Part shown: piece after piece, positions 1-64,000 of the stretch
How the letters are laid out: every line of letters starts with the position of its first letter
Position numbering within the stretch: position 1 is the first letter of the stretch
IMG/VR virus record: IMGVR_UViG_3300046674_000532
Length of the DNA stretch: 64,000 nt
From: a virus
Reading direction: 5' to 3' (one strand)
Translations under genes and position numbers: made by a program
Notes under the pieces: model-generated
What the model was told of the DNA's origin: nothing
What the model saw: the letters and a program-made list of their open reading frames with translations, nothing else
The model's database searches: none

Positions 1-296
1 AAGCGGCGGGTGCTGACTCCGATGCGGAGGTAGGAGCGCATTTCGCGGGCGAAGATCTGGCCCTTGGTGGAGCGGGCGGTCAGCTTGGCGGCCTTCTCGG
101 CCTTGCGCTCGGCGGCCAGCAGGTTGTCGGTGGCGGCCTGGGCGGTGTCGCCATGGCCTTCGAGCTGGCCGCGGGTGGCGCGCCAGGTGACGTCGGGGCG
201 TAGGCGGAGGCTGATGTCCGAGGCGGTCCAGGTCATGAAGCCTGCGGCGGTGAGGGTGGTCTCGGTGCCGTGGATGCTGATGGCCTCGGTGTTCAT
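1..296 (-). CDS. hypothetical protein, N-terminal part only (continues past left edge)
   Basis: ATG at 296 preceded by GGGGGAG RBS. My own translation, MNTEAISIHGTETTLTAAGFMTWTASD..., stays open to position 1 with G/C-rich third positions. It is absent from the ORF track because it is truncated. Confidence 0.5.
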   Translation of the reverse strand, partial: MNTEAISIHGTETTLTAAGFMTWTASDISLRLRPDVTWRATRGQLEGHGDTAQAATDNLLAAERKAEKAAKLTARSTKGQIFAREMRSYLRIGVSTRR

Positions 297-334
297 GGCT
301 CCCCCTACGGGTGGTGTCTTGGTGCGATGTATCC

Positions 335-367
335 ACCGTACCGTGCCAGGCATTGCACTGCAATGCC
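335..367 (-). promoter_or_regulatory. operator-promoter copy 1: palindrome GGCATTGCACTGCAATGCC over the -35
   Basis: Perfect 19-bp palindrome at 349..367. Its arm gives -35 TTGCAG (358..363), then a 17-nt spacer and -10 TACGGT (335..340), pointing at the gene starting at 296. Confidence 0.55.
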
Positions 368-387
368 TGACGCTGAACCGGGCACAG

Positions 388-417
388 AAAAGGGGCCCAA
401 CCCGAAGGCCAGACCCC
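388..417 (-). terminator. rho-independent-type terminator downstream of ssb
   Basis: Minus strand reads GGGGTCTGGCC-TTCG-GGTTGGGCCCC followed by TTTTCTG, about 20 nt after the ssb stop. Confidence 0.6.
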
Positions 418-436
418 TACGCCACACCCCACAAGA

Positions 437-964
437 TCAGAAAGGCGGCTCGTCCGAATACCCGCCATCCCCCGCACCCGCCCAAACCGACTGCCCGCCC
501 TGCTGCGCCGCCGCACCCGACGTCGCCCACGAATCCTCACGCCCCTCCCGCGACGACTCCTGACGCGCCTGCGCGTACGCCTGCTTACCGGCACCGCTCG
601 AGCCGGCCTTCGTCACCTTCGCCGTCGCCATCTTCAGCGACACAGCCACCTCGTCGGCCTCCAGCTCGTAGACCGTCCGCTTCACGCCCTCACGGTCCTC
701 GTACGACCGCTGCGACAGCCGCCCCTGGATGACGACCCGGCAGCCTTTCACCACCGACTCGGCCACGTGCTCGGCCTGCTGCCTCCACACCGACACCGGC
801 AAGAACAGGGTCTGCCCGTCCACCCAGGCCTGCTTCTCCCGGTCATAGGTCCGCGGTGTCGACGCCACCGTGAACTTCGCAACGCCCGCGCCAGACGGCG
901 TAAAACGCAGCTCAGGATCCGATGTCGCATTGCCAATCACCGTGATGACGGTTTCCCCACTCAT
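437..964 (-). CDS. ssb: single-stranded DNA-binding protein
   Basis: OB-fold SSB signature [27 protein letters not shown], Gly/Ala/Gln-rich linker and acidic C-terminal tail DEPPF. Internal ATG at 964 chosen (ATGA overlap with upstream gene). Confidence 0.9.
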
Positions 965-1890
965 GCCGCTTCCTCCATCTGGTTCTTCGTCAGGGTTCGT
1001 TCCCGCGGTACGTACACGCGCCGCCACACGCGCCGGCCGTCGGCGGCCGCGCGCTCCTTGATGCGCTCCCAGGTCCGCTCCGCGGCGTCCGGGTTCATGT
1101 CCAGGCGGGCAGCTATCTCCGCGGTGGTGTCGTTGGTCCACTCGAACAGGTGGGTCAGGACTTCCCGCCGGGCAGCCCGGTCGAGGATCACGGCCTCACC
1201 CATCAGCCAGCGCGCCGCCAGGTTCCCGCCCTCCGAGACGATCGGGTCGGCAGCATCCGTCTGAGGGACAGCCTGCGGGTCGTCGATCGTGTCGTCGTCC
1301 CACGCAAGCGGCCCATCCCAGCCCTGCCGTTGTGCGGCACGCCGAGTCCGGTCCGCCACCCATTCCTTGACCCCCTGGTCACACGGGTCAGCGTTCCACC
1401 AGGCCCCGTACACGTCCCTCACGGCGCGGGCTATGCGGGCGGTCACCTTCTCGCTGATCACGGCCTTCTGGAAGTAGCGGGAGGGGATCCCTGCCTTCCG
1501 TGCGATGGCAACCAGGTTGAAGCCGCGTACCTGGAGCGCCTGGAGACGGCGCCGGGTTCCGGTCGGATCGATGCGGGCCGCGTCAGGGAAGTTGTCCAAC
1601 TTGGGCCAGTAGGCGAGGAGGAGTTCCGCGGTCTCCGTATGAAACTTCTCGCTCGGCCCCCCTCCTTCCTGTGAACCCCACAGGAGATGGTCCAGGTAGT
1701 GGGCGCAGAGACCGAAGTGCTTCTCCAGGGCCCGGACCGGCATGCCAGCAGCACGTATCCGGTTGACATGGTCGCGTACGGGCTGCGCAGGCACGAACGG
1801 CTGCCACTCGCCCGCAGCGATGAGCTGTTCCCGGCGGCTCCGCCAGCGTGACCTTGCGACCTTCTGCGCGTAGGACGTCGTGGTGCTCAT
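961..1890 (-). CDS. hypothetical DNA-binding protein (HTH-like segments)
   Basis: Only the last 309 codons of ORF 961..3027 look protein-like. ATG at 1890 overlaps the upstream stop (ATGA). HTH-like segment [27 protein letters not shown]. Confidence 0.7.
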
Positions 1891-2564
1891 GCCGCCACCG
1901 CCAGCTCCGCCGCCTGCTCTGCGGCGCCCTGGACGTTCCACGCGCGGACGGCCTTGCCCAGGTAGTCCTCGCACACCTGCAAATAGGCGGCGATGTCCCG
2001 GTTCCCGACGCCCATCTCCCGCAGCTGGGTGACGACGTCCCGGGATTCGTCCCGCACGATCTCCCACAGGGCCCGGGTGTCGCCGTTGCCGCGGCGGGGC
2101 AGGATGCCGCCCTTGCCACCCGCCCACCACACCGCCAGACGGACGGTGACCGGCAACGCCAGGACGTCGTACTTCTGCAGCTCCACGACCATCTGCGCCG
2201 GCGTCAGACCGCGCTGCCGGAGCGGCATCATCCGCGACGACCACTCCGGGGACGCCAGCACCCGGGCCTGCCGCAGATCCGGATCCGCACCCAGGAGCGC
2301 CTCCACGCGCAGCGCACGCCGCTGCACCGTCGTCAGACCGCCGACGACACCCCACAGCATGTAACTGGACTGCTCGTACTCGAGCGCGTCGGACAGGCAC
2401 GTCGTCCTCACCGGGCAGCCACGGCAGATCCCCTGAACGCGCTTCTGCGTGCCGGGACTGTCGGAGAACATGGTCTCGGTGTCGACTCCCTGGCAGCCGG
2501 AGGAGTCCCGCCAGTCGATGCTGCGCGCGGCGCGTTTCCTGGCGTGGCGGGTCGGGGTGTTCAT
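1887..2564 (-). CDS. WhiB-like Fe-S transcription factor with ~130-aa C-terminal extension
   Basis: Four Cys in Wbl arrangement (CQGVD...CRGCPVRTTC) followed by the WGVVGGLT turn; the long extra C-terminal region is unassigned. Confidence 0.8.
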   Translation of the reverse strand: MNTPTRHARKRAARSIDWRDSSGCQGVDTETMFSDSPGTQKRVQGICRGCPVRTTCLSDALEYEQSSYMLWGVVGGLTTVQRRALRVEALLGADPDLRQARVLASPEWSSRMMPLRQRGLTPAQMVVELQKYDVLALPVTVRLAVWWAGGKGGILPRRGNGDTRALWEIVRDESRDVVTQLREMGVGNRDIAAYLQVCEDYLGKAVRAWNVQGAAEQAAELAVAA

Positions 2565-3163
2565 GAGGTGGCTCCGGGAAGGGTCGGCCAGACCGCCTTT
2601 TCGATGGCGGCCCGGTGGGTTTTGGGCATGTCAGTGATCGGGTGGCCGATCCAGTCGCGGCCGGCGGCCATGAGGACGACGGCGTCGGCGGCGTTGTCGT
2701 CGCCTCCGGTGGTCCAGGCGGGGAAGCGTCGGGAGACCTGGTCGATGACGGCTCCCTTGGCGGCGGTGCCCTTGCCGGTGGCGTAGAGAGCGCGCTGGTT
2801 GGGGGACAGCAGGCCGACCGGGATGCTGCGTCGGGTGAGGCGGTTGTAGAGCTGCCACCAGAGCCAGCCGCGTTCGTGGGCGCCTCCTCCGCTGCGGGAG
2901 ACGGCGGGGAGTTCCATGACGACGAGGTCGGGGCTGTCGATGGCGGCCAGGATGTTCTCGAGGAGGTTCTGCAGCTCGGTGAGGCGTTGCGGGTGTGGGA
3001 GTTGGGTGATGCCGGGGTCCTTGGCACGCTGCTTCTTGTAGCCGATGACTTCGCACCAGCCGCGGGTGGAGGCGAGGCCTGTGGCGGTGAGGCTGGGGTC
3101 GAGGCCGATGACGTGGGGGCCGGGGAGGGTGGTGGTGAGGGGGGCGGGGGCGGTGATGGTCAC
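2561..3163 (-). CDS. RuvC-like Holliday junction resolvase
   Basis: Acidic catalytic motifs VIGLDPSLTATG, VVMELPA and NAADAVVLMAAG. GTG at 3163 overlaps the upstream stop (GTGA); the Pro-rich N-terminal part of the ORF was discarded. Confidence 0.75.
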   Translation of the reverse strand: MTITAPAPLTTTLPGPHVIGLDPSLTATGLASTRGWCEVIGYKKQRAKDPGITQLPHPQRLTELQNLLENILAAIDSPDLVVMELPAVSRSGGGAHERGWLWWQLYNRLTRRSIPVGLLSPNQRALYATGKGTAAKGAVIDQVSRRFPAWTTGGDDNAADAVVLMAAGRDWIGHPITDMPKTHRAAIEKAVWPTLPGATS

Positions 3164-3369
3164 TGGGTGATCTCCTGGAGGGGTTGTCCGTGGCGCAGGT
3201 AGGTGGCGTGGCCGGGGCGGTGGCCGAGGTGGTGGAGGCCGCAGAATTCGCATTCGTACGGTCGGAGTCGGGGGCCGCCGATGCGTCGTATTTGGCGGGC
3301 TCGGCGTCGGGCGGTGGCGCGGTCGTAGAACCGGCTTTTACCGAGGCAGGCGACTTCGTACTCGGTCAC
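3160..3369 (-). CDS. small zinc-ribbon-like protein
   Basis: 69 aa, basic, with Cys/His cluster CEFCGLHHLGH; coupled on both sides by 4-nt overlaps. Confidence 0.6.
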   Translation of the reverse strand: MTEYEVACLGKSRFYDRATARRRARQIRRIGGPRLRPYECEFCGLHHLGHRPGHATYLRHGQPLQEITQ

Positions 3370-4379
3370 CCGGCGGGCACCGGGAAGGCGTCGTGGGTGC
3401 GCCCGTCGAGTTCGCGGCCGGCGTTCTTCTTGCCGACGCGGGCGAGTTCGATGCGGTGGCCGAGGTCATCGACCGGATCTCCAGCGAGGAGGGTGCCCTT
3501 GCTGGTGGCGCCGATGACGAGGTAGCCGGTGGGCGCGTACTCGCCCCACTGCTTGAAGAAGAACGGCACGTCTGCTTCGGCGCACTGGTCGCGCAGTGCC
3601 GTGGCCCACTGGGGTGCCATGGGGCGGGCGCTGCGGCCGGACTCGCCGCCGACGATGACCCAGTCGATGCCGTGGAACTTCTTGCAGCAGTCGCCCGCGT
3701 GGACGTAGGAGGTGTTCAGGCCGTGGCCTCGTTCGCTGCCCATGGTCCGGACGGCATGCTTGAGGTCGACGGGGCCGAGGAGCGGTTCACAGGACAGGAA
3801 GCGAACGGCGGCCGGGGTGTCCAGGAGTGCGGGGATGCGGAGGTCGGCTCGCTTCTGGTCCTCGACGCTGACGCCCAACCAGACGTTCCGGAGCGGCTTG
3901 GCGAAGTCACTCCACCACTGCGAGGTCTTCTGCTCCCGCTCGTACCGCGGCATCGGCGTCGCCTCGTCGTTGACGAGCACGGCCTGGGCCGCCTCGCATG
4001 CCAGGCGAAAGTCGCTGCTGTTGAGCAGGGCCCGCATGCGTCCGTGGCGCTTCGTCAGCACCTGGTACGTGTGCTGGGGGGTGAGCGCCATGACGGCGAA
4101 AACGCTGGCGATGTACTCGGTCGGAATGTCCTTGTGGAACAGGTCGGACATCGAGTTGACGAAGACGCGCTTCGGCTTCCGCCACCGCAGCGGAAGGGTC
4201 AGTCGTTCGGGGCGGAGGGTGACATCGAAGCCGGTCTCGAAGTGGTGGCCGGGGGTGCCGCGCCAGCGTTCGGCGAAGGTCTCGGCGTAGCAGTTGTCGC
4301 AGCCGGACGAGACTTTCTCGCAGCCGGTGACGACGTTCCAGGTGGCGTCCGTCCATTCGATCTTGCTGGTGTCAGCCAT
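3366..4379 (-). CDS. phage Gp37/Gp68 family protein (DUF5131)
   Basis: Characteristic N-terminus KIEWTDATWNVVTGCEKVSSGCDNCYAE. Confidence 0.85.
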   Translation of the reverse strand: MADTSKIEWTDATWNVVTGCEKVSSGCDNCYAETFAERWRGTPGHHFETGFDVTLRPERLTLPLRWRKPKRVFVNSMSDLFHKDIPTEYIASVFAVMALTPQHTYQVLTKRHGRMRALLNSSDFRLACEAAQAVLVNDEATPMPRYEREQKTSQWWSDFAKPLRNVWLGVSVEDQKRADLRIPALLDTPAAVRFLSCEPLLGPVDLKHAVRTMGSERGHGLNTSYVHAGDCCKKFHGIDWVIVGGESGRSARPMAPQWATALRDQCAEADVPFFFKQWGEYAPTGYLVIGATSKGTLLAGDPVDDLGHRIELARVGKKNAGRELDGRTHDAFPVPAG

Positions 4380-4596
4380 GGGTCTTCTCCGGGGAGGGTT
4401 CAGGGAGTCCGAGGGTCTGGGCGAGGGAGCGGCGGGCGTTGTGGTCGTTGGCGGGGTTGTTGATCCAGCGGGATACGAGGGCGAGGCGTGCTCGGAGGAT
4501 GGCGAGGTCGTTCTCGGCGCGGGCGAGCAGGTCGGGGTGCCTGGCCTGGAGTTGGCCAGCGAGGGTGGCGACGTAGGCCGGGTCTGCGGCGCTCAC
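4372..4596 (-). CDS. hypothetical protein
   Basis: 74-aa ORF in an operon context with overlapping starts/stops and high GC3. Confidence 0.6.
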   Translation of the reverse strand: MSAADPAYVATLAGQLQARHPDLLARAENDLAILRARLALVSRWINNPANDHNARRSLAQTLGLPEPSPEKTHG

Positions 4597-5180
4597 GGCT
4601 CCGGGTGCTCCTTCGCGGTCTCCTTGTCGGCGGTCCGGGCGGCGAGGCCATCGGCGATGGCGGCGAGGGGCAGGGGCTGGGTGGAGGTGGTGGTCTTCTT
4701 CGCGGCCTGGAGGGCTTCGGCGGCGGTCTGCTTGGGCGTGTAGTGGCGGGCGTGGCAGTGGGTGGCGCGGGCGGCGGCCATGCGGAGGTCGGCGGGGGTG
4801 TGGATGGGGTCGGCGTGGTGGGCGCCCTGGTTGCAGGGGGTGAAGGCGTGGAAGGGGGCGGCGGACTGGTCGTCGGGCGTGTAGGCGAGGACGGCGCCGG
4901 AGGGGAAGGCACGGGCTGCGGTGCCGTCGGGGCGCTGCTGCCAGTCGCGTACGAGCCCGTGGGGCAGGCCGTGAACTTTGGCGGCGTGGTAGGCGGCGAG
5001 TTGGAGTTCGGTGATGAACTCGGTGGTGCGGACGGGGAGCGGGGGCGTCGGCTTGACGAGGGAGAGGGCGGCCGCGGTCTTGCGCGGGGCGCGGGTGCGC
5101 TTGGCGGTCGGTTTCTTGGCCTGGGTCTTCTTCGCTGCGGTCTTGGCGGGGGTGCTGCTGGTGCGTGCCCTGGTGGTCAT
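4593..5180 (-). CDS. hypothetical protein with Lys/Ala-rich basic N-terminal tail
   Basis: 195 aa. N-terminus TPAKTAAKKTQAKKPTAKRTRAPRK resembles histone-like tails; the rest is His/Cys-containing and unassigned. Confidence 0.65.
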   Translation of the reverse strand: MTTRARTSSTPAKTAAKKTQAKKPTAKRTRAPRKTAAALSLVKPTPPLPVRTTEFITELQLAAYHAAKVHGLPHGLVRDWQQRPDGTAARAFPSGAVLAYTPDDQSAAPFHAFTPCNQGAHHADPIHTPADLRMAAARATHCHARHYTPKQTAAEALQAAKKTTTSTQPLPLAAIADGLAARTADKETAKEHPEP

Positions 5181-5305
5181 GCCTGTTCTCCGTCCTGCGG
5201 ATGCTGGTGCTGTTCGGTGGTGCTCCGGTGGTTGTGCTGGTGGTGGGTGATGAGGAGTGCGAAGGCGGTGAGGACGGCGGCGGCGATGCCGTCCGGCCAG
5301 GTCAC
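5177..5305 (-). CDS. possible 42-aa membrane peptide
   Basis: GTG at 5305 (GTGA overlap with protease stop) and stop overlapping the next ATG. Hydrophobic stretch IAAAVLTAFALLI. Below the ORF-track size cut-off as an independent ORF. Confidence 0.35.
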   Translation of the reverse strand: MTWPDGIAAAVLTAFALLITHHQHNHRSTTEQHQHPQDGEQA

Positions 5306-5997
5306 TGCGTGGATTCCTTGGCCGGCGTGAGGGTGAGCGGCCGCAGTTTGGTGCGGTTGGCGACGAGGTTCTTGAACCCGGTGGTGTCCTGCGGGGTGTA
5401 GTCGTCGGCGTAGGTGGCGGTGGTGTAGCCGCCCCAGGTGTCGCCGCGCATGAGGGGGGAGGGGTTGGTGGTCCAGGTGTTGGGGTGGGTGAGGCCGAAG
5501 GAGTGGCCGAGTTCGTGGGAGATGACCTTGCGGCGGTAGATCTCGTGCTGGCCGTTGACGATCTGGGTGGTCCAGTTGCCGAGGGCGATGCTGGCGCGGG
5601 AGCCGTCGGCGGCGCCGGTGGCGGTGTGGCACTGGGATGCGTTGGACCTGGTCACGGTGGACGTCAGCCGCATGATGATGGTGTGGCTGGTCGGGCAGGC
5701 CGTGGCGCCCTTGGAGATGGTGGTGGTGACGGTGACCGTCAGGCCGGTGGCTGCCTTCACGTGGGCGGCGGTCAGCTTCGCGTACGCGGTGAGCTTCGTC
5801 CGGGATGTGCTGTCGTAGAAGACGATCGTCCAGGGCTTGCTGTCGAGGTAGCGGACGCCGTTGCCGTCGCCGATGTTCCAGCCGGTTCCCTCGTAGACCT
5901 GGTAGAGGCCCGCGCCGTGGGCACGCCCGGGGGCGGCAACCACGGCGGAGGCGGCCAGGGTGAGGGCGAACGCCGCGCTGGCTATTCGGGTTCTCAT
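5302..5997 (-). CDS. secreted metzincin-type zinc metalloprotease
   Basis: Sec-type signal peptide MRTRIASAAFALTLAASAVVAAPGRAHG, zinc motif HELGHSFGLTH (HExxHxxGxxH) and a downstream Met (PLMRGD). ATG at 5997 overlaps the upstream stop. Confidence 0.8.
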   Translation of the reverse strand: MRTRIASAAFALTLAASAVVAAPGRAHGAGLYQVYEGTGWNIGDGNGVRYLDSKPWTIVFYDSTSRTKLTAYAKLTAAHVKAATGLTVTVTTTISKGATACPTSHTIIMRLTSTVTRSNASQCHTATGAADGSRASIALGNWTTQIVNGQHEIYRRKVISHELGHSFGLTHPNTWTTNPSPLMRGDTWGGYTTATYADDYTPQDTTGFKNLVANRTKLRPLTLTPAKESTQ

Positions 5998-6290
5998 GCG
6001 GGTCGTCCGTTCTTCCGGGCCCACCACTTCTGGGCCTTGTCGGTCTGGGTGGTCTTGTCGGCGAGGTGGGACTGCATGACCTCCAGGGCGGCGCGTCCGT
6101 AGCCGGCGGCGTACATCCGTTCCGGGAGGGTGGAGGTGGGGGTGATGAAGTCGAGGGCGAGGGTGGCGTTGACTCGGACGGTGTCGGGCTGGTGGTGCTG
6201 GGCGTCGTCGTAGGCGTCGGCGCGGCCGCGGGCGAAGTCGGGGTTGGTGGAGAACGGGGGCGGTCCGGGGGCGATGTCGGTGATCGTCAT
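5994..6290 (-). CDS. hypothetical protein
   Basis: 98 aa, coupled to the protease gene; leader GGATCCCCACCGCC-ATG resembles other starts in this genome. Confidence 0.6.
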   Translation of the reverse strand: MTITDIAPGPPPFSTNPDFARGRADAYDDAQHHQPDTVRVNATLALDFITPTSTLPERMYAAGYGRAALEVMQSHLADKTTQTDKAQKWWARKNGRPA

Positions 6291-6328
6291 GGCGGTGGGG
6301 ATCCGTTTCGTGTCAGGGGGCGGTGGGG

Positions 6329-6652
6329 TCAGGCGACGGATTCGGTGATGTCCGGGTGGATGGGCTCTTCGGTGAGGGCCAGGGCGTGGACCAGGACCGG
6401 GGTGCGGGAGCCGTCGGAGCGGGGCTCGGTGTGGGTGCGCAGCGTCCAGAGGGTGACGCCGAGGCTGGCGCGTTCGCGGGTGATGTAGCCGCCGCAGGCG
6501 GTCAGCCAGGCCTGCAGGTGCTGGATGTCGTCGGTGAAGATGTGGGCGGCGTCGTTGCGGGCGATGAGGCGGCCGATGGGCAGGCCGTGCAGGTCGGCGG
6601 TGACGAGGGCCGCTGTGGTGGGGTCTGTGCTGGTGCGTGCGGTGGTGGCCAT
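6329..6652 (-). CDS. hypothetical protein
   Basis: Only the last 107 codons of ORF 6329..7105 look protein-like (MATTARTSTDPTTAALVTADLHG...); ATG at 6652. Confidence 0.55.
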   Translation of the reverse strand: MATTARTSTDPTTAALVTADLHGLPIGRLIARNDAAHIFTDDIQHLQAWLTACGGYITRERASLGVTLWTLRTHTEPRSDGSRTPVLVHALALTEEPIHPDITESVA

Positions 6653-6691
6653 GTGGTGCTCCCCTGCTGGCGGTTCGGTGGTGGTTGTGGT

Positions 6692-6733
6692 CCCGCCCGG
6701 CCGGGGCCTTGTGGTCATCCGCGGCCGGGCGGG
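6692..6733 (-). terminator. 12-bp-stem hairpin downstream of gene 6745..7110
   Basis: CCCGCCCGGCCG-18 nt-CGGCCGGGCGGG immediately after the stop at 6745. Confidence 0.5.
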
Positions 6734-6744
6734 GAATCTGTGGG

Positions 6745-7110
6745 TCAGTCGAGGTCCGGGGCGGGGTGCCGGTCGGCGCACAGGGGGCATTGGCGGATCG
6801 GCAGGTTGAAGCCGTTGGACTCTTCGATGGTTCGGGCGTCGGGGTCGGCGTTGTCGAAGACGGCCGGGCAGACGCAGGTGCACTTGCAGGGGAGGACTTC
6901 GCCGCCGTACTCGATGTGGAGGCCGGCGAGCGCGGCGACGCCGAGCATCAGGGAGTTGTATTCGCCTGCGTCGCTGGTGTCGTCGGCGCGCTGGAGGAGC
7001 TGGTCGAGGCGGTTCTGCTGGGTGGCGGTGAGGTCGCGGTAGTCGACGCTGGTGGGCGTCTTTCGGGCGTGCGTCATCAGGGCCACGGGGTCTCCTGGGG
7101 TGCAAGTCAC
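6745..7110 (-). CDS. hypothetical Cys-rich protein
   Basis: 121 aa with CKCTCVCP and CPLC clusters. Start is GTG 7110 or ATG 7077 (uncertain). Confidence 0.6.
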   Translation of the reverse strand: MTCTPGDPVALMTHARKTPTSVDYRDLTATQQNRLDQLLQRADDTSDAGEYNSLMLGVAALAGLHIEYGGEVLPCKCTCVCPAVFDNADPDARTIEESNGFNLPIRQCPLCADRHPAPDLD

Positions 7111-7155
7111 GTCGTCAGACCGGGTTTTGGGTGGTCTGTCGTTGTCGGCTTAATC

Positions 7156-7188
7156 ACCGTACCCGTTCAGGCATGGCAGTGCAATGCC
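7156..7188 (-). promoter_or_regulatory. operator-promoter copy 2
   Basis: GGCATGGCAGTGCAATGCC (7170..7188, one mismatch). -35 TTGCAC (7179..7184), 17-nt spacer, -10 TACGGT (7156..7161); same geometry as copy 1. Confidence 0.55.
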
Positions 7189-7206
7189 CACGCTGTGCGG
7201 GCATGA

Positions 7207-7242
7207 GAAAGGCCCCGCCCCGGAAGTTCGGGTGCAGGGCCT
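7207..7242 (-). terminator. hairpin downstream of gene 7267..7494
   Basis: AGGCCC...GGGCCT outer stem with additional inner G-C/G-U pairs, 25 nt after the stop. Confidence 0.4.
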
Positions 7243-7266
7243 GTGGGGGTGCGGACAGTGGGCCGG

Positions 7267-7494
7267 TCAGTCCGGGTACAGCTCGGCATGGACGTCGAGG
7301 AGGTCGCTCCACGACGCGTAGTCGGTCCGGCCGCACCGGATGATTTCCACGGGATCCGGCTTGTGGGCCAGGGCGTGCTTCTTCAGGGTCCGCGGGGCGA
7401 CCGGGCGGCCCGTCTCCTCGAGGAGGTCACAGGCCTCGCGGAGGCTGACGAGGTCCGACGTGGCGGCGTAGGGACTCGGGTTGGCGATGGCCAT
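7267..7494 (-). CDS. small putative DNA-binding protein
   Basis: 75 aa, RBS GGGAGCACCGCC-ATG. An HTH-like segment (LREACDLLEETGRPVAPRTLKKH) is only weakly supported. Confidence 0.55.
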   Translation of the reverse strand: MAIANPSPYAATSDLVSLREACDLLEETGRPVAPRTLKKHALAHKPDPVEIIRCGRTDYASWSDLLDVHAELYPD

Positions 7495-7620
7495 GGCGGT
7501 GCTCCCATGTACGGCGGGCCATCGTTCGCAGCTCCGGCGGCCGGACGGGGTGGACCTTGCGGGTCCAGTTGTGATGAAACCGTGTGCAGGTGTTGGAGTG
7601 CTAGACCCGCGTACCCCCGA

Positions 7621-8181
7621 TTAGGTTGCACGCACCTGGCGAGAATTTTTTTGTCCTACAACGTGGTGGTAGGCGAGCTGTGCGAGCGTCCAGGCGTTGG
7701 TCATACCGTCCTCGTCGCGGCACCGGGTGTGGGTGCATACCGCGCGCTCCCGGCCGTGGTCCCACCTCAGACCGAACGTGCGGCAGGCGGGGCAGCGGTG
7801 GGGCGGGATGACGCCGGTGTCGCCCATGGTGATGGCGAACTCCAGGGCCTGGCGGAACACGACGGTGGCGCGGCGCTGCACCTGGGCGTCCGTGGCGTTC
7901 TCGGTGTTGGCGATGTACCAGTCGTAGACGGCGTCGATCTGGCTGGGCCGCGGTTCGGCGGCCGGGTTCACGGCCTCCACGTGGTGTACGACCTCGTTGA
8001 CGGAGTCGGTGATCTGGTCGACGACGCGGAGGTTCACGGGGGCGCCGCCGTCCGTGCGGGTGCCTCGGGGTTCGGAGCTGATGTAGGAGTGGCCGTCGGG
8101 TCCGGTGACAGGGCGCTGCAGGAAGTGCTGGTGCATCTGCCGCAGGCGGGTTGCTGCAATGTTCTCGTGTCCGTTGCCCAT
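7621..8181 (-). CDS. hypothetical protein with C-terminal zinc-finger-like Cys cluster
   Basis: ATG at 8181 (MGNGHENIAATRL...); CPACRTFG...CTHTRC near the C-terminus. Confidence 0.6.
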   Translation of the reverse strand: MGNGHENIAATRLRQMHQHFLQRPVTGPDGHSYISSEPRGTRTDGGAPVNLRVVDQITDSVNEVVHHVEAVNPAAEPRPSQIDAVYDWYIANTENATDAQVQRRATVVFRQALEFAITMGDTGVIPPHRCPACRTFGLRWDHGRERAVCTHTRCRDEDGMTNAWTLAQLAYHHVVGQKNSRQVRAT

Positions 8182-8434
8182 GGTGACCCCGTCCCGTAGG
8201 GCGGCCCCGGGGGAGCGCGGGACGTCCATGCATGGCGGGGCGCGCGCCGGGGGCCGGAAGTGCGAACTCCGGGTGATTCCGGACGCCCCACTATGGCACG
8301 TGGGTGGCTGGAGTTGAACAGATCGTCGCAGTTGATCAACGCTGTGTGGTGGGCGGTTGCACAACGGCCCACGTCAACGGGCATGATCCGCCCGGCTCTT
8401 ATCAACACAACGTCTTACAAGGGTCGCTTTGTCG

Positions 8435-8836
8435 TCATTCCTCGGCGATGATCTCGGGTGCCTGACGCATCCCCTGGAACAGTTCGCCGAGCTTTCCCCG
8501 CTGCGCCTCGTCGATGATTCCCTCCGCGTGCGCGCCCTCGAGCATCCCCGTCACGATCTGCAGGGTGGTGTCGTAGGCGCGGGCGGTCCGGACGTCGGTC
8601 AGGGACAGCCGGTGCGCGTTGAACGTGATCTCGACGTGCTCGGCCAAATCGTGCATCGTGCGGGCACTGCTCTGGTGGGCGCTGTTCGCGTGGGAGTTGT
8701 TCACGTCCCGATGCCACCGCCCCCCGGGGCCAGTCCCGCTGCTCCTGCTCCCGCCGTGCTTCCTGAAGTCAATTACGGCCGCCTCGCCCTGCCCGTTCAC
8801 TGCGGGCGTGGGGCGAACCGGTTCTGCTGCGGACAT
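8435..8836 (-). CDS. hypothetical protein
   Basis: 133-aa ORF; the C-terminal two thirds have ordinary helical-protein composition. Confidence 0.55.
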   Translation of the reverse strand: MSAAEPVRPTPAVNGQGEAAVIDFRKHGGSRSSGTGPGGRWHRDVNNSHANSAHQSSARTMHDLAEHVEITFNAHRLSLTDVRTARAYDTTLQIVTGMLEGAHAEGIIDEAQRGKLGELFQGMRQAPEIIAEE

Positions 8837-9497
8837 GGGGCGTCTCCGCTCCTCCGGCAGATATCGGGAAGGGTCTCGTGCAGCACGGCCTTGGGCCGCG
8901 CCCCGTCCCGCGTCACGGCTGCCAGTCCGAACCGCGGGAAGCCCACTGTGGCACCACTACCGGCGTGGCGGGTAGGACAGATGCAGATTTCACCGATCAT
9001 TGCGGCGCGACGTGTACAGATCCGGCCTGATCACTCACGGGCCGCCACCGTTCCGGCCATTCCGGCGAGTTGACGTGTAAGGCCCCGCCAGGGGGTGGGG
9101 TGACGTGTTTTGCCGACAACGACTCCCGCAGGCCGGCGGGGCCTCGAGACCTCACGGGCATGCCCGCCAGATGACGGTGATTGTAGTCGCGCTATGTGCA
9201 CGAAGGGGAGTGGCTTGCCCCGGCGGAAATCCCGCCTGGGGCATGACGGTACAAGGTGGGGCTGGTGCCGGGCTGGGGTGGCTGGCCGCCCTGACCGAGG
9301 TGAGGCACTGGAGGGCTGCGATCCACACAGGCCCTGCCCGGCCGGGCGGCCGGCCCTCCCAACGCGTGGGGGGTCGGCGCACCCTAGCCAACCTGCAGTG
9401 ATTGCCTGAGGCAAGAGATTGGTAAGAGGCTCACACGATCGACGGACGAAAAACCCCGACAACACTCGCAAACACGACCGAATTTTGTCGGTGTACA

Positions 9498-9539
9498 CCG
9501 CTGGCCCCGCTCCGGATGTAACCGGAACGGGGCCAGCGG
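9498..9539 (-). terminator. strong hairpin downstream of parB
   Basis: CCGCTGGCCCCG(c)TCCGG-atgtaa-CCGGA(a)CGGGGCCAGCGG, 18 nt after the parB stop. Confidence 0.65.
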
Positions 9540-9556
9540 TCTGTCTTCCCGGCGGG

Positions 9557-10660
9557 CTATACCGAGGGAACCTCCAGTCCAGCGCTGTCCGCGTACTCGT
9601 TCATCACACGCAGCGCCTTCACAAACGCACCCGTCGGCATCTTCCGGATGAGGTGCTGTGCAACGAAGTTCCCGTCGTCGTAGGGCAGGGTCCGCGGCGC
9701 AGGGTCCCCGCCGTCCTCGGCCTGCTGGACGGTCCGCGGTTCAGGGATCGGCTGCTCCGCCAGCACCACCGCGGGCGCATGGAGGTCCGGTGCGGTCTCC
9801 GGGACCGGAGCAGGGCCCGGCATCGGATCGGCACCTGCTGGCTTGGACTTGGAGACGTCCGGAATTATCACGCCGTGATATTCGGCGGGCCCGGCCGAGC
9901 GTTCCGGCGCCGGGTATGGCGCGGGTTGCGGCGAAGCCGACCGGGCGGCCGCCTGGCTTTGAGCGGCTTCGGCGCGCGCGTCGGCCTTCTCAACCTGCTC
10001 CTGCGGGGTCAGCTTCCCGAGGTTGCGGACGTGCTCCACCCTGCGTGCACCGGTGACGAGGTCCTTCTGCAGCTCGGGGGTGAGCTTCAGCAGGGACAGC
10101 TTGGTGGAGAGCGTGGCCTGCGGGATCCCGAGCCGTTTCGCGGCCTTGAGCTGGGACCCGTAGTGGTCCACCAACTGCTTGAGCGCGTGGGCCTCCTCGA
10201 GGTCCGTCATGTCGTCGCGGTGGTAATTCGCGATGAACGCGGCCTCGAGGAGGGTCTCGTCGGTGGCCAGCCGCGAGTTGTCGACCCTGACCGGGATGGT
10301 GGCCAGTCCGACGCGGCGGGAGGCCTCGAGGCGTCGGTGGCCGTCGATGACGACGTACTGGGCTCCGTCGTCGATGTCGTCGGCGCGGGCGGCCCGGTCA
10401 CGGAGATAGGCCTCTGTCGTTCCGACGACGATGGGCAGGATGATGCCGACCTGGCGGACGGACTCCACGGTCTCGTCGAGGTTGCGGAGGTGGTTGCGCG
10501 GGTTGTCGGGGTTGTCGCTGATCAGCGTGACGGGCAGTTCGGTGATGGCCGCGGTCGCTGCCGCGTCCCCTCCTATGGCGCTGTTGATGGCGTCGCGCCG
10601 TGGGCTGCGCCGGGCCGCGGCGAAGGCGGGCGCCGGGCCGAGGGTGTCGGCCTTGCTCAT
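9557..10660 (-). CDS. parB: ParB partition protein
   Basis: ParB-N box YVVIDGHRRLEASRRVG, HTH AAKRLGIPQATLSTKLSLLKL, 4-nt overlap with parA; carries one parS copy internally. Confidence 0.9.
   Translation of the reverse strand: MSKADTLGPAPAFAAARRSPRRDAINSAIGGDAAATAAITELPVTLISDNPDNPRNHLRNLDETVESVRQVGIILPIVVGTTEAYLRDRAARADDIDDGAQYVVIDGHRRLEASRRVGLATIPVRVDNSRLATDETLLEAAFIANYHRDDMTDLEEAHALKQLVDHYGSQLKAAKRLGIPQATLSTKLSLLKLTPELQKDLVTGARRVEHVRNLGKLTPQEQVEKADARAEAAQSQAAARSASPQPAPYPAPERSAGPAEYHGVIIPDVSKSKPAGADPMPGPAPVPETAPDLHAPAVVLAEQPIPEPRTVQQAEDGGDPAPRTLPYDDGNFVAQHLIRKMPTGAFVKALRVMNEYADSAGLEVPSV
9864..9882. repeat. parS-like palindrome copy 1 (inside parB)
   Basis: ATTATCAC-GCC-GTGATATT, an AT-rich 8-3-8 inverted repeat in a ~70% GC background. 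Confidence 0.7.
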
Positions 10661-11820
10661 CGGGTGGCCCCCTTCGCGACCTGCCGCATGGCCTCCGCCT
10701 GGTCGGACAGGGGTGCGTACGACAGCAGCGGCATCCGCTTGCGGACCGCTTCCCGCTGTTCCTTCAGATCACCGATGACGGCCAGGACTCTCGGGTCACC
10801 GATGGCCTTCCAGCTATCCAGGGAGGAGGTGGCGACGTAACCGCGGCGCGAGTCGTACAAATTGACGACCAGGCCGAGGTAGTCGACGTCCAGGCTGAGG
10901 TCTTCGCACAGGGCTTCGATCTGCTGGTCGAGCATGCTGTACGCGGTGGCGGAGGAGTCCTCGGCGAGGACGGGAATGATGACGCCGGACTTGCCCTTGG
11001 CCTCGTTGCGGCGGCGGCGCGCGTAGTAGAGGGCGGCGTCCATGGCGATGCCGAGGCTGGGCGGGCAGTCCACGACGATGACGTCGTAGTCGGCCTCGAG
11101 GGGACGAAGTGCCATCTCCAGGGCGACTTCCTTCTGGAAGCCTCGCTTGTTCGCGGACAGGACGGCGATCCTCGAGTCGAGGAGGAATCCGTCGAAGCAG
11201 GCGGGCAGTACGTGCAGTCGCTTCTCGAACCGCGGATCGTCTATGACCACGACCAGGTCGCGGAGGTCTCCCTTGTCCTCGCCGCACATGTGGGAGACGA
11301 GGCTGTCGTGGTCGGGTGCGATCTGCAGGACACCGAGTTGCTCGCTGAGGTGGCCTTGCGGGTCGTAGTCGACGAGCAGGACGCGCTTGCCCTGCTCGGC
11401 GTACGCCTGGGCGACGCCGGCGGAGATGGCGGTCTTGCCGACGCCGCCCTTCTGGTTGCAGACGACCTTGCGTTCGGCTTCTTCGTCCTGGGCGCCGTGC
11501 TGCGGGGAAGGGTTGGCGTCCAGCCACATCCGGACCGACTGCGCGAGGCCCTGGGTGTAGGAGACGGAGCGTTCGGTGCAGGCGTCCTTGAACGCGTCGT
11601 ACTGGCCGGACGGGAGCCATGTGGAGAACGAGCGGGCGCCGGCCGTGTCGATGTCCGGGCTGATGCCGGGTTCGGCGCGCCATTGGGCGATGCCCGCGGT
11701 GACGGCGTCCTGGATGTCCAGGCCGAGCTCGGCGGCGCGGACCTTGAGTGCTTGTTGGAGCGCCGAGGGCAGCTTCGACGCTACCTTTTCCCGGTCTCCT
11801 TGGAGATATGGAGAGGCCAT
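10657..11820 (-). CDS. parA: ParA partition ATPase with ~125-aa N-terminal extension (type Ia-like)
   Basis: Deviant Walker A CNQKGGVGKTAIS, LLVDYDPQG, VIVVDCPPS. The N-terminal extra domain is typical of autoregulating ParA/SopA. Confidence 0.9.
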   Translation of the reverse strand: MASPYLQGDREKVASKLPSALQQALKVRAAELGLDIQDAVTAGIAQWRAEPGISPDIDTAGARSFSTWLPSGQYDAFKDACTERSVSYTQGLAQSVRMWLDANPSPQHGAQDEEAERKVVCNQKGGVGKTAISAGVAQAYAEQGKRVLLVDYDPQGHLSEQLGVLQIAPDHDSLVSHMCGEDKGDLRDLVVVIDDPRFEKRLHVLPACFDGFLLDSRIAVLSANKRGFQKEVALEMALRPLEADYDVIVVDCPPSLGIAMDAALYYARRRRNEAKGKSGVIIPVLAEDSSATAYSMLDQQIEALCEDLSLDVDYLGLVVNLYDSRRGYVATSSLDSWKAIGDPRVLAVIGDLKEQREAVRKRMPLLSYAPLSDQAEAMRQVAKGATR

Positions 11821-11906
11821 GGCGTCACCTTACTGACTCTCCTGTCGCTCCTGTCACCCGGTTCGCCGTTCCTGACACGGTTTCATCCTTCCGGTGAGGT
11901 ACCGGG

Positions 11907-11925
11907 ATTATCACGGCGTGATAAT
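11907..11925. repeat. parS-like palindrome copy 2 (upstream of parA)
   Basis: ATTATCAC-GGC-GTGATAAT, perfect 8-bp arms. Confidence 0.7.
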
Positions 11926-11964
11926 TCGCCGGGGTCCAAGACGATCCGGCGCCGGGAAGCCGTG

Positions 11965-11983
11965 ATTATCACGCCGTGATATT
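11965..11983. repeat. parS-like palindrome copy 3
   Basis: ATTATCAC-GCC-GTGATATT; overlaps the last codons of small gene 11969..12100. Confidence 0.7.
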
Positions 11984-12100
11984 TGCCGGGTCCTCGAGGA
12001 CGTCGTCCTCGTCGCCCTGGTCGTACGGTCCGTCGACGTACACCGGCTCCCGGAACAGGTCCTCGTACGCCGGCTTCCGCGGTGTGGCGGTCTGTGTCAT
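11969..12100 (-). CDS. 43-aa acidic protein
   Basis: MTQTATPRKPAYEDLFREPVYVDGPYDQGDEDDVLEDPANITA; its ATG overlaps the upstream stop (ATGA). Confidence 0.45.
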   Translation of the reverse strand: MTQTATPRKPAYEDLFREPVYVDGPYDQGDEDDVLEDPANITA

Positions 12101-12288
12101 CCCAGGCTCCCGGCGGCCGCCCCGAGGTGGGCGTGCATGTGGTGGTCGAGCATCTTGCGTTCCACGGCGGCCAGGTAGCGGTCGCGGGCCTCCTGCGGCG
12201 GCAGGTCGGCGTGCTCGAGATGGAAGTCGAGGGTGACGCCCCAGCAGGCCTGGCCCATGGTGTGGAAGTCGCCGTGGAGGAGGCACAT
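12097..12288 (-). CDS. hypothetical small protein
   Basis: MCLLHGDFHTMGQACWGV... (63 aa). An alternative TTG start near 12339 has a GGAG RBS. Confidence 0.45.
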   Translation of the reverse strand: MCLLHGDFHTMGQACWGVTLDFHLEHADLPPQEARDRYLAAVERKMLDHHMHAHLGAAAGSLG

Positions 12289-12353
12289 GGTGGGGGCCGC
12301 CTGGCCGGTGGTCTGTGCGGGTGCTGCGGGTGTGGTCAAGGGTGGTTCTCCGT

Positions 12354-13400
12354 TCAGGCGGACGTGGGTGCGCTGTAGCCGTAGCGGGCCCGGTCGCGTA
12401 CGCACCGTGCGGCGATTTCCTCGGCTGCAACCTGCGGCCAGTTCGGGGTGTCGGTGGTGAGGTGCTGGACGGGCTGACTGCCGCCGAACCAGGAGTCGCC
12501 GGCCCGGTAGGGGATGCCGGGCTTGCAGTCCCAGTCCAGGGTCCAGTGCTCGCGGCGCCGGCCGCGTTGGCGTCCGATGGACCAGCACTCGAGGCGGACG
12601 GTCACCTCGTAGGCCTCGCCGTCCGGCATCCGAACGGTGGCAGGCGCCTTCGCCGTGACGGACACCTGCCGGTTGGTGACCTTGCCGAGCAGGTAGTGGC
12701 GGGGGTCGATGGGGATGCTGCCGCGCCACCACCACGGGTCGTCCTTGGAGGAGCTGTCGCGGGGCGCCCACAGCTTCCAGTTGAGGCGGCCGCGATGGAG
12801 GTCGACGCCGGTGACCCTGGACTCGGTGGACAGGTCCCGGTTGCCGTTGAAGCGGCGTTGGATGAACCGGCCGTGGTCTTCGGTGTGGACGTAGATGGCG
12901 CCGAGCGGGCCAAGGGAGATGCTGGCGGCTAGGCACTGCTCGCTGCTACCGGAACCGACCTTGAGTTGAGCGCTGACGAAGTTGGACCGTCCGATGATGA
13001 CCTGGGCGCCGACCGCGCTTTCCGGGTTCATCGACCAGTCACCGGGCAAGCGGATTCCCGCGTCGTGGCCGAGGCGGATGAGTTGCTTGCGCACGGTCGG
13101 GGACATCGGCTGTGTGGGATTAAACGGGCCGGTGTAGCGCTGTCCCAGATGCCACTGGTCAGGGTCCAGCCAGCCCTGGGGCTCGGGACGAATGCCACAC
13201 TGTCCGCAGTTGATCCAGCGGGCCCGGCGTTCCTCTTCGGGACCGTACTTCGAGTCGTATCCGTCGACTACCGGCCGGTGACCGATCAGGCGGCACAGCA
13301 GGATGACGCGGGGCAGGCCGGAGAGGAAGAAGCCGCGGTTCATCAGGACCCAGCGGTCGGCGGAACGGTCCTTGCTGTAGTCGACGGTGAACCAGTGCAT
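12354..13400 (-). CDS. hypothetical protein, 348 aa, no recognisable family
   Basis: Clean ORF with GGGAGAC RBS; contains a CGQCG motif and Trp-rich segments. No motif I can assign. Confidence 0.75.
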   Translation of the reverse strand: MHWFTVDYSKDRSADRWVLMNRGFFLSGLPRVILLCRLIGHRPVVDGYDSKYGPEEERRARWINCGQCGIRPEPQGWLDPDQWHLGQRYTGPFNPTQPMSPTVRKQLIRLGHDAGIRLPGDWSMNPESAVGAQVIIGRSNFVSAQLKVGSGSSEQCLAASISLGPLGAIYVHTEDHGRFIQRRFNGNRDLSTESRVTGVDLHRGRLNWKLWAPRDSSSKDDPWWWRGSIPIDPRHYLLGKVTNRQVSVTAKAPATVRMPDGEAYEVTVRLECWSIGRQRGRRREHWTLDWDCKPGIPYRAGDSWFGGSQPVQHLTTDTPNWPQVAAEEIAARCVRDRARYGYSAPTSA

Positions 13401-13422
13401 AACGTCTCCCGGGGGGCGGTTT

Positions 13423-13440
13423 GGTTTACCGCGGTAAACC
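13423..13440. promoter_or_regulatory. perfect 18-bp palindrome GGTTTACCGCGGTAAACC
   Basis: Lies in the 72-nt gap between the DUF2493 gene and gene 12354..13400, about 22 nt upstream of the ATG at 13400. Confidence 0.45.
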
Positions 13441-13472
13441 GTCTCGCAGATCCGGCGAACCCTTCCCTCCGC

Positions 13473-13919
13473 TCAGGCGGTGATCCGGTGGATCGGGATG
13501 CCGGCCTTCTTCGCCCGGCGCATGCAGTCCGCAGTGCCGGACGACTTGCCCACCTGCGCGGCGACGAGCAGCAGGGGGAGTTCGTCGATGATGGCCTGGT
13601 TGCGGCGGTGGCCGGCGACCGGACAGTACGTTCGACCGCCTGCCTTGGCGCGGCGGTGTCCGGGCTGGCATTCCGGTCCGCAGGGTCCTTCCCAGTCCGC
13701 GGGGCGCCGGCGGCGTGGGACGTGGTGGCGGATGGCCCAGGCGTCGCCCATGGCGTCGGCCCCGTCCTGGCAGTCGCCGTGGATGAGTTCGATGCCGCTG
13801 TATCCGACCTCGAGAGCCTCGTGCCAGACGAGGAGCAGGGTGGTCTCGAGCAGGCCCGGGTCGGGCCATGTGCGGCTGCCGGTGAGGCCGATCAGAGCGA
13901 GTTGTGGGGGCGCGTTCAT
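13473..13919 (-). CDS. DUF2493 / SLOG-superfamily protein
   Basis: LIGLTGSRTW...LIHGDCQDGADAMGDAWA...GHRRNQAII...SGTADCMRRAKKAGIP matches the DUF2493 (Smf/DprA-LOG-like) pattern; ATG at 13919 overlaps the rep-like stop. Confidence 0.7.
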   Translation of the reverse strand: MNAPPQLALIGLTGSRTWPDPGLLETTLLLVWHEALEVGYSGIELIHGDCQDGADAMGDAWAIRHHVPRRRRPADWEGPCGPECQPGHRRAKAGGRTYCPVAGHRRNQAIIDELPLLLVAAQVGKSSGTADCMRRAKKAGIPIHRITA

Positions 13920-15070
13920 GCGGTGGCTCCGGCCAGGCGGTGGGCGTTGTCGTAGAGCATCCGTCCGTACAGGGCGACCGCGGCGGCCTCGCCGGCCATG
14001 ACCGCGTAGTCGACGACCAGGCGGGGGTGCCGACGGCCTAGGTCCCTCAGCTCCTGGATCTCCCCGTCCGACAGGGGCACTTCCTCGACGTCGGGCAGGA
14101 CCTCGCCGTCCGGTTCCTGGCCGCGGACCACAGCGGCGGCAGCAGCGAAGGCAGCGTTCGGTGCAGTCGCGGCAGCCTCCTCGGCCTCCTGGACGGCACG
14201 GCGCGCCTGCTGGGCGGTTTCCTCGGCGAGGACGGACTGGATGAACTCGGCGGGCTTCGCGGGCTTCCACCGGCCGACCATTCCGATCAGCTCTGCGGCG
14301 ATCCGCTGGGCGTCCCAGCCGCGGTCCGTCCACGGGCGCAGGACGAACTCGAGGCGGCGCAGCGGCACCCGCTGGGTCCAGTTGACGAGGGCGCGCACCA
14401 GCCGAATGGTGCGCATCGCCCGTTCGACGTCGCCCGCGGTGCGGCGGTGCCCGTTCTTGCTGCTGGCCTGGTGGGGGATGAATCGTTCGCGCCCCGCCTG
14501 CGGGGTGTAGTTACAACCACTCTCTACCTTCAGCTTTCCCTCTTCCTCTACCCAGGTAAGGGAAGGGGGCGCACAGGCCTCGGAACTGGGGTTGTCCACA
14601 GGCGGGTTATCCACAGGGCGGTCCTGGCCCCGCTGGTCGATGACGATCCGCGCCGTGTACCCGGAGCCGACGACCGTGTGCCCCATCGCGTGGTCGTACA
14701 TGGGGGGGATGACGGCGGCGTACACGGTGGCGGTGGCGGCGTACCCGCCCATGCCGAGTGCCCGGCGGATGTTGGCCCGGGTTCCGTGCTGTACCCAGGC
14801 GAGCGCGCCCAGCTCCCGCAGGACGGCGATGTGCCGCTTGACGGTGGCCTTGTCGACGCCGAGGCGGTGCGCGGTCTCGAGCATGCAGTACCGGCCGTGC
14901 CCGGTGTCGTAGTCCATCCGCAGGGCGAGGTCCTCGGCGACCTTCTGCGTGGTGGCGTTCGCGCGGCCGTGGAGGCCGGCTGCGATCAGCCACGCGACCG
15001 CGCGAAGCCACCGTCGCGGGCCCGTTCGGCGCGAGGCAGTGCACGCCACCTCTTGGGCGGCGCCGCGCAC
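13916..15070 (-). CDS. winged-helix protein, candidate plasmid-type replication initiator
   Basis: wHTH VDKATVKRHIAVLRELGALAWVQHGTR. Positioned beside parAB, with two DnaA boxes inside the gene. Start uncertain (GTG 15070 or 15049); upstream part of ORF 13916..15421 looks non-coding. Confidence 0.55.
   Translation of the reverse strand: MRGAAQEVACTASRRTGPRRWLRAVAWLIAAGLHGRANATTQKVAEDLALRMDYDTGHGRYCMLETAHRLGVDKATVKRHIAVLRELGALAWVQHGTRANIRRALGMGGYAATATVYAAVIPPMYDHAMGHTVVGSGYTARIVIDQRGQDRPVDNPPVDNPSSEACAPPSLTWVEEEGKLKVESGCNYTPQAGRERFIPHQASSKNGHRRTAGDVERAMRTIRLVRALVNWTQRVPLRRLEFVLRPWTDRGWDAQRIAAELIGMVGRWKPAKPAEFIQSVLAEETAQQARRAVQEAEEAAATAPNAAFAAAAAVVRGQEPDGEVLPDVEEVPLSDGEIQELRDLGRRHPRLVVDYAVMAGEAAAVALYGRMLYDNAHRLAGATA
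14592..14615 (+). repeat. two tandem DnaA boxes (TTGTCCACA and TTATCCACA)
   Basis: Exact matches to the Streptomyces (14592..14600) and E. coli (14607..14615) DnaA-box consensus. Same orientation, 15 bp apart; they encode the duplicated peptide PVDNP-PVDNP of the rep-like protein. Confidence 0.6.
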
Positions 15071-15490
15071 GGGGTGGGCCCGACCTGCACTGTATTCGAT
15101 CAGGTGTTCGGTTTCGAGGGTGGTGGTGTGCGTGTCTCGTGTGGGCTGGGGGCACTGGGTGCCGCCCAACCGGGGGGAGATAAGCCGCGAATCGCCCGAC
15201 GAGGGGACCCTGAGCTGACAAGAGGGTGCCGAGTGCTGCACTATGTACCTGCCGTCCTGCGGACATGCAAAAGCCCGCTCGGTGGTGAAGGTGGTTCTGG
15301 GATGAACCTGAAGGTCGCTCGAATCTCGGGCCGGTCGCCAAACCGGATCTGAAGTTCGGGCCTTAGCTCCGAGGGCCAACTCGGAGCAGTTGCACGAAGG
15401 CCGCGCACGGTGCGCCAACACCAGCGGCCAGCGGTAGAGGAAGCGCCCCCGCCAAGGGGCACCGGACCTCCCGCTCAGGAAGTTCCTAGG

Positions 15491-15934
15491 TCACTCGTTC
15501 TCCTTCACTGGTCGGATCTTGTTCGTCCGTCGGGCCTCCAACTTGGAAACGCCGTAACGGACTTCATCGGCACGATCGCAGGCGGCCAGGATGGACATCG
15601 CCAGTTCGCGAGCCGTGGTGGTGGGGACAGCCATGAAGTCTTCCGCGACCATGGCGTCCGGTGTGGAGATGAAGACACAGTCGGCGTCGTCGGGGAGGTC
15701 CGTCGCTCGGACCAACCAGCCGTCCCGCTCCCGCCGGTAGAAGTGGTCGTAGACCTTCCTGGGCATCGGGGCGGACACTGACCACTCACGTCCCGGCATG
15801 GGGTGAGGGCGCTGGTGGACAACGCTGGGTCGGGGCTTCTCCGCGGTGTGGGCCAGGGCAAGGATCTCTGAAAGCTGCTGGCGCAGGTCTCCGAGAGTCA
15901 CCTCAGCGGCCGACTGCTCGGCCGGGCTGCTCAT
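15491..15934 (-). CDS. hypothetical protein
   Basis: ATG at 15934 (MSSPAEQSAAEVTLGDLRQQ...), 147 aa. Confidence 0.6.
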   Translation of the reverse strand: MSSPAEQSAAEVTLGDLRQQLSEILALAHTAEKPRPSVVHQRPHPMPGREWSVSAPMPRKVYDHFYRRERDGWLVRATDLPDDADCVFISTPDAMVAEDFMAVPTTTARELAMSILAACDRADEVRYGVSKLEARRTNKIRPVKENE

Positions 15935-16262
15935 GCTGCTGAGGGGGTAGTGGTGACAGGGCCCGATCGCGCCAGCGGTGTGATGTTCACGCCGGGATCG
16001 CGGGTCCACCTGTCTACGGGGTCACGGCCCCGGGTACTCTGCTCCATGTCGGCACCTTCGTCGCTGTTGAGTGTCGGCCCGGCCCCGCACCGGTTGTTGA
16101 CGCAACCGGGATACTGCGGGGCCGTTCCAATGTCTTGGGCGCCCTGTCCGTCCAGACCACGTTCTGACTGGACGTCTGGGGCTAGGCGCAGCCTATCGGT
16201 TGGGCGTGTCATCTGTCCCCTGCCTCCCCATACGTGTCGTCTGTACGACCAATCACACCGGC

Positions 16263-16742
16263 TCAGTGCTCCCGAGCGTCCTCGTCGTCCGCCGGGTGCC
16301 ACTCCGGGGCACGCTCCGCGACCTGCCGGGACCGGCCCGCCATCCCACCCATCGCCCGGAACCCCGCCTGCGCCAACTCGCCCTGCAACCGGGCCAGCCG
16401 GTCCCGGTTGAAGCGGGGCGCCGCCATCAACTGCCCGGCCCGCACCCCCACCACCAGCGCCCGGTCCCAGATCTCCTGCACGTCCGCCGGATCCATCCCC
16501 GGGAACAAGTCCCGCGGCAGTTTCCGCGGCGTTCCCGCCGTGTCCAACTGGGCGGCCGCGATCAGCCCGGCCAGATGCTGGCCCGTCGATGCGGCCCGCC
16601 CCGCCAGGACGAGGTCGCACATCGCGTCCTGGCCGACGTCGGCCGACCACCCGGCCTTGACGACCCCGCCAGCGGCCGGACCGCCCACGGCCCCCGTCCC
16701 GATGGAGGCGGGCAGGGAGGTGGAGTCAGGGGTGTTGCTCAT
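16263..16742 (-). CDS. hypothetical protein
   Basis: ATG at 16742 overlaps the upstream stop (ATGA); MSNTPDSTSLPASIGTG..., 159 aa. Confidence 0.6.
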   Translation of the reverse strand: MSNTPDSTSLPASIGTGAVGGPAAGGVVKAGWSADVGQDAMCDLVLAGRAASTGQHLAGLIAAAQLDTAGTPRKLPRDLFPGMDPADVQEIWDRALVVGVRAGQLMAAPRFNRDRLARLQGELAQAGFRAMGGMAGRSRQVAERAPEWHPADDEDAREH

Positions 16743-17665
16743 GCTGCAGCCTCCAGCGGCGTAGCGGGGAACAGGGAACACACATCGGCGACCTGGGCCA
16801 GGTCGGCTTCCATCTCGGCGAGCAGCAGATCCAACTGCCCGGGTACCTCCACGAACCGCTCCCGCAACGACAGCCGGCGCACCCGCTCCGTACGCCGCCC
16901 CGGCACACGCTGCTCGCCCTCGTCGACGTCGGCGACCGGCAGCCGGGCCAGGAGCCGCTCGAACTCCACCGCCCACAACAGCAACTGCCCGTTCGCCTCC
17001 ACGGTGTGCGTCTTCACCCCCGACGGACACGCCAGCACCGACCCGTCATCCGCCACCACCAGGCCAGCGTCGACCAGGCCACGCTCCACCGCCGCGGCGA
17101 GCAGCTCCATCCGCGACGCCTCACGCGACAGGCCCATCAGCGTGACAATCGCCGACCGCTGCCAACCCGCCGTCCGCACATCCATCCGCGCCGCCGCAGC
17201 CACCCGATACGGATCCGCGTGCCCGGCCAGCGCAGCCAGAACGGCCAGCTTCTGCTCCGTCCGCAACTTCGCGTCCGCGGCCGCACCCATCACCTCGTGA
17301 CGGTGCCGGATGAACGCCGTGTGCCGCTCCGTCTGCGTCTCCGCGCCCCACACCCCGTGCGGCTCCGCCAACCGCGCCACATCCCCGTCCATCACCACGG
17401 TGTTGGCGTACGCGGCGCACTGCACCATCACCGGACAGTCCAGACACACTTCGACCGCCGCGGCCTCCCGCGCCCGGCGTACCGGCTGCCTCTCCCCACC
17501 ATCCACATCCGGAGCGAAATGCGCCCCCAGCGGCAGGTCCAGGTTCCCCGCCATCCGCGACGGCAGCACCGGATCCGGCGCACACCCCCGATACCGGAAC
17601 CGCGGATGCGTCTCCCACGCCGCACGCGCCACCGCCACACTCACCTGCTCACCGGTGCCCGTCAT
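16739..17665 (-). CDS. WhiB-like domain protein with long C-terminal region (possible HTH)
   Basis: Cys pattern C(APD)...VCLDCPVMVQC followed by GVWGAET. Later segment WQRSAIVTLMGLSREASRMELLAAAVERGLV is HTH-like. Confidence 0.7.
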   Translation of the reverse strand: MTGTGEQVSVAVARAAWETHPRFRYRGCAPDPVLPSRMAGNLDLPLGAHFAPDVDGGERQPVRRAREAAAVEVCLDCPVMVQCAAYANTVVMDGDVARLAEPHGVWGAETQTERHTAFIRHRHEVMGAAADAKLRTEQKLAVLAALAGHADPYRVAAAARMDVRTAGWQRSAIVTLMGLSREASRMELLAAAVERGLVDAGLVVADDGSVLACPSGVKTHTVEANGQLLLWAVEFERLLARLPVADVDEGEQRVPGRRTERVRRLSLRERFVEVPGQLDLLLAEMEADLAQVADVCSLFPATPLEAAA

Positions 17666-17964
17666 GCCGGACCCCCTTCCGAACTCGGATCACCCGAACC
17701 ACTCGAACGCGCCTGCGCGGCCAACGCCGCATCCACCACCCGATCCGCCTCCGCCAGCACCGCCCGCTGAGCCAGCACGGCATTCATCCGGGCGCGGAAC
17801 TCCTCGAGGTCCCGGTCCCGGCAGCCCTCCGTCAGCCGGGCCGCGGCCTTCTCCCGGTCCAGCAGCCGGTACAGGCGCCGCAGCCGGCGCACTGTGCAGA
17901 TGGCGACGGCCGCCGCGGCGAGTGCCGCGACGGCCAGAACAATCAGTAGAAACACGGCACTCAC
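17662..17964 (-). CDS. small N-terminally membrane-anchored protein
   Basis: TM segment VFLLIVLAVAALAAAAVAI followed by a charged helical tail. Confidence 0.6.
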   Translation of the reverse strand: MSAVFLLIVLAVAALAAAAVAICTVRRLRRLYRLLDREKAAARLTEGCRDRDLEEFRARMNAVLAQRAVLAEADRVVDAALAAQARSSGSGDPSSEGGPA

Positions 17965-18000
17965 CTTTCTCCAGGGAAGGGGACGGCCACCGGACCCCGG

Positions 18001-18294
18001 TCAGGGCCGGTACCAGGCGTTCGTCTTCACCACGCTGTCCAGCGCCCGCAGGCCTGCCAGCTCGGCCGCATCCGCCCGCGCCCCGACCTCCGCGTCCGCC
18101 ACCGCCTCGAGCGCCTCCGCATCACGGACCGCCTGCTCGGCCGTCGACCGCCGCCGCCACGCCCGCAGCTCCACCACGTTGTCCGGCACACTCGGACGGC
18201 GCTTCTCCCACCACAAGGCCACCGGCACCCCGAGCAGGGCCAAGAGCAGGATCGCCGGAATCACCCAGCGCTGGGCGTCAGAGAAAGGGGGCAT
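18001..18294 (-). CDS. small N-terminally membrane-anchored protein
   Basis: TM segment WVIPAILLLALLGVPVALWW followed by a charged helical tail. Confidence 0.6.
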   Translation of the reverse strand: MPPFSDAQRWVIPAILLLALLGVPVALWWEKRRPSVPDNVVELRAWRRRSTAEQAVRDAEALEAVADAEVGARADAAELAGLRALDSVVKTNAWYRP

Positions 18295-18368
18295 GACGGA
18301 ACTCCGTTCGGCGACAGCCGGGATGAGGTGGGTGGTGGTGCGGCGGCCCGCCGGAGCGGGCCGGATGG

Positions 18369-18999
18369 TCAGGCGGCGGAAATGACCTCGTCCGCGCCAT
18401 TCATCGGGATACCGAACCCGGCAGCGACAACATGCTGGAGGACAACCGGAGTACGGGAGAAACAGGCAACAGGCGGGACGGCGGTCAGTTCTCTTCTTGA
18501 TCCGGCTTGGGGGCCAGCCGAGATACAGCCGAAAGGGATATGCAGGACCTCGTGCGAGGAGTCGTTCCCTCTACTGGGCAGCTCGTCCTTCGGTACGGGG
18601 CGGTGATCACTGCTCGCCGCCCTCGGCGCCTGCGGCCAGGAGGCCGGCAAGGCTCTGGAGGTGGGCGGCCGGGCCGAGGTCGGTGTAGAAGGAGCCTGCG
18701 GGCAGCGGGGGCAACTGCGCGGGCACGGCCTGGTGCACGAGCGGCTGGTCCGCCAGACCGAGCCCCTTACCGGCGCGCGACCACGCCTGGCACGGCGGAG
18801 ACCAGATCTGCTTCTTCGACCGCCCCTTGAATGGAGCGGTCGGGTACTGGGCGACGTCGCACTGGATAGTCAGGTGGCCCGCCGCCGCGCGGGTCTTGCA
18901 CGCTGCGGTGTCCCACTCCAGCCCCACATCGCGAAGGCCAAGCAGCCGCAGCCCTTCCGACCAGCCACCAGGCCCTGCGAACCCGTCGAGGATCGTCAT
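18369..18999 (-). pseudogene. decayed DNA (cytosine-5) methyltransferase
   Basis: ORF 18607..18999 carries motif I (ILDGFAGPGGWSEG) and motif IV (SPPCQAWS), then stops after 130 aa. A second frame (18369..18650) retains a motif-X-like TAVPPVA. ENV, QxRxR and the target-recognition region are missing. Total span of 210 codons is too short, and GC3 drops in 18369..18600. Confidence 0.55.
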
Positions 19000-19955
19000 C
19001 AGGCGGCGCTCCTCTCTGCGGCGTTGGCCTGGGCGGCCTGTTCCTTCAACTGGGCGATGCGGCGCGTCAGGAGGTCCTCAACGCGCACGTCCATCTCGCC
19101 GACCTTCACCGTCTCGTCCAGAAGGCCGTGCTTCCTGGCGTCGGCAAGGTTCTGCTCGCACGACAGACGGTTCTTCCACCCGGCGTTGATTTTCTCCTTG
19201 AGGCCTTCCAGCGTGGTCCCCGCAGCCTGCTCCTGCCGGTGCACGTCCTCCCGCTGCTCTTCCGTAGGACTGGCAGGCACGGCATCTACCGCTTCCTGCT
19301 TCGCGGCCGCTACATCCGGCTCGGCCTCCACCTTGTCGTCCTTGAACTCGGCCTCCTTCGGCGCCTTCCAGTACGGAAGCGACGACTGCACCACCGGGGA
19401 CAGACGGCCCTTGTTGTACAGGGACAGGCCGAACTGATCACCCAGGTTGGTGGCCGCCCGCTTCAAGGCCTGCGAGTCGGCGGTCTTCAGCGCCAGGTCG
19501 TGAGCATCGGCCCGGGACGGCTGGTTCGTGGCGTCCCCGGTGGCGATGCCGTGCCAGTGGCCCAGCTCGATCCCGTCCACCTTCACCGACAGGCGAACCG
19601 CGACGCGGTAGATGACCGTCCACGCATCGAAGGGGTTCCCGTACGGGCGACCGTTCTTGTCCTTCTTCTGGTGGTCCGGGATGCAGGTCTCGGCGATCAG
19701 CGTCGACTCCAGCAGGTCGGTGTCGTGCCCGCCGAACCCGAAGATGCGGATCAGGTAGCGCCGAATGTCCCAGGCCTCCATGTGCGCGAAGCCCTTGCCG
19801 TCCGAACCCACCCGGTCCGGGTCAACGGGGCGCAGCAGCTGGGCGATCTGGAGGTCGGACAGGGTGCCCAGGCGGCGGGCCGGGGCCTGGTTTTGGGTGT
19901 GCGAGGTGGGGCCCTCCGCCGTCGTGCTGGCGAGGGCCTCGGTGGCCGGGGCCAT
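18999..19955 (-). CDS. Rad52/Sak-family single-strand annealing protein
   Basis: GFAHMEAWDIRRYLIRIFGFGGH and ALKRAATNLGDQFGLSLY match the Rad52-fold annealase core; charged coiled C-terminal half. Confidence 0.75.
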   Translation of the reverse strand: MAPATEALASTTAEGPTSHTQNQAPARRLGTLSDLQIAQLLRPVDPDRVGSDGKGFAHMEAWDIRRYLIRIFGFGGHDTDLLESTLIAETCIPDHQKKDKNGRPYGNPFDAWTVIYRVAVRLSVKVDGIELGHWHGIATGDATNQPSRADAHDLALKTADSQALKRAATNLGDQFGLSLYNKGRLSPVVQSSLPYWKAPKEAEFKDDKVEAEPDVAAAKQEAVDAVPASPTEEQREDVHRQEQAAGTTLEGLKEKINAGWKNRLSCEQNLADARKHGLLDETVKVGEMDVRVEDLLTRRIAQLKEQAAQANAAERSAA

Positions 19956-20038
19956 GAGGTCTCTCCTATGAGGTTGTGCGAAGTACGGGGCGCGGGGCCC
20001 GGCTGGTGTCGGCGTCCAGGCCGACCCCGCGCAGACGG

Positions 20039-20932
20039 CTATGCGGCGGGCTCGCCGAGGCGGTCCTTCAGGATCGCCACCGCGATCGAACCGGGGAACA
20101 TCTTGTAATCCAGGGCCTCAGATACCCGCGGCTCCACGTCACGGAGCTGCTCGAGCAGGTCGGCGTTCACCCGGACCGGCAGCCACGTCGCATCGTCCAG
20201 CGACCGGCTACCCGGCGCCGCCTTCGACGGACGCGGCGGCAGCCACTCCCCGCCGGCCAGCGAACGGATCCCGTCCTCCAGAACCTTCTGCAGCGCCACG
20301 CCCTGACGGCCGGACTCGGCAATGAGGTGCTGCTCCAGGGGCTTCAGGACCCGCAGCTTCAGCATCTCCACACCGACCGGACTGTCGACGCCCAGCTCCT
20401 CCGTCATCCACAGCAGAGCGATACCGCCCTCCGTGATGGGATAGCCGGCCTCCTCCGACAGCGACGCCAGCCGCTCCTGCACCTGCGCCCGCAGGTCCGC
20501 GTCGATGTTGACGGTCATCACCGCGCGGCCGGGGCGCCGTTCACCCTTCAGCCAGCGCTTCGTCTTACGCTGCGGCGGCAGCCACCTGCCCTCCAGCACC
20601 AGTCGGTAGCCGTCCTCGACCACATCGGTCAGCAGCACACCCAGCTCGTCCGCAGCCGCCCTCAGGGCGTCCCGCATATCCGTGTTCGTGGTGATGGTCA
20701 GCGGCGACTTGCCGGGCCCGTCAGCGGGAGCGGCGTCACGCAGCAGCGTCCACCCGCCCCGCACCAGGACCGCCCGGACATCGGCAGCCGAGTCGGGATG
20801 GCCGGCGTCCTCCAGACGCTGGGCGGCGAGGGTCAGACGGTCGTGGATGGGACGGGCCACGTGGAGCGGTCCTCTCGGATGGCACCTCCCCGGCTCCTTG
20901 CGGGCCGGCGGGTGCGTGGGGGCGTTGGCCAC
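20039..20932 (-). CDS. hypothetical protein with an internal duplication
   Basis: GTG at 20932 with GGAGG RBS. Two related segments: VVEDGYRLVLEGRWLPPQR and VLEDGIRSLAGGEWLPPRP. Confidence 0.6.
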   Translation of the reverse strand: MANAPTHPPARKEPGRCHPRGPLHVARPIHDRLTLAAQRLEDAGHPDSAADVRAVLVRGGWTLLRDAAPADGPGKSPLTITTNTDMRDALRAAADELGVLLTDVVEDGYRLVLEGRWLPPQRKTKRWLKGERRPGRAVMTVNIDADLRAQVQERLASLSEEAGYPITEGGIALLWMTEELGVDSPVGVEMLKLRVLKPLEQHLIAESGRQGVALQKVLEDGIRSLAGGEWLPPRPSKAAPGSRSLDDATWLPVRVNADLLEQLRDVEPRVSEALDYKMFPGSIAVAILKDRLGEPAA

Positions 20933-20949
20933 GCCAGTTTCCTCCAAAC

Positions 20950-20963
20950 GGCAGTTCAATGCC
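20950..20963. promoter_or_regulatory. truncated copy of the 19-bp operator (GGCAGTTCAATGCC)
   Basis: Matches the right 14 nt of the 7170 copy with one change; sits 5 nt from the RBS of gene 20039..20932. Confidence 0.4.
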
Positions 20964-21007
20964 ATGCCCGGAGGCTCTGGCAGTGGGGCGGCACCCCAAC
21001 AACCCCA

Positions 21008-21055
21008 ACGATACTGCCACAGGCATTGCAATGCAATGCCTCACGGGTCTATGGT
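21008..21055. promoter_or_regulatory. divergent promoter pair sharing operator copy 3
   Basis: Perfect palindrome GGCATTGCAATGCAATGCC (21022..21040). Rightward: TTGCAA-18 nt-TATGGT (21050..21055). Leftward: TTGCAT-17 nt-TATCGT (21008..21013). Confidence 0.55.
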
Positions 21056-21085
21056 GGAACCAACACCACGAACCAGGGGGCCACC

Positions 21086-21535
21086 GTGCGGAATACCAAG
21101 AACCAGACCACCACCCGCACGCTCACCGACCTCCTCCGCGCCGCCGGCCGCCAGCACGCCGTCACCATCACCTACCTCAAGCCCGGCGAGACCGAGCCCA
21201 CCGTCCGCACCATCGAGATCCACGAGATCCGCACCACCGCCGTGAAGATCAAGAAGACCGGCAAGGTCACCGGCGGAGGCCTCGTCATCATCGCCATGTG
21301 CCGACTCCGCGGAGAGGGAAGGGAATTCCACCTCTCCGGCATCCTCGCCTACACGCTCCACCGCATCCCCTACGTCCTCAAGCGCCCCGCCAACACCACC
21401 TACCAGCCCGCCGCCCCCCAGCCCACCGACGACGCGGACGCCCTCTTCTTCCACGAGCTCGCCCGCGACCAGGACGACGCCGACTACCGTCCCCGCGTCA
21501 AGCTCACCCAGGCCGACACCGACCTCGCCGCCTGA
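21086..21535 (+). CDS. WYL-like domain protein
   Basis: GTG at 21086. AVTITYLKPGETEPTVRTIEIHEI ... LVIIAMCRLRGEGREFHLSGILAY follows the WYL-domain strand pattern (x-Y-x...R-x-F-x-L-x-x-I). Only the last 149 codons of ORF 19976..21535 are accepted. Confidence 0.5.
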   Translation: MRNTKNQTTTRTLTDLLRAAGRQHAVTITYLKPGETEPTVRTIEIHEIRTTAVKIKKTGKVTGGGLVIIAMCRLRGEGREFHLSGILAYTLHRIPYVLKRPANTTYQPAAPQPTDDADALFFHELARDQDDADYRPRVKLTQADTDLAA

Positions 21536-21545
21536 AAGGCACCCC

Positions 21546-21821
21546 GTGATTACCTACTTCACTGCGCCTGGCACGCTCGCCGAAGCCCTGCATGTACTGG
21601 CGGAACGGATGGAACGTGTCGAGGAGCGCATCGGGCACGTCGCGCTGGCCAACATGATGAGCGCCGTACTCGACGGCCCCGGGCATACCGCCTGGACACC
21701 GACCGAACACCCGGAGCTGGCCCGGAAGATGCAGGACGCCATCGTCCCGGACGGCTTCCTGAGCCCGGTTCCGACGGCCGGGCAGGTGCGGCAGGCCGCC
21801 GACGCCGCCCGCAGTTCCTGA
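21546..21821 (+). CDS. hypothetical protein
   Basis: GTG start with AAAGG RBS, 91 aa. Confidence 0.55.
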   Translation: MITYFTAPGTLAEALHVLAERMERVEERIGHVALANMMSAVLDGPGHTAWTPTEHPELARKMQDAIVPDGFLSPVPTAGQVRQAADAARSS

Positions 21822-21835
21822 CCCCGGACATGACG

Positions 21836-21868
21836 AAGGCCACCACCCTCAAGGGGGTTGGTGGCCTT
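21836..21868 (+). terminator. hairpin after gene 21546..21821
   Basis: AAGGCCACCA-13 nt-TGGTGGCCTT, then TTCC. Confidence 0.55.
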
Positions 21869-21947
21869 TCCATACGGATCACGCACGCGCAGCGTAGCGG
21901 ATCTATGTGCACGCACGCCAGACCTGTTCAGGGATGACACTGGGGAC

Positions 21948-22145
21948 ATGGCCACGAACCGTCAGGAAGCGCTGATCGAGGAGCCGTCGGGACGCCGGCG
22001 CGTGTGGTGCCGGGGTGTCGGCTGCGGCCGTGAACTGACAGATCAGGTGTCACGCACGAGAGGCTTCGGCGAGGAGTGCGACCCCGAGCCCCGAACCCGG
22101 CCGCGGACGTTCGTCATCGACCAGGATCCGATCCCCGGGACGTAA
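21948..22145 (+). CDS. small zinc-ribbon-like protein
   Basis: ATG at 21948; WCRGVGCGRELTD...GFGEEC pattern seen in small actinophage/plasmid proteins. Confidence 0.5.
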   Translation: MATNRQEALIEEPSGRRRVWCRGVGCGRELTDQVSRTRGFGEECDPEPRTRPRTFVIDQDPIPGT

Positions 22146-22147
22146 TG

Positions 22148-22187
22148 GCCGCGGGCCCGTCGCCGATGGGGAGCGCGGGCCCGCGGC
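22148..22187 (+). terminator. 10-bp GC stem hairpin
   Basis: GCCGCGGGCC-20 nt-GGCCCGCGGC starting 3 nt after the TAA stop. Confidence 0.55.
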
Positions 22188-22565
22188 AGGGGGCGGGAGC
22201 TTCACCTGGGGGGATCTGCTCGACCGCCGTGCGGGAACGGTACGCCCGCCCCGGTTGGTACGTACAGCCTTCAACAGAAATATCTACGGCCCGGGTCACC
22301 GGCCGCCCCCGGGGCGCTCCGGAGGAGAGCGGGGGCAGCGGATGCGCCGTTCCGGCATAGCGTGATCCCAGGGACTTGGTAGGGGATGCCGACCCATCCT
22401 CACCCCCTCCGACCAGGACTTTACGAACCCTCCGAACCCCCACCCACCAGGAGAGGCCGCGCACGCCCCGCCCCGCACCCCCGGCCGAACCGCAACCACC
22501 ACCGCACCAGGGTGGACGGTCCTGAGGGTTTGTAAAGATTGATCTATGTCGTGGCGGGCGCCACT

Positions 22566-23423
22566 ATGGACCCCATGGACCCCCGCGCCCTGCTCGACGC
22601 CTGGCTCACCTCAGGACTGCTCCGCCAGTCCACCGTCGGCCGCTACCAGCCGCAGGTCGACCAGTGGCTCACCTGGTGCGAGGCGAATGGTGTCCACCCC
22701 TACACCGCCGGCCTGCGCGAAGTCGCCGCCTTCTGCGGCCAGCGCCTCGCCCCCCACCTCGACGGACGGCCCTTCAACGGACCCGACGACCTCGCCCGCC
22801 TCGCCCAGGAGGCCCCCGACGTCGCCGGCACCCACGACGGCTACATCACCGCCATCACCGGCTACTACACCGCCGCCCACACCCGCGGCCTCATCCCCGG
22901 CATCCCCGACCTCACCGAGCTCCGCGCCGGCATCGACCGCGACCCCGGCGCCCCCCAGAAGCTGAACCCCCGAGAACGCGCCGTCCTCCTCTACTGCATC
23001 GGCATGTGGAACCAGACCAACGCCCGCCACTACCGGCGCGACCGCCTCATCGCCTACCTCCTCCTCGAAGGCATGCGGCCCGGCGAGATCGTCCGACTCG
23101 ACTCCCGCCACCTCTACCCCCAGCCCGACGGCACCACCGAAGTCCGCGCCCCCGACTACGACTTCGAAGCCCTCGGCCCCCAGTTCGTCCTCGACCCCAT
23201 CACCGGCGCCGCCCTCCAGGACTACCTCCCCCACCGGCCCCGCCCCGCCGAAGGCGTCCACGCCCTCATCCTCGGCCAAGGCGGACGCCCCGTCGTCTCC
23301 CGCTACCCCAACATGCTGATCCGGCAGATCGCCGCCCTCCACCCGATCCTCGCCCAACGCCAGCCACCCGTCACCGCCGACGCCGTCGCCCACACCGGCC
23401 TCTGGGACATCCCCGAAACCTGA
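22566..23423 (+). CDS. tyrosine-recombinase-like protein lacking the C-terminal catalytic motifs
   Basis: N-terminal SAM-like core-binding region and the first catalytic Arg context (LLLEGMRPGEIVRLD). The protein ends at ...TADAVAHTGLWDIPET with no HxxR, second His or nucleophile Tyr visible. Confidence 0.6.
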   Translation: MDPMDPRALLDAWLTSGLLRQSTVGRYQPQVDQWLTWCEANGVHPYTAGLREVAAFCGQRLAPHLDGRPFNGPDDLARLAQEAPDVAGTHDGYITAITGYYTAAHTRGLIPGIPDLTELRAGIDRDPGAPQKLNPRERAVLLYCIGMWNQTNARHYRRDRLIAYLLLEGMRPGEIVRLDSRHLYPQPDGTTEVRAPDYDFEALGPQFVLDPITGAALQDYLPHRPRPAEGVHALILGQGGRPVVSRYPNMLIRQIAALHPILAQRQPPVTADAVAHTGLWDIPET

Positions 23424-23575
23424 CCCCAGTAGCGCTGTAGAAACTGCGGGGCCGATGTCGGGGGTGGCTTGTACGGTCTTTCTGACCAGGAACAACGTCC
23501 GATCAGGTGGATCACTTCCGAATGACGGGTTATGTCCTTGGTGAGGGCGCACCGTGCGCCCGCCGAAGGAGCCCC

Positions 23576-23770
23576 ATGGACCGGACACCCTTTGCTCTTG
23601 CAGTGGCCAGCCTGATCCTGCAAGCCCTAACTTTCCTCAGCCCACCCAGCCCCGCCCCCATCCGGACCGAGGTCACCGTGACCCTCCAGGTGCCAGCCAC
23701 CGCCCCCACCTGCATCTGGGCCACCCCACCAGGCGGCTATTCCGGCCCGGTGCGCGTCACGTCCTGGTGA
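23576..23770 (+). CDS. possible small membrane/secreted protein
   Basis: ATG at 23576 with GAAGGAG RBS; hydrophobic N-terminus FALAVASLILQALTFL. Confidence 0.4.
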   Translation: MDRTPFALAVASLILQALTFLSPPSPAPIRTEVTVTLQVPATAPTCIWATPPGGYSGPVRVTSW

Positions 23771-23821
23771 GGCCTGTCAAACTCGGCGGCGCGCGGAAGC
23801 CCGTACTGGCAGGATCGCCCC

Positions 23822-24790
23822 ATGCTCATTTCGCCCCGCCCGGGCACCGACCGGGACAACCTCCTCCAGACCCTGCGGTCCGTGCACACCAGCGCCTCCA
23901 ACGAGCACGGCCGCGGCTACGACAACGCCTACAAGCGGCTGCTGGGATATCTGGAGTGGGCGATGGGCGCAGCCCGGCTGCTGCGCAACCAGATCAGCAC
24001 CGAGGACCTGCACGCCTTGGTACTGACGAAGGGCCACGACACCCTGCTGAACGGCATCGGCGACCTCGAGGGTTCACGACGGGAACGCCTGGTGAACCTG
24101 CTTGTCGACCAAGAACTCGCCGAGCGCACCGAGGCACTCGAGGCCACAGTCAACCTGCTCCAATCACTGAGGCACCGCTGGCCAGGACACGAACGGTTCG
24201 TTGTCGCCGACCCCAGCTTCTACATCCAGAACGAGATCAAGCTGGCCGACGTCGACCTGCACCAGGTGCTCGGCATCCGGGAAGAGGCCTTCATCCGGCT
24301 GCTGTTCCCCATCGTGGTGGTCGACGAGCTCGACGGGCTGAAGGACGCGGGCAAGCCGCGGCCCCGGTGGAGGGCAGCCCACACACTCGGCCTCCTCGAC
24401 GGGGTCCTGAACGGCGACACCGAAGGTGTTCTGCACCCCGGAACCTACGACCCCAGCAACGGGGAGACCCTGGGTAAAGTCATCGTGGAAATCGTCCTCG
24501 ATCCTCCCGGGCATGTCCGCCTACCGCTGGCCGACGACGAGATCGTCGACCGGGCGGTCGTCCTCCAAGCCCTCGGCGGCCGCGACGTACGTCTGCTGAC
24601 GTGCGACACCAGCCAGCACACCCGCGGCTGCGCGGCCGGCCTGCAGGTGACGAAGGTCGCGACGAAAGACCCCGGCCCCGAGCCCGACTGGGAGGCCGAG
24701 GGCAAGCCGGGGACCGGCGTACGGGCGCAGCGCCGCGCCAGGCAGGAAGCCAGGAACGGCAGTTCCGCCGAGGCGCCCGCGAACTCATGA
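23822..24790 (+). CDS. PIN-like nuclease domain protein with N-terminal helical domain
   Basis: Acidic PIN-type positions RFVVADPSFY, IVVVDELDGLKD and RLLTCDTSQ; converges on and overlaps the integrase gene by 6 nt. Confidence 0.6.
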   Translation: MLISPRPGTDRDNLLQTLRSVHTSASNEHGRGYDNAYKRLLGYLEWAMGAARLLRNQISTEDLHALVLTKGHDTLLNGIGDLEGSRRERLVNLLVDQELAERTEALEATVNLLQSLRHRWPGHERFVVADPSFYIQNEIKLADVDLHQVLGIREEAFIRLLFPIVVVDELDGLKDAGKPRPRWRAAHTLGLLDGVLNGDTEGVLHPGTYDPSNGETLGKVIVEIVLDPPGHVRLPLADDEIVDRAVVLQALGGRDVRLLTCDTSQHTRGCAAGLQVTKVATKDPGPEPDWEAEGKPGTGVRAQRRARQEARNGSSAEAPANS

Positions 24791-25933
24791 CCCGGCAGGC
24801 CCGGCCTCCTTGACGGCTGCCTTCCCGATCTGCGCGAGCGGGTTGTTCTCGCCCTGGGCGTCGTCCTCGTCTACGTAGCCGATCAGCGCTTTGGACTGGT
24901 CGTCCCAGCCGCCGTGCCGGCCGATCTGCACGATGTCGACGCCCGCGGTCCGGGCCGACTTCACGAAGCCGCGGCGGGAGGAGTGGGAGCGCCACCGGCC
25001 CGGCAGCCCGGTCCGCTCGATGGACCGCTGGATGACGTCGGAGGCGGCCTCGGTCGTCAGCCGTCCGTCCTCGGCGCCGATAGGCTCACCGCCACGCTGC
25101 ATCTCCGGGTTGAGGTAGCCCCAGCGGTCCATGCGCAGGAACAGGGGGCCCACGGTGTGTCCGTTGTCGGCGAGGGCGGCAACCAGGGCGCGGACCGCGC
25201 GGACGGCGCACAGGTCGGGTTCGGGGTCGAGCGGAATGTCGGGGGTCTGCCACATCTTGCGCTTCTTGCGGTAGACGCGGACCTGCAGACCGCCGTCGGG
25301 GAGATCGGTGAAGCTGTCCGGCCAGTTCAGCGGCACGAGTTCGCTGCCGCGCGAGGCCAGCGCGTGACCGAGCAGCATCAGGGCGGCGTCCCGCTTCCCT
25401 GCCAGGGTGGTGCGGTCCAGCTCACCGAGCGCGGTGCGCAGGACGGTCCGGTCGGCGGGGCTCGCCTTCTGCGGGCGGGCGGCCGGGTCCTGGGCGAGGG
25501 CGAGCTGCTCGCGGTAGCCGGCCACGACCTTCCGGGCGCCCATGGTGTCCGGGGGCCGGTACCCGGCGGCCCGGTGGGAGGAGCGGATGGACGCGATGAC
25601 GCGGTCCATCGTGTTCGGTCCGTACGGGCGTCCGGTGCGCGGCCGCGGAGTGCGCTTCAGGTAGGAGAGGTACTCGGTGACGGTCTGCGGCGCAGCCGGC
25701 AGCGGGCGGCGGCCGACGGACAGGCACCATGCGGTGAAGCGGTCCATGTCGCCCTTGTACGCCTTGGTGGTCTCCTCCGGGATTCCGGCCTTGACATCCT
25801 GCTGGGCTTCCTCGGACAGCCAGGCGTCCGGGTCCTCTTCCGTCAACGGGACGGCGGGGGCCCGGTCTTCGGGGATGGCGGGCAGCCGGTCGTCGACCAG
25901 CTCCGCGTCGACCACCTCGTCGCGCATGCTCAC
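24785..25933 (-). CDS. int: tyrosine integrase
   Basis: Catalytic signature present: ALASRGSELVPLNW (Arg), WRSHSSRRGFV (HxxR), GRHGGW (His), ALIGYVD (Tyr). Confidence 0.85.
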   Translation of the reverse strand: MSMRDEVVDAELVDDRLPAIPEDRAPAVPLTEEDPDAWLSEEAQQDVKAGIPEETTKAYKGDMDRFTAWCLSVGRRPLPAAPQTVTEYLSYLKRTPRPRTGRPYGPNTMDRVIASIRSSHRAAGYRPPDTMGARKVVAGYREQLALAQDPAARPQKASPADRTVLRTALGELDRTTLAGKRDAALMLLGHALASRGSELVPLNWPDSFTDLPDGGLQVRVYRKKRKMWQTPDIPLDPEPDLCAVRAVRALVAALADNGHTVGPLFLRMDRWGYLNPEMQRGGEPIGAEDGRLTTEAASDVIQRSIERTGLPGRWRSHSSRRGFVKSARTAGVDIVQIGRHGGWDDQSKALIGYVDEDDAQGENNPLAQIGKAAVKEAGPAGS

Positions 25934-26325
25934 GGCCGCCAGTTCTCCTTGTAGTCCTGGTGCGTGGCGTACTCCAGCGCGTGCAGTTTGATGACGTCCA
26001 TGTAAGCGACGGTGGCCACCTGGGAGTTGTCGTGGTCCCAGTTCATCTCCTTGCCGCGGAGGGTCTGGCCCAGTGCGGCTTCGAACATGTCCAGGGTGGC
26101 TTCGATCGCGTCCAGGTGAGCTTTGAAGCGTCCCAAGGGGACGAGGGCTGTCGTGCCGCCGCCGGTGCCGATCTGGTGCTGTGCCCCTGTGATGACCGGA
26201 CAGTGCACGGCGTCCAGCGTGCTACGGTCGTCGGCGATGCGTTTCCGGAGGAAGGTGGTGAGGTCGTCCACCGCGGGTGGGCCGGACGCGGCAATGACGC
26301 GGTGGGCGATTTCGGCCTCGTTCAC
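25930..26325 (-). CDS. hypothetical protein co-transcribed with int
   Basis: 4-nt overlap with the int start. GTG at 26325 preferred (GGGGAG RBS); alternative ATG at 26391. Confidence 0.55.
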   Translation of the reverse strand: MNEAEIAHRVIAASGPPAVDDLTTFLRKRIADDRSTLDAVHCPVITGAQHQIGTGGGTTALVPLGRFKAHLDAIEATLDMFEAALGQTLRGKEMNWDHDNSQVATVAYMDVIKLHALEYATHQDYKENWRP

Positions 26326-26436
26326 GGGTGTCTCCCCTGCCTCGGATGATCGCTCTACAGAAGGAACATTACTTGGAGCCAGCGTGCGCATTGCCTCCGA
26401 AACAGCGATACCCCCGCACGGTGGCGGGGGTATCGG

Positions 26437-26748
26437 CTAGGCGTTCCGAGTGATGCCGTACGGATCCCACGTCGGCTGGAAGTCGGAGTGCGTTGCCCAC
26501 CGGCGAGCCACCAGCGCCAGGTAGTGGAACGGCATGGACGGGTCGTCGCCGTGCGAAAGTTCCGACTGTGCGACGCCCTTGATGTAGACGGCGAGGTCGA
26601 GAAGCGACTGGAAGGCCCTGCCTTCTTCCGAGTCGTACCGTGCAGCGTCGCGTAGCGGACCAACCCGGGCCTGGATGAAAGCGACGAGGGCGTCGATGTC
26701 TTCCTGCGAACGAGGCGGTTCAGGCGTGTACTCGGTCTGATCGGTCAC
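26437..26748 (-). CDS. hypothetical protein
   Basis: 103-aa ORF of ordinary composition upstream of the int operon. Confidence 0.55.
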   Translation of the reverse strand: MTDQTEYTPEPPRSQEDIDALVAFIQARVGPLRDAARYDSEEGRAFQSLLDLAVYIKGVAQSELSHGDDPSMPFHYLALVARRWATHSDFQPTWDPYGITRNA

Positions 26749-26792
26749 GGCATGTGAGCTTATCGGGAACCAGAGCGCGTGATCCCGGCGCC

Positions 26793-26834
26793 GAACTACT
26801 AGTCCGGGACGAAATGGGAGACCAGTAGTAGTTC
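26793..26834. repeat. AT-rich 9-bp inverted repeat GAACTACTA...TAGTAGTTC
   Basis: Arms separated by 24 nt in the 178-bp low-GC gap between the late region and the integrase island. Confidence 0.5.
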
Positions 26835-26871
26835 TGGGAGATGACTGACCGTTTCGATCAGTTCGATTTTT

Positions 26872-26908
26872 CGTCAGGAACGATCCTAAGCGCGGACCGT
26901 TCCTGACG
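26872..26908 (-). terminator. 11-bp-stem hairpin after gene 26926..27351
   Basis: CGTCAGGAACG-15 nt-CGTTCCTGACG, 18 nt after the stop; a T-run flanks it on the plus strand, so it could act bidirectionally. Confidence 0.55.
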
Positions 26909-26925
26909 ACCTGCTCCTTCGACGT

Positions 26926-27351
26926 TCAGGACGGACGTCCCATCGTCCAGCCCTGAACTTCCTGAACCCGGACCCGCCACAACGGCGACTCCATGCCCTG
27001 AACGACGTCACCGTCCAACGTCCCCCGGTAGTTCGTGACCACCCGCGCGTTCTTCAGGTGTGCGAAGTACAGCGGGTCCTCGTCCCCCCGGGGACCGGTC
27101 TCCTCGCTGACGCTCTTCAGGAACTTGCCCACCAGGTCGGCGCCGTCGCCGACCTCCGCCATCCACCTCTCGAAGGCGGCCACCCACTGGTCATGACCGA
27201 TCAGGTCACCGCACACCAGCGTTCCCCCGACCAGGAGGCTGACCGAAATGGAAGCCTGCTTTTGGTCCTCCAAGTCCAGGAACTCCAACAGCGCGTCAAA
27301 GTAGAGGTCCCGGTACGCGCCCACGGCCGGCTGAGAGGTCTTTTCACTCAT
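26926..27351 (-). CDS. hypothetical protein
   Basis: 141-aa ORF, last gene of the long minus-strand late unit. Confidence 0.6.
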   Translation of the reverse strand: MSEKTSQPAVGAYRDLYFDALLEFLDLEDQKQASISVSLLVGGTLVCGDLIGHDQWVAAFERWMAEVGDGADLVGKFLKSVSEETGPRGDEDPLYFAHLKNARVVTNYRGTLDGDVVQGMESPLWRVRVQEVQGWTMGRPS

Positions 27352-27447
27352 TGTGCTTCCCCGCTGTGCAGAGTCCCGGCGGGCCCTGTGCCCCCAGCCG
27401 ACTCGGATGCATCAACGGTATCCCGCCCCACTGACAACGCGGCGTAG

Positions 27448-27606
27448 CTACTTCTTCGCCTGCAGCGCGAGGACGGGGGCGTGGCAGAGGACGCAGAGCG
27501 GGCTCGCCTTCTCGCCGTACCTTCGGGTGGGGTGGCCGCAGCCCGCGCACGGGCCGACCTGGGCGGGCGCGCACGTGGGCATAGGCGGAGCGGGAGGACT
27601 GGTCAT
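27448..27606 (-). CDS. possible 52-aa zinc-ribbon protein
   Basis: My translation: MTSPPAPPMPTCAPAQVGPCAGCGHPTRRYGEKASPLCVLCHAPVLALQAKK. CxxC...CxxC pattern, high GC3; below the ORF-track size cut-off. Confidence 0.4.
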   Translation of the reverse strand: MTSPPAPPMPTCAPAQVGPCAGCGHPTRRYGEKASPLCVLCHAPVLALQAKK

Positions 27607-27622
27607 GCCGGGATCATCTCAC

Positions 27623-27901
27623 TCACCGGTCCTCGATCTTCAGATAGATCGACCGCTCAGCGATCAGCCCGCTGGTGGTGGTGATCTGGCAGACCACCGC
27701 GCTGACGTCACCGAGCGCCCCGCCTGATACCCGCTGGGTGACGACAGAACCGTTCACCACCGGTGCCCCGACAGCCGTGAGCCCATCATTCGCAACGACC
27801 GTTGCTTCGCTGATGGTGTCGCCTACTTCCGCGAGCCAGAGCGTCCAGTCCCAGGTGTAGTCCAGCAGCTCGGAGGGGTCTTTGGCGAAGGTGGTGGACA
27901 T
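27623..27901 (-). CDS. conserved phage protein of unknown function
   Basis: 92 aa; DPSELLDYTWDWTLWL...GDTI pattern recalls small beta-sandwich proteins in virion modules, but no firm assignment. Confidence 0.6.
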   Translation of the reverse strand: MSTTFAKDPSELLDYTWDWTLWLAEVGDTISEATVVANDGLTAVGAPVVNGSVVTQRVSGGALGDVSAVVCQITTTSGLIAERSIYLKIEDR

Positions 27902-27903
27902 GC

Positions 27904-29154
27904 CTACCTCACTGTCAGGGTGCGGTGCTCGGCGGGGACGACCATCCGTCGGCGCTCGGCGGGGACGGCGACCAGCCGGTCCTCGGCGGGGATCTGGACG
28001 GTGCGCTGGGGACTGGGCACGACGGTGCTTTGCCTGGCGATCGGGCGTGCCGTGGAGACGTCGATGGCCGGCGTCAGGGTGGCGGTCTTGAAGCCGGTGA
28101 GCGGTAGCGCCGTCTCGATCACGCTGGCGGTGGACAGCGTCACGACCGGGGCGGCCGGGGTGAGCGGTTGCGCTGCCTCGACCTCGCCGGCAATCCCGAG
28201 AGCGGCTGTCTTTTCCCCGGCGACGGGCTGGGCGGTGCTCTCCTCCGTGGCGGGCGGGAGGGCGGCGCTCTTGGCGCCGGTGAGGTCCTGCGCCGATGCG
28301 GCTTCGACCGCGGTGGGGAGCGCGAGCGACCGGGTGCCCGTGAGTGCTTGCCCGGCCTCGGTGGCTGTGGCAGTGCTGAGTTCGCTCGTCTTGCTGCCGG
28401 TCGGGATCTGCGCCGTCTCCACGACGGTGGCCACGCCCAGCGTTGCCGTCTTGACGCCAGTGAGGGGCTGGGCCGTCTCCAGTACAGAACCTGGGCCAAG
28501 CGTTGCCGTCTTGGTGCCGGTGAGGGCCTGGGCCGTCTCCACCGCAGCGCCTGCGCTGAGGCTGGTGGTCTTCGCCCCGGTGAGCGCTTGGGCGGCTTCG
28601 GATGCGCTGGCCAGCGTGAGGGAACTGGTCGTTCCCGTGGTCACGTCGGCTGCGGAGAAATCATCGAAGCGGAGCGCGGACACGGACTCGGCTCGGATAC
28701 CGACGCTCGTTCCGGTGGCCACGTTGGTGTCCGTGACGCTGACCCTCTGGACACCGTTGACAAAGCCCTTGATCGTCGTGCCGACGACCTGGAGCTTGGC
28801 GACGTCGCCCGAGACGGCCGCTGCGGCGTAGCTGCCGATGCTGATGAACGAGCCGCCGACGACCGCGAACAAGGTCCAGTTCGAGCCGTCATTACGCCAC
28901 AAATAGCCGCTCGTGATGTTGCTGTTGCCTCTGCACCATATGCCGTGGCTGACTGCTGCGGTGACAGCGATCGTCGTCTGCACGTAGTGGTCGTTGCTGG
29001 CCATCGCTCCGGCGGCGCGGAGGATGATGGTGCCGCCGGCCGAGCCCGAAGACAGTCGGTTGGAGACGATCGACCAGTCCCCCGACACCTCGACCCAGCC
29101 GGCGCCCAGGCTGGAGCTGTCCGACCGGTTGAAGTCGTCGGTGAAGGTGGTCAC
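27904..29154 (-). CDS. LamG/concanavalin-like N-terminal domain protein with ~9 tandem 20-aa repeats
   Basis: N-terminus FTDDFNRSDSSSLGAGWVEVSGDWSIVSNRL. It is followed by repeats of the type TATLGxxxxxETAQxLTGxK. Confidence 0.7.
   Translation of the reverse strand: MTTFTDDFNRSDSSSLGAGWVEVSGDWSIVSNRLSSGSAGGTIILRAAGAMASNDHYVQTTIAVTAAVSHGIWCRGNSNITSGYLWRNDGSNWTLFAVVGGSFISIGSYAAAAVSGDVAKLQVVGTTIKGFVNGVQRVSVTDTNVATGTSVGIRAESVSALRFDDFSAADVTTGTTSSLTLASASEAAQALTGAKTTSLSAGAAVETAQALTGTKTATLGPGSVLETAQPLTGVKTATLGVATVVETAQIPTGSKTSELSTATATEAGQALTGTRSLALPTAVEAASAQDLTGAKSAALPPATEESTAQPVAGEKTAALGIAGEVEAAQPLTPAAPVVTLSTASVIETALPLTGFKTATLTPAIDVSTARPIARQSTVVPSPQRTVQIPAEDRLVAVPAERRRMVVPAEHRTLTVR
28000..28640 (-). 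repeat. in-frame ~60-nt tandem coding repeats
   Basis: Periodic ETAQ(A/P)LTG(T/V/A)KTATL units read from the translated ORF; boundaries approximate. Confidence 0.7.
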
Positions 29155-29157
29155 GGG

Positions 29158-29607
29158 CTATGCCGCCGAGGTGACCCGCGCGAAGTCCGCGACCGTCAGG
29201 GTGAAGTTGTTGCCGTCCGGGGTGAGGGTCACGTCGTGGAGGCTCAGCGGCACGATGCTGGAGTCGGTCCCCGTGGTCGTGTCCGGGTCGAAGCAGATCA
29301 GCAGCTTCGAGATCGCGTTGCCCGAGGCCGCGGTCCACGTCTGGTCGGCGAAGTCCAGGGCGAGCCGGTCATTCGTGTCGTCGACGGTGGCAGTGCAGGC
29401 GGTAACCGTCTTCCTGCCCATGGTCGTCTGCTCGTTGGTGGTGCCGGACAGGAACGCTGCGAGGTCGTCTTTGTCGCGCAGGACCGAGTCCGTTTCCAGG
29501 CCCGAGGTTTCGATGGGGACGAGGATGAGTGCGGCGTTTCCGACGCCGACCTGTTCGGCGTACCGCTTCAGGTAGCCGAGCGCGATGTTCAGGACGATGT
29601 TGGCCAT
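29158..29607 (-). CDS. hypothetical (virion-associated?) protein
   Basis: ATG at 29607 (MANIVLNIALGYLKRYAEQ...), 149 aa; the rest of ORF 29158..29763 was rejected. Confidence 0.6.
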   Translation of the reverse strand: MANIVLNIALGYLKRYAEQVGVGNAALILVPIETSGLETDSVLRDKDDLAAFLSGTTNEQTTMGRKTVTACTATVDDTNDRLALDFADQTWTAASGNAISKLLICFDPDTTTGTDSSIVPLSLHDVTLTPDGNNFTLTVADFARVTSAA

Positions 29608-29639
29608 GGTCACTCCAGTTCTTGCGGGTCGATGCGGCG

Positions 29640-29963
29640 TTACGGGCTTGGGGCCGAGGAGGTCGACGGGGTCGGGGTGGGAACGGTGGCGCAGATCTTG
29701 TCGGCGGCCGTACGGACGGCGCCGGACAGCTTCGCCTGGGCGTCGTCGCGCATTACCGCCCACAGGGCGCAGGTGAGTTGCTGCTGGTCGGTGCGCTGGG
29801 CGAGGCCGGTGGTCTGCCCGGATCGCAGGGTGGCGAGGCGGTCCTGGGCGCGGGAGTTCTGCCAGATCAGTAGGACGGCCAGGATGAGCATGGTGGCCAG
29901 CACGACAGCGATGACGGGGGTGGTGTCATGCCGGGGGCGGCGCAGGGGAATCGGTGCGGCCAC
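29640..29963 (-). CDS. single-pass membrane protein
   Basis: TM segment VIAVVLATMLILAVLLIW; Pro/Thr/Ser-rich C-terminus. Confidence 0.6.
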   Translation of the reverse strand: MAAPIPLRRPRHDTTPVIAVVLATMLILAVLLIWQNSRAQDRLATLRSGQTTGLAQRTDQQQLTCALWAVMRDDAQAKLSGAVRTAADKICATVPTPTPSTSSAPSP

Positions 29964-29978
29964 GATGGCCTCCTCTCT

Positions 29979-30608
29979 TCAGGGGGCTATCAGGCCGAGG
30001 AGGCCGGACAGCAGGGACGTGTCGGTCGGGGTGGGGGATGCGGTCGGGGTGGGGCTGGTCGTGGGGGTGCGGCGGCAGACGAGGGTGTCGGGGTCGTCCG
30101 GGGCCGGTTGGAGGGTGTAGCCGTCGGGGCAGGTCTGGCCGTCCTTGCCGTCGGCGCCGTTGGATCCGTCCTGTCCGCTGGTGCCGTCGGTTCCCTTCGC
30201 GCCGTCTTGTCCTGCCGCTCCGGAGGAGCCGGCGGCGCCCGGCTGCCCGGTGGGGCCGGGTGAGCCGTCCGGTCCCGGAGCCCCAGCGGGTCCGGGCGGG
30301 CCGGGCACGGTGGACGTCGGCCCGGGGGAACCGGTGTCGCCCTTCTCGCCCGGTTCACCGGGAAGGCCCGGGGATCCGGTGGCGTCCTGGCCGGGCTTGC
30401 CGGACGGTCCGGCGACGGGGTCGCCGCCCAGTTCGCGTACCTGCGCTGCGAGGGCGTCACGGTCCTTGCGCGCTTCGTGGAGCGAGGCGGACAGGTCCCG
30501 CATCGTGACGACGATCCACCCCAGCACAGTGATCAGTAAGGCGACGCCGACTACCCAGACCACGTCGGTACGCCGTTTGCGGCGCCTGGACGCCGGACTC
30601 TCCCTCAC
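29979..30608 (-). CDS. membrane-anchored collagen-like repeat protein
   Basis: N-terminal TM (VVWVVGVALLITVLGWIVV), coiled segment, then ~90 residues of Gly-X-Y triplets (about 30135..30410), a Cys pair and a PT-rich tail. Confidence 0.75.
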   Translation of the reverse strand: MRESPASRRRKRRTDVVWVVGVALLITVLGWIVVTMRDLSASLHEARKDRDALAAQVRELGGDPVAGPSGKPGQDATGSPGLPGEPGEKGDTGSPGPTSTVPGPPGPAGAPGPDGSPGPTGQPGAAGSSGAAGQDGAKGTDGTSGQDGSNGADGKDGQTCPDGYTLQPAPDDPDTLVCRRTPTTSPTPTASPTPTDTSLLSGLLGLIAP

Positions 30609-30949
30609 GATGACCCCTTACTGGCCAGGTAGACCTGCAGAAGTAGGAGCAGGAGGGGGGCGACGAGAGCGGTCAGCATGAGCCGTTTGTCGCCTGCTCT
30701 ACGGGTTTCCAACTCGCGCTGCTCTGTCTGCTTCTGCTGCGCTTCCCGCTCCCGGGCCTGCTCGATCGCGGCGATCCGAGCGACAGCGGCGGCGTGGCGG
30801 TCGTCCTGCGCCTGCTGCTGGAGGGCGAGCAGGCTGGTGTCGGCCTTGGTGTCCAGGCGCCCCGCGAGGGTGCGCATGTCCTCCTTGAGGTCGTCGAATC
30901 CGGCGTCGAGGCGACGAGCCAGCTCCCCGTTCGTTGGCTCGTCGCCCAC
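30605..30949 (-). CDS. coiled-coil protein with C-terminal membrane anchor (lysis-cassette accessory)
   Basis: GTG at 30949 with GGAG RBS. Long charged helix, then LMLTALVAPLLLLLLQVYL; ATGA overlap with the next gene. Confidence 0.6.
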   Translation of the reverse strand: MGDEPTNGELARRLDAGFDDLKEDMRTLAGRLDTKADTSLLALQQQAQDDRHAAAVARIAAIEQAREREAQQKQTEQRELETRRAGDKRLMLTALVAPLLLLLLQVYLASKGSS

Positions 30950-30966
30950 GGCAGCGGCTCCTAAAT

Positions 30967-31329
30967 TCAGGCCTGCACCGACCGCACGGCGGCGGCCGGA
31001 ACGGGGGCGGTGACCTGGGTGCGGTCCCACATGCCGACGACGATGGTGACTGCGGTCAGGACGACGGCCTGCTTCTCCGAGGACCAGTCCAGGCCGAGGC
31101 CGACGGCCAGGGCGAGGGCGGCCTGCGCGAAGCCGATCAGCGCGGCGCCGACGGCGTCGTGGGCGATGAGGGCGACCAGAACGCCGACGGCGGCCGCAGC
31201 CGCGCCGTTGACCCAAGCCTGGGTGTCGGCGGAGGCGTCCCAGCCGAACGCGGCGGACAGCTTCACGCAGATCGCAACGAGGGCCAGGATGGCGGCGGGC
31301 TCACGCCCGAGGATCTTTACCGGGGACAC
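30967..31329 (-). CDS. holin-like multi-pass membrane protein
   Basis: 120 aa with 3-4 hydrophobic segments, directly downstream of the endolysin. Confidence 0.65.
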   Translation of the reverse strand: MSPVKILGREPAAILALVAICVKLSAAFGWDASADTQAWVNGAAAAAVGVLVALIAHDAVGAALIGFAQAALALAVGLGLDWSSEKQAVVLTAVTIVVGMWDRTQVTAPVPAAAVRSVQA

Positions 31330-31371
31330 GACGGTCTCCTTCTGGAGGGATGGGGTGGGGCGGGGGGTGGG

Positions 31372-32595
31372 TCAGACGTTGGGTACGCGAAGGGCGTCCC
31401 ACGACTTTTTGCCGGGGATGCCGTCGCACTCGGCATCCGTCCAGCCCAGGGCGTTGGCCTTGGAGAATTTTCGCTGCCACGCCGCGTAGGAACGGCGGTC
31501 GGAGTTCGTCCAGTTCGGGCCGGGGCCGGAGGCGTACCTGCCGCAGCCCTCGGCGACCAGGCGCCGGCCCATCGCGGTGACGATCGGCGAGTGGCGGCCG
31601 CCGTGGAAGAACGCGGCACCGGGGAACGGCTCGGTCGACGGCCTGGCAGGCTTCGTGGGTGTGGCCGGGGTGGTCGGCTTCGGCGCGGGAGCAGCAGCAG
31701 GCTTGCCGGGCACGATGGCGGTGTCGATCGCTCCGGGGTCCCAGTGGTCGTTTCCGGGGACCTGCGCGTGCGCGTAGTGCCCGCCTTCGTTCTGCCACGT
31801 GGTCCGCGACCGGGAGCCCTTCGCCGCGGCCGCAGCAGTGGCGGGCGGCTTTCCGGCGGGCCAGACGTCGGGAATGCCGTGCGCGCGCAGAGCGGCCTTC
31901 AGCTTCTGGAAGTTCGGCTTCTTCGTCTCGTCGAACCCGTTGGTCCATGGCGAGGCGGCGCGGCCGAGGACCTCGATCTGGACGTTCACCTTGCCCTCGC
32001 GGTTGGTGCGCCGGGTGCCGTCGTTCTTCAGGGCGCGCGCGGAGGCGGTGAGCGGGCCGAACTGGCCGATGAGGTCGGAGTCCGGGCAGTAGATGACCTG
32101 TGGTTCGGATGCGACGCGGATCAGGTAGGCGGCGACGGACGCGAAGTACGCGGCGCCGGCCGGGGACTCGGTGGTGTGCCAGGTTGCCCGGGGCGGGTTG
32201 CCGGGGTAGTCCATGGCGCCGCCGATGGCCTGGCTGCCGAACTTGGTGGCGCCGGAGATGTAGGCCGGGCCCGCCGTGGTACCGCGCGGCAGGTCCGCGC
32301 TCTCCTTGACGGCCCGCTTCTTCGCGGCGGGGTCCGGGTCGTACACCCGGTACTCGGGGGCGCCGACGGGGACGTACACGTCCAGGTTGTCGTCGTCGCG
32401 GAGCACCATGAAGGCGCCCTCGATGTGCGGGTGGTCCTTCACGAACTGCGGGGAGTCATCCAGCGCGGCGATCGCGCGGACTTCGTCGACGTGGGCCTGG
32501 TCGCAGGTGCCCAGGTAGACGGTCTCCGTGTGAAGTTCGGGGGTGTCCGGATCGGGGGAGGCGAGGGTGTCGACTGCGACGTGGTACTCGGTCAT
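31372..32595 (-). CDS. endolysin: amidase-like catalytic region plus C-terminal cell-wall-binding domain
   Basis: ATG at 32595 (ATGA overlap). GGHYAHAQVPGNDHWDPG resembles the amidase_2 end motif. PT-rich linker, then a PG-binding-like repeat ending DGIPGKKSWDAL. Confidence 0.7.
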   Translation of the reverse strand: MTEYHVAVDTLASPDPDTPELHTETVYLGTCDQAHVDEVRAIAALDDSPQFVKDHPHIEGAFMVLRDDDNLDVYVPVGAPEYRVYDPDPAAKKRAVKESADLPRGTTAGPAYISGATKFGSQAIGGAMDYPGNPPRATWHTTESPAGAAYFASVAAYLIRVASEPQVIYCPDSDLIGQFGPLTASARALKNDGTRRTNREGKVNVQIEVLGRAASPWTNGFDETKKPNFQKLKAALRAHGIPDVWPAGKPPATAAAAAKGSRSRTTWQNEGGHYAHAQVPGNDHWDPGAIDTAIVPGKPAAAPAPKPTTPATPTKPARPSTEPFPGAAFFHGGRHSPIVTAMGRRLVAEGCGRYASGPGPNWTNSDRRSYAAWQRKFSKANALGWTDAECDGIPGKKSWDALRVPNV

Positions 32596-33434
32596 CGGCT
32601 GGCGTCCAATCGGGGCTGGACGAGGTCGATCTCGTCCCGGAGGGCCTGGTAGAGGGCGAGGGACATGCGGAACTCGCCGGCGTCGCCCCAGGAGGCGGAC
32701 CAGCTGTTGCGTACGCGCAGGACGGTCTGCTCGAGGACCAGGTGGCCGTCCGGGTCGGTGACGGCGGACTCGAGGGCGGTGATGCACACCTCGTGGCCGC
32801 CGGCGACGGGTGAGTCCTGCCAGCCGGGAATGTCGTCGAGGACGGCGTGGGCGCCGGACGGCTCGAAGAACGCCTGGTACCAGGGCATGCCCATCAGTAC
32901 CGGTCCGGTCTGCAGGAGGGCGCAGAGTTCCGCGGCAGTGGTGGCGTGCCCGTACTGGTCGATGAGGCCACGCGAGCGCAGGGCTTTGGCGACGCCGAGG
33001 CCGGAGGAGCCGCAGTCGTCGGAGGGCCACTGCTGGTCCAGCCACTGGTCATGTCGGGTGGCGTCGGAGTACAGGCCGATCGCCCATTCCTCGGCGGCCA
33101 GCGGATCGGAGACGTCCAGGCCCTTCGCGGTCAGTGTCTCCGTGTCGTGGAGGACGGAGACCAGCGCGGTGGCGGCGTTGGCGGTGCAGGAGCCCAGAGC
33201 GTCGACGTCGGGTGCGCCGGGGGCCAGGAGGCTGGTGCGGATGCCCTGGCCGAGGAGGTCCTGCTGGTCCAGGACCGGAATCTTGGGCTGCCACGCGGTG
33301 GGATGCAGCGGTCCGCCGTCGTAGCGGCGCCGGTAGGCGAGGCTGCGCGGGTCCAGCACTAGGTGCCGGCCGAGCTGTCCGGTGACGTCGTACCGCTTGA
33401 TGTCGAGGTCGGGCACCCGACCCTGCTCCTGCAC
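32592..33434 (-). CDS. papain-like cysteine peptidase (lysis cassette)
   Basis: Catalytic-triad contexts LGSCTANAAT, VAGGHEVCI and VRNSWSASWGDAGEF. The start may instead be GTG 33416 (GGAG RBS). Confidence 0.75.
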   Translation of the reverse strand: MQEQGRVPDLDIKRYDVTGQLGRHLVLDPRSLAYRRRYDGGPLHPTAWQPKIPVLDQQDLLGQGIRTSLLAPGAPDVDALGSCTANAATALVSVLHDTETLTAKGLDVSDPLAAEEWAIGLYSDATRHDQWLDQQWPSDDCGSSGLGVAKALRSRGLIDQYGHATTAAELCALLQTGPVLMGMPWYQAFFEPSGAHAVLDDIPGWQDSPVAGGHEVCITALESAVTDPDGHLVLEQTVLRVRNSWSASWGDAGEFRMSLALYQALRDEIDLVQPRLDASR

Positions 33435-33561
33435 TCCCCGCGCCTGAGCTGCTGTGTGGCGGACCGCTGTGGTGCGGTCGTCCCTCGGGGTGTGGAGTGT
33501 GGGGCGGAGGGTCGCCCGGTGATCTCAGGCTACGGCCTGACGGGGCGTGTGTTGCCCCGGC

Positions 33562-33786
33562 TCATTCGCCGAGCGGCGGGAGCGGGGTGACGGGGAAGAT
33601 CTGCTCGTGCCGGGCTGCGGTGACGGACGCGAAGTCGGTGCCAGTCTGGATGAGCCATTCCTGGATGTGGTGGGCGAGGGCGACTTCGTCGACGCGCTGG
33701 TTGTCGGACTGCACGTGCACGGTGACGACGGTGGGGTTCTCGTCACCGTTGCTGGTGCAGGTGAGGACAGTGCTGGGGAAGTCCAT
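33562..33786 (-). CDS. hypothetical small protein
   Basis: ATG at 33786 (MDFPSTVLTCTSNGDENPTVV...), 74 aa. Confidence 0.55.
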   Translation of the reverse strand: MDFPSTVLTCTSNGDENPTVVTVHVQSDNQRVDEVALAHHIQEWLIQTGTDFASVTAARHEQIFPVTPLPPLGE

Positions 33787-33788
33787 GA

Positions 33789-36707
33789 TCAGGCCACCCT
33801 TTCGAGTGTGAGGTAGGAGTCGAGGTAGAGAGTGGTGGCGGTTGCGTCGCTGGTTCCCTGGGCCCATTGGAGGGCGAACGTTCCAGCGGTGCCACCGACA
33901 CGGACGGTTGCTTTGACCTGGACGCCGTATCCGTTGGCCGCGATGCCGCCGTAGGTGCGGGGGCTGGCCAGGTCGGTGGATTCGGTTCGGACGGCGTACC
34001 CCCAAGTGGAGGATGTGTCCTGCTGAGTTCCTCCGCCGCTTGTCCCGGAGATGACGGTGACGCCGTTTCCGAGGCCCTGCCAGGTGCCGTCCGTTCCGGA
34101 CGGGAAGGTCCATCCCATCTTGAAGTCGCCGGGCCCAGAGTGCAGGAGGAGGCCTTCCACCGTGTACACGGCTCCCGCGTCCACGGCGAAGGTGATCTGG
34201 GTGTCGGTGGCCAGGGTGGTGTTGCTGGTCTTGGTCGCGTTGCTGGTGCGGTACTTGGTCTGGCGGCTTCCGATACCGGAGACGGTCAGGTTCCCGGCCA
34301 CGGTGGCGTTGCCGTCCTTGTCGACCTTGAACTTGTCGACGGAGTTGTACTGGGCGCGTACCAGGCTGGCGGTGTGCCCGGTCTCGGCATTGACGTAGAG
34401 GGCTGCGGATGAGGAGGCGGGTGCGAAGATCTCGAGTCGGGCTTTGTTGATCTGTCCGACTCCCTGCTGGAGCGTCAGGACGGCGTCCTGGGTGGAGTCG
34501 GCGGAGTTGCGGAATCCGATGCTTGCCGAGGTGCTGGAGAGGAAGATCCGTCCGCCGAGGTAGACCGAGGTGTCGGAGTCACGGACCCGTTCCGCGCACC
34601 AGAAGTCGGTGCCCAGGGCGCTGCCGAAGATGGTGCGCCACTTCATGTCGGAGAAGGCGCCCGCGGTGAAAAGGCCCGAGTTCATGCCGAGGACGGCGGC
34701 CGAGCCGGACACGTTGATGACGGCAGAGTTCGTACCTGCCGCGTTCGTCAGCCGCAGGTTCGGGAAGACGTCGTTCGGGTCGAGCCAGAGGATGGCGCCG
34801 TTGGTGCCTTTGACCAGCAGGCCGGAGGCGGACAGTTCACCGATCGCGGTGCCGCTCGAGTCGTAGACGAGGACCTTGTTGGCGGAGGACTCGTTCAGGG
34901 TGATGCGCTGCCCGGAGGCGGCGGTCTGGATGAGGGCGCCGGTGATGGTGCCGCCCGTGATGGTCTTGCCCGTGATGGCGGTCGCCGACAGGGCGGTCGC
35001 GTCCACCGCCCCAGCCGTGATCTTCGCCGCCGTAATCGCACCATCGGCGATGTTGACGGTGTTGACCACACCGGTCGGCAGGGTCTCCACGGTGACCTGG
35101 TCGACCTGCATGACGCCGCCGGTGGCGCCCGTCAGGAGCCGGACGACCGGGCGGACGTAGCGGACGTTCGTGTGGACTTTGCCGGGTGATTTCGGGTCCG
35201 GGCTGGCCGCGGTGGTGCCGGTGGACGCTGTGCCCTGGACGTAGCCGGTAAACGTGGTCCAGGCGGTGCCGACGCTGACCGTGACAGCGTTCGCGGCAAT
35301 GTAGTGCTGGCCGGTGACGACGGCGTTGGCGCCGGTGGAGGAGACGCGGGTGGTGCCGTCCGCAGCGATCCCGACCAGGCCCATGGACACGTTCGCGGTG
35401 CCCGCGGAGGGCGCGGTGGTGGTGCGGACGCGGGCGGTGACCCGGTACATCGTGTCTGGGTCGTAGGGCGTGTTGACGTTCCGTTCGAGGGTGACCGGCC
35501 CGGCAGCCTGGGCGACGGTGCCGCCGGCGGCCGCGTCGGAGACTGCGGTGAGCCAGGTCGGGGTGCCGGCGTCGGAGGTCTGCGTCCACAAGGTGGAGTC
35601 GCCCATGGCGTCGACCATTTTCGAGGCGATGGCCTGGGCGATGCCGACGGTCAGGGCGGTCGCGGTGACCGCTCCGGCCTGGATGTTGCCCGCGGCCACC
35701 GAGTTCACTGCGAGTTTCCCGGCCGTGACCGCGAGGGCGTTGAGCTCGCGCGCGGTGATGGCGTTCGCGTCCACCGTCCCGGCCTGGACCGCGTTCGCGG
35801 CGATGTTGCCCGCTTGCACGCTGTTCGCGGCCAGGTTCCCCGCCTGGACGGCCGCTGCCGCAATGTTCCCGGCCACCACGCTGCTGGCGTCGAGCTTGCC
35901 CGCGATGACGGCCCCGGCCGCAATCTTTGCCGCAGTCACGCAGGTCGCAGCCAACTCGTTCGCTGTGATAACGCTCGCGACCAGCTTTGGCGTGGTTATC
36001 GCGCCGTCGCTGATTTCGGTGTTCCCCACCGCTCCAGCCGCGATGGCTGCATTCGTGACGGCGTCCGCGGCGATGATGGCTGCCGTGACCGCCGCGTTGG
36101 CCAGGGCATCTGTGTCGATGGCCCCGGCCGCTACCTTCGCGGAGGTGACCGCGTCGTCGGCGAGTTTGAGCGTGGTGACGATGCCGTCGAGGATGTCGTC
36201 CGCGACCACCGGTGTCGGGCCGAACGGCCCCACCGTCACGGAGGGCGGGGAGGCGGCGCCGGAGGTGTTGCGGGCCAGGAGGCGGACGTAGACGGGGGTG
36301 TCGCAGGAGTGGACGACGGTGGCGCCTTGCGCGGTCTCGATCGTGGTGACGAGGGTGGCAGGGACCGGCGTGTAGACGGGGGTGATGGAGGCGTGGACTT
36401 CGACGCGCTGCCAGTCCATCGGAATGACCGTGCCGCCCGCGAACAGGCCGTCCCAGGAGACGGTGACTCCGCCGAGGACGGACGCGACGATCGGGTCGGA
36501 CGGCTGGGGCGGGGGCGGCCCGTTGACCGCTTGGACGCCTACGGTGCCGTCGCCCTGGACGCCGAGGATCGCCCGGACCTGACCGGAGCCGCTGTTCACG
36601 GTGACGGCGGCGTTCTCGATGGACGCGCCGTGTGCGAGCCGCTGCCCTTTGCGGACCTGGGCCAGGGCCCGCTCGAGTGCGGCGACCTTCTCGGGGACGG
36701 TGGCCAT
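33789..36707 (-). CDS. tail fibre / minor tail protein with Ala-rich fibre repeats
   Basis: ATG at 36707, 972 aa. Residues ~170-352 (about 35652..36200) are repeats of the type AAGAI..DA.A.NAV.A; C-terminal globular domain. Confidence 0.8.
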   Translation of the reverse strand: MATVPEKVAALERALAQVRKGQRLAHGASIENAAVTVNSGSGQVRAILGVQGDGTVGVQAVNGPPPPQPSDPIVASVLGGVTVSWDGLFAGGTVIPMDWQRVEVHASITPVYTPVPATLVTTIETAQGATVVHSCDTPVYVRLLARNTSGAASPPSVTVGPFGPTPVVADDILDGIVTTLKLADDAVTSAKVAAGAIDTDALANAAVTAAIIAADAVTNAAIAAGAVGNTEISDGAITTPKLVASVITANELAATCVTAAKIAAGAVIAGKLDASSVVAGNIAAAAVQAGNLAANSVQAGNIAANAVQAGTVDANAITARELNALAVTAGKLAVNSVAAGNIQAGAVTATALTVGIAQAIASKMVDAMGDSTLWTQTSDAGTPTWLTAVSDAAAGGTVAQAAGPVTLERNVNTPYDPDTMYRVTARVRTTTAPSAGTANVSMGLVGIAADGTTRVSSTGANAVVTGQHYIAANAVTVSVGTAWTTFTGYVQGTASTGTTAASPDPKSPGKVHTNVRYVRPVVRLLTGATGGVMQVDQVTVETLPTGVVNTVNIADGAITAAKITAGAVDATALSATAITGKTITGGTITGALIQTAASGQRITLNESSANKVLVYDSSGTAIGELSASGLLVKGTNGAILWLDPNDVFPNLRLTNAAGTNSAVINVSGSAAVLGMNSGLFTAGAFSDMKWRTIFGSALGTDFWCAERVRDSDTSVYLGGRIFLSSTSASIGFRNSADSTQDAVLTLQQGVGQINKARLEIFAPASSSAALYVNAETGHTASLVRAQYNSVDKFKVDKDGNATVAGNLTVSGIGSRQTKYRTSNATKTSNTTLATDTQITFAVDAGAVYTVEGLLLHSGPGDFKMGWTFPSGTDGTWQGLGNGVTVISGTSGGGTQQDTSSTWGYAVRTESTDLASPRTYGGIAANGYGVQVKATVRVGGTAGTFALQWAQGTSDATATTLYLDSYLTLERVA

Positions 36708-36709
36708 GG

Positions 36710-37807
36710 TCAGGAGTCCTCCGGCGATCCGTAGTGGAAGCTGTCGGCGCGCCGCAGCGTCAGGACGGCCTGGTCGGGGTTGTCGCCGGGCTGGTAGGAG
36801 TCGGCCGTGATGCGCGCCCATCCGGTGTACGACGTCCACTCGTTGTGCACTGCTACCTGGACGTCGTCGCCGATCTGCCAGGACCCGAGGCGGGCGTTGG
36901 GGTGGTCGCGGACGGTGATCTGGTCGACCTGGCCCATGATCTGAAGCTTGCGGCGTTCGGCGGTCGCGCGGCGGCCGAGGACGTCGTTGCCGTTGACGGT
37001 GGGCAGGGCCAGCACGGTCTCCATGCGGAGGCGGCCGTCGCGGGCGGGGTCGACGGCGAAGCGGGTGGCGGTGCCTTCGCCGCTGCCGGTGGCGATGACG
37101 ACGTTGGCGTAGTCGTCCCCGGACCGCTTGACCGGCGGCGCGTTGATGATGTTCACGCCGGACCGGAAGCTGATGTCGGTGCGGCGGGCGCCCAGACGCG
37201 GGTAGCCGAGCGCGAGGCGCCGGCGGATGCTGCCGTTGGACTGGAAGGAGCAGAGGTTGGTGTACTGCGGGGCGCCGTCCTCGGACACCAGGTCGTCTAC
37301 CAGCTCGCCCAGCACCGGGGTCTCGTACCAGTAGGAATGCCACGGCTCGGCCGGCGTCCCGGACTTCGCGCTGGACGTGGTGGAGTCGACGACGACGCCG
37401 AGGTTCCCGTCCGGCTGCTCCTGCGCGTACGCCCAGATGTCGCGGATGATGTCGCACGGGTCGGCGTACGTGTACGGACCGCGTCCGTTCAGTTCGCCGT
37501 GCTCGTCGTGCCGCTTGGTCAGGTACGACGACCAGGACGCGGCCTCGAGCCGGTACTCACCGCCTTCGGCTTCCACGGACCAGACGAGGCCGCCCCAGCG
37601 CAGGAACCCGTCCGCTTCCGCGTAGATCAGGGCGACGGCCGGTTCGACCAGTGCAGCGTTCGCGGCGACCCAGTGCGGGGCGAGGGTGGCGGAGAAGCTG
37701 CCGGGGCCGTTGAGTTCGTTGCCGAACTCCACCCCGGACAGCGGCAGTGCGGGGTGGAGGACGGCGCCAGTCAGCGCGTGCTGCGTGAAAAAGCGCCAGC
37801 GCCCCAT
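36710..37807 (-). CDS. minor tail protein
   Basis: ATG at 37807 (TGATG overlap), 365 aa, in the tail-tip gene block. Confidence 0.7.
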   Translation of the reverse strand: MGRWRFFTQHALTGAVLHPALPLSGVEFGNELNGPGSFSATLAPHWVAANAALVEPAVALIYAEADGFLRWGGLVWSVEAEGGEYRLEAASWSSYLTKRHDEHGELNGRGPYTYADPCDIIRDIWAYAQEQPDGNLGVVVDSTTSSAKSGTPAEPWHSYWYETPVLGELVDDLVSEDGAPQYTNLCSFQSNGSIRRRLALGYPRLGARRTDISFRSGVNIINAPPVKRSGDDYANVVIATGSGEGTATRFAVDPARDGRLRMETVLALPTVNGNDVLGRRATAERRKLQIMGQVDQITVRDHPNARLGSWQIGDDVQVAVHNEWTSYTGWARITADSYQPGDNPDQAVLTLRRADSFHYGSPEDS

Positions 37808-38760
37808 CAGATGGCGCCCTCGGTGAACTCCACGTCGATGATGAAGCTGGTGGCGCCGTCCACGCCGATCTTCCCCGCGTTGGAGGACCGGGTCCGCATG
37901 CGGGCCTTGAAGGCCTGGTTGGTGCCGCGCATCGCGGCGCCCGCAGTGGTGGTGAGGCTGATCGTCTCGGCCATCACCAGGGAGGGGACGCGGCGGGCGG
38001 CGGAGCCCTGGTTGTCGTCGATGGAGACCCACTGGGCGGCCTCTTCGGTGCCCAGCATAAAACGGAAGCCGCCGAACACGTTGCCGTCGACCAGGCGTAT
38101 GCCGCCGGCGGAGAAAACGACCTTTGCGGAGGCGGCCCAGGCGGGGATCGCGATGGTCGCCATGGTCAGGTTGGGGTGGGTCTTCCACGTCTCCGAGGTG
38201 CCGGAGATCTCCACCAGCGGGTCGGACGCGTAGTACGGGTACAGGATGCGTTCGCGGCGCGGGTTGGCGACCTTCCGCAGGTCCACGATCATCGCGGCGG
38301 TGATGGTCGCGGTCGAGGCCGGGATGTCGATGCGGGCCAGCGGGATCGCCGAGTACCCGGAGGGCACCGTCGTCGCGGACGAGCCGACGTTGGTGACGAC
38401 CTGCCAGTAGACGATCGGGTCCTCGGCCGGGTCGCGGGTGCCCTCGTAATCGGGGTCTTCGACGCGCAGGATCAGCATGTCGGAGCGCGGTGACCCGCCG
38501 GTGGCGGAGATCGACACGGTGTCGGAGCCGATGTTGTAGGCCGAGTAGTAGCCCTGGAACGTGTTCGCCTTCCCGGCGATGACGGCCGATCCGTCACTGA
38601 TCTGGACGCCGGCGCCGGGCGTGGACAGGGCGGACACCTTCAGGTCCAGGCCGGTGGTGACGCCCTGGTTGTCCCGCGCCAGGTCTTTAATCATCATGCG
38701 GAACTGCTGGGCGGTGTGCTCGGCCCCGGTGGTTGCGATCGGGGTGCCGTTGAGCGCCAT
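37807..38760 (-). CDS. minor tail protein
   Basis: 317-aa ORF between the distal-tail-like gene and the next tail gene. Confidence 0.7.
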   Translation of the reverse strand: MALNGTPIATTGAEHTAQQFRMMIKDLARDNQGVTTGLDLKVSALSTPGAGVQISDGSAVIAGKANTFQGYYSAYNIGSDTVSISATGGSPRSDMLILRVEDPDYEGTRDPAEDPIVYWQVVTNVGSSATTVPSGYSAIPLARIDIPASTATITAAMIVDLRKVANPRRERILYPYYASDPLVEISGTSETWKTHPNLTMATIAIPAWAASAKVVFSAGGIRLVDGNVFGGFRFMLGTEEAAQWVSIDDNQGSAARRVPSLVMAETISLTTTAGAAMRGTNQAFKARMRTRSSNAGKIGVDGATSFIIDVEFTEGAI

Positions 38761-38770
38761 GACGGGCCTC

Positions 38771-39667
38771 CTACAGGGCCTTGTAGGCGGGCCACCAGGT
38801 GACGGCCAGCGTGGACGTGAGCGTGTTGTCGGTGGCGTTCCACCGAATCTCGTTGAGGCCCGGGGTGAGGACGAACTGGTCGATGCGGGAGACGGCGGTG
38901 AGGGGGGCGCCGCCGCCGTTCTCGCGCAGCACGGTGCGCCAGCCGGGCCGGGTGTCGATCTGCACCCACTCCCCGGCGGCCAGCGTCGTCTGCACGGTCA
39001 GCGTCCGGCCGGAGCCGACGTGGGTGATGGAGGGGTTGGCGCACGGCCCGTTGACCCGCAGAACGGGTGCGGTGGCCTTGGTGCCGTCGACCTGGATGTA
39101 GCCGGGGCGGGCGATTGCGGATGCGGCTCCGGCGATCGTGAACGGGAACTGCAGGGGGAAGGTCATGCCGCCCTCGGTGAGGCTGCCGAGCGGCATGGAC
39201 GTCGTCTCCGCCTGGTCGGCGTAGTAGAGGTGGTCCTGCGCCTGGAACTCGATGTCGAGCGGCGCGTAGCCGAAGATGACCTGTTCCAGGTTGGGTTCGA
39301 ACTTTCGCAGGCGGCCGCGGACGACGCGGGTGGTACGGCCGGGGAACTTCAGCCGCAGGTCCATGGTCGTGCCGGCCTGCCCGCGGACGGCGTCGGTGTC
39401 GGCGAGGTCCTGGAGGTCGGCGGCGATGTCGAGGACGCCGGGCACGTCCTCGACGACCTTGACGGCGGCGTCGATGCGGATGAGGCGGCCGGCGTAGTAG
39501 TCGGTGCCCAGCCAGGTGCCGTCCTCCCCGGGCGGGTCCACGTCGGCGGTGCGCAGCGGGGGCTGGCCGAGGCCTTCGACGGTTTTGATGGGGATGCTGG
39601 TGCCGCGTCCGATGAGGACGCCGCCGAGTTCGTGCTGGAAGTCGCTCAGCTCGATGGGTGTGCTCAT
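38771..39667 (-). CDS. distal tail (Dit-like) protein
   Basis: ATG at 39667 overlaps the tape-measure stop; first gene after the tape measure, 298 aa. Confidence 0.65.
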   Translation of the reverse strand: MSTPIELSDFQHELGGVLIGRGTSIPIKTVEGLGQPPLRTADVDPPGEDGTWLGTDYYAGRLIRIDAAVKVVEDVPGVLDIAADLQDLADTDAVRGQAGTTMDLRLKFPGRTTRVVRGRLRKFEPNLEQVIFGYAPLDIEFQAQDHLYYADQAETTSMPLGSLTEGGMTFPLQFPFTIAGAASAIARPGYIQVDGTKATAPVLRVNGPCANPSITHVGSGRTLTVQTTLAAGEWVQIDTRPGWRTVLRENGGGAPLTAVSRIDQFVLTPGLNEIRWNATDNTLTSTLAVTWWPAYKAL

Positions 39668-42600
39668 CCGCGTGCCCCTACTCCGCCGCGGGCCAGGCGC
39701 CGCAGCTGGTAGCCCTGACGGCTGTCGATGTCGCGGGCCAGGTCGCGGTCGGACCGGCGGTCGCCGATGTGGTAGTGGTTCTCGCCGATCAGGGGGGCCT
39801 GCTGACGGATGATGATGATCTTTTCTTTGGTGGCGTCCCGCAGGCCCACGCCGAACCGTCCGGCGACGTCGGCCAGGACCGGCATCGCGGAGCTGCGCTT
39901 GTTCGCGCCGAGCGGGATGTACGCCTCGCCGCCGGTGGACGGCTCGGCGAAGGTGACGGCGCCGCCGCTGGTGGAGTAGATTCCGGAGCGGATCCCGCCG
40001 TCGGCGTACGCGAGGCCCTTGTTGGCCTTGCCCAGGTCGGACAGGAAGCGGGTGGCGCGGGTGCCGAGGCTCTTGCTGATCTGGCTCTTGGCCTTGTTGG
40101 CGACCGTGATGATCTCGTCTTCGCCCAGTGCGGTGGTCGCGGCGACGTCGTGCAGGCCGGTCTTGCTCGTCTTGATCGCGGCGATGATGGAGACCAGTTC
40201 GGACACCTCGTCGGCCGTCAGGGCCTTGTTCGCGGTCTTCGCTGCGTCGTTGGCCTTGGACGCCTTGCCCTTGTCCTTGACCGCGGCCGCGGCGAGGTCC
40301 TGCGCGGCCTGGTCGTTCTGGGCGGCCAACTGGGCGGCGAGGTCCCCGAAGCCTTCGGCGGCCAGCTTGGCCAGGTTGTCGCTGAACGTCTTGTTCAGCA
40401 CGTTGGCCTTGCCCAACTGGCGGGTGTAGTCCTCGAGCGTGGCCTTGGCCGTCTTCTGCAGGTCCCGGAGCGCCTTGGACATGTCGTTGATGTACTTGGT
40501 GGAGCCGGTGGCCATTTTGTGGGCGAGTTTCATGCCGTCCTCGCCCATCGCGGCGAGGGCGTCGGCGACGTCCCCGCCGGCCCGGCGGGCGACGGCCTCG
40601 AGGTCCTTGTTCCAGGCGGTGGTGGCCTTCGCGGCGGACTTCAGCTTCTTCTCCACCGCGCCGATGTCGAAGTACTCGACCTCTTTGGTCTTCCACTTGC
40701 CCTTGACCTTGACCTTGACCTTCTTGGTCTTGTGGCCTGCCTGCCCGGCGTCGGAGGCGGAGTAGAGGGACCCGCTGGTGGGGTCGTAGCGCCAGTCGGT
40801 GACGTTGCCGTCGGCGTTCCAGTTGATGCCGCCCGGGTTGCCGCCCAGACGGCGGACGATCTCTTCGGTGATGGCGCGGGAGCGGGGCCGCTTGGAGGCG
40901 GCGAACGGAACGTAGCCCTCGCCCTGCGTCTCGGGCTCACCCCACACCCGCCACGATCCGCCGGGGGCGATCTGCGCGACGTGGTTCTCGGCGCCGCCAG
41001 CGAAGCGCTGTACGCCGCCGCGCTGGATGCCGCCGTTGGCGTAGTGGTCGACGATGCCGCCGTTGGAGTATCCGGCAAGGTTCTTGTTGGTTCGCGCGAC
41101 GGTCGCTTCGACGTTGATGGTGTGCCGGACGGTGGTGAGCGTGACGGTTTTGCTGCGGATCCTGTCGATCGCGGCCTGGATGGCGCGGGCGGTCGCGCTG
41201 GCCCGGTCGATGACGCCTACGGGGACGTTCTTGCCCTTGACGCTGGACAGTTTCGCGATGAGCAGGTCGAGGTCGGCGCGAGCTCCCTGCGTCGGTGCGG
41301 TGATCTTGTATTCGCGGGTGCCGGGGATCAGCTTGATTTTGTAGCCGAGGTCCTCTAGTTCCCTCTTCGCGTCCTCGCCCAGAGCGTCAATCTTGATGGT
41401 CTTCTTGGTGGGCTGCGCTTTGAACTGGGCCTGCACCGCCATCAGTTCGGCGAGGGTGGAGTCGACGCCGTGGGTGGACAGCAGGATGGACACCTGTCCG
41501 GGGATCAGCCCCATGGAGTCGGCGACCCTCCCGGCCTGCGTCGCGGTCAGCCCGTACCCGCCCATCAGGTCGATGGCGGCCTTGCGGGACTTCTCCATCT
41601 CCGCGCGCGCGGCCGCCATCGACTCGGGCAGTCCCTTGCCCTGCGAGTCGGCAAAGTCGTAGGCGGCCACCGCCGCGGAGGCACTTCCGTCGGCGACGGT
41701 GTTGAGGGTGTTGAAGAGGTCCTGGCCGTTCTTGGTGGTGGTGTCGAGCTGCCCGTTGGTCTTCACCAGGGCTTTGCCGTAGCCGGCCGTGTGGTCGATG
41801 CCGTTCTTCATCGCCTCGTTGGCGTTGGAGATGGCCTCGTTCACCCGGGCCTGCGCGGCCTGCAGGGAGACGCTGCCGCCGGACAGCAGGTCCAGGGCTT
41901 CGCGCAGGGCGCGGGTACGGGTGTCGGCGTCGCCGGTCCTGTCGGCCAGCGCGCCGACGGCGGTCTTGAGCCGGTCGTAGGCGGTGACGCCGTTGCTGGC
42001 CCCGTTGACGCCTTCGTTGTAGTCGCGGGCGTCTGCGGCGGCTTTCTTGAAGTCACCGGACAGGCCGGACAGCCCTTGGCGCAGGTCGTCTGCTGCCTGG
42101 CCCTGTTTGTTGAGGGCATCGCCGCCGACACCGGACTCGGGGTCCAGAACCCAGTGGTGGTTCGCTGCGGCGACATCCTCGAGGTGTTTTTGCAGCTTGC
42201 CCAGGCTGGTGCCCTGGTTGGTGTAGGCGTCGACCAGTTCGGACATCGGGACTTTCGCGGTCCGCGCGAGGTCGACGAGGCGCTGCTGTCCGTCCAGCGT
42301 TGTTTTGATCTTCTGCTGCATCAGGTTCTCGGTGGCGATGGAGCGCACCGATTCGTTCACGACGCCGTTGGAGTCGCGTAGTGCCTGGGACAGGCTGCTG
42401 ATCTGCTGCTGGTGCTCGGCGGCTGCCTGGGCGGCCTGCTGCTGCTTGGTGGCGAGGAAGCCGAGTCCGATGGTGGCGGCGGTGATGGCCAGGCCCCACG
42501 GTCCGCCGAGGGCGCCCATGAGGCCGCTGCCGAGTCCGCGGGCGGCGGTCCCGGCGGCTGCGCCGATCCCGCGCAGGGTGCCGGTGAAGCCGGTTCCGGC

Positions 42601-44757
42601 GGCTGCGGCGGTACGGAACGAGGCCCCCATCCGGCCGATGATCGGGACCCGGGCCTGGAGGACGGAGAGCGCTGCCCCGTACCGGGTCAGGGACACGCCG
42701 GCCGCGGCGGCCAGCGACCGCTGCACGGCCATCTGCCCGCTCAACGATCGGAAGGCACCGGTGACGCGTCCGGACACGGTGCCGGCGAGCGCTGCCATAC
42801 GCGGCTGGATGCGGGAGGTCAGCATCGCGGCGAGGACGAACTGCTGGATCGGGCCGGGCAGCGCGCCGAACGCGGAGACCAGCGTGCCGACGAGGTGGCC
42901 GATCGGGCCCAGTACGACGGAGACCGCTGATACGGCGGCCATGACGAGGTCCAGGGCTCCCACGACGATGTCGAGGGTGGAGGCCACGGTGCTGCCCTCG
43001 CCGGTGAGGTCGCCGAAGGCGGACACGACGGGCTGGACGCCGTCGGCGAGGTTGCCGAGGACGTCCATGACCATCTTCCCGGCGTTGATGATCAGGTGGA
43101 AGAAGGCGGCGATGCCTTCGCCCGCGAGGTCCTTGAACGGCTCGGCCAGGCCTTCCGCGGAGTCCTTGATCCCGTCGAACTGGGCGCGGGCGGCCGCGAG
43201 AAGGTCGGGCCCGAACACGGAGCCCAGGTCGTTCATGTGCTTGAAAAACTGTTCGATCTTCGGGGTGGCGTCGGACAGGCCGGCAGTGATGCCGCGGGTG
43301 AGGAACTCCAGGCCGGGCGCCATGCCCTGGTAGATCGTCAGGCCGGTCTGCTTGGCCTGGGTCTTGAGCTGGAGCATGGCGCCGGCGAGGCCCTTGCCCT
43401 TGGCGGCGGCGATCTCGGAGGCGGCGCCGGTGTCGGACACCGCGGCCATCAGGTTGTCGAAGCTGTCGACGCCCTGGTGGGCGAGGGCGATGGCGCCGGA
43501 CATGGCCGGCTTGCCCATGGACTTCTTGACGGCGGCCGCGAAGTCCTTCTGGCTCATCTTGTGCTGGGCGTGGGACAGGCCGTCGATGACGTAGCGCAGG
43601 CCTTTGAACTGCCCGGACGCAGACCACGCTTCGATGCCCATGGCCTTGAGGCCTTCGATCATCTGCGGGGTGGGGGCGGCCAGGTTGGCCATCATGCCGC
43701 GCAGTGTCGTACCGGCGGTCTGGCCGAGGATGCCGGCCTTGCCGAGCATGCCGACCGCGGACGCGGTCTCCTGCATGGTGACGCCGAGCCCGTGCGCGAC
43801 CGGGCCCGCGTACTTCATGGCGTAGTAAATGTCGATAATGTCGCCGGATGCGGCATTTGCCGTAGCGGCGAGGGTGTCGGCGGCCTTGCCCGCCTGGTCG
43901 GCGCCCATGCCGAACTGGTCCATCATGTCGCCGAGATACTTCGCGCTGTCGGCGGCGTCTACCTGCGCGGCGGAGGCGAGGATCAGGCTGGCGCGGGTGG
44001 AGGAGATGGCCTGGTCGGTACGGAACCCGGCCTTGGCGAGTTCCACCATCGCCTCGGCGGCGTCCGCGGCGGTGGCGCCGGGGATGCTGAGGTCGTTGCC
44101 GAGCTGGTTGGCGGTCGCCCCTGCGCGCTGCATCTGCATGGCGGTCGCGCCGGTCGTCGCCCCGAACGCGTTCATCGACTGCTGGAGTTCGCCGCCCATC
44201 TTCAGCAGCTCGGCGCCGCCGATGACGAACGCCCCGCCGGTCAGCAGGTTGGCCAGGGACATGAGCTGGCGGCGGGCGTGCCCGGACTCGTCACCGATGC
44301 GGCGCAGGCCACGGACGCTGCCGCCGCCGACCCGGGCCAGGCGTGAGTCGGCGCGTCGGGCCGCGTCGGCCAGGCGCAGCAGGTCCCGGACCGCACCGTC
44401 GATCTGCCCGGACATGCGGGCGAGTTGCCGGGCGGTGGTGCGGGAGTGATCGCCCAGGGTGTTGACGTGCCGCTGGGCGCGCTGCGCGGCATCCCCGTAG
44501 CGGCCGAGGTGGCGGGCCGCGGCCTGGGCGCCCTCTCCCAGCCGGGTCAGGTTGCGGCCTGCCGTGCGGGCTTCGCGACCCAGGGTGCGCAGGTGCCGGG
44601 TCGCGGTGTCGGCGGCCTGCCCGAGTTCCTTGACCTCGGTCTTCGCGGTACGTGCGGCATTCCCGAGGCTGCGGGCGTGCTTCGCCGACGACTTCAGCGA
44701 CTGGGCGAGATCATTACCGTGCCCGCGGATGTCCACGGACAAGTTCCAGTTGGCCAC
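39664..44757 (-). CDS. tape measure protein
   Basis: 1697 aa, Ala/Gly-rich helical repeats with hydrophobic central segments. GTG start at 44757; located after the G/G-T chaperones. Confidence 0.9.
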   Translation of the reverse strand: MANWNLSVDIRGHGNDLAQSLKSSAKHARSLGNAARTAKTEVKELGQAADTATRHLRTLGREARTAGRNLTRLGEGAQAAARHLGRYGDAAQRAQRHVNTLGDHSRTTARQLARMSGQIDGAVRDLLRLADAARRADSRLARVGGGSVRGLRRIGDESGHARRQLMSLANLLTGGAFVIGGAELLKMGGELQQSMNAFGATTGATAMQMQRAGATANQLGNDLSIPGATAADAAEAMVELAKAGFRTDQAISSTRASLILASAAQVDAADSAKYLGDMMDQFGMGADQAGKAADTLAATANAASGDIIDIYYAMKYAGPVAHGLGVTMQETASAVGMLGKAGILGQTAGTTLRGMMANLAAPTPQMIEGLKAMGIEAWSASGQFKGLRYVIDGLSHAQHKMSQKDFAAAVKKSMGKPAMSGAIALAHQGVDSFDNLMAAVSDTGAASEIAAAKGKGLAGAMLQLKTQAKQTGLTIYQGMAPGLEFLTRGITAGLSDATPKIEQFFKHMNDLGSVFGPDLLAAARAQFDGIKDSAEGLAEPFKDLAGEGIAAFFHLIINAGKMVMDVLGNLADGVQPVVSAFGDLTGEGSTVASTLDIVVGALDLVMAAVSAVSVVLGPIGHLVGTLVSAFGALPGPIQQFVLAAMLTSRIQPRMAALAGTVSGRVTGAFRSLSGQMAVQRSLAAAAGVSLTRYGAALSVLQARVPIIGRMGASFRTAAAAGTGFTGTLRGIGAAAGTAARGLGSGLMGALGGPWGLAITAATIGLGFLATKQQQAAQAAAEHQQQISSLSQALRDSNGVVNESVRSIATENLMQQKIKTTLDGQQRLVDLARTAKVPMSELVDAYTNQGTSLGKLQKHLEDVAAANHHWVLDPESGVGGDALNKQGQAADDLRQGLSGLSGDFKKAAADARDYNEGVNGASNGVTAYDRLKTAVGALADRTGDADTRTRALREALDLLSGGSVSLQAAQARVNEAISNANEAMKNGIDHTAGYGKALVKTNGQLDTTTKNGQDLFNTLNTVADGSASAAVAAYDFADSQGKGLPESMAAARAEMEKSRKAAIDLMGGYGLTATQAGRVADSMGLIPGQVSILLSTHGVDSTLAELMAVQAQFKAQPTKKTIKIDALGEDAKRELEDLGYKIKLIPGTREYKITAPTQGARADLDLLIAKLSSVKGKNVPVGVIDRASATARAIQAAIDRIRSKTVTLTTVRHTINVEATVARTNKNLAGYSNGGIVDHYANGGIQRGGVQRFAGGAENHVAQIAPGGSWRVWGEPETQGEGYVPFAASKRPRSRAITEEIVRRLGGNPGGINWNADGNVTDWRYDPTSGSLYSASDAGQAGHKTKKVKVKVKGKWKTKEVEYFDIGAVEKKLKSAAKATTAWNKDLEAVARRAGGDVADALAAMGEDGMKLAHKMATGSTKYINDMSKALRDLQKTAKATLEDYTRQLGKANVLNKTFSDNLAKLAAEGFGDLAAQLAAQNDQAAQDLAAAAVKDKGKASKANDAAKTANKALTADEVSELVSIIAAIKTSKTGLHDVAATTALGEDEIITVANKAKSQISKSLGTRATRFLSDLGKANKGLAYADGGIRSGIYSTSGGAVTFAEPSTGGEAYIPLGANKRSSAMPVLADVAGRFGVGLRDATKEKIIIIRQQAPLIGENHYHIGDRRSDRDLARDIDSRQGYQLRRLARGGVGARG

Positions 44758-44799
44758 CGGTACGCCCCTCCCTCGCTGCTCGACTCGTGCGGTGTGCGG

Positions 44800-45731
44800 T
44801 TACCGGGCGCCGAGTTCGGCGGCCAGCTGCTGCGCTGCGTGGATGTGCGCGGGCAGCAGCAGGACCTTCAGGCCGCCCCCGGCCTGCCCGTCGGGGATCT
44901 CCTTCTGCCTCATGGCGATCTCCTCGCAGCCGAAGCAGTTGTGCGTGACGGCGATGTAGGAGTCCACGTATTCGCCGTTCTCGTCGACCCACTCCGATTC
45001 GCGGGTGCCGCACTGCGGGCACATCCCGCGCAGGTAGTCGGCGTAGGCGAGGGCCTTGTCCCGGTCGCCGGCCGACCAGGTGCCGTCGCCGAGGCCCCGG
45101 AACTGCGAGTACGGGATGCGGTACTCGCGGCACAGGGCCATCTCGGCGCGGAACCGTAGGTCATCGGTCAGCCTTTTCCCAGGTCGGCCCGGGTGGTGTT
45201 CTGCACCCCGTAGGCGGCGTTGAACATCGCGTTGGCCTCGGCAAGCGACCAGGACTCGAGGAGCTCGCGCGCTTCGGTCTCGGTCATACCGTCGACGGAC
45301 GCGGCCGCGATCAGCGCGGCGGGGTATCCCTCGCCCCACTCCTTGCCGTCTTCGGATTCCGCCTCGGACGCCGGATGCGCCTTGAAGACGGCTTCGTAGG
45401 CCGGGCGGGGCAGGGCGCGGAAGCGGATGGCGATGGCGACCTGGTCGTAGGCGGCGTTCGCCTCGTCCCGCTCCCGGGTGGCGGTGGCGAGGTCGGCGGC
45501 CGCCTCAGCGTCCTTGGGGTGGGCCTTGGCGTAGTTCTCGGCCAGGTCGAACGCGCGGGCGGCCCGGTTGTGGCGGTCGCGGACGGCCTGGTCGTCGCAG
45601 ATGACGAAGGTGGTCTCGGCGAGCGACCGGTTGCGGAGCCGGTTCATCTTGGCGGACCAGTGCGCGTCGGCGGCCACAGCCTGCGCGGGCGGCTCGGGGG
45701 TGGCGGTCTGCCGGGTTCGGGTGGTGGTCAT
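44800..45731 (-). CDS. tail assembly chaperone G-T fusion made by -1 programmed frameshift
   Basis: Shifting -1 at G_GGA_AAA continues as GKRLTDDLRFRAEMALCREY..., exactly the reading frame of ORF 44800..45339. Confidence 0.75.
45168..45731 (-). CDS. tail assembly chaperone (G-like)
   Basis: 187 aa directly upstream of the tape measure; ends ...ADLGKG* across the slippery site. Confidence 0.8.
   Translation of the reverse strand: MTTTRTRQTATPEPPAQAVAADAHWSAKMNRLRNRSLAETTFVICDDQAVRDRHNRAARAFDLAENYAKAHPKDAEAAADLATATRERDEANAAYDQVAIAIRFRALPRPAYEAVFKAHPASEAESEDGKEWGEGYPAALIAAASVDGMTETEARELLESWSLAEANAMFNAAYGVQNTTRADLGKG
45174..45180 (-). other. -1 ribosomal slippery heptamer GGGAAAA
   Basis: Minus strand reads CTG GGA AAA GGC TGA; X_XXY_YYZ in the zero frame, 2 codons before the G stop. 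Confidence 0.75.
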
Positions 45732-45748
45732 GGCGGGTGGGTCCTCCG

Positions 45749-45797
45749 GTTCGGGAAGGGGACCCGGCCGGGCGCCGATGGGCGCCCCTTCCCGAAC
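45749..45797 (-). terminator. 13-bp-stem hairpin between the major tail and chaperone genes
   Basis: GTTCGGGAAGGGG-23 nt-CCCCTTCCCGAAC; the classical position for attenuating transcription after the major tail protein gene. Confidence 0.6.
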
Positions 45798-45846
45798 GCG
45801 TCGGGGCCCGGCCGGGCGTAGAGGGGGTGTTGCGGTCCGGCTGGGG

Positions 45847-46650
45847 TCAGCCGCCCGGCGTGGTCGTGGAGACCGTGACGGTCGGTGTGGTGCCGCCGGT
45901 CAGGGTCGCGGTCGCGGTCATCTGCGGGACGTCGGCGCCGTCGTAGGCGCCACCGAACGTGACGACGACCGGGGTTCCCGGGTGCGGGCCGCCGGTGCAG
46001 ACGACGTCGCCGGACGCGATGTTCGACAGCGCCTCGAGCGCGGACTGCACGGCGGACGCGGCAGCGTTGTACACGATGGCCGCGGTGGTCTGCCCGGAGA
46101 AGGTCAGCGTGTACGAGCCACCGGTGGGGGTGCCGGTGATCGTGATCGTCTGGACCTCGTCCGTGCCCGCGGCGGGCACCGGTGCGCCCTGGAGCGGCCG
46201 GCTCGTGATGGAGCAGGTGGCCATGAACTTGGCGGCCTCGTTGTCGGCGGTGTACTGCGGCGACTGGGAGGCGACCCGGATCGGGAAGACGTCCATCGAG
46301 TTGTTCGCGGGGACGTCGCCCTTACGCATGATCACGATGTAGGCGTTCGTGCCCTTCGCGAAAAGCTGCTCCAGGTCGGCGTCTTCCTCGTCCTCGTAGA
46401 ACGTGAAGCTGCTGGAGTCGGCCTTGTCGCTGCCGGGGATGGTGGAGTCGTAGGTGTCCGCCATGTCCGGCGTGTCGATCTCGTTGTTGGCGACCGTCCA
46501 CCCGTCCATCGCGGCGATGTAAGGGGAGAACTCGGTGCCGGCGGAGATCTCGCTGCGCGTGGGCAGCATGTCGTCGGACGCGATCGACGGCACGAAGAAG
46601 AACTTCGACGTACCGCGCCGCATGTACTTCTTCGGCTTGGCAAGCAGCAT
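45847..46650 (-). CDS. major tail protein with C-terminal ~100-aa add-on domain
   Basis: ATG at 46650 with AAGGGG RBS. Its position and size are as expected for a major tail protein. C-terminal domain is shared with the decoration protein. Confidence 0.75.
   Translation of the reverse strand: MLLAKPKKYMRRGTSKFFFVPSIASDDMLPTRSEISAGTEFSPYIAAMDGWTVANNEIDTPDMADTYDSTIPGSDKADSSSFTFYEDEEDADLEQLFAKGTNAYIVIMRKGDVPANNSMDVFPIRVASQSPQYTADNEAAKFMATCSITSRPLQGAPVPAAGTDEVQTITITGTPTGGSYTLTFSGQTTAAIVYNAAASAVQSALEALSNIASGDVVCTGGPHPGTPVVVTFGGAYDGADVPQMTATATLTGGTTPTVTVSTTTPGG
45850..46155 (-). repeat. copy A of the shared surface-domain module (tail)
   Basis: VQTITITGTPTGGSYTLTFSGQTTAAIVYNAAASAVQSALEALSNI...; related at DNA level to 51332..51631. 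Confidence 0.7.
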
Positions 46651-46777
46651 TCGTGGGCCCCTTGGTCCCGGGGCCTTCGAGGTCTGTGGGACCCGGCCCC
46701 TTACACGGTGTGTATGGGTGGCGGCCACCTGCCTGGTGGCGTCCGCGTGGGGTCCCGCCGCGGTGCGGTCATACAGC

Positions 46778-46794
46778 CCTGACCTTCGGTCAGG
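46778..46794 (-). terminator. short hairpin spanning the stop codon of gene 46790..47239
   Basis: CCTGACC-TTC-GGTCAGG; possible attenuator ahead of the major tail gene. Confidence 0.3.
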
Positions 46795-47239
46795 TGGAAG
46801 TCAGGTCGAACCTGAACCTGCTGGCACTGCTCATGATTCCATCGGCGGCGTCAGGTGTTCCCCCCGCTTCGACCTCGGCGGCCCGGCCGATGACCCTGGC
46901 GCCGGACACGGCCAGGGCGTGAAGCCACGCGCGGGTGACCGGGTTGCGGCCGAGGAGGACTTCGCGGGCGGTGTCGGCCAGCCACTCCATCTGGTCCTGG
47001 GTGCCGTGCGAGTCCGGGGCGGCCAGGTCGCGGGCGGAGATGCAGTTGACCTGGTAGATGAGGCTGCAGTCCTCGTTCAGGTCCGAAAACGGCGCTCCGG
47101 AGGTCTGCCGGTCGATGAAGTGCAGGATGTAGTACTCGGTCGGGTTCCCGTCCGGGATCACGCCCTCCCCGACCGGCTTCCCGGTGCCGGTGGCGAGCAG
47201 GGTGACGAGCGCGTTGGTGACCAGCCGCGTTTTGATCAC
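46790..47239 (-). CDS. tail terminator / neck protein
   Basis: GTG at 47239 (GTGA overlap), 149 aa, immediately upstream of the major tail gene. Confidence 0.6.
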   Translation of the reverse strand: MIKTRLVTNALVTLLATGTGKPVGEGVIPDGNPTEYYILHFIDRQTSGAPFSDLNEDCSLIYQVNCISARDLAAPDSHGTQDQMEWLADTAREVLLGRNPVTRAWLHALAVSGARVIGRAAEVEAGGTPDAADGIMSSASRFRFDLTST

Positions 47240-47622
47240 AGCAGGACCTCCGCGAGGGCGAGGCGCATCGTCGCCATCAGCGTGGCCTCGATGAACGGCA
47301 GGGCCGGCTGGACGTGCGGGAACGGCGGCTGGTTGTAGTTGCGGCCGATGCTGTCCATGCCGACGAAGCCGAACTCGAGGCGTCGGCCCTGGGGCGCGTT
47401 GGTGCCCAGGGTGCAGATCGCCCCGTGGGGAATCCTTCGGGTGTCGGTCTGCCAACTGTTGCGGTAGGCGCCGGTGATGACGTTCGGTCCGGGCCGGCCG
47501 GAGGCGTTGCCCCGGATCCTGGCCTGCCCGAGCGTGCCGGTGTGCTCGACGGCGTGCGCGATGGCCGGGCCGACCTTCTTCGCGGCGAGCTCGAGCTTGG
47601 CGGCCAGTTCATCCGGGGTCAC
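47236..47622 (-). CDS. HK97 gp10-like head-tail joining protein
   Basis: GTG at 47622 (GTGA overlap). TGAYRNSW...GTNAPQGRRLEFG...PFPHVQPAL matches the gp10-family pattern. Confidence 0.65.
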   Translation of the reverse strand: MTPDELAAKLELAAKKVGPAIAHAVEHTGTLGQARIRGNASGRPGPNVITGAYRNSWQTDTRRIPHGAICTLGTNAPQGRRLEFGFVGMDSIGRNYNQPPFPHVQPALPFIEATLMATMRLALAEVLL

Positions 47623-48068
47623 AACGGTGCTCCGGGGGCCTGGTTCTGGTCCAGCGGGGTGATGCGGACGACTTCGGTGGTGGCGGCGCGGGACGGGTCC
47701 TGGCACGTCCACGTGCGGCCGATCAGAGCCGTGTTGGCGGGGTCATGGACCTGGACGACGGTGACAATGGCGTCCTTGGGCACGATGGGCGCCTCGAGCG
47801 GCGTCATCAGCCGGTACCTGGACTTGGTCTCCTGCACCCACGGCTGGAGCGCGCCGGGTGTCGCGGAGATCTCCGACTGCGCGGTCCCGCCCTGCACAGC
47901 CCCCGGCCCCTCGTACAGGATCTCCCCGTCCGGACGGGCCAGCTTGCCCGTGACCTCGTCGAGGACGGGCTTGCCGGTTGCAGGCAGTTCGACCCGCACG
48001 GTGTCCAGGAGCAGGTTCTTGCCCACCCAGGCGCGTACGCCGGCGAGGGCTGCGTCCAGTCCGGGCAT
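47619..48068 (-). CDS. head-tail adaptor-like protein
   Basis: ATG at 48068 (TGATG overlap), 149 aa, in the head-tail connector block. Confidence 0.55.
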   Translation of the reverse strand: MPGLDAALAGVRAWVGKNLLLDTVRVELPATGKPVLDEVTGKLARPDGEILYEGPGAVQGGTAQSEISATPGALQPWVQETKSRYRLMTPLEAPIVPKDAIVTVVQVHDPANTALIGRTWTCQDPSRAATTEVVRITPLDQNQAPGAPL

Positions 48069-48466
48069 CAGGTCCTCCCCTGCGCCCACTCGGCGAGCTG
48101 CTTGAGGATCGCCTCGGTGACGCCCGTCTTCCCGTCCTCGAGGTCCATGCGGTCCAGCGCGGCACGTTGCACGGCCGCCGGGTCCAAGCCGAGGACGAAT
48201 TCGGCGATGGCGGCGCCAGTGTCCTGCTGGACGGCGACCGCCACCCGGGACAGGCCTTCGAACGCGACGTGGTCGGCCTGCCGGATGTGCAGGACCAGCA
48301 TGGGCAGGGAGTCGGCGATGGAGTGCTCGAGTTGGTAGCCCACGATCTGCCCGGCTGGCAGGGGGGTGCCGTCGATGCTGATGGTGGCGCTGCCGGGCTG
48401 CGCCTCGATACGGACGCCGCGCGCGGCCGACTCGGCGGGCCCGGTCTGCTGGGGCTGTTCGGTCAT
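48068..48466 (-). CDS. hypothetical structural-module protein
   Basis: ATG at 48466 (ATGA overlap), 132 aa. Confidence 0.55.
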   Translation of the reverse strand: MTEQPQQTGPAESAARGVRIEAQPGSATISIDGTPLPAGQIVGYQLEHSIADSLPMLVLHIRQADHVAFEGLSRVAVAVQQDTGAAIAEFVLGLDPAAVQRAALDRMDLEDGKTGVTEAILKQLAEWAQGRT

Positions 48467-49317
48467 ACAGGATCTCCCGATACGAGGCCGCGGCGGCTGT
48501 TCAGGTCGGGGCGCGGGACCCACTGGCGGATACAGCCGTGGTGGGCGAGGGGGAAGGCGGCCGCGTCGTCTGCGGATCGGATGGTGCCGTCGGCATGGTC
48601 GGTGTCGGGGTGGGACTGGAATCCGCACTCCGGGCCGTCGATGCATTCGAACCAGTCGGCCTCGATGTCTAGGCGGCCGGTGTTGATGGCGCCGGCGTTC
48701 GCGGCGCTGACGCCCTGCCACATGAGGGCGGAACGAGCCCAGGCTTTGACGGGGTGGCGTGACTGGTCCGCGTAGATGACGGTGCTCAGCGGGTGGTCTG
48801 CGGTGAGTTTCGGGCTGTCGACGCGCGGGGTGCTGTATTCGACGATGACCTGCCGGACGGCAGTCTGCACTGCGCGGGCGAATGCTTGGGCGCGGCGGAC
48901 TGCTTCGGAGATGCGCTGGATGAGGTCGACGTAGAACCCGGCGGTCAGGGTGGTGAGGGCTGCCTGGTGGGGGGTGGTCCAGCGGAACAGGGTGACGTCG
49001 GCGGCAGCACGCTCGAGGGCGCGCAGGGCGCCGTCGCGGTAGATGGTGGGCAGCGTGGTCGCGGCCCAGCGTTCGGTGAACGCGCGGGCGGACCGGTCGA
49101 ACTGGGCGACTTGGCCGTTGAAGACGGCCAGGGCTGTACGGAAGCGGCTGGTGGCCTGGTAGCCGGGCCGGATCTGCTCGACGGCGCGCAGGAGGTCGTC
49201 CTGGGCGAGGGTGAGGCGTTTCCATTCCCGGGTGAGCTGGGCGACGGCGGCCGCGATGGCCAGGAGGAGTTCCTCCCGTCCGTCGACGGTCCGGTCGACT
49301 GGGGTGGGGGTGGTCAT
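48463..49317 (-). CDS. minor capsid / head morphogenesis protein (SPP1 gp7 / Mu F-like)
   Basis: C-terminal pattern ARSALMWQGVSAANAGAIN...ECIDGPECG...AFPLAHHGCIRQWVP resembles the gp7/F-family end motif. Confidence 0.6.
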   Translation of the reverse strand: MTTPTPVDRTVDGREELLLAIAAAVAQLTREWKRLTLAQDDLLRAVEQIRPGYQATSRFRTALAVFNGQVAQFDRSARAFTERWAATTLPTIYRDGALRALERAAADVTLFRWTTPHQAALTTLTAGFYVDLIQRISEAVRRAQAFARAVQTAVRQVIVEYSTPRVDSPKLTADHPLSTVIYADQSRHPVKAWARSALMWQGVSAANAGAINTGRLDIEADWFECIDGPECGFQSHPDTDHADGTIRSADDAAAFPLAHHGCIRQWVPRPDLNSRRGLVSGDPV

Positions 49318-49661
49318 CGCCGGGGCCGTTCGCGGAGGAAGAACACGCCCAGCGCGTCGGGGTCGCTGGCTTCGGGGTCCACCGGGTCGTCAGGCGCCGG
49401 CGGCTGACCGGCTTCGAGTGCGGCGATCTGCCGTTCGTAGGCGGCGATGTTCGCAGCGGTGTTGATGGCGACGACAGACACGACGGTGATCCCGGACGGC
49501 TGGGCCAACAGGGCGGCGAGCCGTTCGCGGGCGATCTCGATGGCGACGGCGCGGGCGGTGCCGAGGCGGGTGTAGCGGGATACGAGGTCGGCCAGGTCGG
49601 TGTCGGTGCCGAGTTGGGCGAGCAGCCACGCTCTGACGGCGGTGTTCACTGCTGCCTCCAT
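49314..49661 (-). CDS. head-tail connector (gp6-like) protein
   Basis: ATG at 49661 (MEAAVNTAVRAWLLAQLG...), 115 aa. Confidence 0.5.
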   Translation of the reverse strand: MEAAVNTAVRAWLLAQLGTDTDLADLVSRYTRLGTARAVAIEIARERLAALLAQPSGITVVSVVAINTAANIAAYERQIAALEAGQPPAPDDPVDPEASDPDALGVFFLRERPRR

Positions 49662-49743
49662 CCGGGGTGGTGGTGGGAAGGGGGTGTGCGGGTGCGGGCC
49701 CGCCGGGTGGCGCCCCCACCACTGGTGGCGGGCCCGCACGCCG

Positions 49744-50055
49744 CTAGTCGCCGCTGTTGCCCTCTCCAGCGGCGTCCCGGCCCCGAGACCGGCTTGACGC
49801 CGCGGTCTTCTTCGCGGCCGTCTTCTTGGCCGCGGATGCGGCCTGCTTGGTGTCAGCTCCGTCCGAGTCGTCCGAGTCGTCGCCAGAGGCGTCGTCCTCG
49901 TCGGCTTCGGCGGGGAGGTTCCCGTCGATCCAGGCGGACGGGTTCGTCACCAGGGCGGCCAGCCGCGGTTCCGGGCAGGTGCCCGGGTCGAGGATGACCG
50001 TCTCGTGCGTCTCCGGGTCCGTCAGGTGCACGCTCGTTGCGAGTTGGGCGCCCAT
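49744..50055 (-). CDS. hypothetical protein with acidic centre and Lys/Ala-rich tail
   Basis: 103-aa ORF just downstream of the capsid gene. Confidence 0.55.
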   Translation of the reverse strand: MGAQLATSVHLTDPETHETVILDPGTCPEPRLAALVTNPSAWIDGNLPAEADEDDASGDDSDDSDGADTKQAASAAKKTAAKKTAASSRSRGRDAAGEGNSGD

Positions 50056-50058
50056 GGC

Positions 50059-51120
50059 TCACCACACCGTCGCAGCGATGTGGATGTCGGGGGTGTACAT
50101 GATGGGCATCGCCGCGGCGGAGCCCTTCGTCCACACCTCGACCGGGTCGTCCTCGTACCCGGAGGTGACGATGATGCCGGGGGCCTCCTCCTTGGTGATG
50201 GAGGGGTTGCCGCCGAAGGACAGCTTGATGCCCTCGGCGGTGAGGCCGTACTGGGTTTCGCCCATCTGGCGGGCGTCGGGCGGCAGCAGGAAGAACATGT
50301 TCTCCGGCAGGGGCCGCTTTGACGTGCCGTCGTCGAGGGGGATGGTGACGTCGTAGGCCTCGATGGGCGGCAGGTTGTACTGCGCGCGGACCACGTTGAC
50401 GGCTTCCGGGGACAGGACGGCGGTCGGGGTGGCGCTGGGCGCTACGGACCGGTAGTACGCCGCCCGGTAGGAGTCGTTGGCCATGGCCAGCGACCTCGTC
50501 TTGTACGAGGTGAGCGCGCGGGTGGGGAGCGGTGCGCCGGTGGAGCGCAGGTACTCGATCCAGCGCATCTCGTCGCCGAGCATGTCGGCAGCCGGGTTGG
50601 TCCAGACGGTCCCGGCGGTCGGCATGTTGTTGGCCGGCACGTTGTGGTTGGCCTCGATGGTGAGGCCGTTCTCGCCGACCAGGGTGAACTTGCCGTCGAC
50701 CAGGAGGTCGCCAGCGGCCAGCTCGAGGCGGTGCTTGATGGACAGGACGTGGGCGGCGGTGTCGTCCCAGATGCTGTCCTTGAGGTCCTCGCCGTCCATG
50801 CCGCGGGAGACGGCCTCAAGGATGACCTGGAGTTCGTCGATCGTGTACTTCTGGCCGAGCGGCAGAAGCTGACCCTCGGTCTCGTACCGCTGGATCTCGC
50901 GGTCGGCGACCTTGACCTGGGCGTTCCACGCCCGGTACGACGCGGCGGCGACGCGCCGCTTGGTGCCGCGAGTCTTCCACTTCACCGAGTTGACTGTGCG
51001 CTCGGGGAAGACGGACTGCGTCAGCAGGTAGTCGGCCGGCGTCTGGATCTGCCGTACGAACGCGTTGATGACGGTGGGGTTGATGTCGCGGAGCAGGAGC
51101 TCCAGCATGTCGTCAGCCAT
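50059..51120 (-). CDS. major capsid protein (lambda gpE-like)
   Basis: 353 aa in the expected position; the N-terminal region (INPTVINAFVRQIQTPADYLL...) resembles the gpE family. Confidence 0.8.
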   Translation of the reverse strand: MADDMLELLLRDINPTVINAFVRQIQTPADYLLTQSVFPERTVNSVKWKTRGTKRRVAAASYRAWNAQVKVADREIQRYETEGQLLPLGQKYTIDELQVILEAVSRGMDGEDLKDSIWDDTAAHVLSIKHRLELAAGDLLVDGKFTLVGENGLTIEANHNVPANNMPTAGTVWTNPAADMLGDEMRWIEYLRSTGAPLPTRALTSYKTRSLAMANDSYRAAYYRSVAPSATPTAVLSPEAVNVVRAQYNLPPIEAYDVTIPLDDGTSKRPLPENMFFLLPPDARQMGETQYGLTAEGIKLSFGGNPSITKEEAPGIIVTSGYEDDPVEVWTKGSAAAMPIMYTPDIHIAATVW

Positions 51121-51133
51121 GTCGGGCCCCTAC

Positions 51134-51871
51134 TCAGGCGGTCTTGTAGATGAAGTGGACGTTGGATCCGGCGGGTACGTCGGCCGGGTCGAAGGCGACG
51201 GGCAGGTACTTGGGGTTGACCTGGCCGAAGACCATGAGCGCCGCCTCGGACTTCGTGGCGCCCGGGTAGAAGGCGACCTCGGCGTAGAGGAACCCGGCGA
51301 ACTTCTGGGTGCCGTCGGACGCGGTCGCGGTACCGCCCGCGGTGGTGGTGGCCATCGTGACGCCGGGGGTGGTGCCGCCGGTCAGGGATGCGGTGGCCGT
51401 GGCGGAGGCGACGTTGTCGCCGAGGTACTGGCCGCCGAAGGTGAGCGTGTACGGGCCGCCCGCGTTGCCGGTGACCTTGATGTCGCCCGGGTTGACGTTG
51501 GACAGCGCCTCGAGAGCCGTCTGCACGGCGGCCGCGGTGGCGTTGTAGGCGATGGCCGCGGTGGTCTGCCCGGAGAACGTGAGGGTGAACGTGCCACCCG
51601 TCGGGGATCCGGTGACCGTGGCGGTCTGGACCTCGTTGGTGACCGGGCTGTAGGGCTCGTACAGCGTGGTCGTGGTGTTGTAGCCGAGCGGGATGCCGGA
51701 CTTCAGCTTGCGCTGCGGCTGGTGGGCGGTGCCCTCGACCCAGTGCAGGGTCTCGTCGAACGCCGTCAGGTCGAGAGTGATGGTCTCGTTGGTCTGCGAC
51801 CCGAACGTGTTCATCAGCCAGCGGCGGCCGAACCCAAGGGTCTCTGTGGTGGTGTACGGCTGGATGGACAC
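51134..51871 (-). CDS. head decoration-like protein carrying an inserted ~100-aa domain
   Basis: GTG at 51871. C-terminal ASDGTQKFAGFLYAEVAFYPGATKSEAALMVFGQV resembles gpD-type decoration proteins; residues 81-180 are the shared module. Confidence 0.6.
   Translation of the reverse strand: MSIQPYTTTETLGFGRRWLMNTFGSQTNETITLDLTAFDETLHWVEGTAHQPQRKLKSGIPLGYNTTTTLYEPYSPVTNEVQTATVTGSPTGGTFTLTFSGQTTAAIAYNATAAAVQTALEALSNVNPGDIKVTGNAGGPYTLTFGGQYLGDNVASATATASLTGGTTPGVTMATTTAGGTATASDGTQKFAGFLYAEVAFYPGATKSEAALMVFGQVNPKYLPVAFDPADVPAGSNVHFIYKTA
51332..51631 (-). repeat. copy B of the shared surface-domain module (head)
   Basis: VQTATVTGSPTGGTFTLTFSGQTTAAIAYNATAAAVQTALEALSNV...; roughly two thirds identical by eye to copy A. 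Confidence 0.7.
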
Positions 51872-51972
51872 GCCGTGCCCCTTTCGCGTGTTCCGCGGGT
51901 GTGGGAGAGGTCGCCTGCCTGGCGCCGTCCACGGGGGTCAGGGCGTGGTCCCTTGGGTGGTGCTGGTCTGGG

Positions 51973-52869
51973 TCAGGCTGCGTCCGGGGCGCGCAGGCCC
52001 CGGTCGATGGCCATCTGCCGGGCGGCTGCGTTGATGGCGTCCTTGTCGCCGACGGGCTGGCGGGGGGCGTTGCCTCCGGCCGGGCCGCCGGACGGGGCGG
52101 GGGGAAGCGTCAGGGGGGCGGCCGGGGCGCCGAACAGTTCGGGCCGGCGCTGCTTCAGCTTGTCGGCGGCCGCGGCAAGGGTGGCGGCGTCGGCGTCCGG
52201 GTTGTCGCGCAGGTCGCGGTCCAGCATGGCGAGCGCGTCCTGGAGGTTCGGGGCGGTGACGTTTCCCTGGTCGTCGGCGATGTCGAGGGCGCCGAGCCGG
52301 GTGAGGGCCTGCTCGCGGGCCAGCGCGCGCCGGTCCGCGGCGATCTGGGCGCGGTCCTGGTCCAGCTTGGTCCGGTCGTCCTGGAGGGTCTGGGCCTGGG
52401 TGGTGAGCTCCTCCTGGCGGCGCTGCTCCTCGGTGAGGCGTTCCTTGCGGGTGACCTCGGCGTCCTTGAGGAGTTGTCCGAACTTTTTGGGGTCGAAGTC
52501 GTCGGGGTCGAAGGGCAGTCCGGCGGATTCGGCGAGTTCACGCAGGGCGGCGCGGCGGCCCTTGGAGTTCTCCCGGGCCATGATCTTGGTGAAGGCGCTC
52601 TGGGTCATCGGGGCGCCGGTGCCGTGGTCGAGGAGGACGGCTTCGTCCACGCCCGCGGTCTGCGGCGCGGCAGGCTGTGGGGTGGGAGGCTGCTGGCCTG
52701 CGCGGGCGGCGACGTCGGCCGGGGAAGGCACGGCGGGAGCTGCCGGGGCGGGCGCTCCGCCCTGTCCGCCGTCGTTGTAGAACACGGCGGCCGCGAGGAC
52801 ACCCGTGTACGGGTGCGCCCAGGCGGTGCGCGGGGTGGGGCCGAGGTGGTGCTGCGCGGGGCGACGCAT
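51973..52869 (-). CDS. capsid scaffolding protein
   Basis: ATG at 52869 with GGGAGGA RBS. Charged coiled-coil centre (RKERLTEEQRRQEELTTQAQTLQDDRTKLDQDRAQIAADRR); lies between portal and capsid. Confidence 0.7.
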   Translation of the reverse strand: MRRPAQHHLGPTPRTAWAHPYTGVLAAAVFYNDGGQGGAPAPAAPAVPSPADVAARAGQQPPTPQPAAPQTAGVDEAVLLDHGTGAPMTQSAFTKIMARENSKGRRAALRELAESAGLPFDPDDFDPKKFGQLLKDAEVTRKERLTEEQRRQEELTTQAQTLQDDRTKLDQDRAQIAADRRALAREQALTRLGALDIADDQGNVTAPNLQDALAMLDRDLRDNPDADAATLAAAADKLKQRRPELFGAPAAPLTLPPAPSGGPAGGNAPRQPVGDKDAINAAARQMAIDRGLRAPDAA

Positions 52870-52901
52870 CTGTCCAAGTCCTCCCAGACTCGTACTGTTT
52901 C

Positions 52902-52916
52902 CAGGCCCCGCGCCTG
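52902..52916 (-). promoter_or_regulatory. 15-nt hairpin motif copy (upstream of scaffold gene)
   Basis: Plus strand CAGGCCCCGCGCCTG (minus strand CAGGCGCGGGGCCTG), 5-bp arms and 5-nt loop, preceded on the minus strand by GATC. Confidence 0.55.
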
Positions 52917-52937
52917 AGATCAAGGACATCACAGATG

Positions 52938-54827
52938 TCACGAGGTGTTCCCCCCGCTCCCCTGCTGCCCCTGCGCGGCCGGGCCCTGGGCGGCAGCGGC
53001 TGCGGGGTCGTCGGACGGCAGGGCGGGCAGCTGGACCGCGGGCGCTTCGGGCTCGTCGGGGGCTTCGCGGCCGAGGAACTTCGCGGTCTCGTCCACGTTG
53101 CCGAGGGCGTCGGCGAGGTTGCGGGCGTCGTCGAAGGAGCGGGCGTCGATCCGCTTGATCTCTTCCTCGGCGTCGTCGATGGGCCAGCCGATGTCCTGCA
53201 GCATTCGGATCGCCGTCTCCAATGAGATCAGCTTGTCGGTGCGGGCGTTGCGAATGGACTCGAGGGCTGCCGTCTTGTCGGTGGGACGGAACGAGCCGCG
53301 CACGATCTTCGCCGGGAGGGGGGTGATGCCCGCCCAGTCGGGGTGCTGGCCGGCGAGGAACAACCGTTGGACGAACTTGGGGAGGAGCCGGTCGGCGTGG
53401 TCGCGGGCCAGGCGCATCCCGGCGATCAGGGAGTCCTCCGGGCCCAGCGCCAACTCGAGAGCGTACCCGGACGGCATCTTGGACGGGTCCAGGGTGCCAA
53501 GGGCGACGGGCGGGATACGGACGACGTTCGCTGCGCGTTCGCCGAGGTCGTGGACCTGGTTGCGGAGTTCGGCGAGGTTGCGGCTGGTGTCGACGGTGGT
53601 GATGCCGCCGCCCTCGCCGAGCGTGAACACCAGACCCGGCCCGGCCTCATAGTGCTGCTGCCCGGACACCGACTTCCCGGAGATGCCGATCATCGGGGAG
53701 CCGGTGGTGGCCGAGGCGCGGCTGGAGTCGGTGTCGGAGCCGGACAGTTCGTCGAAGATCTGCAGGGCCTTGGCGAGGCTGGACTGCCCCCAGTGCTCCC
53801 CCGGCTCGGGCACGGTGTTGGGGACGTGGATGACCGGCAGGAAGTCCTGGTACAGGTCGAGGCGGTCGAGGATCTCGCCCTGCTCGTTGGTGGCGAAGGA
53901 CGCCTTGCCCATGGGCAGGCTGTCGATGTCGACAGGGCCCTTGAGGTCGCCGAGGTCCCAGGTCGCGTCGGTGAGGTAGCAGGTCCTGAACGACGGCTTC
54001 TCGGACCAGGGGTACAGGCGGGTGATGGAGCCGTTGGCGTCGACCTGGTCGCCCTGGCCGAGGACCGGGGCGGACGGGGTGGTGTCGGTGGCTTCGGACA
54101 TGACGGGGGCGCGCAGGGCCCGGCCGGTGCGGTCGACACCGTTCGCGGTGCGAGGGCCGATCCAGTCGAGGTGGTAGGTAATGCGGCGCAGCCGGGCCGG
54201 CAGCTTGCGGGCCTTGTCCTCCGGGAGTTCCCACGCGAAATGCACTTTGTCGGGGTAGTCGGAGCCGTCGTCGTCTTCCCCCACGACCGGGAAGTAGAAG
54301 CCGGGGTCGAAGGTTTTCACGCGAACGCGCTGCTTGTCGCCGTCCCAGTACAGGAGGTAGACGCCGTCGCCGAGGCCTACGGCCTTGCGTTCGGTCTGGA
54401 GCATCCGCATCGGCAGGAGTTCCTCGTCGGCCCACTCCCGCAGCAGCGTCTGGACGCGTTCTGCGGCCGCCGACTCCGGGGTCTGCTGGTCGCCTTCGGC
54501 GCCGGGCACGGTGATGATCTGCTCACTGCCCAGGACGTCCGAGGTCAGCTTGTCGACGAACATCGACGGGTCACCGAACTCGCGCCGGTCGCGGGCCGTA
54601 TCCCCGTCGACGAAGGCCGACAGTTCGGCGACCTGGTTGTGGTCGTAGGCCTTCAGCAGCTTGTAGGAGGCCAGGCGGCGCTCGTCGGCGGCGGGGACCC
54701 AGGTCGCGGCGGCTTCCGGAAAGGCGCGGCGGTGGGGCATGCCGAGGCTGTCGGAGAAGATCGGCTTGTAGTTCAGCCACGACCAGCCGTCGATGACGGC
54801 CTCTCTCAAGCCGGTGAAGAGGCCCAC
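52938..54827 (-). CDS. portal protein
   Basis: 629 aa, GTG start with GGAAGGA RBS, downstream of terminase; size and acidic C-terminus are typical. Confidence 0.8.
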   Translation of the reverse strand: MGLFTGLREAVIDGWSWLNYKPIFSDSLGMPHRRAFPEAAATWVPAADERRLASYKLLKAYDHNQVAELSAFVDGDTARDRREFGDPSMFVDKLTSDVLGSEQIITVPGAEGDQQTPESAAAERVQTLLREWADEELLPMRMLQTERKAVGLGDGVYLLYWDGDKQRVRVKTFDPGFYFPVVGEDDDGSDYPDKVHFAWELPEDKARKLPARLRRITYHLDWIGPRTANGVDRTGRALRAPVMSEATDTTPSAPVLGQGDQVDANGSITRLYPWSEKPSFRTCYLTDATWDLGDLKGPVDIDSLPMGKASFATNEQGEILDRLDLYQDFLPVIHVPNTVPEPGEHWGQSSLAKALQIFDELSGSDTDSSRASATTGSPMIGISGKSVSGQQHYEAGPGLVFTLGEGGGITTVDTSRNLAELRNQVHDLGERAANVVRIPPVALGTLDPSKMPSGYALELALGPEDSLIAGMRLARDHADRLLPKFVQRLFLAGQHPDWAGITPLPAKIVRGSFRPTDKTAALESIRNARTDKLISLETAIRMLQDIGWPIDDAEEEIKRIDARSFDDARNLADALGNVDETAKFLGREAPDEPEAPAVQLPALPSDDPAAAAAQGPAAQGQQGSGGNTS

Positions 54828-54845
54828 AGCGATCCTTCCGCTATC

Positions 54846-54860
54846 CAGGCCCCGCGCCTG
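54846..54860 (-). promoter_or_regulatory. 15-nt hairpin motif copy (upstream of portal gene)
   Basis: Identical CAGGCCCCGCGCCTG between the nuclease stop (54864) and the portal start (54827). Confidence 0.55.
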
Positions 54861-54863
54861 TGA

Positions 54864-55250
54864 TCAGCGTACGGGCTGGGCATGGTCGGGTTCCCCCGGC
54901 TGTTCGGGCAGCGGGACCGTGCGGCGGCCGCCGTCGTAGTCGACGGCGTGCCCGGCGGCGACGAGGTCCGCGTTGAGGGTGCGGGCGCCCGCGGTGATGG
55001 TGCCGAGGATCCGCCCGTACTTCTCGGTCTTGTCGAGTTCGGTGCGCAGGATCAGGTCGGGCCCGTTCTCGGCGAGCCACTGGGTGGTGAACGCGGTGGC
55101 GGCGTCTCCGGCCGGGCTGCCGTGTTCGGGGCAGTTCACGCCGAGGAGTCGGACGCGTTCGTGGATCTGGATGTGAAATCCCAGGTCGGCGAGGACGTCC
55201 AGGGTGTCGCCATCGACGACTCTGGACAGCCGCGCAGCGTAGACATACAT
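54864..55250 (-). CDS. staphylococcal-nuclease (thermonuclease)-like protein
   Basis: SNase signature VVDGDTLDV...RVRLLGVNCPE...EKYGRILG...LVAAGHA. Confidence 0.75.
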   Translation of the reverse strand: MYVYAARLSRVVDGDTLDVLADLGFHIQIHERVRLLGVNCPEHGSPAGDAATAFTTQWLAENGPDLILRTELDKTEKYGRILGTITAGARTLNADLVAAGHAVDYDGGRRTVPLPEQPGEPDHAQPVR

Positions 55251-55259
55251 CGGGTTCTC

Positions 55260-56882
55260 CTATCGGCGGCCGCGGAGGCGTTGGTCGCGGTAGTTGGAGG
55301 TGCCGAGGCCCTGGGTGGAGGGGTCGGCGAGTTCGGTGAGGGCGTGGACGGCGGCGTCCATGCGGTCGGGTGAGTCCATGCCGGGGATCCAGGTGACCAT
55401 CTGGCCCTCGAGGCGGGGGAATTCGCCGAGGTGGTGGACGAGGCCTTGGGCGTAGAGCTGGGCGATGGGTTCGGCGCGTAGCCGTTTGCCTTGCTTGGCG
55501 TGGACTTCGATGATCGATGGCATGAGGAGGCCGCGGGTTTCGCCTCGTTCGGCAAGCTCTTTCCAGGCCTGGCGGATGATCTGCTTGGCCATGTCGCCGC
55601 CGAAGTTGGCTTCGACGACGATGGCGTCGGCCTGGTACTCGATGGCGAGTTGGCAGGCGGCGAGGCCCCAGGTGTCGGCGCCCATGCGGTCGGATGCGTC
55701 GGCGAGGAGGTAGAGGTGGCCTTCGCGGTCGCGTCCTGCTGCGCACAGGCCGGCTTCGTCGTTTCCGTCTCCTTCTCCGCCGGCGTGGTCGACGGCGACG
55801 ATGCTGCGGGTGAGGTCGATGCCGCGGAACGCCATGGGGGTGATGCGGTGGTCGGTGATCCATGGCCATTTCCACACGCCGCCCTCGAGTGGGCGGGGTT
55901 TTTGCATGTAGAGGGACCACCAGACGCGTTCCCCGACGGCGCGGCGGATCTTCTGGAGGGCTTTGGTGCCGTAGCGGATGGGCCACAGGGGGCGGCCGAT
56001 GTCGCGGCCGAGGGCGTCGTTTTCGCTGTCGGCGATGGCGGGGAGGTCGAGGATGGTCCAGTCGTCGGCGTCTTCTCCGGCGAGGATGCGGCCGGCGAGG
56101 TCCTGTTCGTGCCAGCGGGTCTGGATGACCAGGATGGATCCGCCGGGTTCGATGCGGGTGTTGAGGACGGATGTCCACCAGTCCCACAGGCGGCGCCGCA
56201 TGGTGGGGGATTCGGCGTCGGCGGCGTCTTTGATGGGGTCGTCGACGACGGCGAGGTGGGCGCCCTTGCCGGTGAGGCCGCCGCCGACGCCTGCGGTGAC
56301 GAGGCCGCCTTCGAGGCGTTCGCCGGTGTCGGGGTCGGCGAGGTCGAACCGGTTCGCCGCTTTGCTGCCGGAGTGGAGGGCGAGGCCGATCTGGGGGCCG
56401 TAGGAGACGATCGCGTCGCGGATCCACCGTCCGTGGTCGTCGGCGAGGTCCGCGGAGTATGAGGCGATCATGACGCGGTGGTCGGGGTGCCTCGACAGGT
56501 ACCAGAGCGGCGCCCACCGGGCCGCACGCCGGCTTTTGCCGTGCCGCGGAGGCATGGTGATGAGGACCTTGCGGGGCCGGCCGCGGGCGATGTCGCGGAA
56601 CACCTGGTCGATCAGGTCCAGGTGGCGGGCCTGCTTCTCCTTCCCGTCGGTGAGGATCGCCGACATGGCGCCCGGCGACCGCTTGAGGGCCATGTCGCGT
56701 TCGACCCCGGCGAGGACGGTGCGGACCTCTCCACTGGCCCGGCAGGCGATATGGCGGCGCTGAGCCCGGTTCAGGCGCCGGTACTGGGCGACCAGTTGGA
56801 GTAGCTCCTCCGCTCCCTGGACGACGTCATCAACGTCCTCGTCGTGCCCCGGGCCGACGTCAGGTGTCGTCGCTGTGGTCAT
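55260..56882 (-). CDS. terL: terminase large subunit
   Basis: Walker-A-like PPRHGKSRRAARW, Walker-B/coupling ILVIQTRWHEQDLAG, and a C-terminal RNase-H-like nuclease half. Confidence 0.85.
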   Translation of the reverse strand: MTTATTPDVGPGHDEDVDDVVQGAEELLQLVAQYRRLNRAQRRHIACRASGEVRTVLAGVERDMALKRSPGAMSAILTDGKEKQARHLDLIDQVFRDIARGRPRKVLITMPPRHGKSRRAARWAPLWYLSRHPDHRVMIASYSADLADDHGRWIRDAIVSYGPQIGLALHSGSKAANRFDLADPDTGERLEGGLVTAGVGGGLTGKGAHLAVVDDPIKDAADAESPTMRRRLWDWWTSVLNTRIEPGGSILVIQTRWHEQDLAGRILAGEDADDWTILDLPAIADSENDALGRDIGRPLWPIRYGTKALQKIRRAVGERVWWSLYMQKPRPLEGGVWKWPWITDHRITPMAFRGIDLTRSIVAVDHAGGEGDGNDEAGLCAAGRDREGHLYLLADASDRMGADTWGLAACQLAIEYQADAIVVEANFGGDMAKQIIRQAWKELAERGETRGLLMPSIIEVHAKQGKRLRAEPIAQLYAQGLVHHLGEFPRLEGQMVTWIPGMDSPDRMDAAVHALTELADPSTQGLGTSNYRDQRLRGRR

Positions 56883-57363
56883 CCAGTGCGCCTTCGTCGC
56901 CCTCGTCGGGGGCTTCGTCGTCCTCGGGATCGGGGTCGCCTGCTGCTCCGATCAGGCTGCGGAGTTCGGCGATGCTGGCCTGGCTGATGGGGACGGCTCC
57001 CCCGCCGGGCCCGGACACCTCGGCGCGGATGGGTTCGGCCACCCCGTACAGGCGGATCCGTTCGGCGATGAGCCGGCGGGCCGCCTCGACGGCCTTGAGG
57101 TCGCCCTTGAGCGCTTTGGGCCACACGGCGGCCAGGAGGCGTTCGAAGCGGGCTCCTTCGACCTCGCGCAGGTTCTCGACTGCTTCCTTCTCTTCCAGCC
57201 GGTTGCGCTGGATGGCGCGCCAGAAGTCTTTGCGGGCAGCGCCGTCGTCGGCGTAGTCGAGGCGGTCGGCGATGGCTTCGAAGTCCATGCCGGCGAGCTT
57301 CAGTGCGATGAGCTGCTTGCGTCGCTGCGCGGTGACGGCCTGCTGGGCTTTGGATGCGGGCAT
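56860..57363 (-). CDS. terS: terminase small subunit
   Basis: 167 aa with an N-terminal HTH-like segment (RRKQLIALKLAGMDFEAIADRL) and acidic tail, overlapping terL. Confidence 0.7.
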   Translation of the reverse strand: MPASKAQQAVTAQRRKQLIALKLAGMDFEAIADRLDYADDGAARKDFWRAIQRNRLEEKEAVENLREVEGARFERLLAAVWPKALKGDLKAVEAARRLIAERIRLYGVAEPIRAEVSGPGGGAVPISQASIAELRSLIGAAGDPDPEDDEAPDEGDEGALDDHSDDT

Positions 57364-57452
57364 CAGTCGTCACCGTCCTGGGCGGTGGTGAGGTCGTGTT
57401 CCTCGCCGGCTGCCTGCTGGTGGGTGTGGCTGCTGTGTGCGCTGGTGGTCAT
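57363..57452 (-). CDS. possible 29-aa leader peptide upstream of terS
   Basis: MTTSAHSSHTHQQAAGEEHDLTTAQDGDD. Start context GGGAGCCCCCACCGCC-ATGACC is nearly identical to that of gene 60422..60997; its stop overlaps the terS ATG (TGATG). Confidence 0.4.
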   Translation of the reverse strand: MTTSAHSSHTHQQAAGEEHDLTTAQDGDD

Positions 57453-57486
57453 GGCGGTGGGGGCTCCCGCTCGTATGTCTGACTGT

Positions 57487-57501
57487 CAGGCCCCGCGCCT
57501 G
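57487..57501 (-). promoter_or_regulatory. 15-nt hairpin motif copy (upstream of leader ORF/terS)
   Basis: CAGGCCCCGCGCCTG, flanked by GATGATC as at the 61026 copy. Confidence 0.55.
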
Positions 57502-57627
57502 CTCCTGATGATCCCTGGTTTCCTCCGTTTCCTTCCCCCAGCAGGGGTGTTGCGCGTGGCCGGGAGGGGGGCCGGGTCGCGGGCCGGCGGGCGGTGCTGC
57601 TCCCCGAATTAGGTTGTCCATCTCATG

Positions 57628-57656
57628 TTGACGGCCCATCGGGGCTCCGTTAGATT
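57628..57656 (+). promoter_or_regulatory. sigma-70-type promoter for the plus-strand island
   Basis: TTGACG (57628..57633), 17-nt spacer, TAGATT (57651..57656); GGAGGGAG RBS and ATG at 57694 follow. A second TAGGTT box lies at 57610..57615. Confidence 0.6.
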
Positions 57657-57693
57657 GTCCATATCAACACGACAACCTACGGAGGGAGCACCG

Positions 57694-58098
57694 ATGCAGA
57701 ACCTGCGGAGCCTGACGGACAACCAGCTCGCCGAGGTGTACAGCGACGGCGACGAGGCCACCCAGGCCGCGGTGCTCCGCGAGGCCGCCCGCAGGGACCG
57801 CAAGGACGCACAGACCGCCCGCGACAAGGCCCGCTGGGCGGCCGTGAACGACCAGTGGATGAGCTGGGCCGAAGCGCAGTTCGCCGCCGCCGAGGCCGAG
57901 TGCCGCGGATACCTGCTCAACAAGGCCGGCCAGGCCGAGGGCATGACCCCGTGGACGCTGTGGACCGGCCCCGCAGCCCGCGCGACGCGGTACGCCTCCG
58001 AGGAGCTGCTGGAGTTCTGGGACACCCACCCGCGCCTGACCGTCAGCGAGTACCGCAACGAGCTGCGCCGCGCGAACCACGACCAGCCGGCCGCCTGA
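57694..58098 (+). CDS. hypothetical protein
   Basis: ATG at 57694 with a strong RBS (in-frame upstream ATG at 57625 also possible), 134 aa. Confidence 0.65.
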   Translation: MQNLRSLTDNQLAEVYSDGDEATQAAVLREAARRDRKDAQTARDKARWAAVNDQWMSWAEAQFAAAEAECRGYLLNKAGQAEGMTPWTLWTGPAARATRYASEELLEFWDTHPRLTVSEYRNELRRANHDQPAA

Positions 58099-58131
58099 AC
58101 CGCCCATCCCACCCGCCGAAAGGACACGACC

Positions 58132-58467
58132 ATGACCGACTCCTCCTCCACCACCCGCTTCCAGGCCCGCAAGGCGCGCTCCGGCTGGTACGTCCAGGAC
58201 TCCGTCACGGGCGACGTGTGGACGGGACTGTCCCGGCCCGGTGTGGACAACCTGATCGGCCACCTCGCCAAGGACAGGGCGTCCGCCCCGGTGGTCACGG
58301 CGGTCGCGGACGAGCCCGCCACCGCGGACGAGCCCGGCCAGCAGCCGCTGTGGGTGGAGATGATGGGCGCGGACTTCGGCGAGAGCCGTGGGCCGGTGCA
58401 GGGTTCGCTGTTCCAGGCTCCGGATGCGTGCGGAACGCTGGACCTGTTCGCCGCCATGGGCGAGTAG
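58132..58467 (+). CDS. hypothetical protein
   Basis: 111 aa, AAGGA RBS. Confidence 0.6.
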   Translation: MTDSSSTTRFQARKARSGWYVQDSVTGDVWTGLSRPGVDNLIGHLAKDRASAPVVTAVADEPATADEPGQQPLWVEMMGADFGESRGPVQGSLFQAPDACGTLDLFAAMGE

Positions 58468-58504
58468 CTTGTCTCTATCAGAACGACTATCTATGGAGGT
58501 TGTG

Positions 58505-58864
58505 ATGGGTGCTGAGCCCGCAGGGCTGCCGGACGCCGACGAGCTGATCGCCGTGGCGCAGGGGGCGCTGGCCGGCGGCACGGCCGACGACGCGCGCCGC
58601 GCGCTGGACGCTTACGCCCCGGCCGTCGACACGCTGGTCGATGCGGCCGCGGCCGCGGCGTGGCTGGGCATCTCGCCATCCTCCATCTACCGCGAGCGCT
58701 CGCGCGAGCGCGCGGACGGGACGCCCGGCTGGCCCGACCCGGACAGGAAGTTCGGCCGGTCGGGGGTCTGGAGCTACCGGACGCTGGTGCTGCACCGGGC
58801 GACGATGCCGGGCCGGGGTTCGGCCGGCCGGGGTCGTCCGCGTCGGGCCGGCCAGTCGGGTTGA
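58505..58864 (+). CDS. excisionase/MerR-type HTH DNA-binding protein
   Basis: AAWLGISPSSIYRERSR...GWPDPDRKFGRSGVWSYRTLVLH fits the Xis/AlpA-like HTH pattern; GGAGG RBS. Confidence 0.6.
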   Translation: MGAEPAGLPDADELIAVAQGALAGGTADDARRALDAYAPAVDTLVDAAAAAAWLGISPSSIYRERSRERADGTPGWPDPDRKFGRSGVWSYRTLVLHRATMPGRGSAGRGRPRRAGQSG

Positions 58865-58890
58865 CGGGGTTCTCACCCGGAAGATAGGTT
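58861..58890 (+). promoter_or_regulatory. promoter giving a leaderless ASCH transcript
   Basis: TTGACG (58861..58866), 18-nt spacer, TAGGTT (58885..58890). The ATG at 58897 is only 6 nt after the -10 and has no RBS. Confidence 0.55.
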
Positions 58891-58896
58891 GTCCAT

Positions 58897-59337
58897 ATGG
58901 ACGAGACAAGCTTTCAGGATGCCCTGTTCGCCACGGACACCGAGCCCACGCCGTACGTGCTCACCGTGAAGCAGCCCTGGGCGTGGGCCATCATCCACGC
59001 GGGCAAGGACGTCGAAAACCGCAGCAGGCCTGTCAACTACCGGGGCAAGCTGCTCATCCAGGCTGGCAAGAGCTACGCCCCCGAGGGTGACAAGTACCTG
59101 CGCGATCTGGGCATCACTCCCCCGGCCGACCTGCCGCGCGGCTGCATCATCGGCTCTGTCGAGGTCGTCGGCTCCACCAGCCGGTCCACCTCCGAGTGGG
59201 CCATGGACGGATACCAGCACTGGCTGCTCGCCGACCCGAAGCCTGCTGCGCAGCTCCTGCCGTGCCGGGGATCGCTGAGCATGTTCCGCGCCCCCGAGGG
59301 TTGGGAGCAGGCGTTCACGTCGCCTTCGGGGGCATGA
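58897..59337 (+). CDS. ASCH (PUA-like) domain protein
   Basis: VKQPWAWAIIHAGKDVENRS...GKLLIQAG... is the ASCH core pattern; its 3' end overlaps the convergent gene by 23 nt. Confidence 0.7.
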   Translation: MDETSFQDALFATDTEPTPYVLTVKQPWAWAIIHAGKDVENRSRPVNYRGKLLIQAGKSYAPEGDKYLRDLGITPPADLPRGCIIGSVEVVGSTSRSTSEWAMDGYQHWLLADPKPAAQLLPCRGSLSMFRAPEGWEQAFTSPSGA

Positions 59338-60406
59338 ACTCGAAACTGCGCGTGAGAAGGCGTCGGGGGTCGGAGTAGCGCTTCCTCAGCGAGCCCGTGA
59401 GGCTCTTGCCGGGCTTTCCTGTACTCACCTTCCCGGTCTCGCGCCAGCGTGGGGAGCGCACGCAGTAGGCGATGACTGCCGGATGGGCGACAACTCGCCT
59501 GTAACGGCAGCCTTGCTGGTACAAGTGCTGGCCGATCCATTCGGAGATACGGCCGCTGATCCCCAGCCCCTGGTAGTCGGGCAGGACGACGGACCGGTGG
59601 TCCATCTTGATGTTCTTCGCCTGGGCGTGCGGGAAGTGCATGTAGGCGCTGAAGGCTACGAGGTCGTCACCGATGAAGCCGCCGAAGCAGCGTGCGGAGC
59701 GGTTCAGGTCGGCGCTCAGATAGTGATGGCGGCGAAACAGCGGCCAGACGGTGTGATCGACCTGGTGGATGCGGAGTTCGAGCGCGGGGTGGGGTTGAAC
59801 CTGCCTCCACGCGAAGGAGTTGGCCGCGACGTCGAACACCCAGTCGGGCTGGAGCCAGTCGGTGACGTCGTAGTGGCAGGTGACGGCGACGAACTGGCGG
59901 TCCTGGCGGCGCACTGCCTTTTGCACCGTGTGGGAGGCGACCTTGGCGACCTGACGGTCGACGACCGAGGTGAACTCGTCGACGACGACCAGGCCGTCGG
60001 TCTCGGCGAGGGAGCGGGCGATGGAGGCACGGAACGCCTCGCCGTTGGACAGCGTGTGGTGCGGGCGCATCCACGCGGGCGGTGAGCCGAGGCCGACCGA
60101 GGTGAGCAGACCGATGATGTCCTTGATGCTCATGCTGGCCGGGAAGTCGTCGAGCAGCGACGCGTCCGGGGACCATACATAGTTCGCGGCCATCTCCTCG
60201 GGCCACACGTGCCGGGCCAGGGTGGACTTGCCTGCTCCGGAGGGTCCGACGATGAGACCGACGTTCCAGGGCCGGTCCTCGATGGGCAGGTTCGCGTCGA
60301 GGGTGTGGCCGGCTTTCTGCTCGATCGGGACGTCGAACATGCCGGCCATCTGCAGGACGCGGGCGGAGCTGCAGACGGTGGTGCTGACGTTGACTTGTGC
60401 GCGCAT
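59315..60406 (-). CDS. ABC-type ATPase fused to a GNAT-like acyltransferase domain
   Basis: Walker A GPSGAGKST, signature-like LSNGEAFRASIARSL, Walker B LVVVDEFTS. The C-terminal ~150 aa carry an acyl-CoA-pocket-like LPDYQGLGISGRI (Q-x-x-G-x-G/A-type). Confidence 0.65.
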   Translation of the reverse strand: MRAQVNVSTTVCSSARVLQMAGMFDVPIEQKAGHTLDANLPIEDRPWNVGLIVGPSGAGKSTLARHVWPEEMAANYVWSPDASLLDDFPASMSIKDIIGLLTSVGLGSPPAWMRPHHTLSNGEAFRASIARSLAETDGLVVVDEFTSVVDRQVAKVASHTVQKAVRRQDRQFVAVTCHYDVTDWLQPDWVFDVAANSFAWRQVQPHPALELRIHQVDHTVWPLFRRHHYLSADLNRSARCFGGFIGDDLVAFSAYMHFPHAQAKNIKMDHRSVVLPDYQGLGISGRISEWIGQHLYQQGCRYRRVVAHPAVIAYCVRSPRWRETGKVSTGKPGKSLTGSLRKRYSDPRRLLTRSFEFMPPKAT

Positions 60407-60421
60407 GCCGGGGTGTCCCTT

Positions 60422-60997
60422 CTATGCCATGAGGGCGCGGACGCGGCGCCCTTCGGCGGCCAGCCGCTCGAGGAGTTCGGTCTGCTGCTGCTCGTCCAGG
60501 CATTCGACGATGACGCCCCACGTTGCTTCGGTGTCCTCGATGGGGGCGTCGCCCTCTTCGGGGAGCTGCGGGGGGACGATCAGTGCGGCGACGTCTTCGT
60601 CGGTGTATCCGGTGCCTTCGTAGTCGCCGTCGAGGTAGGAGATGAGTTCGGCGAGGGCGTCTTTGTCGTTCTCTCCGAGCTCGGCGGTGCGGTTGTCGGC
60701 GAGGTTGATCCGGCGGGCGGTGTTGTCGTCGCAGACGACGACTTCGCAGCGGGCTGTCTCGTGCCCTTCGGCGGCGAGCCCCTGCATGGTGTGGTTGCCG
60801 GCCAGGACAATGAGGGGGCCGTCAGGGATTTCCCGGACGACGAGCGACCTGTACTGGCCGTTGCGGCGGAGGGATTTGCGGATGGCGTCGACGTCGCCGC
60901 GTTTCGCGTTGCCGGGGAACGGGGTGAGTTCATCCAGGGGGATGTCGGCGGTGCGGACGTAGGTGACGCCGGCGTCGGAGTCGGTGCTTTCGGTCAT
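60422..60997 (-). CDS. ParB/Srx-like nuclease domain protein
   Basis: PFPGNAKRGDVDAIRKSLRRNGQYRSLVV...VLAGNHTMQG matches the ParB N-terminal domain; acidic C-terminal half; first gene of a two-gene unit. Confidence 0.7.
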   Translation of the reverse strand: MTESTDSDAGVTYVRTADIPLDELTPFPGNAKRGDVDAIRKSLRRNGQYRSLVVREIPDGPLIVLAGNHTMQGLAAEGHETARCEVVVCDDNTARRINLADNRTAELGENDKDALAELISYLDGDYEGTGYTDEDVAALIVPPQLPEEGDAPIEDTEATWGVIVECLDEQQQTELLERLAAEGRRVRALMA

Positions 60998-61025
60998 GGC
61001 GGTGGGGCTCCCGCTGTGTGGTTGT

Positions 61026-61040
61026 CAGGCCCCGCGCCTG
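61026..61040 (-). promoter_or_regulatory. 15-nt hairpin motif copy (upstream of ParB-like gene)
   Basis: CAGGCCCCGCGCCTG, 29 nt upstream of the ATG at 60997. Confidence 0.55.
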
Positions 61041-61099
61041 TCACAGATGATCGCCGATTTCCGTGGTTCTGTTCCCTGCGCCCTGGTTGGGGCGTCACG

Positions 61100-61807
61100 A
61101 TGCCCGGCATGAGAGATGTGCGTGTGAGGGGGGCTGTGGCGGCGTGTGTGGCTGCTGCGGTGGTGGTGTTGGCGGGTTGCGGGGGCGGATCGGACGACGG
61201 CGGGAAGTCGAAGGCGTCGCCGTCGGTGTCGGCGGTGGGTTCGTCGCCGCCTGCTGAGGTGGAGCCGTCGCCGACGTATCCGCCGGGCCCGGAGGGGGAT
61301 GTGGACCGGGCCGTGGATGAGGCGGGTCTGGTGTATGACGATTCGTCGTACACCGATGCGGCCGCGTTCGTGCAGGACATCTGCGACTCGATGGTGACGC
61401 AGTCGAAGAACTGGAACCCGGCGCAGTGGCTGGCGGAGGGTGGCTATCTCGGGGATGACGGGGAGCAGATCCTGGATGTGGGGGTGCCGAAGCTGTGCCC
61501 GCGGTGGAAGTCGGCGTTGAAGCAGGCGGAGGCGGGGACGTACGTGCGGTTCATCTCGTCTGGGGAGTTCGAGGTGAAGGCGGATCCGGCGCCGTATGAC
61601 TCTGACAGCGATTCGGATGTTGAGGAGATCAAGGCGGGCACGTATGTGGCGCGGGGGCATTTCTCGGACTGCTACTGGGAGCGGACCGGGGCGGACGGTC
61701 AGATTATTGAGAATCGTGCGGTGACTCAGGCGACGCGGATGACGGTGACGTTGCGGGTTGGGGAGCTGTTCTCGAATGACTGCGGGACGTTTCGGCCGGT
61801 CGGCTGA
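61100..61807 (+). CDS. lipoprotein
   Basis: Signal peptide with lipobox VVLAGC. ATG at 61100 (or 61109); only the last 235 codons of ORF 60209..61807 are accepted. Confidence 0.7.
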   Translation: MPGMRDVRVRGAVAACVAAAVVVLAGCGGGSDDGGKSKASPSVSAVGSSPPAEVEPSPTYPPGPEGDVDRAVDEAGLVYDDSSYTDAAAFVQDICDSMVTQSKNWNPAQWLAEGGYLGDDGEQILDVGVPKLCPRWKSALKQAEAGTYVRFISSGEFEVKADPAPYDSDSDSDVEEIKAGTYVARGHFSDCYWERTGADGQIIENRAVTQATRMTVTLRVGELFSNDCGTFRPVG

Positions 61808-62031
61808 CCGATCCCGGATACGCGAAGGTCCCCGCCGCGCTCCCGGGGGGTGGGGTGCGGGCGGGGCCGGGTGCTCGGCCTGCCTGGGGGGATGGGCGGG
61901 TTCGAGCGGTGGGGGTGTGGGGGTTACGGCCTGCCCCGCCCCGGCGCGGGGGTGCTAGGACGGGACAGGCTGTGCACTTTTGATGGTGGGGTATGGCCGC
62001 GCGTTTGTCCGAGGCGCTTCCCCTCTGGGTG

Positions 62032-63990
62032 CTACTCCCCTGCGTCCGGGCCGGGTCCCGGGCCGTACTTGCCGCGGACGGCCTGGCCGCTGCCGGGCAT
62101 GCGGTGGATGCGGCCTTCCTTGACCATCCGGGACAGCCGGTTCTCGAGCGTGGAGGAAGTCAGCCCGGTGAGGCGCTCGATGTCGTCCTTGTGCAGGTAG
62201 TTGACCTCCTCCCCCATCGGGTCGGCGGCGTCCTCGAGGACGGTGAGGATCTTTTCGTCTGCGTTGGGCCCCTTCGGCGGTCCGGTGAGGGTGGCCCCGC
62301 CGCCGGCCTGTCCCGTCTCGCCGTCTTCGTCGTCCGGGAGGATGGAGGTCCGGCCGATCTCGTCCGCGCGCTCGAAGTCCGGCCAGTCAGCGGGGTGGGC
62401 GATGGCGGTTTCGTCGATGTAGGGGGCGGCGGACTCGAGGATGAAGTCGCGCATCATCTCGGCGGCTCCGCCGGGGCCCAGGGTGTAGCCGAGCCCGTAG
62501 GTGGATTCGGGGTCCTGGAGGGCGACGCTCTCGTCGTAGATGAGGGGCCGGTTGACGTCCCAGGCCGGGGGGATCTGGCCGGGGTCGACGCCTTCGAAGC
62601 CGGTGGTGACGAGGTTGGACTGGTCGGAGTCGGTGCGGAGCATGACCAGGGAGCCGCCCTGGATGACGTTGGTCCGCAGGGCGGTTGAGCCGCCGAGCTT
62701 GTCGGCGTTCACGGCCTGGTTGACGATGGTGAGGATGATGCCGAGGGAGCGGGCCTTCGCGGCCAGCGCCTCCACGATGATCTTTGCTTCCTTGCGGTGG
62801 TCGACCAGCTCGGACAGCGGGACGTGGGCTTCGTCGAGGATGACGCGGACCCAGGGGCGGTCAGGGGTGGCGATGAAGTTCTTCATCTTCAGCCGTGCGG
62901 ACTCGGCGATCCGCCACTGCATGAGGCCGTAGGAGACGCGCAGGGCGTGCATGCACTGTTCTTCGCCGATGCCGGAGTAGCAGGCCATGGTCTCGACGTC
63001 GGGGTTGGAGGAGCCCTTGGGGTCGGCGTAGATGATGGCGTGGCCGTTGACGTGGTCGGCGAGGGCGACGATCTGGATGAGGCCACCCTTGCCGGATCCG
63101 GTGACGCCGGCGATGAAGAGGTGCTTGGCGCCGAGCTTGGGGTCGACGAACTGGATGCGGGCGGGGAATCCGGAGACGTGCTGGCCGATCTGGACGTAGC
63201 CGCCCTTGGAGATTTTCAGGACGTGGGTGCCGGGGAAGGGGACGCCCTCCTTGAGGGGGTTGTGATTCATCTTGCGGACGGTTCCGCGGCGGGGGTCTCC
63301 GGGGACGGGTGCGTAGGAGCAGAGCAGGGTGTTGGTGCGGAGCGCTCCGGCGAGGGCTGCGCGGTCGGGGACGGGGAGTTTGTCGAGGTTCTCGCCAGCG
63401 ACGACGTAGGCGACTTCACCGCCGGTGTTGGGGTCGGTCTGGACGTCTTCGAGGTGGGTGCCGGCCATGACGCCGCCGGTGCGGGCGGCCCATTTGCGCC
63501 AGGCGCCCTGGAGGGTGCTGGTGTCGAGTTCGGCGGGCGGCGCAAGGTTGACGGTGATGTGGCGTTCGCCGGAGTGGGCGCCGTCCTCGAAGGTGATCCA
63601 GGCGGCGCGGACCTGGTAGGGGGTGGACTGGTAGGCGCTGGAGACGGTGTCGGCGGTGACGGTGACGGACTGGCCGGCGGGGGCGGTGATGGTGCCTTTC
63701 CAGCGGGTCGTGGACAGGGTGCGGATCTCGATGTTCTGGCTTTTGTGGGTGCCGTTGTCGAGGTTGGAGATGATCTGGTGCCAGCGGTAGGCGATCTGTT
63801 CGGCGGGGGTCAGCGGTCCGGCGGCTGCCTTGGGTGCGGGGCCGACGGGGGTGGGGGCGGGCTGTTTGGGGGTGCGGACGCGGCCGAGGACCTTGCGGAG
63901 TTTGAGGGGGACGAAGCCGACGGCGGCCAGCCAGCCGAGGGAGACGATGCCGGGGATCGGGTTGGCGGCGATGTCGGCGACGCCGAGCAT
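62032..63990 (-). CDS. FtsK/SpoIIIE (TraB-like) DNA translocase; the start may lie beyond the right edge
   Basis: N-terminal hydrophobic segments, Walker A FIAGVTGSGKGG, Walker B RVILDEAHV, C-terminal winged-helix-like LTSSTLENRLSRMVKEGRI. The frame stays open upstream of 63990 to the window end. Confidence 0.8.
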   Translation of the reverse strand: MLGVADIAANPIPGIVSLGWLAAVGFVPLKLRKVLGRVRTPKQPAPTPVGPAPKAAAGPLTPAEQIAYRWHQIISNLDNGTHKSQNIEIRTLSTTRWKGTITAPAGQSVTVTADTVSSAYQSTPYQVRAAWITFEDGAHSGERHITVNLAPPAELDTSTLQGAWRKWAARTGGVMAGTHLEDVQTDPNTGGEVAYVVAGENLDKLPVPDRAALAGALRTNTLLCSYAPVPGDPRRGTVRKMNHNPLKEGVPFPGTHVLKISKGGYVQIGQHVSGFPARIQFVDPKLGAKHLFIAGVTGSGKGGLIQIVALADHVNGHAIIYADPKGSSNPDVETMACYSGIGEEQCMHALRVSYGLMQWRIAESARLKMKNFIATPDRPWVRVILDEAHVPLSELVDHRKEAKIIVEALAAKARSLGIILTIVNQAVNADKLGGSTALRTNVIQGGSLVMLRTDSDQSNLVTTGFEGVDPGQIPPAWDVNRPLIYDESVALQDPESTYGLGYTLGPGGAAEMMRDFILESAAPYIDETAIAHPADWPDFERADEIGRTSILPDDEDGETGQAGGGATLTGPPKGPNADEKILTVLEDAADPMGEEVNYLHKDDIERLTGLTSSTLENRLSRMVKEGRIHRMPGSGQAVRGKYGPGPGPDAGE

Positions 63991-64000
63991 GAGGGCGTCG

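Follow-up and report, generated by a model that had tools for sequence, protein, structure and literature searches.

That one phage repressor can act at many dispersed operators is a well-known principle. C1 of P1 (a phage-plasmid), the repressor of the Streptomyces phage phiC31, with its conserved inverted repeats, and the regulator acting at the stoperators of cluster A mycobacteriophages each serve many dispersed short sites at early promoters; to our knowledge, a tandem ribbon-helix-helix (RHH) chain is the regulator in none of them. Among RHH proteins, Arc and Mnt of the P22 immI region are small monomers that form dimers and tetramers and act at one locus. They bind a two-fold-symmetric operator of ~20 bp as two dimers, with half-sites about one helical turn apart; this operator lies between, and overlaps, divergent promoters, and the regulator controls its own operon. 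In TraY of the F plasmid and VirC2 of the Ti plasmid, which are relaxosome/T-DNA-processing accessory proteins, two RHH motifs are fused in a single chain and form a DNA-binding pseudo-dimer. Autoregulated RHH repressors are typically encoded beside their operators, and some RHH proteins, TraY and AmrZ among them, can act as transcriptional activators as well. Omega of pSM19035 and Reg576 of pLS20 are autoregulated plasmid RHH repressors with repeated promoter sites at several operons, among them operons for copy number, partition and establishment genes such as ssb and methylases (PMC6294495). For the pZL12-like phage-plasmids, we found no description of the regulatory circuit in the searchable literature.

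The window analysed here (the whole stretch of DNA, 64 kb) can be assigned by gene content and synteny to a pZL12-like Streptomyces phage-plasmid of ~90 kb, of which it is the early and structural part. Elements of this group are ~85-95 kb in size and combine ParAB partition, replication and siphovirus structural genes with synteny to pZL12, pSLE1 and pSAM1. The window is syntenic with, and 75-83% identical in DNA sequence to, Streptomyces plasmids of 88-92 kb, including pSAM1 and pSLE1, and its proteins recur on contigs of up to 97 kb. Terminase, Rad52, WhiB and SSB genes are present, and the WYL-domain protein described below is 36% identical to its phage ZL12 counterpart. Such phage-plasmids are common in Streptomyces, with hundreds of plasmid and viral contigs matched. 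The window itself derives from a rhizosphere metagenome, and a search for RNA runs that contain it returned none.

A motif search over the 64 kb recovered two perfect copies of the 19-bp palindrome GGCATTGCANTGCAATGCC, a result reproduced by a second search, and one copy with a single mismatch, all at the positions given by a previous sequence-only reading of this DNA. The truncated fourth copy of that reading is present, but it is a full-length degenerate 19-mer with three mismatches, at a position conserved in relatives. Beyond these four, no match with ≤3 mismatches occurs anywhere in the 64 kb, and 100 dinucleotide-preserving shuffles gave none at the same threshold. Four copies against zero in the shuffles confirms that the palindrome is non-random. 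The copies, with the predicted promoters, terminators and genes around them, are as follows.

21022..21040, no strand: O1, perfect 19-bp palindrome GGCATTGCAATGCAATGCC, from the motif search
20950..20968: O2, degenerate operator copy with 3 mismatches; the minus strand reads GGCATGGCATTGAACTGCC
7170..7188: one-mismatch operator copy; it overlaps the -35 of an internal leftward predicted promoter
349..367: perfect operator copy, overlapping the -35 of the predicted promoter downstream of ssb
21050..21055, plus strand: -10 TATGGT of the predicted rightward promoter P_R (WYL operon), 18 nt after TTGCAA
21008..21013, minus strand: -10 TATCGT of the predicted leftward promoter P_L, 17 nt after TTGCAT
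7156..7161, minus strand: -10 TACGGT of the internal predicted promoter; -35 TTGCAC (minus strand)
335..340, minus strand: -10 TACGGT of the predicted promoter downstream of ssb; -35 TTGCAG (minus strand)
7213..7225, minus strand: intrinsic terminator of the preceding transcription unit, adjoining the 7170 operator/promoter
391..418, minus strand: intrinsic terminator after ssb, a 12-bp stem followed by a T run
21086..21535, plus strand: WYL-domain protein, 149 aa, first gene of P_R
20941..20946, minus strand: L1 RBS GGAGGA, 7 nt before the GTG at 20932
20039..20932, minus strand: L1, 297 aa, proposed operator-binding regulator
6745..7086, minus strand: conserved Cys-rich protein of 113 aa, first gene of the unit under the 7170 promoter
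437-868: ssb, upstream of the 391..418 terminator, assigned by profile searches
1..296, minus strand: first gene of the unit under the 349 promoter, incomplete at the window edge

Direct reading of the window confirmed all four -10 boxes proposed previously. The claim that one palindrome arm supplies a TTGCA(N) -35 with a 17-18 nt spacer was likewise borne out at each of them, the geometry being TTGCAN-17/18 nt-TA(C/T)(G/C)GT with 8-9 nt between palindrome and -10 box. At O1, each arm forms the TTGCAN -35 of one of two back-to-back divergent predicted promoters, of which P_L was assigned to L1 and to the arm with the early, replication and partition genes. The two minus-strand copies (349 and 7170) have an intrinsic terminator directly upstream, and GGCATGAGAAAG beside terminator 7213..7225 is conserved in relatives. 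Both carry a TAnnnT box on one side only, the terminator side lacking it, and both keep full symmetry despite serving one direction. The gene after the 7170 copy had been read as 6745..7110; the gene stands but its start moves to a GTG at 7086, with an AGGAGA RBS and a conserved N-terminus MA(L/V)MTHAR. In sigma-70 (HrdB-type) promoters, 16-18 nt separate the -35 and -10 hexamers. None of the four promoters was called by an E. coli-type consensus scan, because each matches TTGACA/TATAAT at only 6 of 12 positions. The promoter predictions instead rest on conservation, not on consensus strength.

The comparison covered 6 sequenced plasmids; for O1 it drew on ~38 IMG/VR loci, and for the distal copy on 15. 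A TTGC-N3/4-GCAA palindrome was found at the same positions in ~50 relatives. The sequence-only reading had made its proposal depend on conservation of the motif at orthologous positions, and every relative examined does have a palindrome of the same family at the three intergenic positions orthologous to those of the window; the position orthologous to 349..367 is conserved, and that orthologous to 7170..7188 carries each relative's own palindrome type. The O1 equivalent is flanked by TAnnGT on both sides in 31-32 of 32 related loci, with the box 17-18 nt after TTGCNN in 31/32 on one side and 32/32 on the other, and the gap from palindrome to -10 box is 8-11 nt when relatives are included. 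One complete relative carries six or more promoters of this kind. Operator sequence varies among genomes, with both arms and all copies of a genome varying jointly. Covariation of the arms keeps the symmetry, as seen in the variants CTATTGCGTACGCAATAG, GTATTGCGCGCGCAATAC, CTCTTGCGTATGCAAGAG and GGCATTGCANTGCAATGCC; ATTGCGTACGCAAT represents an operator type heterologous to that of the window. Copies 14 kb apart differ by 4.2 mismatches within a genome compared with 7.7 between genomes (p = 0.0002). Joint variation of the arms and concert within a genome imply an element-encoded, trans-acting factor with two-fold symmetry. In nearly all loci O2 keeps its position and has the operator type of the genome it belongs to. 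On the predicted P_L transcript it would span ~+33 to +51, with 3 nt between it and the L1 RBS downstream (the gap to TCCTCC is 4-6 nt in most relatives). The O1-O2 distance ranges from 53 to 83 bp without helical phasing, so cooperative looping is not indicated. The sites thus combine features expected of repressor operators, namely orthologous conservation, overlap with the core promoter and copies that evolve in concert with a cognate regulator. Given the joint variation and the fixed distance to TAnnGT, the earlier picture of an operator within the -35, read by a single trans-acting regulator that governs a regulon, is largely supported, but its suggestion that this regulator could be an immunity repressor is not established.

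Divergence of L1 correlates with divergence of O1 (r = 0.45, p = 0.0003, n = 35) and of the distal copy 14 kb away (r = 0.40, p = 0.004, n = 15). In a scan of all conserved genes ≤10 kb from O1, L1 gave r = 0.56 (p ≤ 0.001), while the other genes remained at 0.15 (WhiB-like), 0.07 (Rep-like), 0.07 (a 290-aa protein), 0.03 (WYL) and 0.01 (integrase). In 37 of 39 loci the operator has the spacing class seen with the nearest L1 relative; for the nearest WYL relative the figure is 28 of 38. By these comparisons no conserved neighbouring gene other than L1 shows strong covariation with the operators, which points to L1, and not the adjoining WYL protein, as the factor binding the palindrome. The sequence-only reading had treated 20039..20932 solely as a target; its predicted RHH fold and its operator covariation make it the best regulator candidate, ahead of the products of 21086-21535, 58505-58864 and 7267-7494 that had been put forward for EMSA and for which we find no support.

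L1 has no significant match in Pfam, NCBIfam or PHROGs, and belongs to an unannotated, fast-evolving family with 233 clusters (50% identity) in a set of 1.8 billion representative proteins. Relatives share its RBS, a GTG/TTG/ATG start and, in frame, the N-terminal peptide (M)A(N/I)APT(H/R)PP. The AlphaFold model (pLDDT 84.6) comprises a disordered basic N-terminal tail, then a three-helix domain and four RHH motifs; the four beta-alpha-alpha units have their strands at residues 75-83, 136-144, 188-196 and 248-256, and an internal duplication is found within the sequence. The best Foldseek matches are chains E/F/G of the F-plasmid relaxosome, each ~105-120 residues long, which we take to be TraY (prob 1.0, E 0.02), with VirC2 at prob 0.35 and E 1.7; these E-values are weak and sequence identity to the fold matches is 16-20%. 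Among sequence profiles, the RHH domain of the antitoxin VapB26 matches best (E 0.011). At the level of prediction, L1 models as a member of the RHH (MetJ-Arc) superfamily. In this superfamily a motif consists of one beta-strand and two helices after it, paired motifs build an antiparallel beta-sheet, and the sheet enters the major groove to recognise repeated or palindromic sequences. Its beta-strand sequences group with operator types. L1 proteins that share one operator are 38-50% identical, and in one relative (L117) the 19-mer is identical to that of the window while L1 is only 38% identical and differs in its beta-strand residues; with such divergent proteins at the same operator, the specificity code is not obvious.

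Linkage could account for some of the covariation at O1, the operator physically nearest to L1. A different element-encoded regulator might then bind the palindromes, for instance the HTH protein more than 10 kb away at 58388-58864 or one encoded outside the window, with L1 co-varying through linkage or shared ancestry. This would be in keeping with the 10-kb limit of the scan, with the weak HTH matches and the phrog_597 'DNA binding protein' match of 58388-58864, and with the low identity of same-operator L1 proteins. We consider it unlikely, as L1 has a predicted DNA-binding fold and is the single outlier of the scan; moreover, covariation with the distal operator, in only 15 genomes, argues against linkage, given that the L1 and WYL genes, only 150 bp apart, have been uncoupled by recombination. 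The WYL protein as operator binder is very improbable, even though its gene lies directly downstream of O1 in almost every relative and its homologues are annotated in the sources as 'YafY-type transcriptional regulator'. A WYL domain is recognised (Pfam PF13280, 25.3 bits against a cut-off of 21.8) and begins at residue 12, but neither Pfam, NCBIfam and PHROGs nor predicted secondary structure reveals an HTH, the structure model being of low confidence. The protein comprises just the WYL beta-barrel and an acidic tail with the conserved C-terminal motif DDADYRPR, with no recognisable dsDNA-binding domain. Lacking the N-terminal (winged) HTH of WYL transcription factors of the PafBC, DriD, BrxR and CapW type, 21086-21535 should not be filed among them. 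WYL proteins are 65-93% conserved while operators differ: the WYL proteins of L130 and L131 are 93% identical, yet their operators fall into different spacing classes, and L126 has a degenerate WYL gene beside intact L1 and operators. The correlation of WYL with operator divergence is 0.01-0.03 at O1 and -0.07 at the distal copy, and the emphasis previously placed on this gene is not supported. It is probably a co-regulated target, possibly a sensor, rather than the operator binder.

The sign of regulation could also be the reverse, with L1 or another factor bound to the palindrome as an activator or sigma-adaptor, bringing RNA polymerase to weak -35/-10 boxes and switching the regulon on, like TraY at P_Y or PafBC at RecA-NDp. 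The 6/12 match to the canonical consensus would suit such a role, as would a site 8-11 nt upstream of the -10 box, a geometry resembling the -26 element of PafBC, and TraY is an activator of its own operon. We nevertheless give this only a small chance: TTGCNN-17/18-TAnnGT fits the relaxed pattern of Streptomyces housekeeping promoters without a helper, a site with its centre near -30 lies over the -35 contact, not beside it, and in nearly all relatives O2 follows the predicted start, by the RBS, as is typical of repressor sites. That there is no dedicated regulator at all, the symmetry reflecting two back-to-back -35 boxes or a DNA-structural, partition (parS) or host-factor site, seems extremely unlikely. 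Both O1 arms do act as -35 boxes in the predicted promoters, but the 349 and 7170 copies are unidirectional, with a terminator and no TAnnnT opposite, and still fully symmetric. A host factor would not explain an operator uniform within a plasmid and different between plasmids. As for parS, the parAB operon has its own, different palindromes, and L128 combines a different partition module with the same operator family.

Our preferred reading, which we hold at somewhat better than even chances, is that the palindrome is an operator and L1 the most likely regulator of its own operon, the WYL operon and the downstream early units. The analysis shows the motif with its geometry and conservation, how its copies evolve in concert in each genome, the predicted RHH fold of L1 and the L1-specific covariation; from these we infer L1 binding to the operators, its repressive effect and the transcription start sites. 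The early genes would be arranged in several transcription units, each read from a promoter of host-sigma type (TTGCNN, 17-18 nt, TAnnGT) with its -35 embedded in a palindrome of 17-19 bp, which consists of TTGC-N3/4-GCAA and symmetric flanks. L1, encoded directly beside its putative operators, would form two covalently linked RHH pseudo-dimers in a single polypeptide and place one beta-sheet into each half-site, the half-sites being 9-10 bp apart. O1 overlaps both back-to-back -35 boxes, so that L1 bound there would close P_L, the promoter of its own operon, and P_R, that of the WYL operon, simultaneously. O2, in the P_L leader beside the L1 RBS, may add a roadblock and tighten autoregulation; downstream of the predicted start and near the RBS, repression makes sense and activation does not. 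The 7170 and 349 copies, directly after terminators, would bring the downstream early units under the same control. Homeostatic autoregulation is no worse a fit than an on/off immunity switch, because the regulator heads one of the operons it would control, and this leftward early arm carries replication and partition genes too.

Such a circuit would share with P22 immI the symmetric operator between divergent promoters and the RHH-type autoregulator. L1 differs from Arc and Mnt in having four RHH motifs per chain (two in relatives), in its added basic N-terminal tail and helical domain, in its predicted reach of at least six promoters genome-wide, and in showing no detectable sequence similarity to them. 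TraY and VirC2, the closest PDB folds, share the tandem RHH arrangement within one chain; L1 has four motifs in place of two, and is found in a phage-plasmid early region with presumed promoter operators. Omega acts at arrays of 7-bp heptads, not at one palindrome within the -35, and both it and Reg576 belong to conjugative plasmids of Firmicutes, not to phage-plasmids. The P1, phiC31 and cluster A systems use HTH-type or unrelated regulators and differ in site sequence and in position relative to the promoter. A more elaborate and rather speculative scheme, to which we attach little probability, is that L1 is a 'tetramer-in-one-chain' RHH repressor controlled by the stand-alone WYL protein, which is transcribed divergently from the shared operator and would sense an ssDNA or nucleotide signal and set its conserved acidic DDADY tail on the conserved basic N-terminal arm of L1; this split WYL-RHH switch would determine, in Streptomyces phage-plasmids, whether the plasmid is maintained or enters lytic growth, independently of LexA/RecA.

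The analysis offers a circuit built from one promoter-operator module used at least six times, together with a testable candidate regulator from an unannotated, fast-evolving family. It also provides a natural series of co-evolved operator/regulator variants, including a change of half-site spacing. This series could serve studies of RHH specificity and of phage-plasmid incompatibility or immunity, and could yield orthogonal repressor-promoter pairs for Streptomyces engineering.

The window has a G+C content of 69%, comes from an assembly of rhizosphere metagenomes and carries nearly all of its genes on the minus strand. The sequencing runs found to contain it are all of metagenomic DNA.

Genes of the window
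437-868: ssb
about 9.6-11.8 kb: parA/parB, with parA at 10657-11820, minus
20039-20932, minus: L1, a 297-aa protein
21086-21535, plus: WYL protein
Also present: genes for a Rad52-type recombinase, a WhiB-like protein and a SLOG protein
Also present: a tyrosine recombinase gene
Also present: the large terminase gene and a long structural block

It is syntenic with 88-92-kb Streptomyces plasmids, including pSAM1 (S. ambofaciens ATCC 23877) and pSLE1 (S. leeuwenhoekii), with 75-83% DNA identity in patches. Plasmid-phage ZL12 is a more distant relative, and pSLE1 is itself syntenic with pZL12 (PMC4487206), the plasmid of Streptomyces sp. ZL12. Judged from its gene content and its synteny with the 88-92-kb plasmids, the window represents approximately two thirds of a pZL12-like phage-plasmid.

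We searched the 64-kb window with the palindrome GGCATTGCANTGCAATGCC, allowing up to three mismatches, and found four sites in total; the same search in 100 dinucleotide-preserving shuffles yielded none. No copy is found in the structural region (24-64 kb), and Rfam and tRNA scans of the window gave no matches. The sequence-only reading had proposed that each full copy supplies the -35 element of a promoter. Direct reading bears this geometry out: TTGCAN occurs within every full copy on the transcribed strand, and is followed after 17 or 18 nt by a -10-like hexamer.

Operator copies and associated -10-like hexamers
349-367: operator copy, no mismatch to GGCATTGCANTGCAATGCC; TACGGT at 340-335, minus
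7170-7188: operator copy, one mismatch; TACGGT at 7161-7156, minus
21022-21040: central operator O1, no mismatch; TATCGT at 21013-21008, minus (leftward side), and TATGGT at 21050-21055, plus (rightward side)
20950-20968: degenerate copy O2, three mismatches

Intrinsic terminators (418..391 and 7225..7213) are located directly upstream of the minus-strand copies at 349 and 7170. Each predicted promoter matches the E. coli consensus at 6 of 12 positions, weak by that standard, and none was called by a consensus scan, so sequence alone is insufficient for a promoter call. The first gene past the 7170 promoter (6745-7086, minus) encodes a 113-aa Cys-rich protein conserved in all relatives, with the pattern C-x-C-x(1-6)-C-x-C ... 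Q-C-x2-C-x3-H. No family match was obtained for this protein, which may bind zinc.

The same palindrome family is kept at orthologous intergenic positions of relatives, as expected of the phage operator regulon originally proposed. We compared three positions in six sequenced plasmids, namely the divergent intergenic region, the stretch following the ssb terminator and the one upstream of the 6745-7086 homologue. A TTGC-N3 or N4-GCAA palindrome with symmetric flanks is present at all three positions in all six, with a TAnnGT box at constant distance. The palindrome sequence varies between plasmids (CTATTGCGTACGCAATAG, GTATTGCGCGCGCAATAG, CCATGGCGCCGCAATGG and CTCTTGCGTATGCAAGAG among them; ATTGCGTACGCAAT is likewise a type heterologous to that of the window), and both arms change together whenever a palindrome position changes. 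Approximately 38 additional loci were retrieved from IMG/VR via the WYL gene. Among the 32 scored loci, a TAnnGT-like hexamer lies 17-18 nt past TTGCNN leftward of the O1 equivalent in every case and rightward in 31, against a chance expectation of ~6% per side (our own estimate from base composition). In the complete relative CP075614.1, the arm past the left edge of the window contains two extra operator copies, both predicted rightward promoters with TACGGT or TACGAT boxes. Because of these, the full regulon is predicted to comprise at least six promoters in addition to O2.

An O2 equivalent of the genome's own operator type is found 53-83 bp left of O1 in nearly all loci, with one arm typically weakened to GCCAT. 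It is separated by 4-6 nt in most loci (3 nt in the window) from TCCTCC, which is the ribosome-binding site (GGAGGA) for the gene read leftward; GTG, TTG or ATG follows after 7-8 nt, and then, in frame, the conserved peptide (M)A(N/I)APT(H/R)PP. The O1-O2 spacing showed no helical phasing across relatives.

The 349 and 7170 copies serve one direction only, with a terminator and no -10 box on the other side, yet both retain full two-fold symmetry. The symmetry is therefore not a by-product of back-to-back promoters. In the 15 genomes for which O1 and its counterpart at a distance of 14 kb were both available (loci matched by contig name), the two sites differ at a mean of 4.2 positions within a genome compared with 7.7 between genomes (permutation p = 0.0002). 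Such concerted change of dispersed symmetric sites is the signature of a cognate, element-encoded DNA-binding protein, dimeric or pseudo-dimeric, and argues against a host factor. The idea that no dedicated regulator exists is contradicted both by the symmetry of the unidirectional copies and by their concerted evolution.

Two candidate regulators flank O1. The WYL protein scores above the Pfam WYL threshold, but consists only of the WYL beta-barrel and a conserved acidic tail; searches of Pfam, PHROGs and NCBIfam revealed no HTH, and neither did a structure model of low confidence (pLDDT 50). In 37 of 39 loci the operator is of the same spacing class (N3 or N4) as that of the closest L1 relative, whereas agreement with the closest WYL relative is limited to 28 of 38 loci. 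L130 and L131 have WYL proteins that are 93% identical but different operator classes. In Mantel tests, O1 divergence correlated with that of L1 (r = 0.45, p = 0.0003, n = 35), compared with r = 0.01 for WYL. Distances for L1 and WYL show no correlation with each other (r = 0.01) despite a separation of only 150 bp between the genes, which implies that recombination has uncoupled them. The distal operator, 14 kb off and not tightly linked to L1, also follows L1 (r = 0.40, p = 0.004, n = 15) and not WYL (r = -0.07). We extended the comparison to the full set of conserved genes lying up to 10 kb from O1.

Covariation with O1 of conserved genes within 10 kb
L1: r 0.56, p <= 0.001
WhiB-like: r 0.15, p 0.006
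Rep-like: r 0.07, p 0.13
290-aa protein: r 0.07, p 0.15
WYL: r 0.03, p 0.21
Integrase: r 0.01, p 0.43

By this measure the scan singles out L1 as the candidate binder among these genes. That the WYL protein binds the operator is contradicted by its lack of an HTH and of covariation with the operators, and we regard another regulator, encoded more than 10 kb away, as unlikely. ParB was also rejected: parAB has its own distinct palindromes, and L128, with a different partition module, has the same operator family. In one plasmid (L126, NZ_CP109172.1, 32729-33201) the WYL gene is degenerate and frame-shifted, with L1 and all operator copies intact. The remnant scores only 33.9 bits against the WYL profile, and the matching frame is not that of the annotated ORF. 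The locus was thus rejected as a clean case of an operator without WYL and, because the remnant persists, provides only weak evidence.

L1 has no family annotation in Pfam, PHROGs or NCBIfam. A structure model built with an alignment of 25 homologues (pLDDT 84.6) predicts a disordered basic tail, three helices and four beta-alpha-alpha units. The best Foldseek matches in the PDB are chains E/F/G of the F-plasmid relaxosome (~105-120 residues; probability 1.0, E 0.02, target TM ~0.6), which we take to be TraY, as the search output gives the name of the complex only. VirC2 is a much weaker match (E 1.7, probability 0.35). To our knowledge, TraY and VirC2 are the two known single-chain tandem ribbon-helix-helix (RHH) proteins. 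A profile search of PDB sequences identified the RHH antitoxin VapB26 (E 0.011). The L1 relatives occur in two forms, with two motifs (~150-200 aa) or four (~260-350 aa), and L1 contains an internal duplication, shown by alignment of its second half to the first half of a relative with two motifs. At 50% identity, the 1.84 billion representatives include 233 clusters of this family, which is small, unannotated and fast-evolving, and with which the operators co-evolve. Within the RHH pair, the sequence of the first beta-strand groups with operator type; the second strand, in most cases a conserved NLNVR, parallels the invariant TTGC/GCAA operator core.

First-strand sequences and paired operator types
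N(L/M/V)A(L/I)(W/F/S)MNK: CCCCTTGC...GCAATGG
A(F/V)AIPI(D/E): GTATTGCGCGCGCAATAG
NLPLT(I/M): GCATTGCA(A/G)TGCAATGC

The same operator can accompany L1 proteins of only 38-50% identity, and no simple recognition code emerges. Gene callers and PGAP place the L1 start ~24 codons downstream of the conserved GGAGGA-N7-GTG (window 20860-20932; also L002, L124 and L127), which would give a 273-aa variant in place of the 297-aa protein. The skipped segment is in frame in all relatives checked, has 100% GC3 and codes for a conserved basic peptide rich in Arg and Pro, APT(H/R)PP...PP(R/K)GP(R), with resemblance to an AT-hook-like arm.

Beyond the window, a scan of genome contigs found GGCATTGCANTGCAATGCC mostly in Nodosilinea/Leptolyngbya-type cyanobacteria (within L004-L123; dozens of contigs, several copies per genome), where it seems to be an unrelated genome-wide repeat. 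The sole viral-contig match (L001) is low-GC and unrelated. Exact actinobacterial matches were limited to L071, L101 and L117. No L1 or WYL homologue is near the 19-mer in L071 or L101 (within 8 kb for L101), and these copies look like chance or unrelated occurrences; that of L101 (Streptomyces sp. NPDC050546 chromosome, 998-1016) is a single 19-mer inside a longer palindrome, CTGTGGGCATTGCAATGCAATGCCCACAG. In L117 (2380-2640, labelled Leifsonia sp. NPDC058292) the identical 19-mer lies between L1 and WYL homologues; this L1 homologue has two RHH motifs, 38% identity to that of the window, and its own O2 and ribosome-binding site. Either the family reaches beyond Streptomyces or the contig label is doubtful.

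The window contains other palindromes. The parAB pair (ATTATCACGGCGTGATAAT, 11907-11926 and 11963-11982) differs from the L1 operator; its copies GATTATCACGGCGTGATAATT and GATTATCACGCCGTGATATTT, 58 bp apart within 11903-11984 and directly upstream of parA, probably serve the partition operon as operator or centromere-like site and have no relation to the L1 operator. A relaxed scan identified two 20-bp palindromes in the replication-gene region, CCGGTTGTTGACGCAACCGG (16090-16109) and TGGTTTACCGCGGTAAACCG (13422-13441), which are outside the operator family and could function as elements of an origin or a terminator. A small island of plus-strand genes (57694-59337) within the minus-strand late region adjoins the terminase gene and has no L1-type operator near it in the window. 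Its gene 58388-58864, with weak HTH matches and a match to phrog_597 'DNA binding protein', may encode a late-gene regulator or small-terminase-like protein.

Textbook examples exist both of repressor regulons whose operators are dispersed and of RHH repressors acting at divergent promoters, and single-chain tandem RHH proteins are already known. The searchable literature yielded no description of the regulatory circuit of pZL12-like phage-plasmids, of these operator sequences or of a four-motif single-chain RHH regulator. We infer that L1 binds the operators, and likewise infer the sign of its regulation and where transcription starts. One RHH beta-sheet of L1 would enter each operator half-site, the two being occupied by a single chain (four-motif proteins) or a dimer (two-motif relatives); half-site centres are 9-10 bp apart, as for Arc or Mnt tetramers. 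Relative to the predicted starts, O1 would cover approximately -39 to -21 of both divergent promoters, the leftward P_L (L1 and the early arm) and the rightward P_R (the WYL operon), so that one bound molecule would exclude RNA polymerase from both. O2, at approximately +33 to +51 of the P_L leader and abutting the ribosome-binding site, would act as a roadblock. Activation is possible for RHH proteins, but this position of O2 argues otherwise. Under repression by L1, the copies at 7170 and 349 would re-impose control past each terminator. As L1 is the first gene of P_L, we propose negative autoregulation of the whole early arm, with its recombination, methylase, WhiB, replication and ssb genes. 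L1 would then resemble the plasmid global regulators omega (pSM19035) and Reg576 (pLS20; PMC6294495) as much as a classical immunity repressor.

Follow-up and report, generated by a model that had tools for sequence, protein, structure and literature searches.

The partition locus closest to the one analysed here is parABS2 of the plasmid SCP1 (Streptomyces coelicolor/violaceoruber), whose centromere, parS2, was mapped by ParB2 ChIP-seq and confirmed by binding in vitro (McPhillips et al., NAR 2026; PMC13245405). In that study, ParB2 ChIP peaks were observed at all three identical sites around parAB2, one of which, described as the "internal parS2 site (in parB2)", lies within parB2 and was also recoded synonymously. 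The KD of the ParB2-parS2 interaction was 377 nM, a 15-bp core was sufficient for binding, and ParB2 was found to bind and hydrolyze CTP, to slide, and to accumulate on DNA in a CTP-dependent manner (PMC13245405). ParB2 does not bind chromosomal parS, nor does chromosomal ParB bind parS2, and pSV1, which was reported with this par type only, has a single parABS almost identical to parABS2, while SCP1 possesses a second, dominant par system (PMC13245405). Deletion of parB2 left SCP1 with a retention of ~94%, compared with ~99% in the control (PMC13245405). In view of this near-unchanged retention, a stabilizing role of this type of cassette is putative; the near absence of a parABS2 phenotype in SCP1 is explained by the dominance of its second par system.

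Among phages maintained as plasmids, pZL12/phiZL12 (GQ919031; Zhong et al. 2010) is presented in the literature as an extrachromosomally replicating plasmid-phage, and pSLE1 (PMC4487206) is grouped with it as a close known system. Prophages of the cluster A mycobacteriophages (RedRock and others) are likewise extrachromosomal and carry parABS (PMC7157519).

In this study, a 64-kb stretch of a contig of up to ~97 kb (hereafter, the window) was analyzed. It is likely that the window represents a part of a pZL12-like Streptomyces phage-plasmid with a type-I, HTH-ParB partition system of the SCP1 parABS2/pSV1 type, i.e., a parA-parB operon with three parS sites, which are arranged as follows:

9557..10660, minus strand: parB, encoding a 367-aa HTH-type ParB (ORF, Pfam, homology)
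9864..9882: parS copy inside parB, in the linker following the HTH, with 1 mismatch
10657..11820, minus strand: parA, encoding a 387-aa partition ATPase (ORF, Pfam, homology, AlphaFold2, Foldseek)
11907..11925: exact parS copy, ATTATCACGGCGTGATAAT, 87-105 nt upstream of the parA start, equal to SCP1 parS2
11965..11983: second upstream parS copy, with 1 mismatch outside the 15-bp core

Both par genes are intact and their products keep the catalytic and CTP-binding motifs. The ORFs agree with the 4-nt parA/parB overlap given in the preliminary description (ATGA, 10657-10660). ParA contains the NQKGGVGKT motif at residues 122-130 and matches the Pfam families AAA_31 (E 8.7e-26) and CbiA (E 6.7e-19). 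The DGHRR box and the HTH domain previously noticed in ParB were both found, the former at residues 106-110, and the Pfam matches were ParB_N (E 4.7e-12, aa 39-145) and HTH_ParB (E 3.6e-10, aa 150-227). The overall plan of this protein comprises a ParB_N/CTPase domain with G107-H108-R109-R110, the HTH, a Pro/Ala-rich linker and a C-terminal domain, and its sequence search against PDB returned Caulobacter ParB, Spo0J, and Noc.

The sequence ATTATCACGGCGTGATAAT is identical, letter for letter, with SCP1 parS2 (Table S3, PMC13245405). For the protein comparisons, the SCP1-like linear plasmid NZ_CP109276 was used as a stand-in for SCP1; its parB contains the published 50-mer parS2 probe with 100% identity, and the numbering of its ParB fits the published ParB2 mutants. 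ParA of the window shows 82% identity with its NZ_CP109276 counterpart over all 387 residues, without gaps, while ParB shows 63% identity with the ParB2-type protein of this plasmid, with higher values in the N-terminal half and a divergent C-terminal part. The residues altered in the ParB2 mutants, i.e., N55, R57, G109, H110, R111, and R112, align with N53, R55, G107, H108, R109, and R110. Therefore, the locus shares with SCP1 parABS2 the 19-bp parS ATTATCACGGCGTGATAAT with its core, present in three copies around the operon and once within parB, the overlapping genes, the homologous 387-aa ParA, and the ParB with GHRR motif, HTH, and CTP-contacting residues. In contrast to SCP1, a 356-kb linear conjugative plasmid, the cassette resides here on a tailed-phage genome of ~90 kb, two of the parS copies are clustered directly upstream of parA, and the C-terminal linker and domain of ParB are divergent.

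The whole 64 kb were searched for ATTATCACGSCGTGATAAT allowing up to 3 mismatches, with 100 dinucleotide-preserving shuffles as a control. The search yielded three matches (9864-9882 with 1 mismatch, 11907-11925 with none, and 11965-11983 with 1), while none of the 100 shuffled sequences contained a match, and a chance or compositional origin of the palindromes was rejected on this basis. The G+C content of the window averages 65-73%, hence base composition does not account for the three AT-rich 19-mers. No further copy was detected in the 64 kb when 4 mismatches were allowed, or when the 15-bp core was searched with 2 mismatches, and the portion of the window downstream of parB yielded no parS. 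The mismatches are confined to the outermost arm positions and leave the core, TATCACGSCGTGATA, intact at each of the three sites. The two upstream copies lie 58 nt apart (centre to centre), and the stop codon of the upstream ORF falls inside the one at 11965-11983, whereas the copy within parB supplies the codons for E-Y-H-G-V-I-I and is encoded within the divergent Pro/Ala-rich linker. The preliminary description had listed three repeats with similar flanks, two upstream of parA and one inside parB, and had read them as a centromere. Their number and placement agree with the coordinates found here, the flanks are indeed alike (CCGSC...CCGG), a pattern that also holds in the homologues, and the centromere reading gained support from the identity of the sequence with parS2 bound by SCP1 ParB2 and from the close homology of the proteins.

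Comparison of homologous loci revealed a site within parB in 49 out of 51 cases. At 37 of these loci it is read as YHGVII, and at the remaining 12 as (L/V)SRRDN; since the same site is read in two reading frames, selection acts on the DNA, and the possibility that the intragenic palindrome is a by-product of a conserved peptide was discarded. The central S base of this site switches the codon between Gly and Ala, and the surrounding linker is poorly conserved; across the 51 loci, the information content reaches 1.76 bits per position within the site, compared with 0.3-0.6 in the flanks. Upstream of parA the arrangement is more variable: a site located 60-130 nt from the gene occurs at 33 of 46 loci, and at least two sites within 250 nt occur at 14 of 46. 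Two homologues carry a site variant altered symmetrically in both arms (TTTTCAC...GTGAAAA), as expected if a dimer recognizes the site. The non-phage plasmids L002 and L003 have, within 1.5 kb, the intragenic copy only. Homologous cassettes are also present, near one end, in records labelled "chromosome" (L007 and L012), and these labels count against a plasmid reading.

ParA consists of two parts, i.e., a predicted tandem ribbon-helix-helix (RHH) region at ~aa 10-102 (~nt 11515-11793) and a Walker-type ATPase starting at ~aa 116. AlphaFold2 models (pLDDT 82) show the beta-alpha-alpha order twice at the N-terminus (E10-17, H19-31, H36-49; E63-70, H73-83, H88-102) with pLDDT 81-92, which predicts a tandem RHH formed by a single chain. 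Foldseek matched it to F relaxosome chains of ~110 residues (TM 0.64-0.67, probability 1.00), which we take to be TraY, as well as to AvtR, DndE, and VirC2. Pfam analysis of this domain alone gave only a faint match to RHH_10 (E 0.048), and a homologue search with it retrieved only fragments of ParA, 10 in number, with stand-alone RHH proteins absent from the results. A PDB search with ParA returned Soj-type ParAs and neither P1 nor F ParA, and judging from these sequence matches its ATPase core is closest to the Soj type. A literature search found no description of such an RHH-ParA fusion, and the domain is absent from the discussion of the SCP1 paper (PMC13245405).

When the sequences preceding parA at 42 loci were aligned, two conserved elements stood out:

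11821..11838, minus strand: conserved AGTCAGTA[A/T]G[G/C]TGACG[C/T]C element, immediately adjacent to the ATG of parA
11868..11888, minus strand: conserved GGGTGAAAC-N3-GTCAGAAC-like element, flanked by the parS copies and the start of parA

The former may be the -10 box of a leaderless transcript, an operator, or both. A scan of positions 9300-12500 indicated neither promoters nor intrinsic terminators, the sigma-70 consensus being uninformative for Streptomyces promoters. It is quite possible, if somewhat short of probable, that this kind of ParA constitutes an architecturally distinct subclass of type-I partition ATPases, in which a Soj-like core is combined with an N-terminal tandem RHH, similar to those of other single-chain tandem RHH proteins (the presumed TraY chains, AvtR, and VirC2), that would bind GTCAG-N4-(C/G)TGAC at the parA start and autoregulate a possibly leaderless parAB mRNA. 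In such a case, its function would be analogous to the autorepression by type Ia ParAs, with a different fold.

The ParA of the window had been called type-Ia-like in view of its KGGVGKT motif and extra N-terminal domain. Both of these features are present, and the size of 387 aa is similar to that of type Ia ParAs, but the predicted RHH fold of the domain and the Soj-type core speak against type Ia (P1 ParABS, F SopABC). Of the hallmarks of this type, only the large HTH-type ParB (367 aa) was found; a large ParA with a winged HTH and a centromere downstream of parB are lacking, and the fold of the ParA N-terminus and the position of the sites exclude the locus from type Ia. It does not conform to type Ib (TP228 ParFG, pSM19035 delta/omega) either, where a small ParA devoid of an N-terminal domain is paired with a small centromere-binding RHH protein, the locus having a 387-aa ParA with an extra domain and a ParB of the HTH/ParB_N kind. 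In P1, the N-terminal winged HTH of ParA binds parOP, and parS, located downstream of parB, is composite and contains an IHF site. The P1 prophage resembles the element described here, which is probably a plasmid prophage too, in that it encodes a large ParA together with a ParB of the HTH kind and a recombinase of the Cre type, and the two have in common the logic of partition combined with dimer resolution and circularization; they differ in the tandem RHH N-terminus, the Soj-like core, and the simple palindromes placed upstream of parA and in parB. Similarities to chromosomal ParABS were also visible, as the best PDB matches of ParB are chromosomal ParBs and Noc, and the half-site TCAC/GTGA core is common to chromosomal GTTTCACGTGAAAC. 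In Bacillus subtilis, spo0J contains a parS copy within the parB gene too. Unlike chromosomal parS, the sites of the window have three extra central bases, and ParA has the additional N-terminal domain. No close phage relative of the cassette turned up: megablast with the par region produced no phage match, and when 50,697 phage records were searched by tblastn with ParB, the best matches reached 31-35% identity and covered 37-39% of the protein.

The phage nature of the window and its relationship with pZL12 are visible in the following regions:

13916..15421, minus strand: homologue of pZL12.20c near the par cassette (39% identity, 370 aligned residues)
24785..25933, minus strand: Cre-like tyrosine recombinase (Pfam, PDB sequence search, synteny)
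39664..56882, minus strand: tailed-phage structural module (PHROGs matches)
39664-44757, minus strand: tape measure protein (PHROGs E 3e-99)
50059-51120, minus strand: major capsid protein (PHROGs major head protein, E 2.7e-58)
52938-54827, minus strand: portal (PHROGs E 2.9e-11)
55260-56882, minus strand: terminase large subunit (PHROGs E 8e-102)

Megablast showed that the window is collinear with the phage-plasmid pZL12 and with many Streptomyces plasmids of 87-93 kb bearing the same phage module. These relatives were deposited as separate plasmids, several of them marked circular (NZ_CP109172 and pZL12 itself, GQ919031, are circular). An identical ParA is encoded on a 97,174-bp contig from a metagenome, and contigs of ~90 kb harbour many of the homologues. 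In common with pZL12, the window has the gene order parB, parA, pZL12.20c homologue, and recombinase, with parB-parA at ~9-11 kb and the recombinase at ~25 kb, the structural module, whose tape-measure region shows ~75% nucleotide identity, and one palindrome in parB and one upstream of parA. Structural genes thus occur together with plasmid maintenance genes in the pZL12-like layout, and the element is a member of an already known group of phages living as plasmids. The genes, Pfam matches, three sites, and phage module bear out the preliminary description of a complete ParA-ParB-parS cassette within a tailed-phage genome. However, pZL12 does not carry the same cassette, only one of a different type at the same genome position: its ParA, of 219 aa, is devoid of the N-terminal domain and matches ParA of the window only around Walker A, its ParB shares 31% identity with that of the window, and its palindrome is GGTTTACCGCGGTAAACC. 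Like the cluster A mycobacteriophages, these genomes appear to have par cassettes exchangeable between relatives; unlike here, parABS of cluster A takes the place of the integration cassette, in genomes of ~50 kb (PMC7157519). The product of 13916..15421 had no Pfam or NCBIfam match; we guess that it is a candidate replication or regulatory protein, and its true start probably lies downstream of the first GTG.

The recombinase had been named an integrase in the preliminary description. It is a tyrosine recombinase whose score with the Pfam family Phage_integrase (24.6 bits, E 2.5e-5) does not reach the gathering cut-off of 27.1 bits; all 17 sequence matches in PDB were P1 Cre or Tre (E 2e-7 to 5e-6). 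Its residues 51-356 align with Cre 37-327, including the catalytic Arg, His-x-x-Arg, and Tyr, where HSSRRG corresponds to HSARVG of Cre and the C-terminal GY to NY. It is 29% identical to pZL12.36c, which occupies the syntenic position. Given the resemblance to Cre and the pZL12 homologue at the same position, the presence of this gene is no argument for integration; in sequence terms, it would fit plasmid circularization and dimer resolution.

In view of its collinearity with pZL12 and with replicons deposited as plasmids, the element, a temperate tailed phage, is probably maintained as a low-copy plasmid. In the proposed mechanism, ParB dimers would recognize TATCACGSCGTGATA, the 15-bp core of each of the three sites, and CTP-bound ParB, using the GHRR box, would form a closed clamp that slides to the flanking DNA and builds a partition complex over the par region, while the ParA ATPase would position and separate the sister copies along hyphae and into spores. 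The two sites located 87-163 nt upstream of parA would probably serve in autoregulation of the operon by ParB as well, and the tandem RHH domain of ParA may provide a second layer of control. These activities would stabilize this particular element.

Another possibility, to which we assign a small chance, is that the cassette is active in parS binding and spreading, but serves mainly intramycelial spread, host-range flexibility, incompatibility with or exclusion of related phage-plasmids, or silencing of transcription around the par region. The ~94% retention of SCP1 after deletion of parB2 is in line with this, and the authors of that work discuss intramycelial movement, alternative hosts, and incompatibility (PMC13245405); moreover, pZL12 has a different par cassette with its own palindrome at the same position, as incompatibility-driven exchange would produce. 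On the other hand, the motif search of the 64 kb disclosed no parS1, chromosomal-type parS, or further parS2 motif that could belong to another partition system, pSV1 was reported with this par type only (PMC13245405), and a low-copy phage-plasmid of ~90 kb would need active partition. It is improbable that the upstream palindromes act chiefly as operators of parAB autorepression, bound by ParB or by the RHH of ParA, with the intragenic copy alone being the centromere. The intragenic copy is the most conserved one (49/51), the upstream copies vary in number and distance and are missing within 1.5 kb in L002 and L003, and those of the window lie 87-163 nt from the ATG, near the conserved promoter-like region; but SCP1 ParB2 gave ChIP peaks on all three identical sites (PMC13245405). 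As the three copies share their 15-bp core, one and the same protein should bind each of them. The roles of operator and centromere are compatible, and are combined in type Ib systems and KorB.

It is very improbable indeed that we are dealing with a prophage that is integrated or in decay, with a par cassette left over from a plasmid ancestor. This reading could draw on the tyrosine recombinase and on the homologous cassettes from records labelled "chromosome", but both genes are intact with their motifs kept, the core is perfect in all three sites, the recombinase is Cre-like and conserved in plasmid-borne relatives, the tRNA scan of the 64-kb window found no tRNA gene, and collinearity with free plasmid replicons extends over the whole window. 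The preferred reading is that of a phage-plasmid with an SCP1 parABS2/pSV1-type partition system.

The finding does not change the current understanding, but the centromere, the ParB specificity class, and the probable incompatibility group of this element can now be named from the sequence alone, and any plasmid with parS2 of the SCP1/pSV1 type would be expected to compete for ParB with this element if the two share a host. As the cassette appears to be the sole par system in the 64 kb examined, the element, or a relative of it in culture, would be a better test bed than SCP1 for partition by this type of cassette. Related Streptomyces phage-plasmids carry differing par cassettes and palindromes at the same position and with the same layout of sites (one in parB, one upstream of parA), which suggests that the swapping of par cassettes among them is driven by incompatibility, in parallel to the cluster A mycobacteriophages.

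Genes parA and parB overlap by the sequence ATGA on the minus strand of the window, and are accompanied by three AT-rich palindromes of 8-3-8 layout:

9557-10660, minus strand, ParB, 367-aa ORF (Pfam ParB_N at aa 39-145, HTH_ParB at aa 150-227)
10657-11820, minus strand, ParA, 387-aa ORF (Pfam AAA_31 and CbiA)
9864-9882, palindrome within parB
11907-11925, palindrome upstream of parA
11965-11983, palindrome upstream of parA, distal copy

ParA carries a deviant Walker A motif (NQKGGVGKT, residues 122-130) and ParB the DGHRR box (residues 106-110). The gene overlap and the three repeats reported in the preliminary description were correct in every detail, as checked by ORF, Pfam and motif searches. 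With at most three mismatches, ATTATCACGSCGTGATAAT occurs in just three places in the 64 kb, whose G+C content is 65-73%, and it had no match in 100 dinucleotide-preserving shuffles; looser searches of the 64 kb revealed no extra copy.

The decisive evidence comes from the linear Streptomyces plasmid SCP1, for which the centromeres of both par systems were mapped by ChIP-seq and the parS2 site was given (Table S3) as attatcacggcgtgataat (McPhillips et al., NAR 2026; PMC13245405). The copy at 11907-11925 is identical to this site and the other two differ from it at one outer position, which identifies the palindromes as parS2-type sites. The finding is real, and its main interpretation, a ParA-ParB-parS partition cassette in a tailed-phage genome that is probably kept as a plasmid, is supported. 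In SCP1, ParB2 sits on three 19-bp sites of identical sequence around parAB2, of which one lies within parB2; its KD for parS2 is 377 nM, it does not bind parS1 or chromosomal parS, and a 15-bp core is enough for binding (PMC13245405). Its CTP hydrolysis is stimulated by parS, CTP binding requires G109, H110, R111 and R112, and accumulation on closed DNA occurs only with CTP (PMC13245405).

The authors' 50-mer parS2 probe has a match of 100% identity within parB of two S. anthocyanicus plasmids. One of these, NZ_CP109276 (387 kb, linear), was used for protein comparisons; the residue numbering of its proteins is exactly that of ParB2. ParA of the window shares 82% identity with its counterpart over all 387 residues, and ParB 63% overall, with the divergence mostly in the C-terminal linker and domain; N53, R55 and G107-H108-R109-R110 of ParB are conserved.

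A scan at one genome per species yielded 47 Streptomyces loci with ParB relatives, and 51 loci with a full parB were available once plasmid loci had been added. An intragenic copy of the palindrome, around nt +763 of parB, is present in 49 of these 51; it falls in frame 1 (Y-H-G-V-I-I) at 37 loci and in frame 2 ((L/V)-S-R-R-D-N) at 12. One DNA sequence in two reading frames of an otherwise poorly conserved linker shows that the DNA, rather than the peptide, is under selection. The site holds 1.76 bits of information per position, compared with about 0.6 in the flanks, and in the window the intragenic copy imposes TAT, ATA and ATT, codons seldom used in Streptomyces. Upstream of parA, a site lies 60-130 nt before the start codon in 33 of 46 loci, and at least two sites lie within 250 nt in 14 of 46. 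In the window, the pair of sites upstream of parA probably doubles as an operator. Fifteen core positions are essentially invariant across the loci, in agreement with the published 15-bp minimal site. Two homologous cassettes, L043 (near 4749) and L048 (near 2562 and 4680), carry the variant ATTTTCACGGCGTGAAAAG, of the form TTTTCAC-GSC-GTGAAAA versus the usual TTATCAC-GSC-GTGATAA. Both arms are changed symmetrically, as predicted by recognition by a dimer, and these loci may represent a subgroup of the ParB family with diverged specificity.

Several further arrangements of the sites were observed. The TGA stop codon of the ORF upstream of parA falls within the distal parS copy (window 11969-11983), and the homologous locus L001 shows a similar arrangement, its upstream gene, annotated as hypothetical, terminating close to the beginning of a parS copy. 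In some homologues, among them L034, L042, L044 and L045, parB contains two or three parS copies at intervals of about 57-81 nt in the linker-coding region (in L044 at about 4792, 4873 and 4951); the ParB linker seems to serve as a carrier in which centromere copies can be multiplied. Near one end of two records labelled complete Streptomyces chromosomes, L007 (NZ_CP172447, at 8.63 of 8.76 Mb) and L012 (NZ_CP172448, at 8.93 of 9.28 Mb), this type of cassette is likewise found together with parS copies, possibly as a result of exchange of plasmid and chromosome-arm DNA.

The window also carries a phage structural module (PHROGs assignments), phage-type accessory genes and several genes upstream of parA:

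55260-56882, minus strand, large terminase
52938-54827, minus strand, portal
50059-51120, minus strand, major capsid protein
39664-44757, minus strand, tape measure protein
33789-37457, minus strand, tail fibre-like protein
1887-2564, 3366-4379, 16739-17665 and 18999-19955, all minus strand, accessory genes (two WhiB-like regulators, a DUF5131 (Gp37/Gp68-family) protein and a Rad52/Rad22-type recombinase)
12354-13400, minus strand, DUF721/DciA-family by correspondence to the annotation of relatives
13473-14333, minus strand, SLOG/YspA-like protein
13916-15421, minus strand, homologue of pZL12.20c (39% identity over 370 aligned residues)

The last of these products had no family match, and we can only guess at it as a candidate replication initiator. 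Megablast of the par region gave no match among 50,697 phage records and matched 180 plasmids of Streptomyces or Kitasatospora; nucleotide identity over parAB reached about 83% in the top match. Longer segments of the window show collinearity (75-80% identity) with 87-93 kb Streptomyces plasmids bearing phage structural genes and ParA/ParB, e.g., CP075614, NZ_CP134214, NZ_CP108500, CP108843, NZ_CP109172 and NZ_CP012383 (S. ambofaciens ATCC 23877), as well as with the circular Streptomyces phage ZL12 (pZL12; 90,435 bp). The exact ParA of the window is encoded on a 97,174-bp contig of a JGI metagenome, and many homologues on contigs of about 90 kb. This collinearity and these contig sizes indicate that the window is part of a pZL12-like phage-plasmid. 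pZL12 has been published as a "plasmid-phage", and Hatfull's group cites it as the sole temperate actinobacteriophage outside cluster A that replicates extrachromosomally (PMC7157519). For the related pSLE1, the annotation lists ParA, ParB and two "integrases" (PMC4487206), and phage-plasmids with ParA and ParB domains appear in a survey of actinobacterial plasmids (PMC10023795).

Although parB-parA of pZL12 (GQ919031; L056) occupies the same position as in the window, it is of a different type. Its ParA (219 aa) lacks the N-terminal domain and is similar to that of the window only around Walker A, its ParB shows 31% identity, and neither parS2, parS1 nor chromosomal parS was found in pZL12. 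A different 18-bp palindrome, GGTTTACCGCGGTAAACC, is present there at 8839-8856 and 10388-10405, one copy within parB and the other some 110 nt upstream of parA, and is probably the parS of pZL12. The layout of the sites is thus shared, but the specificity is different.

The preliminary description mentioned an integrase. Among the ORFs scanned, a single tyrosine recombinase was found, with a Pfam score under the gathering threshold:

24785-25933, minus strand, tyrosine recombinase

Its only PDB sequence matches were P1 Cre and the Cre-derived Tre (E 2e-7), aligned over nearly the full length with matching positions of the catalytic residues, and it shares 29% identity with pZL12.36c, its syntenic counterpart. 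In P1, Cre serves to circularise DNA on entry and to resolve dimers of the plasmid. Being Cre-like, the protein is therefore compatible with a plasmid lifestyle, with no contradiction between the two; it probably acts in circularisation or dimer resolution rather than as a chromosomal integrase.

The type-Ia-like classification of ParA had to be abandoned on the basis of the predicted fold. Among solved structures, the ATPase core is nearest to Soj-type/chromosomal-type ParAs, and neither P1 nor F ParA was matched. AlphaFold2 was run on the whole protein and on residues 1-112 (pLDDT 82), and both models contain two beta-alpha-alpha units in succession (E10-17/H19-31/H36-49 and E63-70/H73-83/H88-102; pLDDT 81-92), i.e., a predicted single-chain tandem ribbon-helix-helix (RHH) domain at residues 10-102 (window 11515-11793, minus strand). 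Foldseek against PDB matched it to F-plasmid relaxosome chains of about 110 residues (TM 0.64-0.67, probability 1.00), unnamed in the output, which we take to be TraY, and more weakly to DndE, AvtR and VirC2; Pfam gave only a faint RHH_10 match. TraY, AvtR and VirC2 are single-chain tandem RHH proteins.

Two non-coding elements upstream of parA are strongly conserved in 42 homologous loci:

11821-11838, minus strand, AGTCAGTA[A/T]G[G/C]TGACGYC, abutting the parA ATG
11868-11888, minus strand, GGGTGAAAC-N3-GTCAGAAC, between the parS sites and the parA ATG

In many loci the start-codon element contains a GTCAG..CTGAC palindrome, and in many a clear Shine-Dalgarno sequence is absent from it. We infer that these elements may constitute a leaderless-transcript promoter and/or a target/operator of the ParA RHH domain.

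The pZL12-like phage-plasmid (2010/2015) and the partition system with its exact centromere (2026) are kinds already described. The N-terminal domain is without discussion in the SCP1 parABS paper (PMC13245405), and the modelled tandem-RHH domain of this ParA type, together with the conserved start-codon element, is the sole aspect for which no description was found in the literature searched. Deletion of parB2 in SCP1 left about 94% retention, so the stabilising role of this cassette type is still putative; SCP1 has a dominant second par system, and pSV1, according to the authors, only this type (PMC13245405). In the phage-plasmid studied here, it is quite probable that ParB would load at the three parS sites, bind CTP and then spread across the par region, and that ParA would segregate the phage-plasmid copies.

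Follow-up and report, generated by a model that had tools for sequence, protein, structure and literature searches.

The 64,000-nucleotide stretch of viral DNA analysed here (the window; IMG/VR virus record IMGVR_UViG_3300046674_000532) encodes a three-gene module in which a ParB-like protein and a fusion of an ABC-type ATPase with a GNAT acyltransferase (ABC::GNAT) meet a convergent ASCH gene. Across the relatives of this module, ParB is a near-obligate partner of ABC::GNAT, and ASCH is a recurrent accessory with a conserved orientation. On balance, and with considerable reserve, we favour the reading that ParB and ABC::GNAT together acylate nucleic acid after replication, with phage DNA as the substrate in the short time before it is packaged.

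If this prediction is right, a hitherto unobserved chemistry of DNA acylation operates in thousands of phages and prophages from at least 10 bacterial phyla, affecting hosts such as Streptomyces, Nonomuraea, Gordonia, Streptococcus pyogenes, Burkholderia, Porphyromonas, Leptospira and Planctomycetes. The consequences of such a mark would extend to the evasion of restriction and CRISPR, to sequencing signals and to the building of enzyme tools. With the recent experimental results on Mom, on activation by ParB and on ASCH proteins, the hypothesis is now directly testable in cultured phages, Jace and NHagos among them.

Organization of the locus

Re-reading of the window recovered the three open reading frames, the motifs quoted for them in the preliminary description and the 23-nt tail-to-tail overlap of the ASCH and ABC::GNAT genes (Table 1). 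The identical ABC::GNAT protein is present on two metagenome contigs, for which an independent gene caller returned the same three genes. The ParB gene ends 15 nt ahead of the ABC::GNAT start. Overlap or abutment of ASCH with ABC::GNAT recurs elsewhere (L052, -74; L066, -41; L064, -20; L011, -4; L023, +25), and similar arrangements occur in many species-genome loci.

Two earlier statements about the surroundings of the module hold in part. The ParB and ABC::GNAT pair had been placed just upstream of the terminase operon; it does lie in that region, but a 1.95-kb block of four plus-strand genes, which ends in ASCH, separates it from the terminase genes. ASCH had also been credited with its own leaderless promoter. 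The match to consensus is plausible by eye, with 6 nt read between TAGGTT and the ATG at 58897, but a sigma-70 consensus scan made no call there. A megablast comparison of the window with phage genomes revealed no close relative, and PADLOC returned generic ABC matches alone (mad3 and mad8), which gave no defence-system assignment.

Table 1 Features of the module and its surroundings in the window (aa, amino acids)
Feature	Position	Strand	Basis or remark
Large terminase	55260-56882	minus	PHROG 38, E 8e-102; Pfam Terminase_6N/6C
Putative small terminase or HTH gene	56860-57363	minus	Position and HTH-type homologues at phage genome ends
Candidate promoter of leaderless ASCH transcript	58861-58890	plus	TTGACG 58861-58866, 18 nt, TAGGTT 58885-58890
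ASCH (PUA-like) protein, TRIP4/ASC-1 type	58897-59337	plus	146 aa, convergent with ABC::GNAT
ASCH motif G36-K37-x-x-E40-x-R42	59002-59022	plus	Motif reading
Convergent 3'-end overlap of ASCH and ABC::GNAT	59315-59337	both	23 nt, stop codons counted
ABC::GNAT protein	59315-60406	minus	363 aa, ORF call
GNAT acyltransferase domain, aa ~200-363	59315-59809	minus	Domain model and profile
GNAT motif A YQGLGISGR, aa 278-286	59549-59575	minus	Motif reading
ABC-type ATPase domain, aa 1 to ~200	59807-60406	minus	Pfam ABC_tran 1e-7
Walker B VVVDEFTS including catalytic Glu, aa 140-147	59966-59989	minus	Motif reading
ABC signature LSNGE, aa 119-123	60038-60052	minus	Motif reading
Walker A GPSGAGKST, aa 54-62	60221-60247	minus	Motif reading
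ParB-like protein	60422-60997	minus	191 aa, ORF call

Domains and catalytic motifs

The 363-aa protein does contain the ABC-type ATPase that had been described, with every catalytic motif intact. Many NCBIfam ABC families match this domain, and a full-length structural model matched MalK, SufC and MJ0796 (Foldseek, E ~1e-8). Residues G54-K60, L119/G122/E123, D143-E144, D150 and H178, which forms the H-loop, are invariant in an alignment of 51 homologues (A1), and the helical subdomain is minimal. By Foldseek, the domain is closest to the nucleotide-binding domains of transporters rather than to the DNA-binding ABC ATPases SMC, Rad50 and UvrA.

The C-terminal region, previously read as a GNAT from an acyl-CoA motif, models as one. 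As Foldseek with the full-length model gave ABC nucleotide-binding domains only, the fold was tested on a separate domain model (pLDDT 86.6), the top 50 PDB matches of which were all GNATs (Foldseek; E from 8e-6, TM 0.5-0.65). GNATs likewise made up 30 of the 31 PDB matches to a C-terminal profile (A2). The Pfam GNAT match of the window protein itself is weak (E 0.006; Acetyltransf_1 and Acetyltransf_7); its relatives have precomputed Pfam GNAT matches. Motif A (Q/R-x-x-G-x-G) is intact, with Q279 and G280 invariant and G282 and G285 nearly so among the 51 homologues. Across the family, this motif is invariant together with a number of His, Arg and Trp residues, and a family-specific HHYLS motif lies at aa 227-231.

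The nearest structural GNATs are generic protein and small-molecule acetyltransferases, for example, RimI, Ard1 and Naa50 (Foldseek), so the fold is uninformative about the substrate; the GNAT fold is known to be a poor guide in this respect (PMC13219725). These best matches include protein N-acetyltransferases and could indicate that the module acylates a protein of the host or phage (a packaging protein, RNA polymerase or a defence factor) or else a metabolite, polyamines for example, with ParB and the ATPase as mere regulators. Some phage GNATs do modify host proteins (Rac is one, as cited in PMC7824862), and the PanD and CoA-transferase genes found beside some relatives might equally supply a metabolite pathway. 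We regard a protein or small-molecule target as unlikely, given how little the fold says of substrate and given that such a target leaves unexplained both the coupling and fusion to ParB and the linkage and fusion to ASCH, a base-binding domain.

The window ParB belongs to PHROG 723 (E 5e-44). Its N-terminal domain has the ParB/Srx CTPase fold and is joined by an acidic linker to a conserved C-terminal domain of ~35 aa. A family profile (A5) was needed to detect the fold: it matched the N-terminal domains of Noc, Spo0J and ParB in the PDB (E 8e-15 to 1e-11), whereas a single-sequence phmmer search of the PDB gave no match. A Pfam scan found no HTH_ParB in the 191-aa protein. The absence of this domain, together with a separate canonical ParA/ParB pair at 9557-11820 of the window, in which ParB has both ParB_N and HTH_ParB, rules out that the small protein is the partition ParB of a canonical ParABS system. 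Its Box II (P-motif) reads AGNHT, with Thr70 where Arg is usual; family-wide, this residue is Arg in 58% and Thr in 33%. In canonical ParBs, the Box II arginine is required for NTP binding (PMC12704722). The label 'ParB-like nuclease' used at first follows an annotation habit, and we saw no sign of nuclease activity here.

The window ASCH protein scores 15.1 bits in Pfam (PF04266), below the cut-off of 21.2; it matches PHROG 3193 (E 8e-38) and, by phmmer against the PDB, the ASCH structures of human TRIP4/ASC-1 (E 4e-6). Its motif is of the Glu type (GxKxxExR) and not of the YqfB type (GKTxTxR), and K37, E40 and R42, all present in the window protein, are invariant in 17 module-linked ASCH proteins. 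The Lys and Glu of the ASCH octapeptide are essential for ac4C deacetylation (2026 preprint). ASCH proteins, including TRIP4_ASCH, deacetylate ac4C in tRNA, and the substrates of the characterised ASCH amidohydrolases are all ac4C nucleosides or RNA (tRNA), none being DNA (preprint).

This range of substrates would suit a module that acylates RNA of the host or phage, for example, tRNA cytidines, in takeover or anti-defence, with ASCH as an RNA deacylase. TmcA provides a precedent as an ATP-dependent GNAT that acts on tRNA, GNAT toxins acetylate aminoacyl-tRNAs and, in phage Jace, tRNA genes lie near the module. An RNA target nevertheless seems to us distinctly unlikely. The ParB-fold partner is near-obligate and sometimes fused, and the known partners of this fold are DNA modification and segregation systems; the module consistently adjoins packaging genes or, in Mu-like phages, holds the place of mom; and a Pfam scan found no tRNA-binding or TmcA-specific domain in the protein.

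Family size, gene linkage and fusions

The window ABC::GNAT protein matches phrog_11143 collinearly and over its full length (E 1e-96; aa 4-358 on positions 2-349 of the 357-position profile) and is 58-84% identical to many homologues of 360-390 aa. The homologues number at least 7,476. Relatives are encoded on at least 594 viral contigs and at least 593 species-genome stretches, and they occur in 75 phage records with very diverse hosts.

Of 66 non-redundant viral loci, 64 have a small ParB gene upstream of ABC::GNAT in the same orientation, nearly always immediately and mostly overlapping its start. The two are fused as ParB::ABC::GNAT in P0326, P0330, P0350 and P0354, which belong to four different clusters at 50% identity. 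An apparent ParB-ABC fusion ORF in another locus (L041) was discarded as an out-of-frame artefact of stop-to-stop segments.

An ASCH gene is linked to the module in 14 of 69 viral loci and 22 of 80 species-genome loci, compared with a background of 126 in 50,697 phage records. This linkage is approximately two orders of magnitude over background, and ASCH is a recurrent, strongly enriched accessory. The linked gene is downstream and convergent in most of the ASCH-bearing viral loci and in all 22 of the genome loci, and two proteins (P0316 and P0387) are in-frame ABC::GNAT::ASCH fusions. The association of the three genes, proposed initially from a single genome, thus extends far beyond it, and fusions tie all three together. 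Within this family, the window is an ordinary member and a clean minimal example (ParB, ABC::GNAT and a convergent ASCH) that adds no component.

Other neighbours vary and point to acyl-donor chemistry: PanD (aspartate decarboxylase) and a CoA-transferase-III-like gene lie beside the module in 13 viral loci, and a formyltransferase gene in 3. Of the cultured phages with the module, Gordonia/Rhodococcus phage Jace represents the subtype with PanD, CoA-transferase and ASCH, and Gordonia phage NHagos that with the formyltransferase; Pseudoalteromonas phage SL25 and Leptospira phage LE3 carry the module as well. Homologues of PanD, the CoA-transferase and the formyltransferase were sought within the window and none was found.

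In at least 48 of the 66 loci, the 3.5 kb downstream of the module include terminase or portal genes in the same orientation; in the Mu-like phage phiE255 and in a Porphyromonas phage, the module comes after the tail genes, which is the place of mom in Mu. The module might instead be an accessory of packaging or segregation, in which ParB marks or condenses phage DNA, the ABC domain helps to initiate packaging, the GNAT domain has a structural role or is vestigial, and ASCH is a moron with no connection to the module. DNA organization is a known role of ParB-fold proteins and of ABC ATPases alike, and the site of the module in most loci, directly ahead of the terminase genes, would fit such a role. 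We consider this highly improbable: motif A and the His, Arg and Trp set are invariant across the family, donor-pathway genes (PanD with the CoA-transferase, or the formyltransferase) have been recruited beside the module, ASCH is enriched to the extent given above and fused, and Mu-like phages carry the module away from their terminase genes.

Proposed function

Our observations concern the folds, the catalytic motifs (all intact), the linkage of the genes and their fusions; from these we infer a DNA substrate and propose a base, an acyl group and roles for ATP and ASCH as follows. The core unit would be the co-transcribed ParB and ABC::GNAT genes. The GNAT domain would move an acyl group from an activated donor onto an exocyclic amino group of a base. 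With the CoA-pyrophosphate motif (motif A) conserved, acyl-CoA is the likeliest donor; an aminoacyl-tRNA, as used by Mom, would be the alternative. As the window variant has no donor-synthesis genes, a host acyl donor, for example, acetyl-CoA, would serve. The ABC domain would dimerise on ATP, and its ATP cycle may open a base of duplex DNA to the GNAT domain, much as TmcA depends on its ATPase when it acts on tRNA. By analogy with the phage ParB-dependent thymine dioxygenases, for which experiments have demonstrated such a role, the small, HTH-less ParB may be a loader or activator on double-stranded DNA (dsDNA). As an accessory, ASCH would either recognise the N-acyl base or hydrolyse it and, as a separate gene, would be transcribed from the opposite strand.

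DNA acylation is suggested by the GNAT fold with its motif A, the intact ABC motifs, the breadth of the family, the linkage and fusion to ParB (with a separate partition ParB in the window) and the linkage and fusion to ASCH, and it is consistent with the position of the module near packaging genes, with its occupation of the place of mom in Mu-like phages and with the donor-chemistry neighbours. Mom, the ParB-activated dioxygenase and ac4C-deacetylating ASCH proteins may serve as precedents for its parts, and the same prediction has been published. Against it stand the absence of a sequence relation to Mom or TmcA/NAT10, the generic structural neighbours of the GNAT domain, the transporter-like ABC domain, the missing Box II Arg and the action of ASCH amidohydrolases on RNA and nucleosides. 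In addition, a hydrolase fused to a writer would be futile if ASCH merely reversed the mark, which counts against DNA acylation; the existence of in-frame ABC::GNAT::ASCH fusions makes a purely antagonistic eraser less likely. A writer/eraser relationship is plausible.

A more specific proposal is possible, although we doubt it: an undescribed ATP- and ParB-dependent N-acylation of a base (our best guess is N4-acyl-deoxycytidine), in which the linked ASCH is a dedicated deacylase or reader and the variants of the module differ in the acyl group that they add, beta-alanyl being an example for the subtype with PanD and CoA-transferase. If true, acyl marks on DNA would gain their first enzymatic pair of writer and eraser (or reader).

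Comparison with known systems

The combination of ATPase and GNAT had been equated with the architecture of TmcA/NAT10, which turns out to be an analogy only. The ATPase of TmcA is a RecD-like SF1 helicase whereas that of the window protein is of the ABC type, and the ATPase families that Pfam (E<=0.1) found in the 363-aa protein were ABC_tran and generic P-loop families alone, with neither Helicase_RecD nor TmcA_N; its acetyltransferase families were Acetyltransf_1 and Acetyltransf_7 alone. The N-terminal and tRNA-binding domains of TmcA are also absent, and the partner is ParB. NAT10 chains matched the C-terminal profile insignificantly (E 1.8-2.5, ~27 residues), and we rule out membership of the TmcA/NAT10 family. 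The likeness would lie in an ATPase fused to a GNAT, a polynucleotide target and, in TmcA, the need for ATP hydrolysis in acetyl transfer. An N4-acyl-cytosine product, as from TmcA/NAT10, would fit the association of the window module with ASCH.

Mom is a GNAT-fold enzyme that acylates adenine in dsDNA (PMC13219725); Mom of phage Mu (PF25680) glycylates N6 of adenine with Gly-tRNAGly. The phage GNAT fold is common to both systems, and Mom acylates a base of duplex DNA after replication, which is the action proposed for the window module. The two show a weak local likeness around the HHYLS/KHYS motif. Membership of the Mom family, for which a BLASTP match (E 0.018) with a shared 'HY' motif was considered, was rejected on an insignificant profile-profile comparison (hhalign of A2 with the Mom alignment A4: probability 1.4%, E 0.036, 37 columns), and the Pfam scan gave no match of PF25680 to the window protein. 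Mom has neither an ATPase nor a ParB partner, takes its acyl group from an aminoacyl-tRNA rather than acyl-CoA and contains an HTH-like insertion essential for momylation, of which the topology of the window GNAT model has no obvious counterpart on informal inspection.

For the ParB component, the closest parallel is a phage ParB that activates its cognate thymine dioxygenase on dsDNA (5mYOX/ParB; PMC13229309). There, too, a small, HTH-less phage ParB is encoded beside a DNA-modifying enzyme, and it is required for activity on dsDNA. The likeness is one of fold, with a nucleotide-binding domain followed by a C-terminal domain in both. The canonical NTP-site residues are dispensable in 5mYOX/ParB, and the Box II Arg is absent in the window ParB. 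The enzyme partner differs, being an Fe/2OG dioxygenase in the former and ABC::GNAT in the latter.

The window ASCH resembles the ASCH amidohydrolases (YqfB, TthASCH, EOLA1 and TRIP4_ASCH) in keeping the octapeptide Lys, Glu and Arg, and is nearest to TRIP4 ASCH among them; these enzymes act on ac4C nucleosides and tRNA, and the window protein may act on DNA or on the product of the GNAT. The ASCH domains fused in P0316 and P0387 share the K-T-x-T-x-R motif with E. coli YqfB.

The module as a whole has a direct published counterpart. ABC-fused GNATs were predicted to acylate a DNA base by Iyer, Zhang, Burroughs and Aravind in 2013 (NAR 41:7635; cited in PMC7824862), and the prediction was restated in Iyer et al. 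2021 (PMC7824862); the statement in the preliminary description that no comparable system was known overlooked it. Our search of the available literature found no biochemical or genetic work on any member of the ABC::GNAT family. The tblastn matches to the window protein include Tenacibaculum phage pT24, which the 2021 paper gives as its example. DNA acylation by an ABC-GNAT is hence not new as an idea. As PMC7824862 describes it, the ABC-ATPase-coupled GNAT system has the identical domain fusion and no essential difference, and the window is a member of it.

Locus organization

The window, which is of metagenomic origin, has a G+C content of about 69%. The two-gene minus-strand unit and the convergent ASCH gene of the preliminary description are all present as open reading frames (ORFs), as is their 23-nt overlap, which comprises the last nucleotides of the ASCH ORF; the ABC::GNAT ORF starts 15 nt downstream of the stop codon of the ParB-like ORF. 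Contigs from JGI and Logan encode identical copies of the 363-amino-acid protein. The unit does lie upstream of the terminase genes, but four plus-strand genes intervene. The ASCH gene was also said to have its own leaderless promoter: a sequence resembling one (TTGACG, 18 nt, TAGGTT, 6 nt, ATG) can be read upstream of it, although a consensus promoter scan did not report this candidate.

Features of the module and of other genes in the window
Feature	Coordinates	Strand	Remarks
ParB-like ORF	60422–60997	−	191 amino acids
ABC::GNAT ORF	59315–60406	−	363 amino acids
ASCH ORF	58897–59337	+	146 amino acids; convergent to ABC::GNAT
Overlap of ASCH and ABC::GNAT 3′ ends	59315–59337		23 nt
Block of four genes	57625–59337	+	last gene is ASCH; between the ParB/ABC::GNAT pair and the terminase genes
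Large terminase	55260–56882	−	PHROG 38, E = 8e-102; Pfam Terminase_6N/6C
HTH-type gene		−	167 amino acids; precedes and overlaps large terminase; putative small terminase, on position
Candidate lipoprotein	61100–61807	+	signal peptide, LAGC lipobox, GC3 0.82
TraB/FtsK-like gene	62032–63990
Canonical partition ParB	9557–10660	−	ParB_N and HTH_ParB
ParA-like ATPase	10657–11820	−	pairs with canonical ParB
Integrase-like gene	24785–25933	−
Two WhiB-like regulators and a Rad52/22-family recombinase	1887–2564, 16739–17665, 18999–19955	−
DUF5131 protein	3366–4379	−	337 amino acids; E = 5e-103; family of unknown function

The candidate lipoprotein gene, divergent from the small ParB gene and located between it and the TraB/FtsK-like gene, could serve lysogenic conversion or exclusion. 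The element may persist as a plasmid-prophage or an integrating element, and its WhiB-like regulators and Rad52/22-family recombinase are typical of actinobacterial phages.

Domains of the three proteins

The 363-amino-acid protein contains all of the motifs quoted in the preliminary description (GPSGAGKST at residues 54–62, LSNGE at 119–123, VVVDEFTS at 140–147 and YQGLGISGR at 278–286). It matches Pfam ABC_tran (E = 1e-7) and, weakly, Acetyltransf_1 and Acetyltransf_7, and aligns end to end with PHROG 11143 (‘unknown function’; E = 1e-96). Foldseek matched a full-length AlphaFold2 model (51 homologues; pLDDT 87.8) to ABC nucleotide-binding domains, for example, those of MalK, SufC and MJ0796. 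For a separate model of residues 200–363 (pLDDT 86.6), the top 50 PDB matches were all GNAT acyl-CoA N-acyltransferases (E from 8e-6; TM 0.5–0.65), and GNATs made up 30 of the 31 matches of a C-terminal-domain profile (68 domains) to PDB sequences; the C-terminal region thus models as the GNAT-type domain initially proposed. Invariant across homologues are Walker A, the signature, D143-E144 of Walker B, D150 and H178 in the ABC part, and Q279 and G280 of motif A, plus a set of His, Arg and Trp residues, in the GNAT part. Given these folds and invariant catalytic residues, both halves look catalytically competent. Some viral loci have a stand-alone second copy of the family-specific GNAT domain besides the ABC-fused one (L018 3635–4123; L021 432–920).

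The 191-amino-acid protein has the ParB-CTPase fold: it matches PHROG 723 (E = 5e-44), and a profile of its family finds Noc, Spo0J and ParB (E of about 1e-14). Its N-terminal domain is joined by an acidic linker to a C-terminal mini-domain, conserved and about 35 amino acids long; no HTH domain was found in the protein. Its Box II reads AGNHT, with Thr in place of the canonical Arg, as in one third of the family (most members read AGHGR); canonical ParBs need this Arg to bind NTP (PMC12704722). A partition role for the small ParB was ruled out because a canonical ParA/ParB pair is encoded elsewhere in the window.

The 146-amino-acid protein matches solved TRIP4 ASCH structures (E = 4e-6) and PHROG 3193 (E = 8e-38), has the octapeptide motif G36-K37-D-V-E40-N-R42 and is assigned, on these matches, to ASCH domains of the TRIP4/ASC-1 type. 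Nineteen ASCH proteins, including TRIP4_ASCH, strip ac4C from tRNA, with the Lys and Glu of the motif being essential (preprint 10.64898/2026.02.27.708502). Although this biochemistry favours RNA as the acylation target of ABC::GNAT, the coupling to ParB and the location beside packaging genes disfavour it.

Distribution and gene linkage

A search at E < 1e-5 gives at least 7,476 homologues of ABC::GNAT, for many of which Pfam GNAT matches had been precomputed, and the GNAT domain of ABC::GNAT alone accounts for 1,226 clusters at 50% identity. The protein is encoded in 75 of 50,697 GenBank phage records (hosts: Gordonia, Streptococcus, Pseudoalteromonas, Leptospira, Burkholderia, Porphyromonas, Aeromonas and Tenacibaculum), and relatives occur on at least 594 IMG/VR stretches and at least 593 species-genome stretches.

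We analysed 87 phage and viral loci using family HMMs built for this purpose. A same-strand ParB gene lies upstream in 64 of the 66 non-redundant loci with sufficient flank, and in most of these it overlaps the beginning of the ABC::GNAT ORF. At least 48 of the 66 have a terminase or portal gene no more than 3.5 kb downstream on that strand. ASCH is present in 14 of 69 viral loci; it is convergent and downstream in ten non-redundant loci, and its 3′ end overlaps or abuts that of ABC::GNAT in L052, L066, L064, L011 and L023. A separate, independent set of 80 species genomes gave 22 loci with ASCH, downstream and convergent in 22 of 22. As only 126 of the 50,697 phage records overall encode an ASCH of the window’s type, the association is far above chance; the three genes co-occur beyond this genome, with ASCH as an accessory and not a core component.

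In Mu-like phage phiE255 and in a phage of Porphyromonas, the module comes after the tail genes, which is where Mu has mom. The small ORF before ABC::GNAT in phiE255 (gp28; L003 4801–5001) matches the partner ParB (E = 7e-10) and is what is left of it after truncation. Streptococcus pyogenes prophage 315.4 has the same-strand order ParB, ABC::GNAT, ASCH, one more gene and large terminase; there, a frameshift splits ABC::GNAT (L002 4962–6031) into an ABC ORF (4962–5639) and a GNAT ORF (5549–6028) in different frames.

Fusions and variable neighbours

Natural fusions corroborate the link between ParB, ABC::GNAT and ASCH independently of gene order. They comprise ParB::ABC::GNAT proteins (P0326, P0330, P0350 and P0354), proteins with GNAT followed by ParB (P0088 and P0249) and ABC::GNAT::ASCH proteins (P0316 and P0387), the last with a YqfB-type ASCH motif, K-T-x-T-x-R. 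If the module acylated a protein or small molecule, this would fit the generic structural matches of the GNAT domain but would not explain the fusions to ParB and ASCH.

The variable neighbour genes point to acyl chemistry. Directly after ABC::GNAT, 13 viral loci, including that of Gordonia/Rhodococcus phage Jace, encode PanD (aspartate decarboxylase; E = 2e-33) and a CoA-transferase-III-like protein, always together, and three (Gordonia phage NHagos, phiE255 and the Porphyromonas phage) have a formyltransferase-fold gene in this place instead. A purely packaging-related accessory role would conflict with these recruited donor-pathway genes and with the conserved GNAT active-site motifs. No PanD, CoA-transferase or formyltransferase homologue was found in the window, which carries the minimal form of the module. 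In Jace, gp89 (L001 7214–7609, minus strand), annotated as ‘helix-turn-helix DNA binding protein’, proved to have an ASCH domain (Pfam ASCH, E = 1e-6), and its gene is convergent to the ParB–ABC::GNAT–PanD–CoA-transferase operon.

Proposed function

On the best-supported reading, the module is an acyltransferase that modifies phage DNA after replication. Three experimental precedents support it: Mom, a GNAT-fold enzyme that acylates adenine in double-stranded DNA with Gly-tRNAGly as the donor (PMC13219725); an HTH-less phage ParB that activates its cognate thymine dioxygenase specifically on double-stranded DNA, even with mutated NTP-site residues (PMC13229309); and the removal of ac4C by ASCH proteins. 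The sequence and model data show the folds, intact motifs, gene linkage and fusions; we infer that DNA is the substrate, which base and acyl group are involved, that ATP is used and what ASCH does. The GNAT domain would acylate an amine of a base, made accessible in duplex DNA by the ATP cycle of the ABC domain; ParB would load or activate the enzyme, and ASCH would recognise or hydrolyse the acylated base. The two arrangements of ASCH point in different directions: a convergent gene on the opposite strand suggests separate timing, as for an eraser or a lysogen-expressed function, whereas in-frame fusions point to an ASCH domain that cooperates with the writer, whether by reading the mark or in a processing step.

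Relation to known systems

The proposal of a nucleic-acid N-acylation module is partly supported, in its GNAT fold, gene linkage and fusions; its comparison with the ATPase–GNAT architecture of TmcA/NAT10 holds as an analogy, not as family membership. The ATPase of the 363-amino-acid protein is of ABC type, whereas that of TmcA/NAT10 is a RecD-like helicase; no TmcA domains were matched, and NAT10 matches reached only E = 1.8–2.5. Membership of the Mom family was likewise rejected (no PF25680 match; hhalign probability 1.4%). The preliminary description named no characterised system of this composition, but its interpretation was largely anticipated in the literature as a prediction: PMC7824862 restates the proposal of Iyer et al. 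(2013) that GNATs coupled to an ABC ATPase acylate a DNA base, and names Tenacibaculum phage pT24 as an example. No experimental characterisation of the family was found in the searched literature. pT24 is among the matches to the 363-amino-acid protein, which by sequence belongs to this family, and the locus is one ordinary example of a candidate DNA-acylation system that is widespread and now readily testable.
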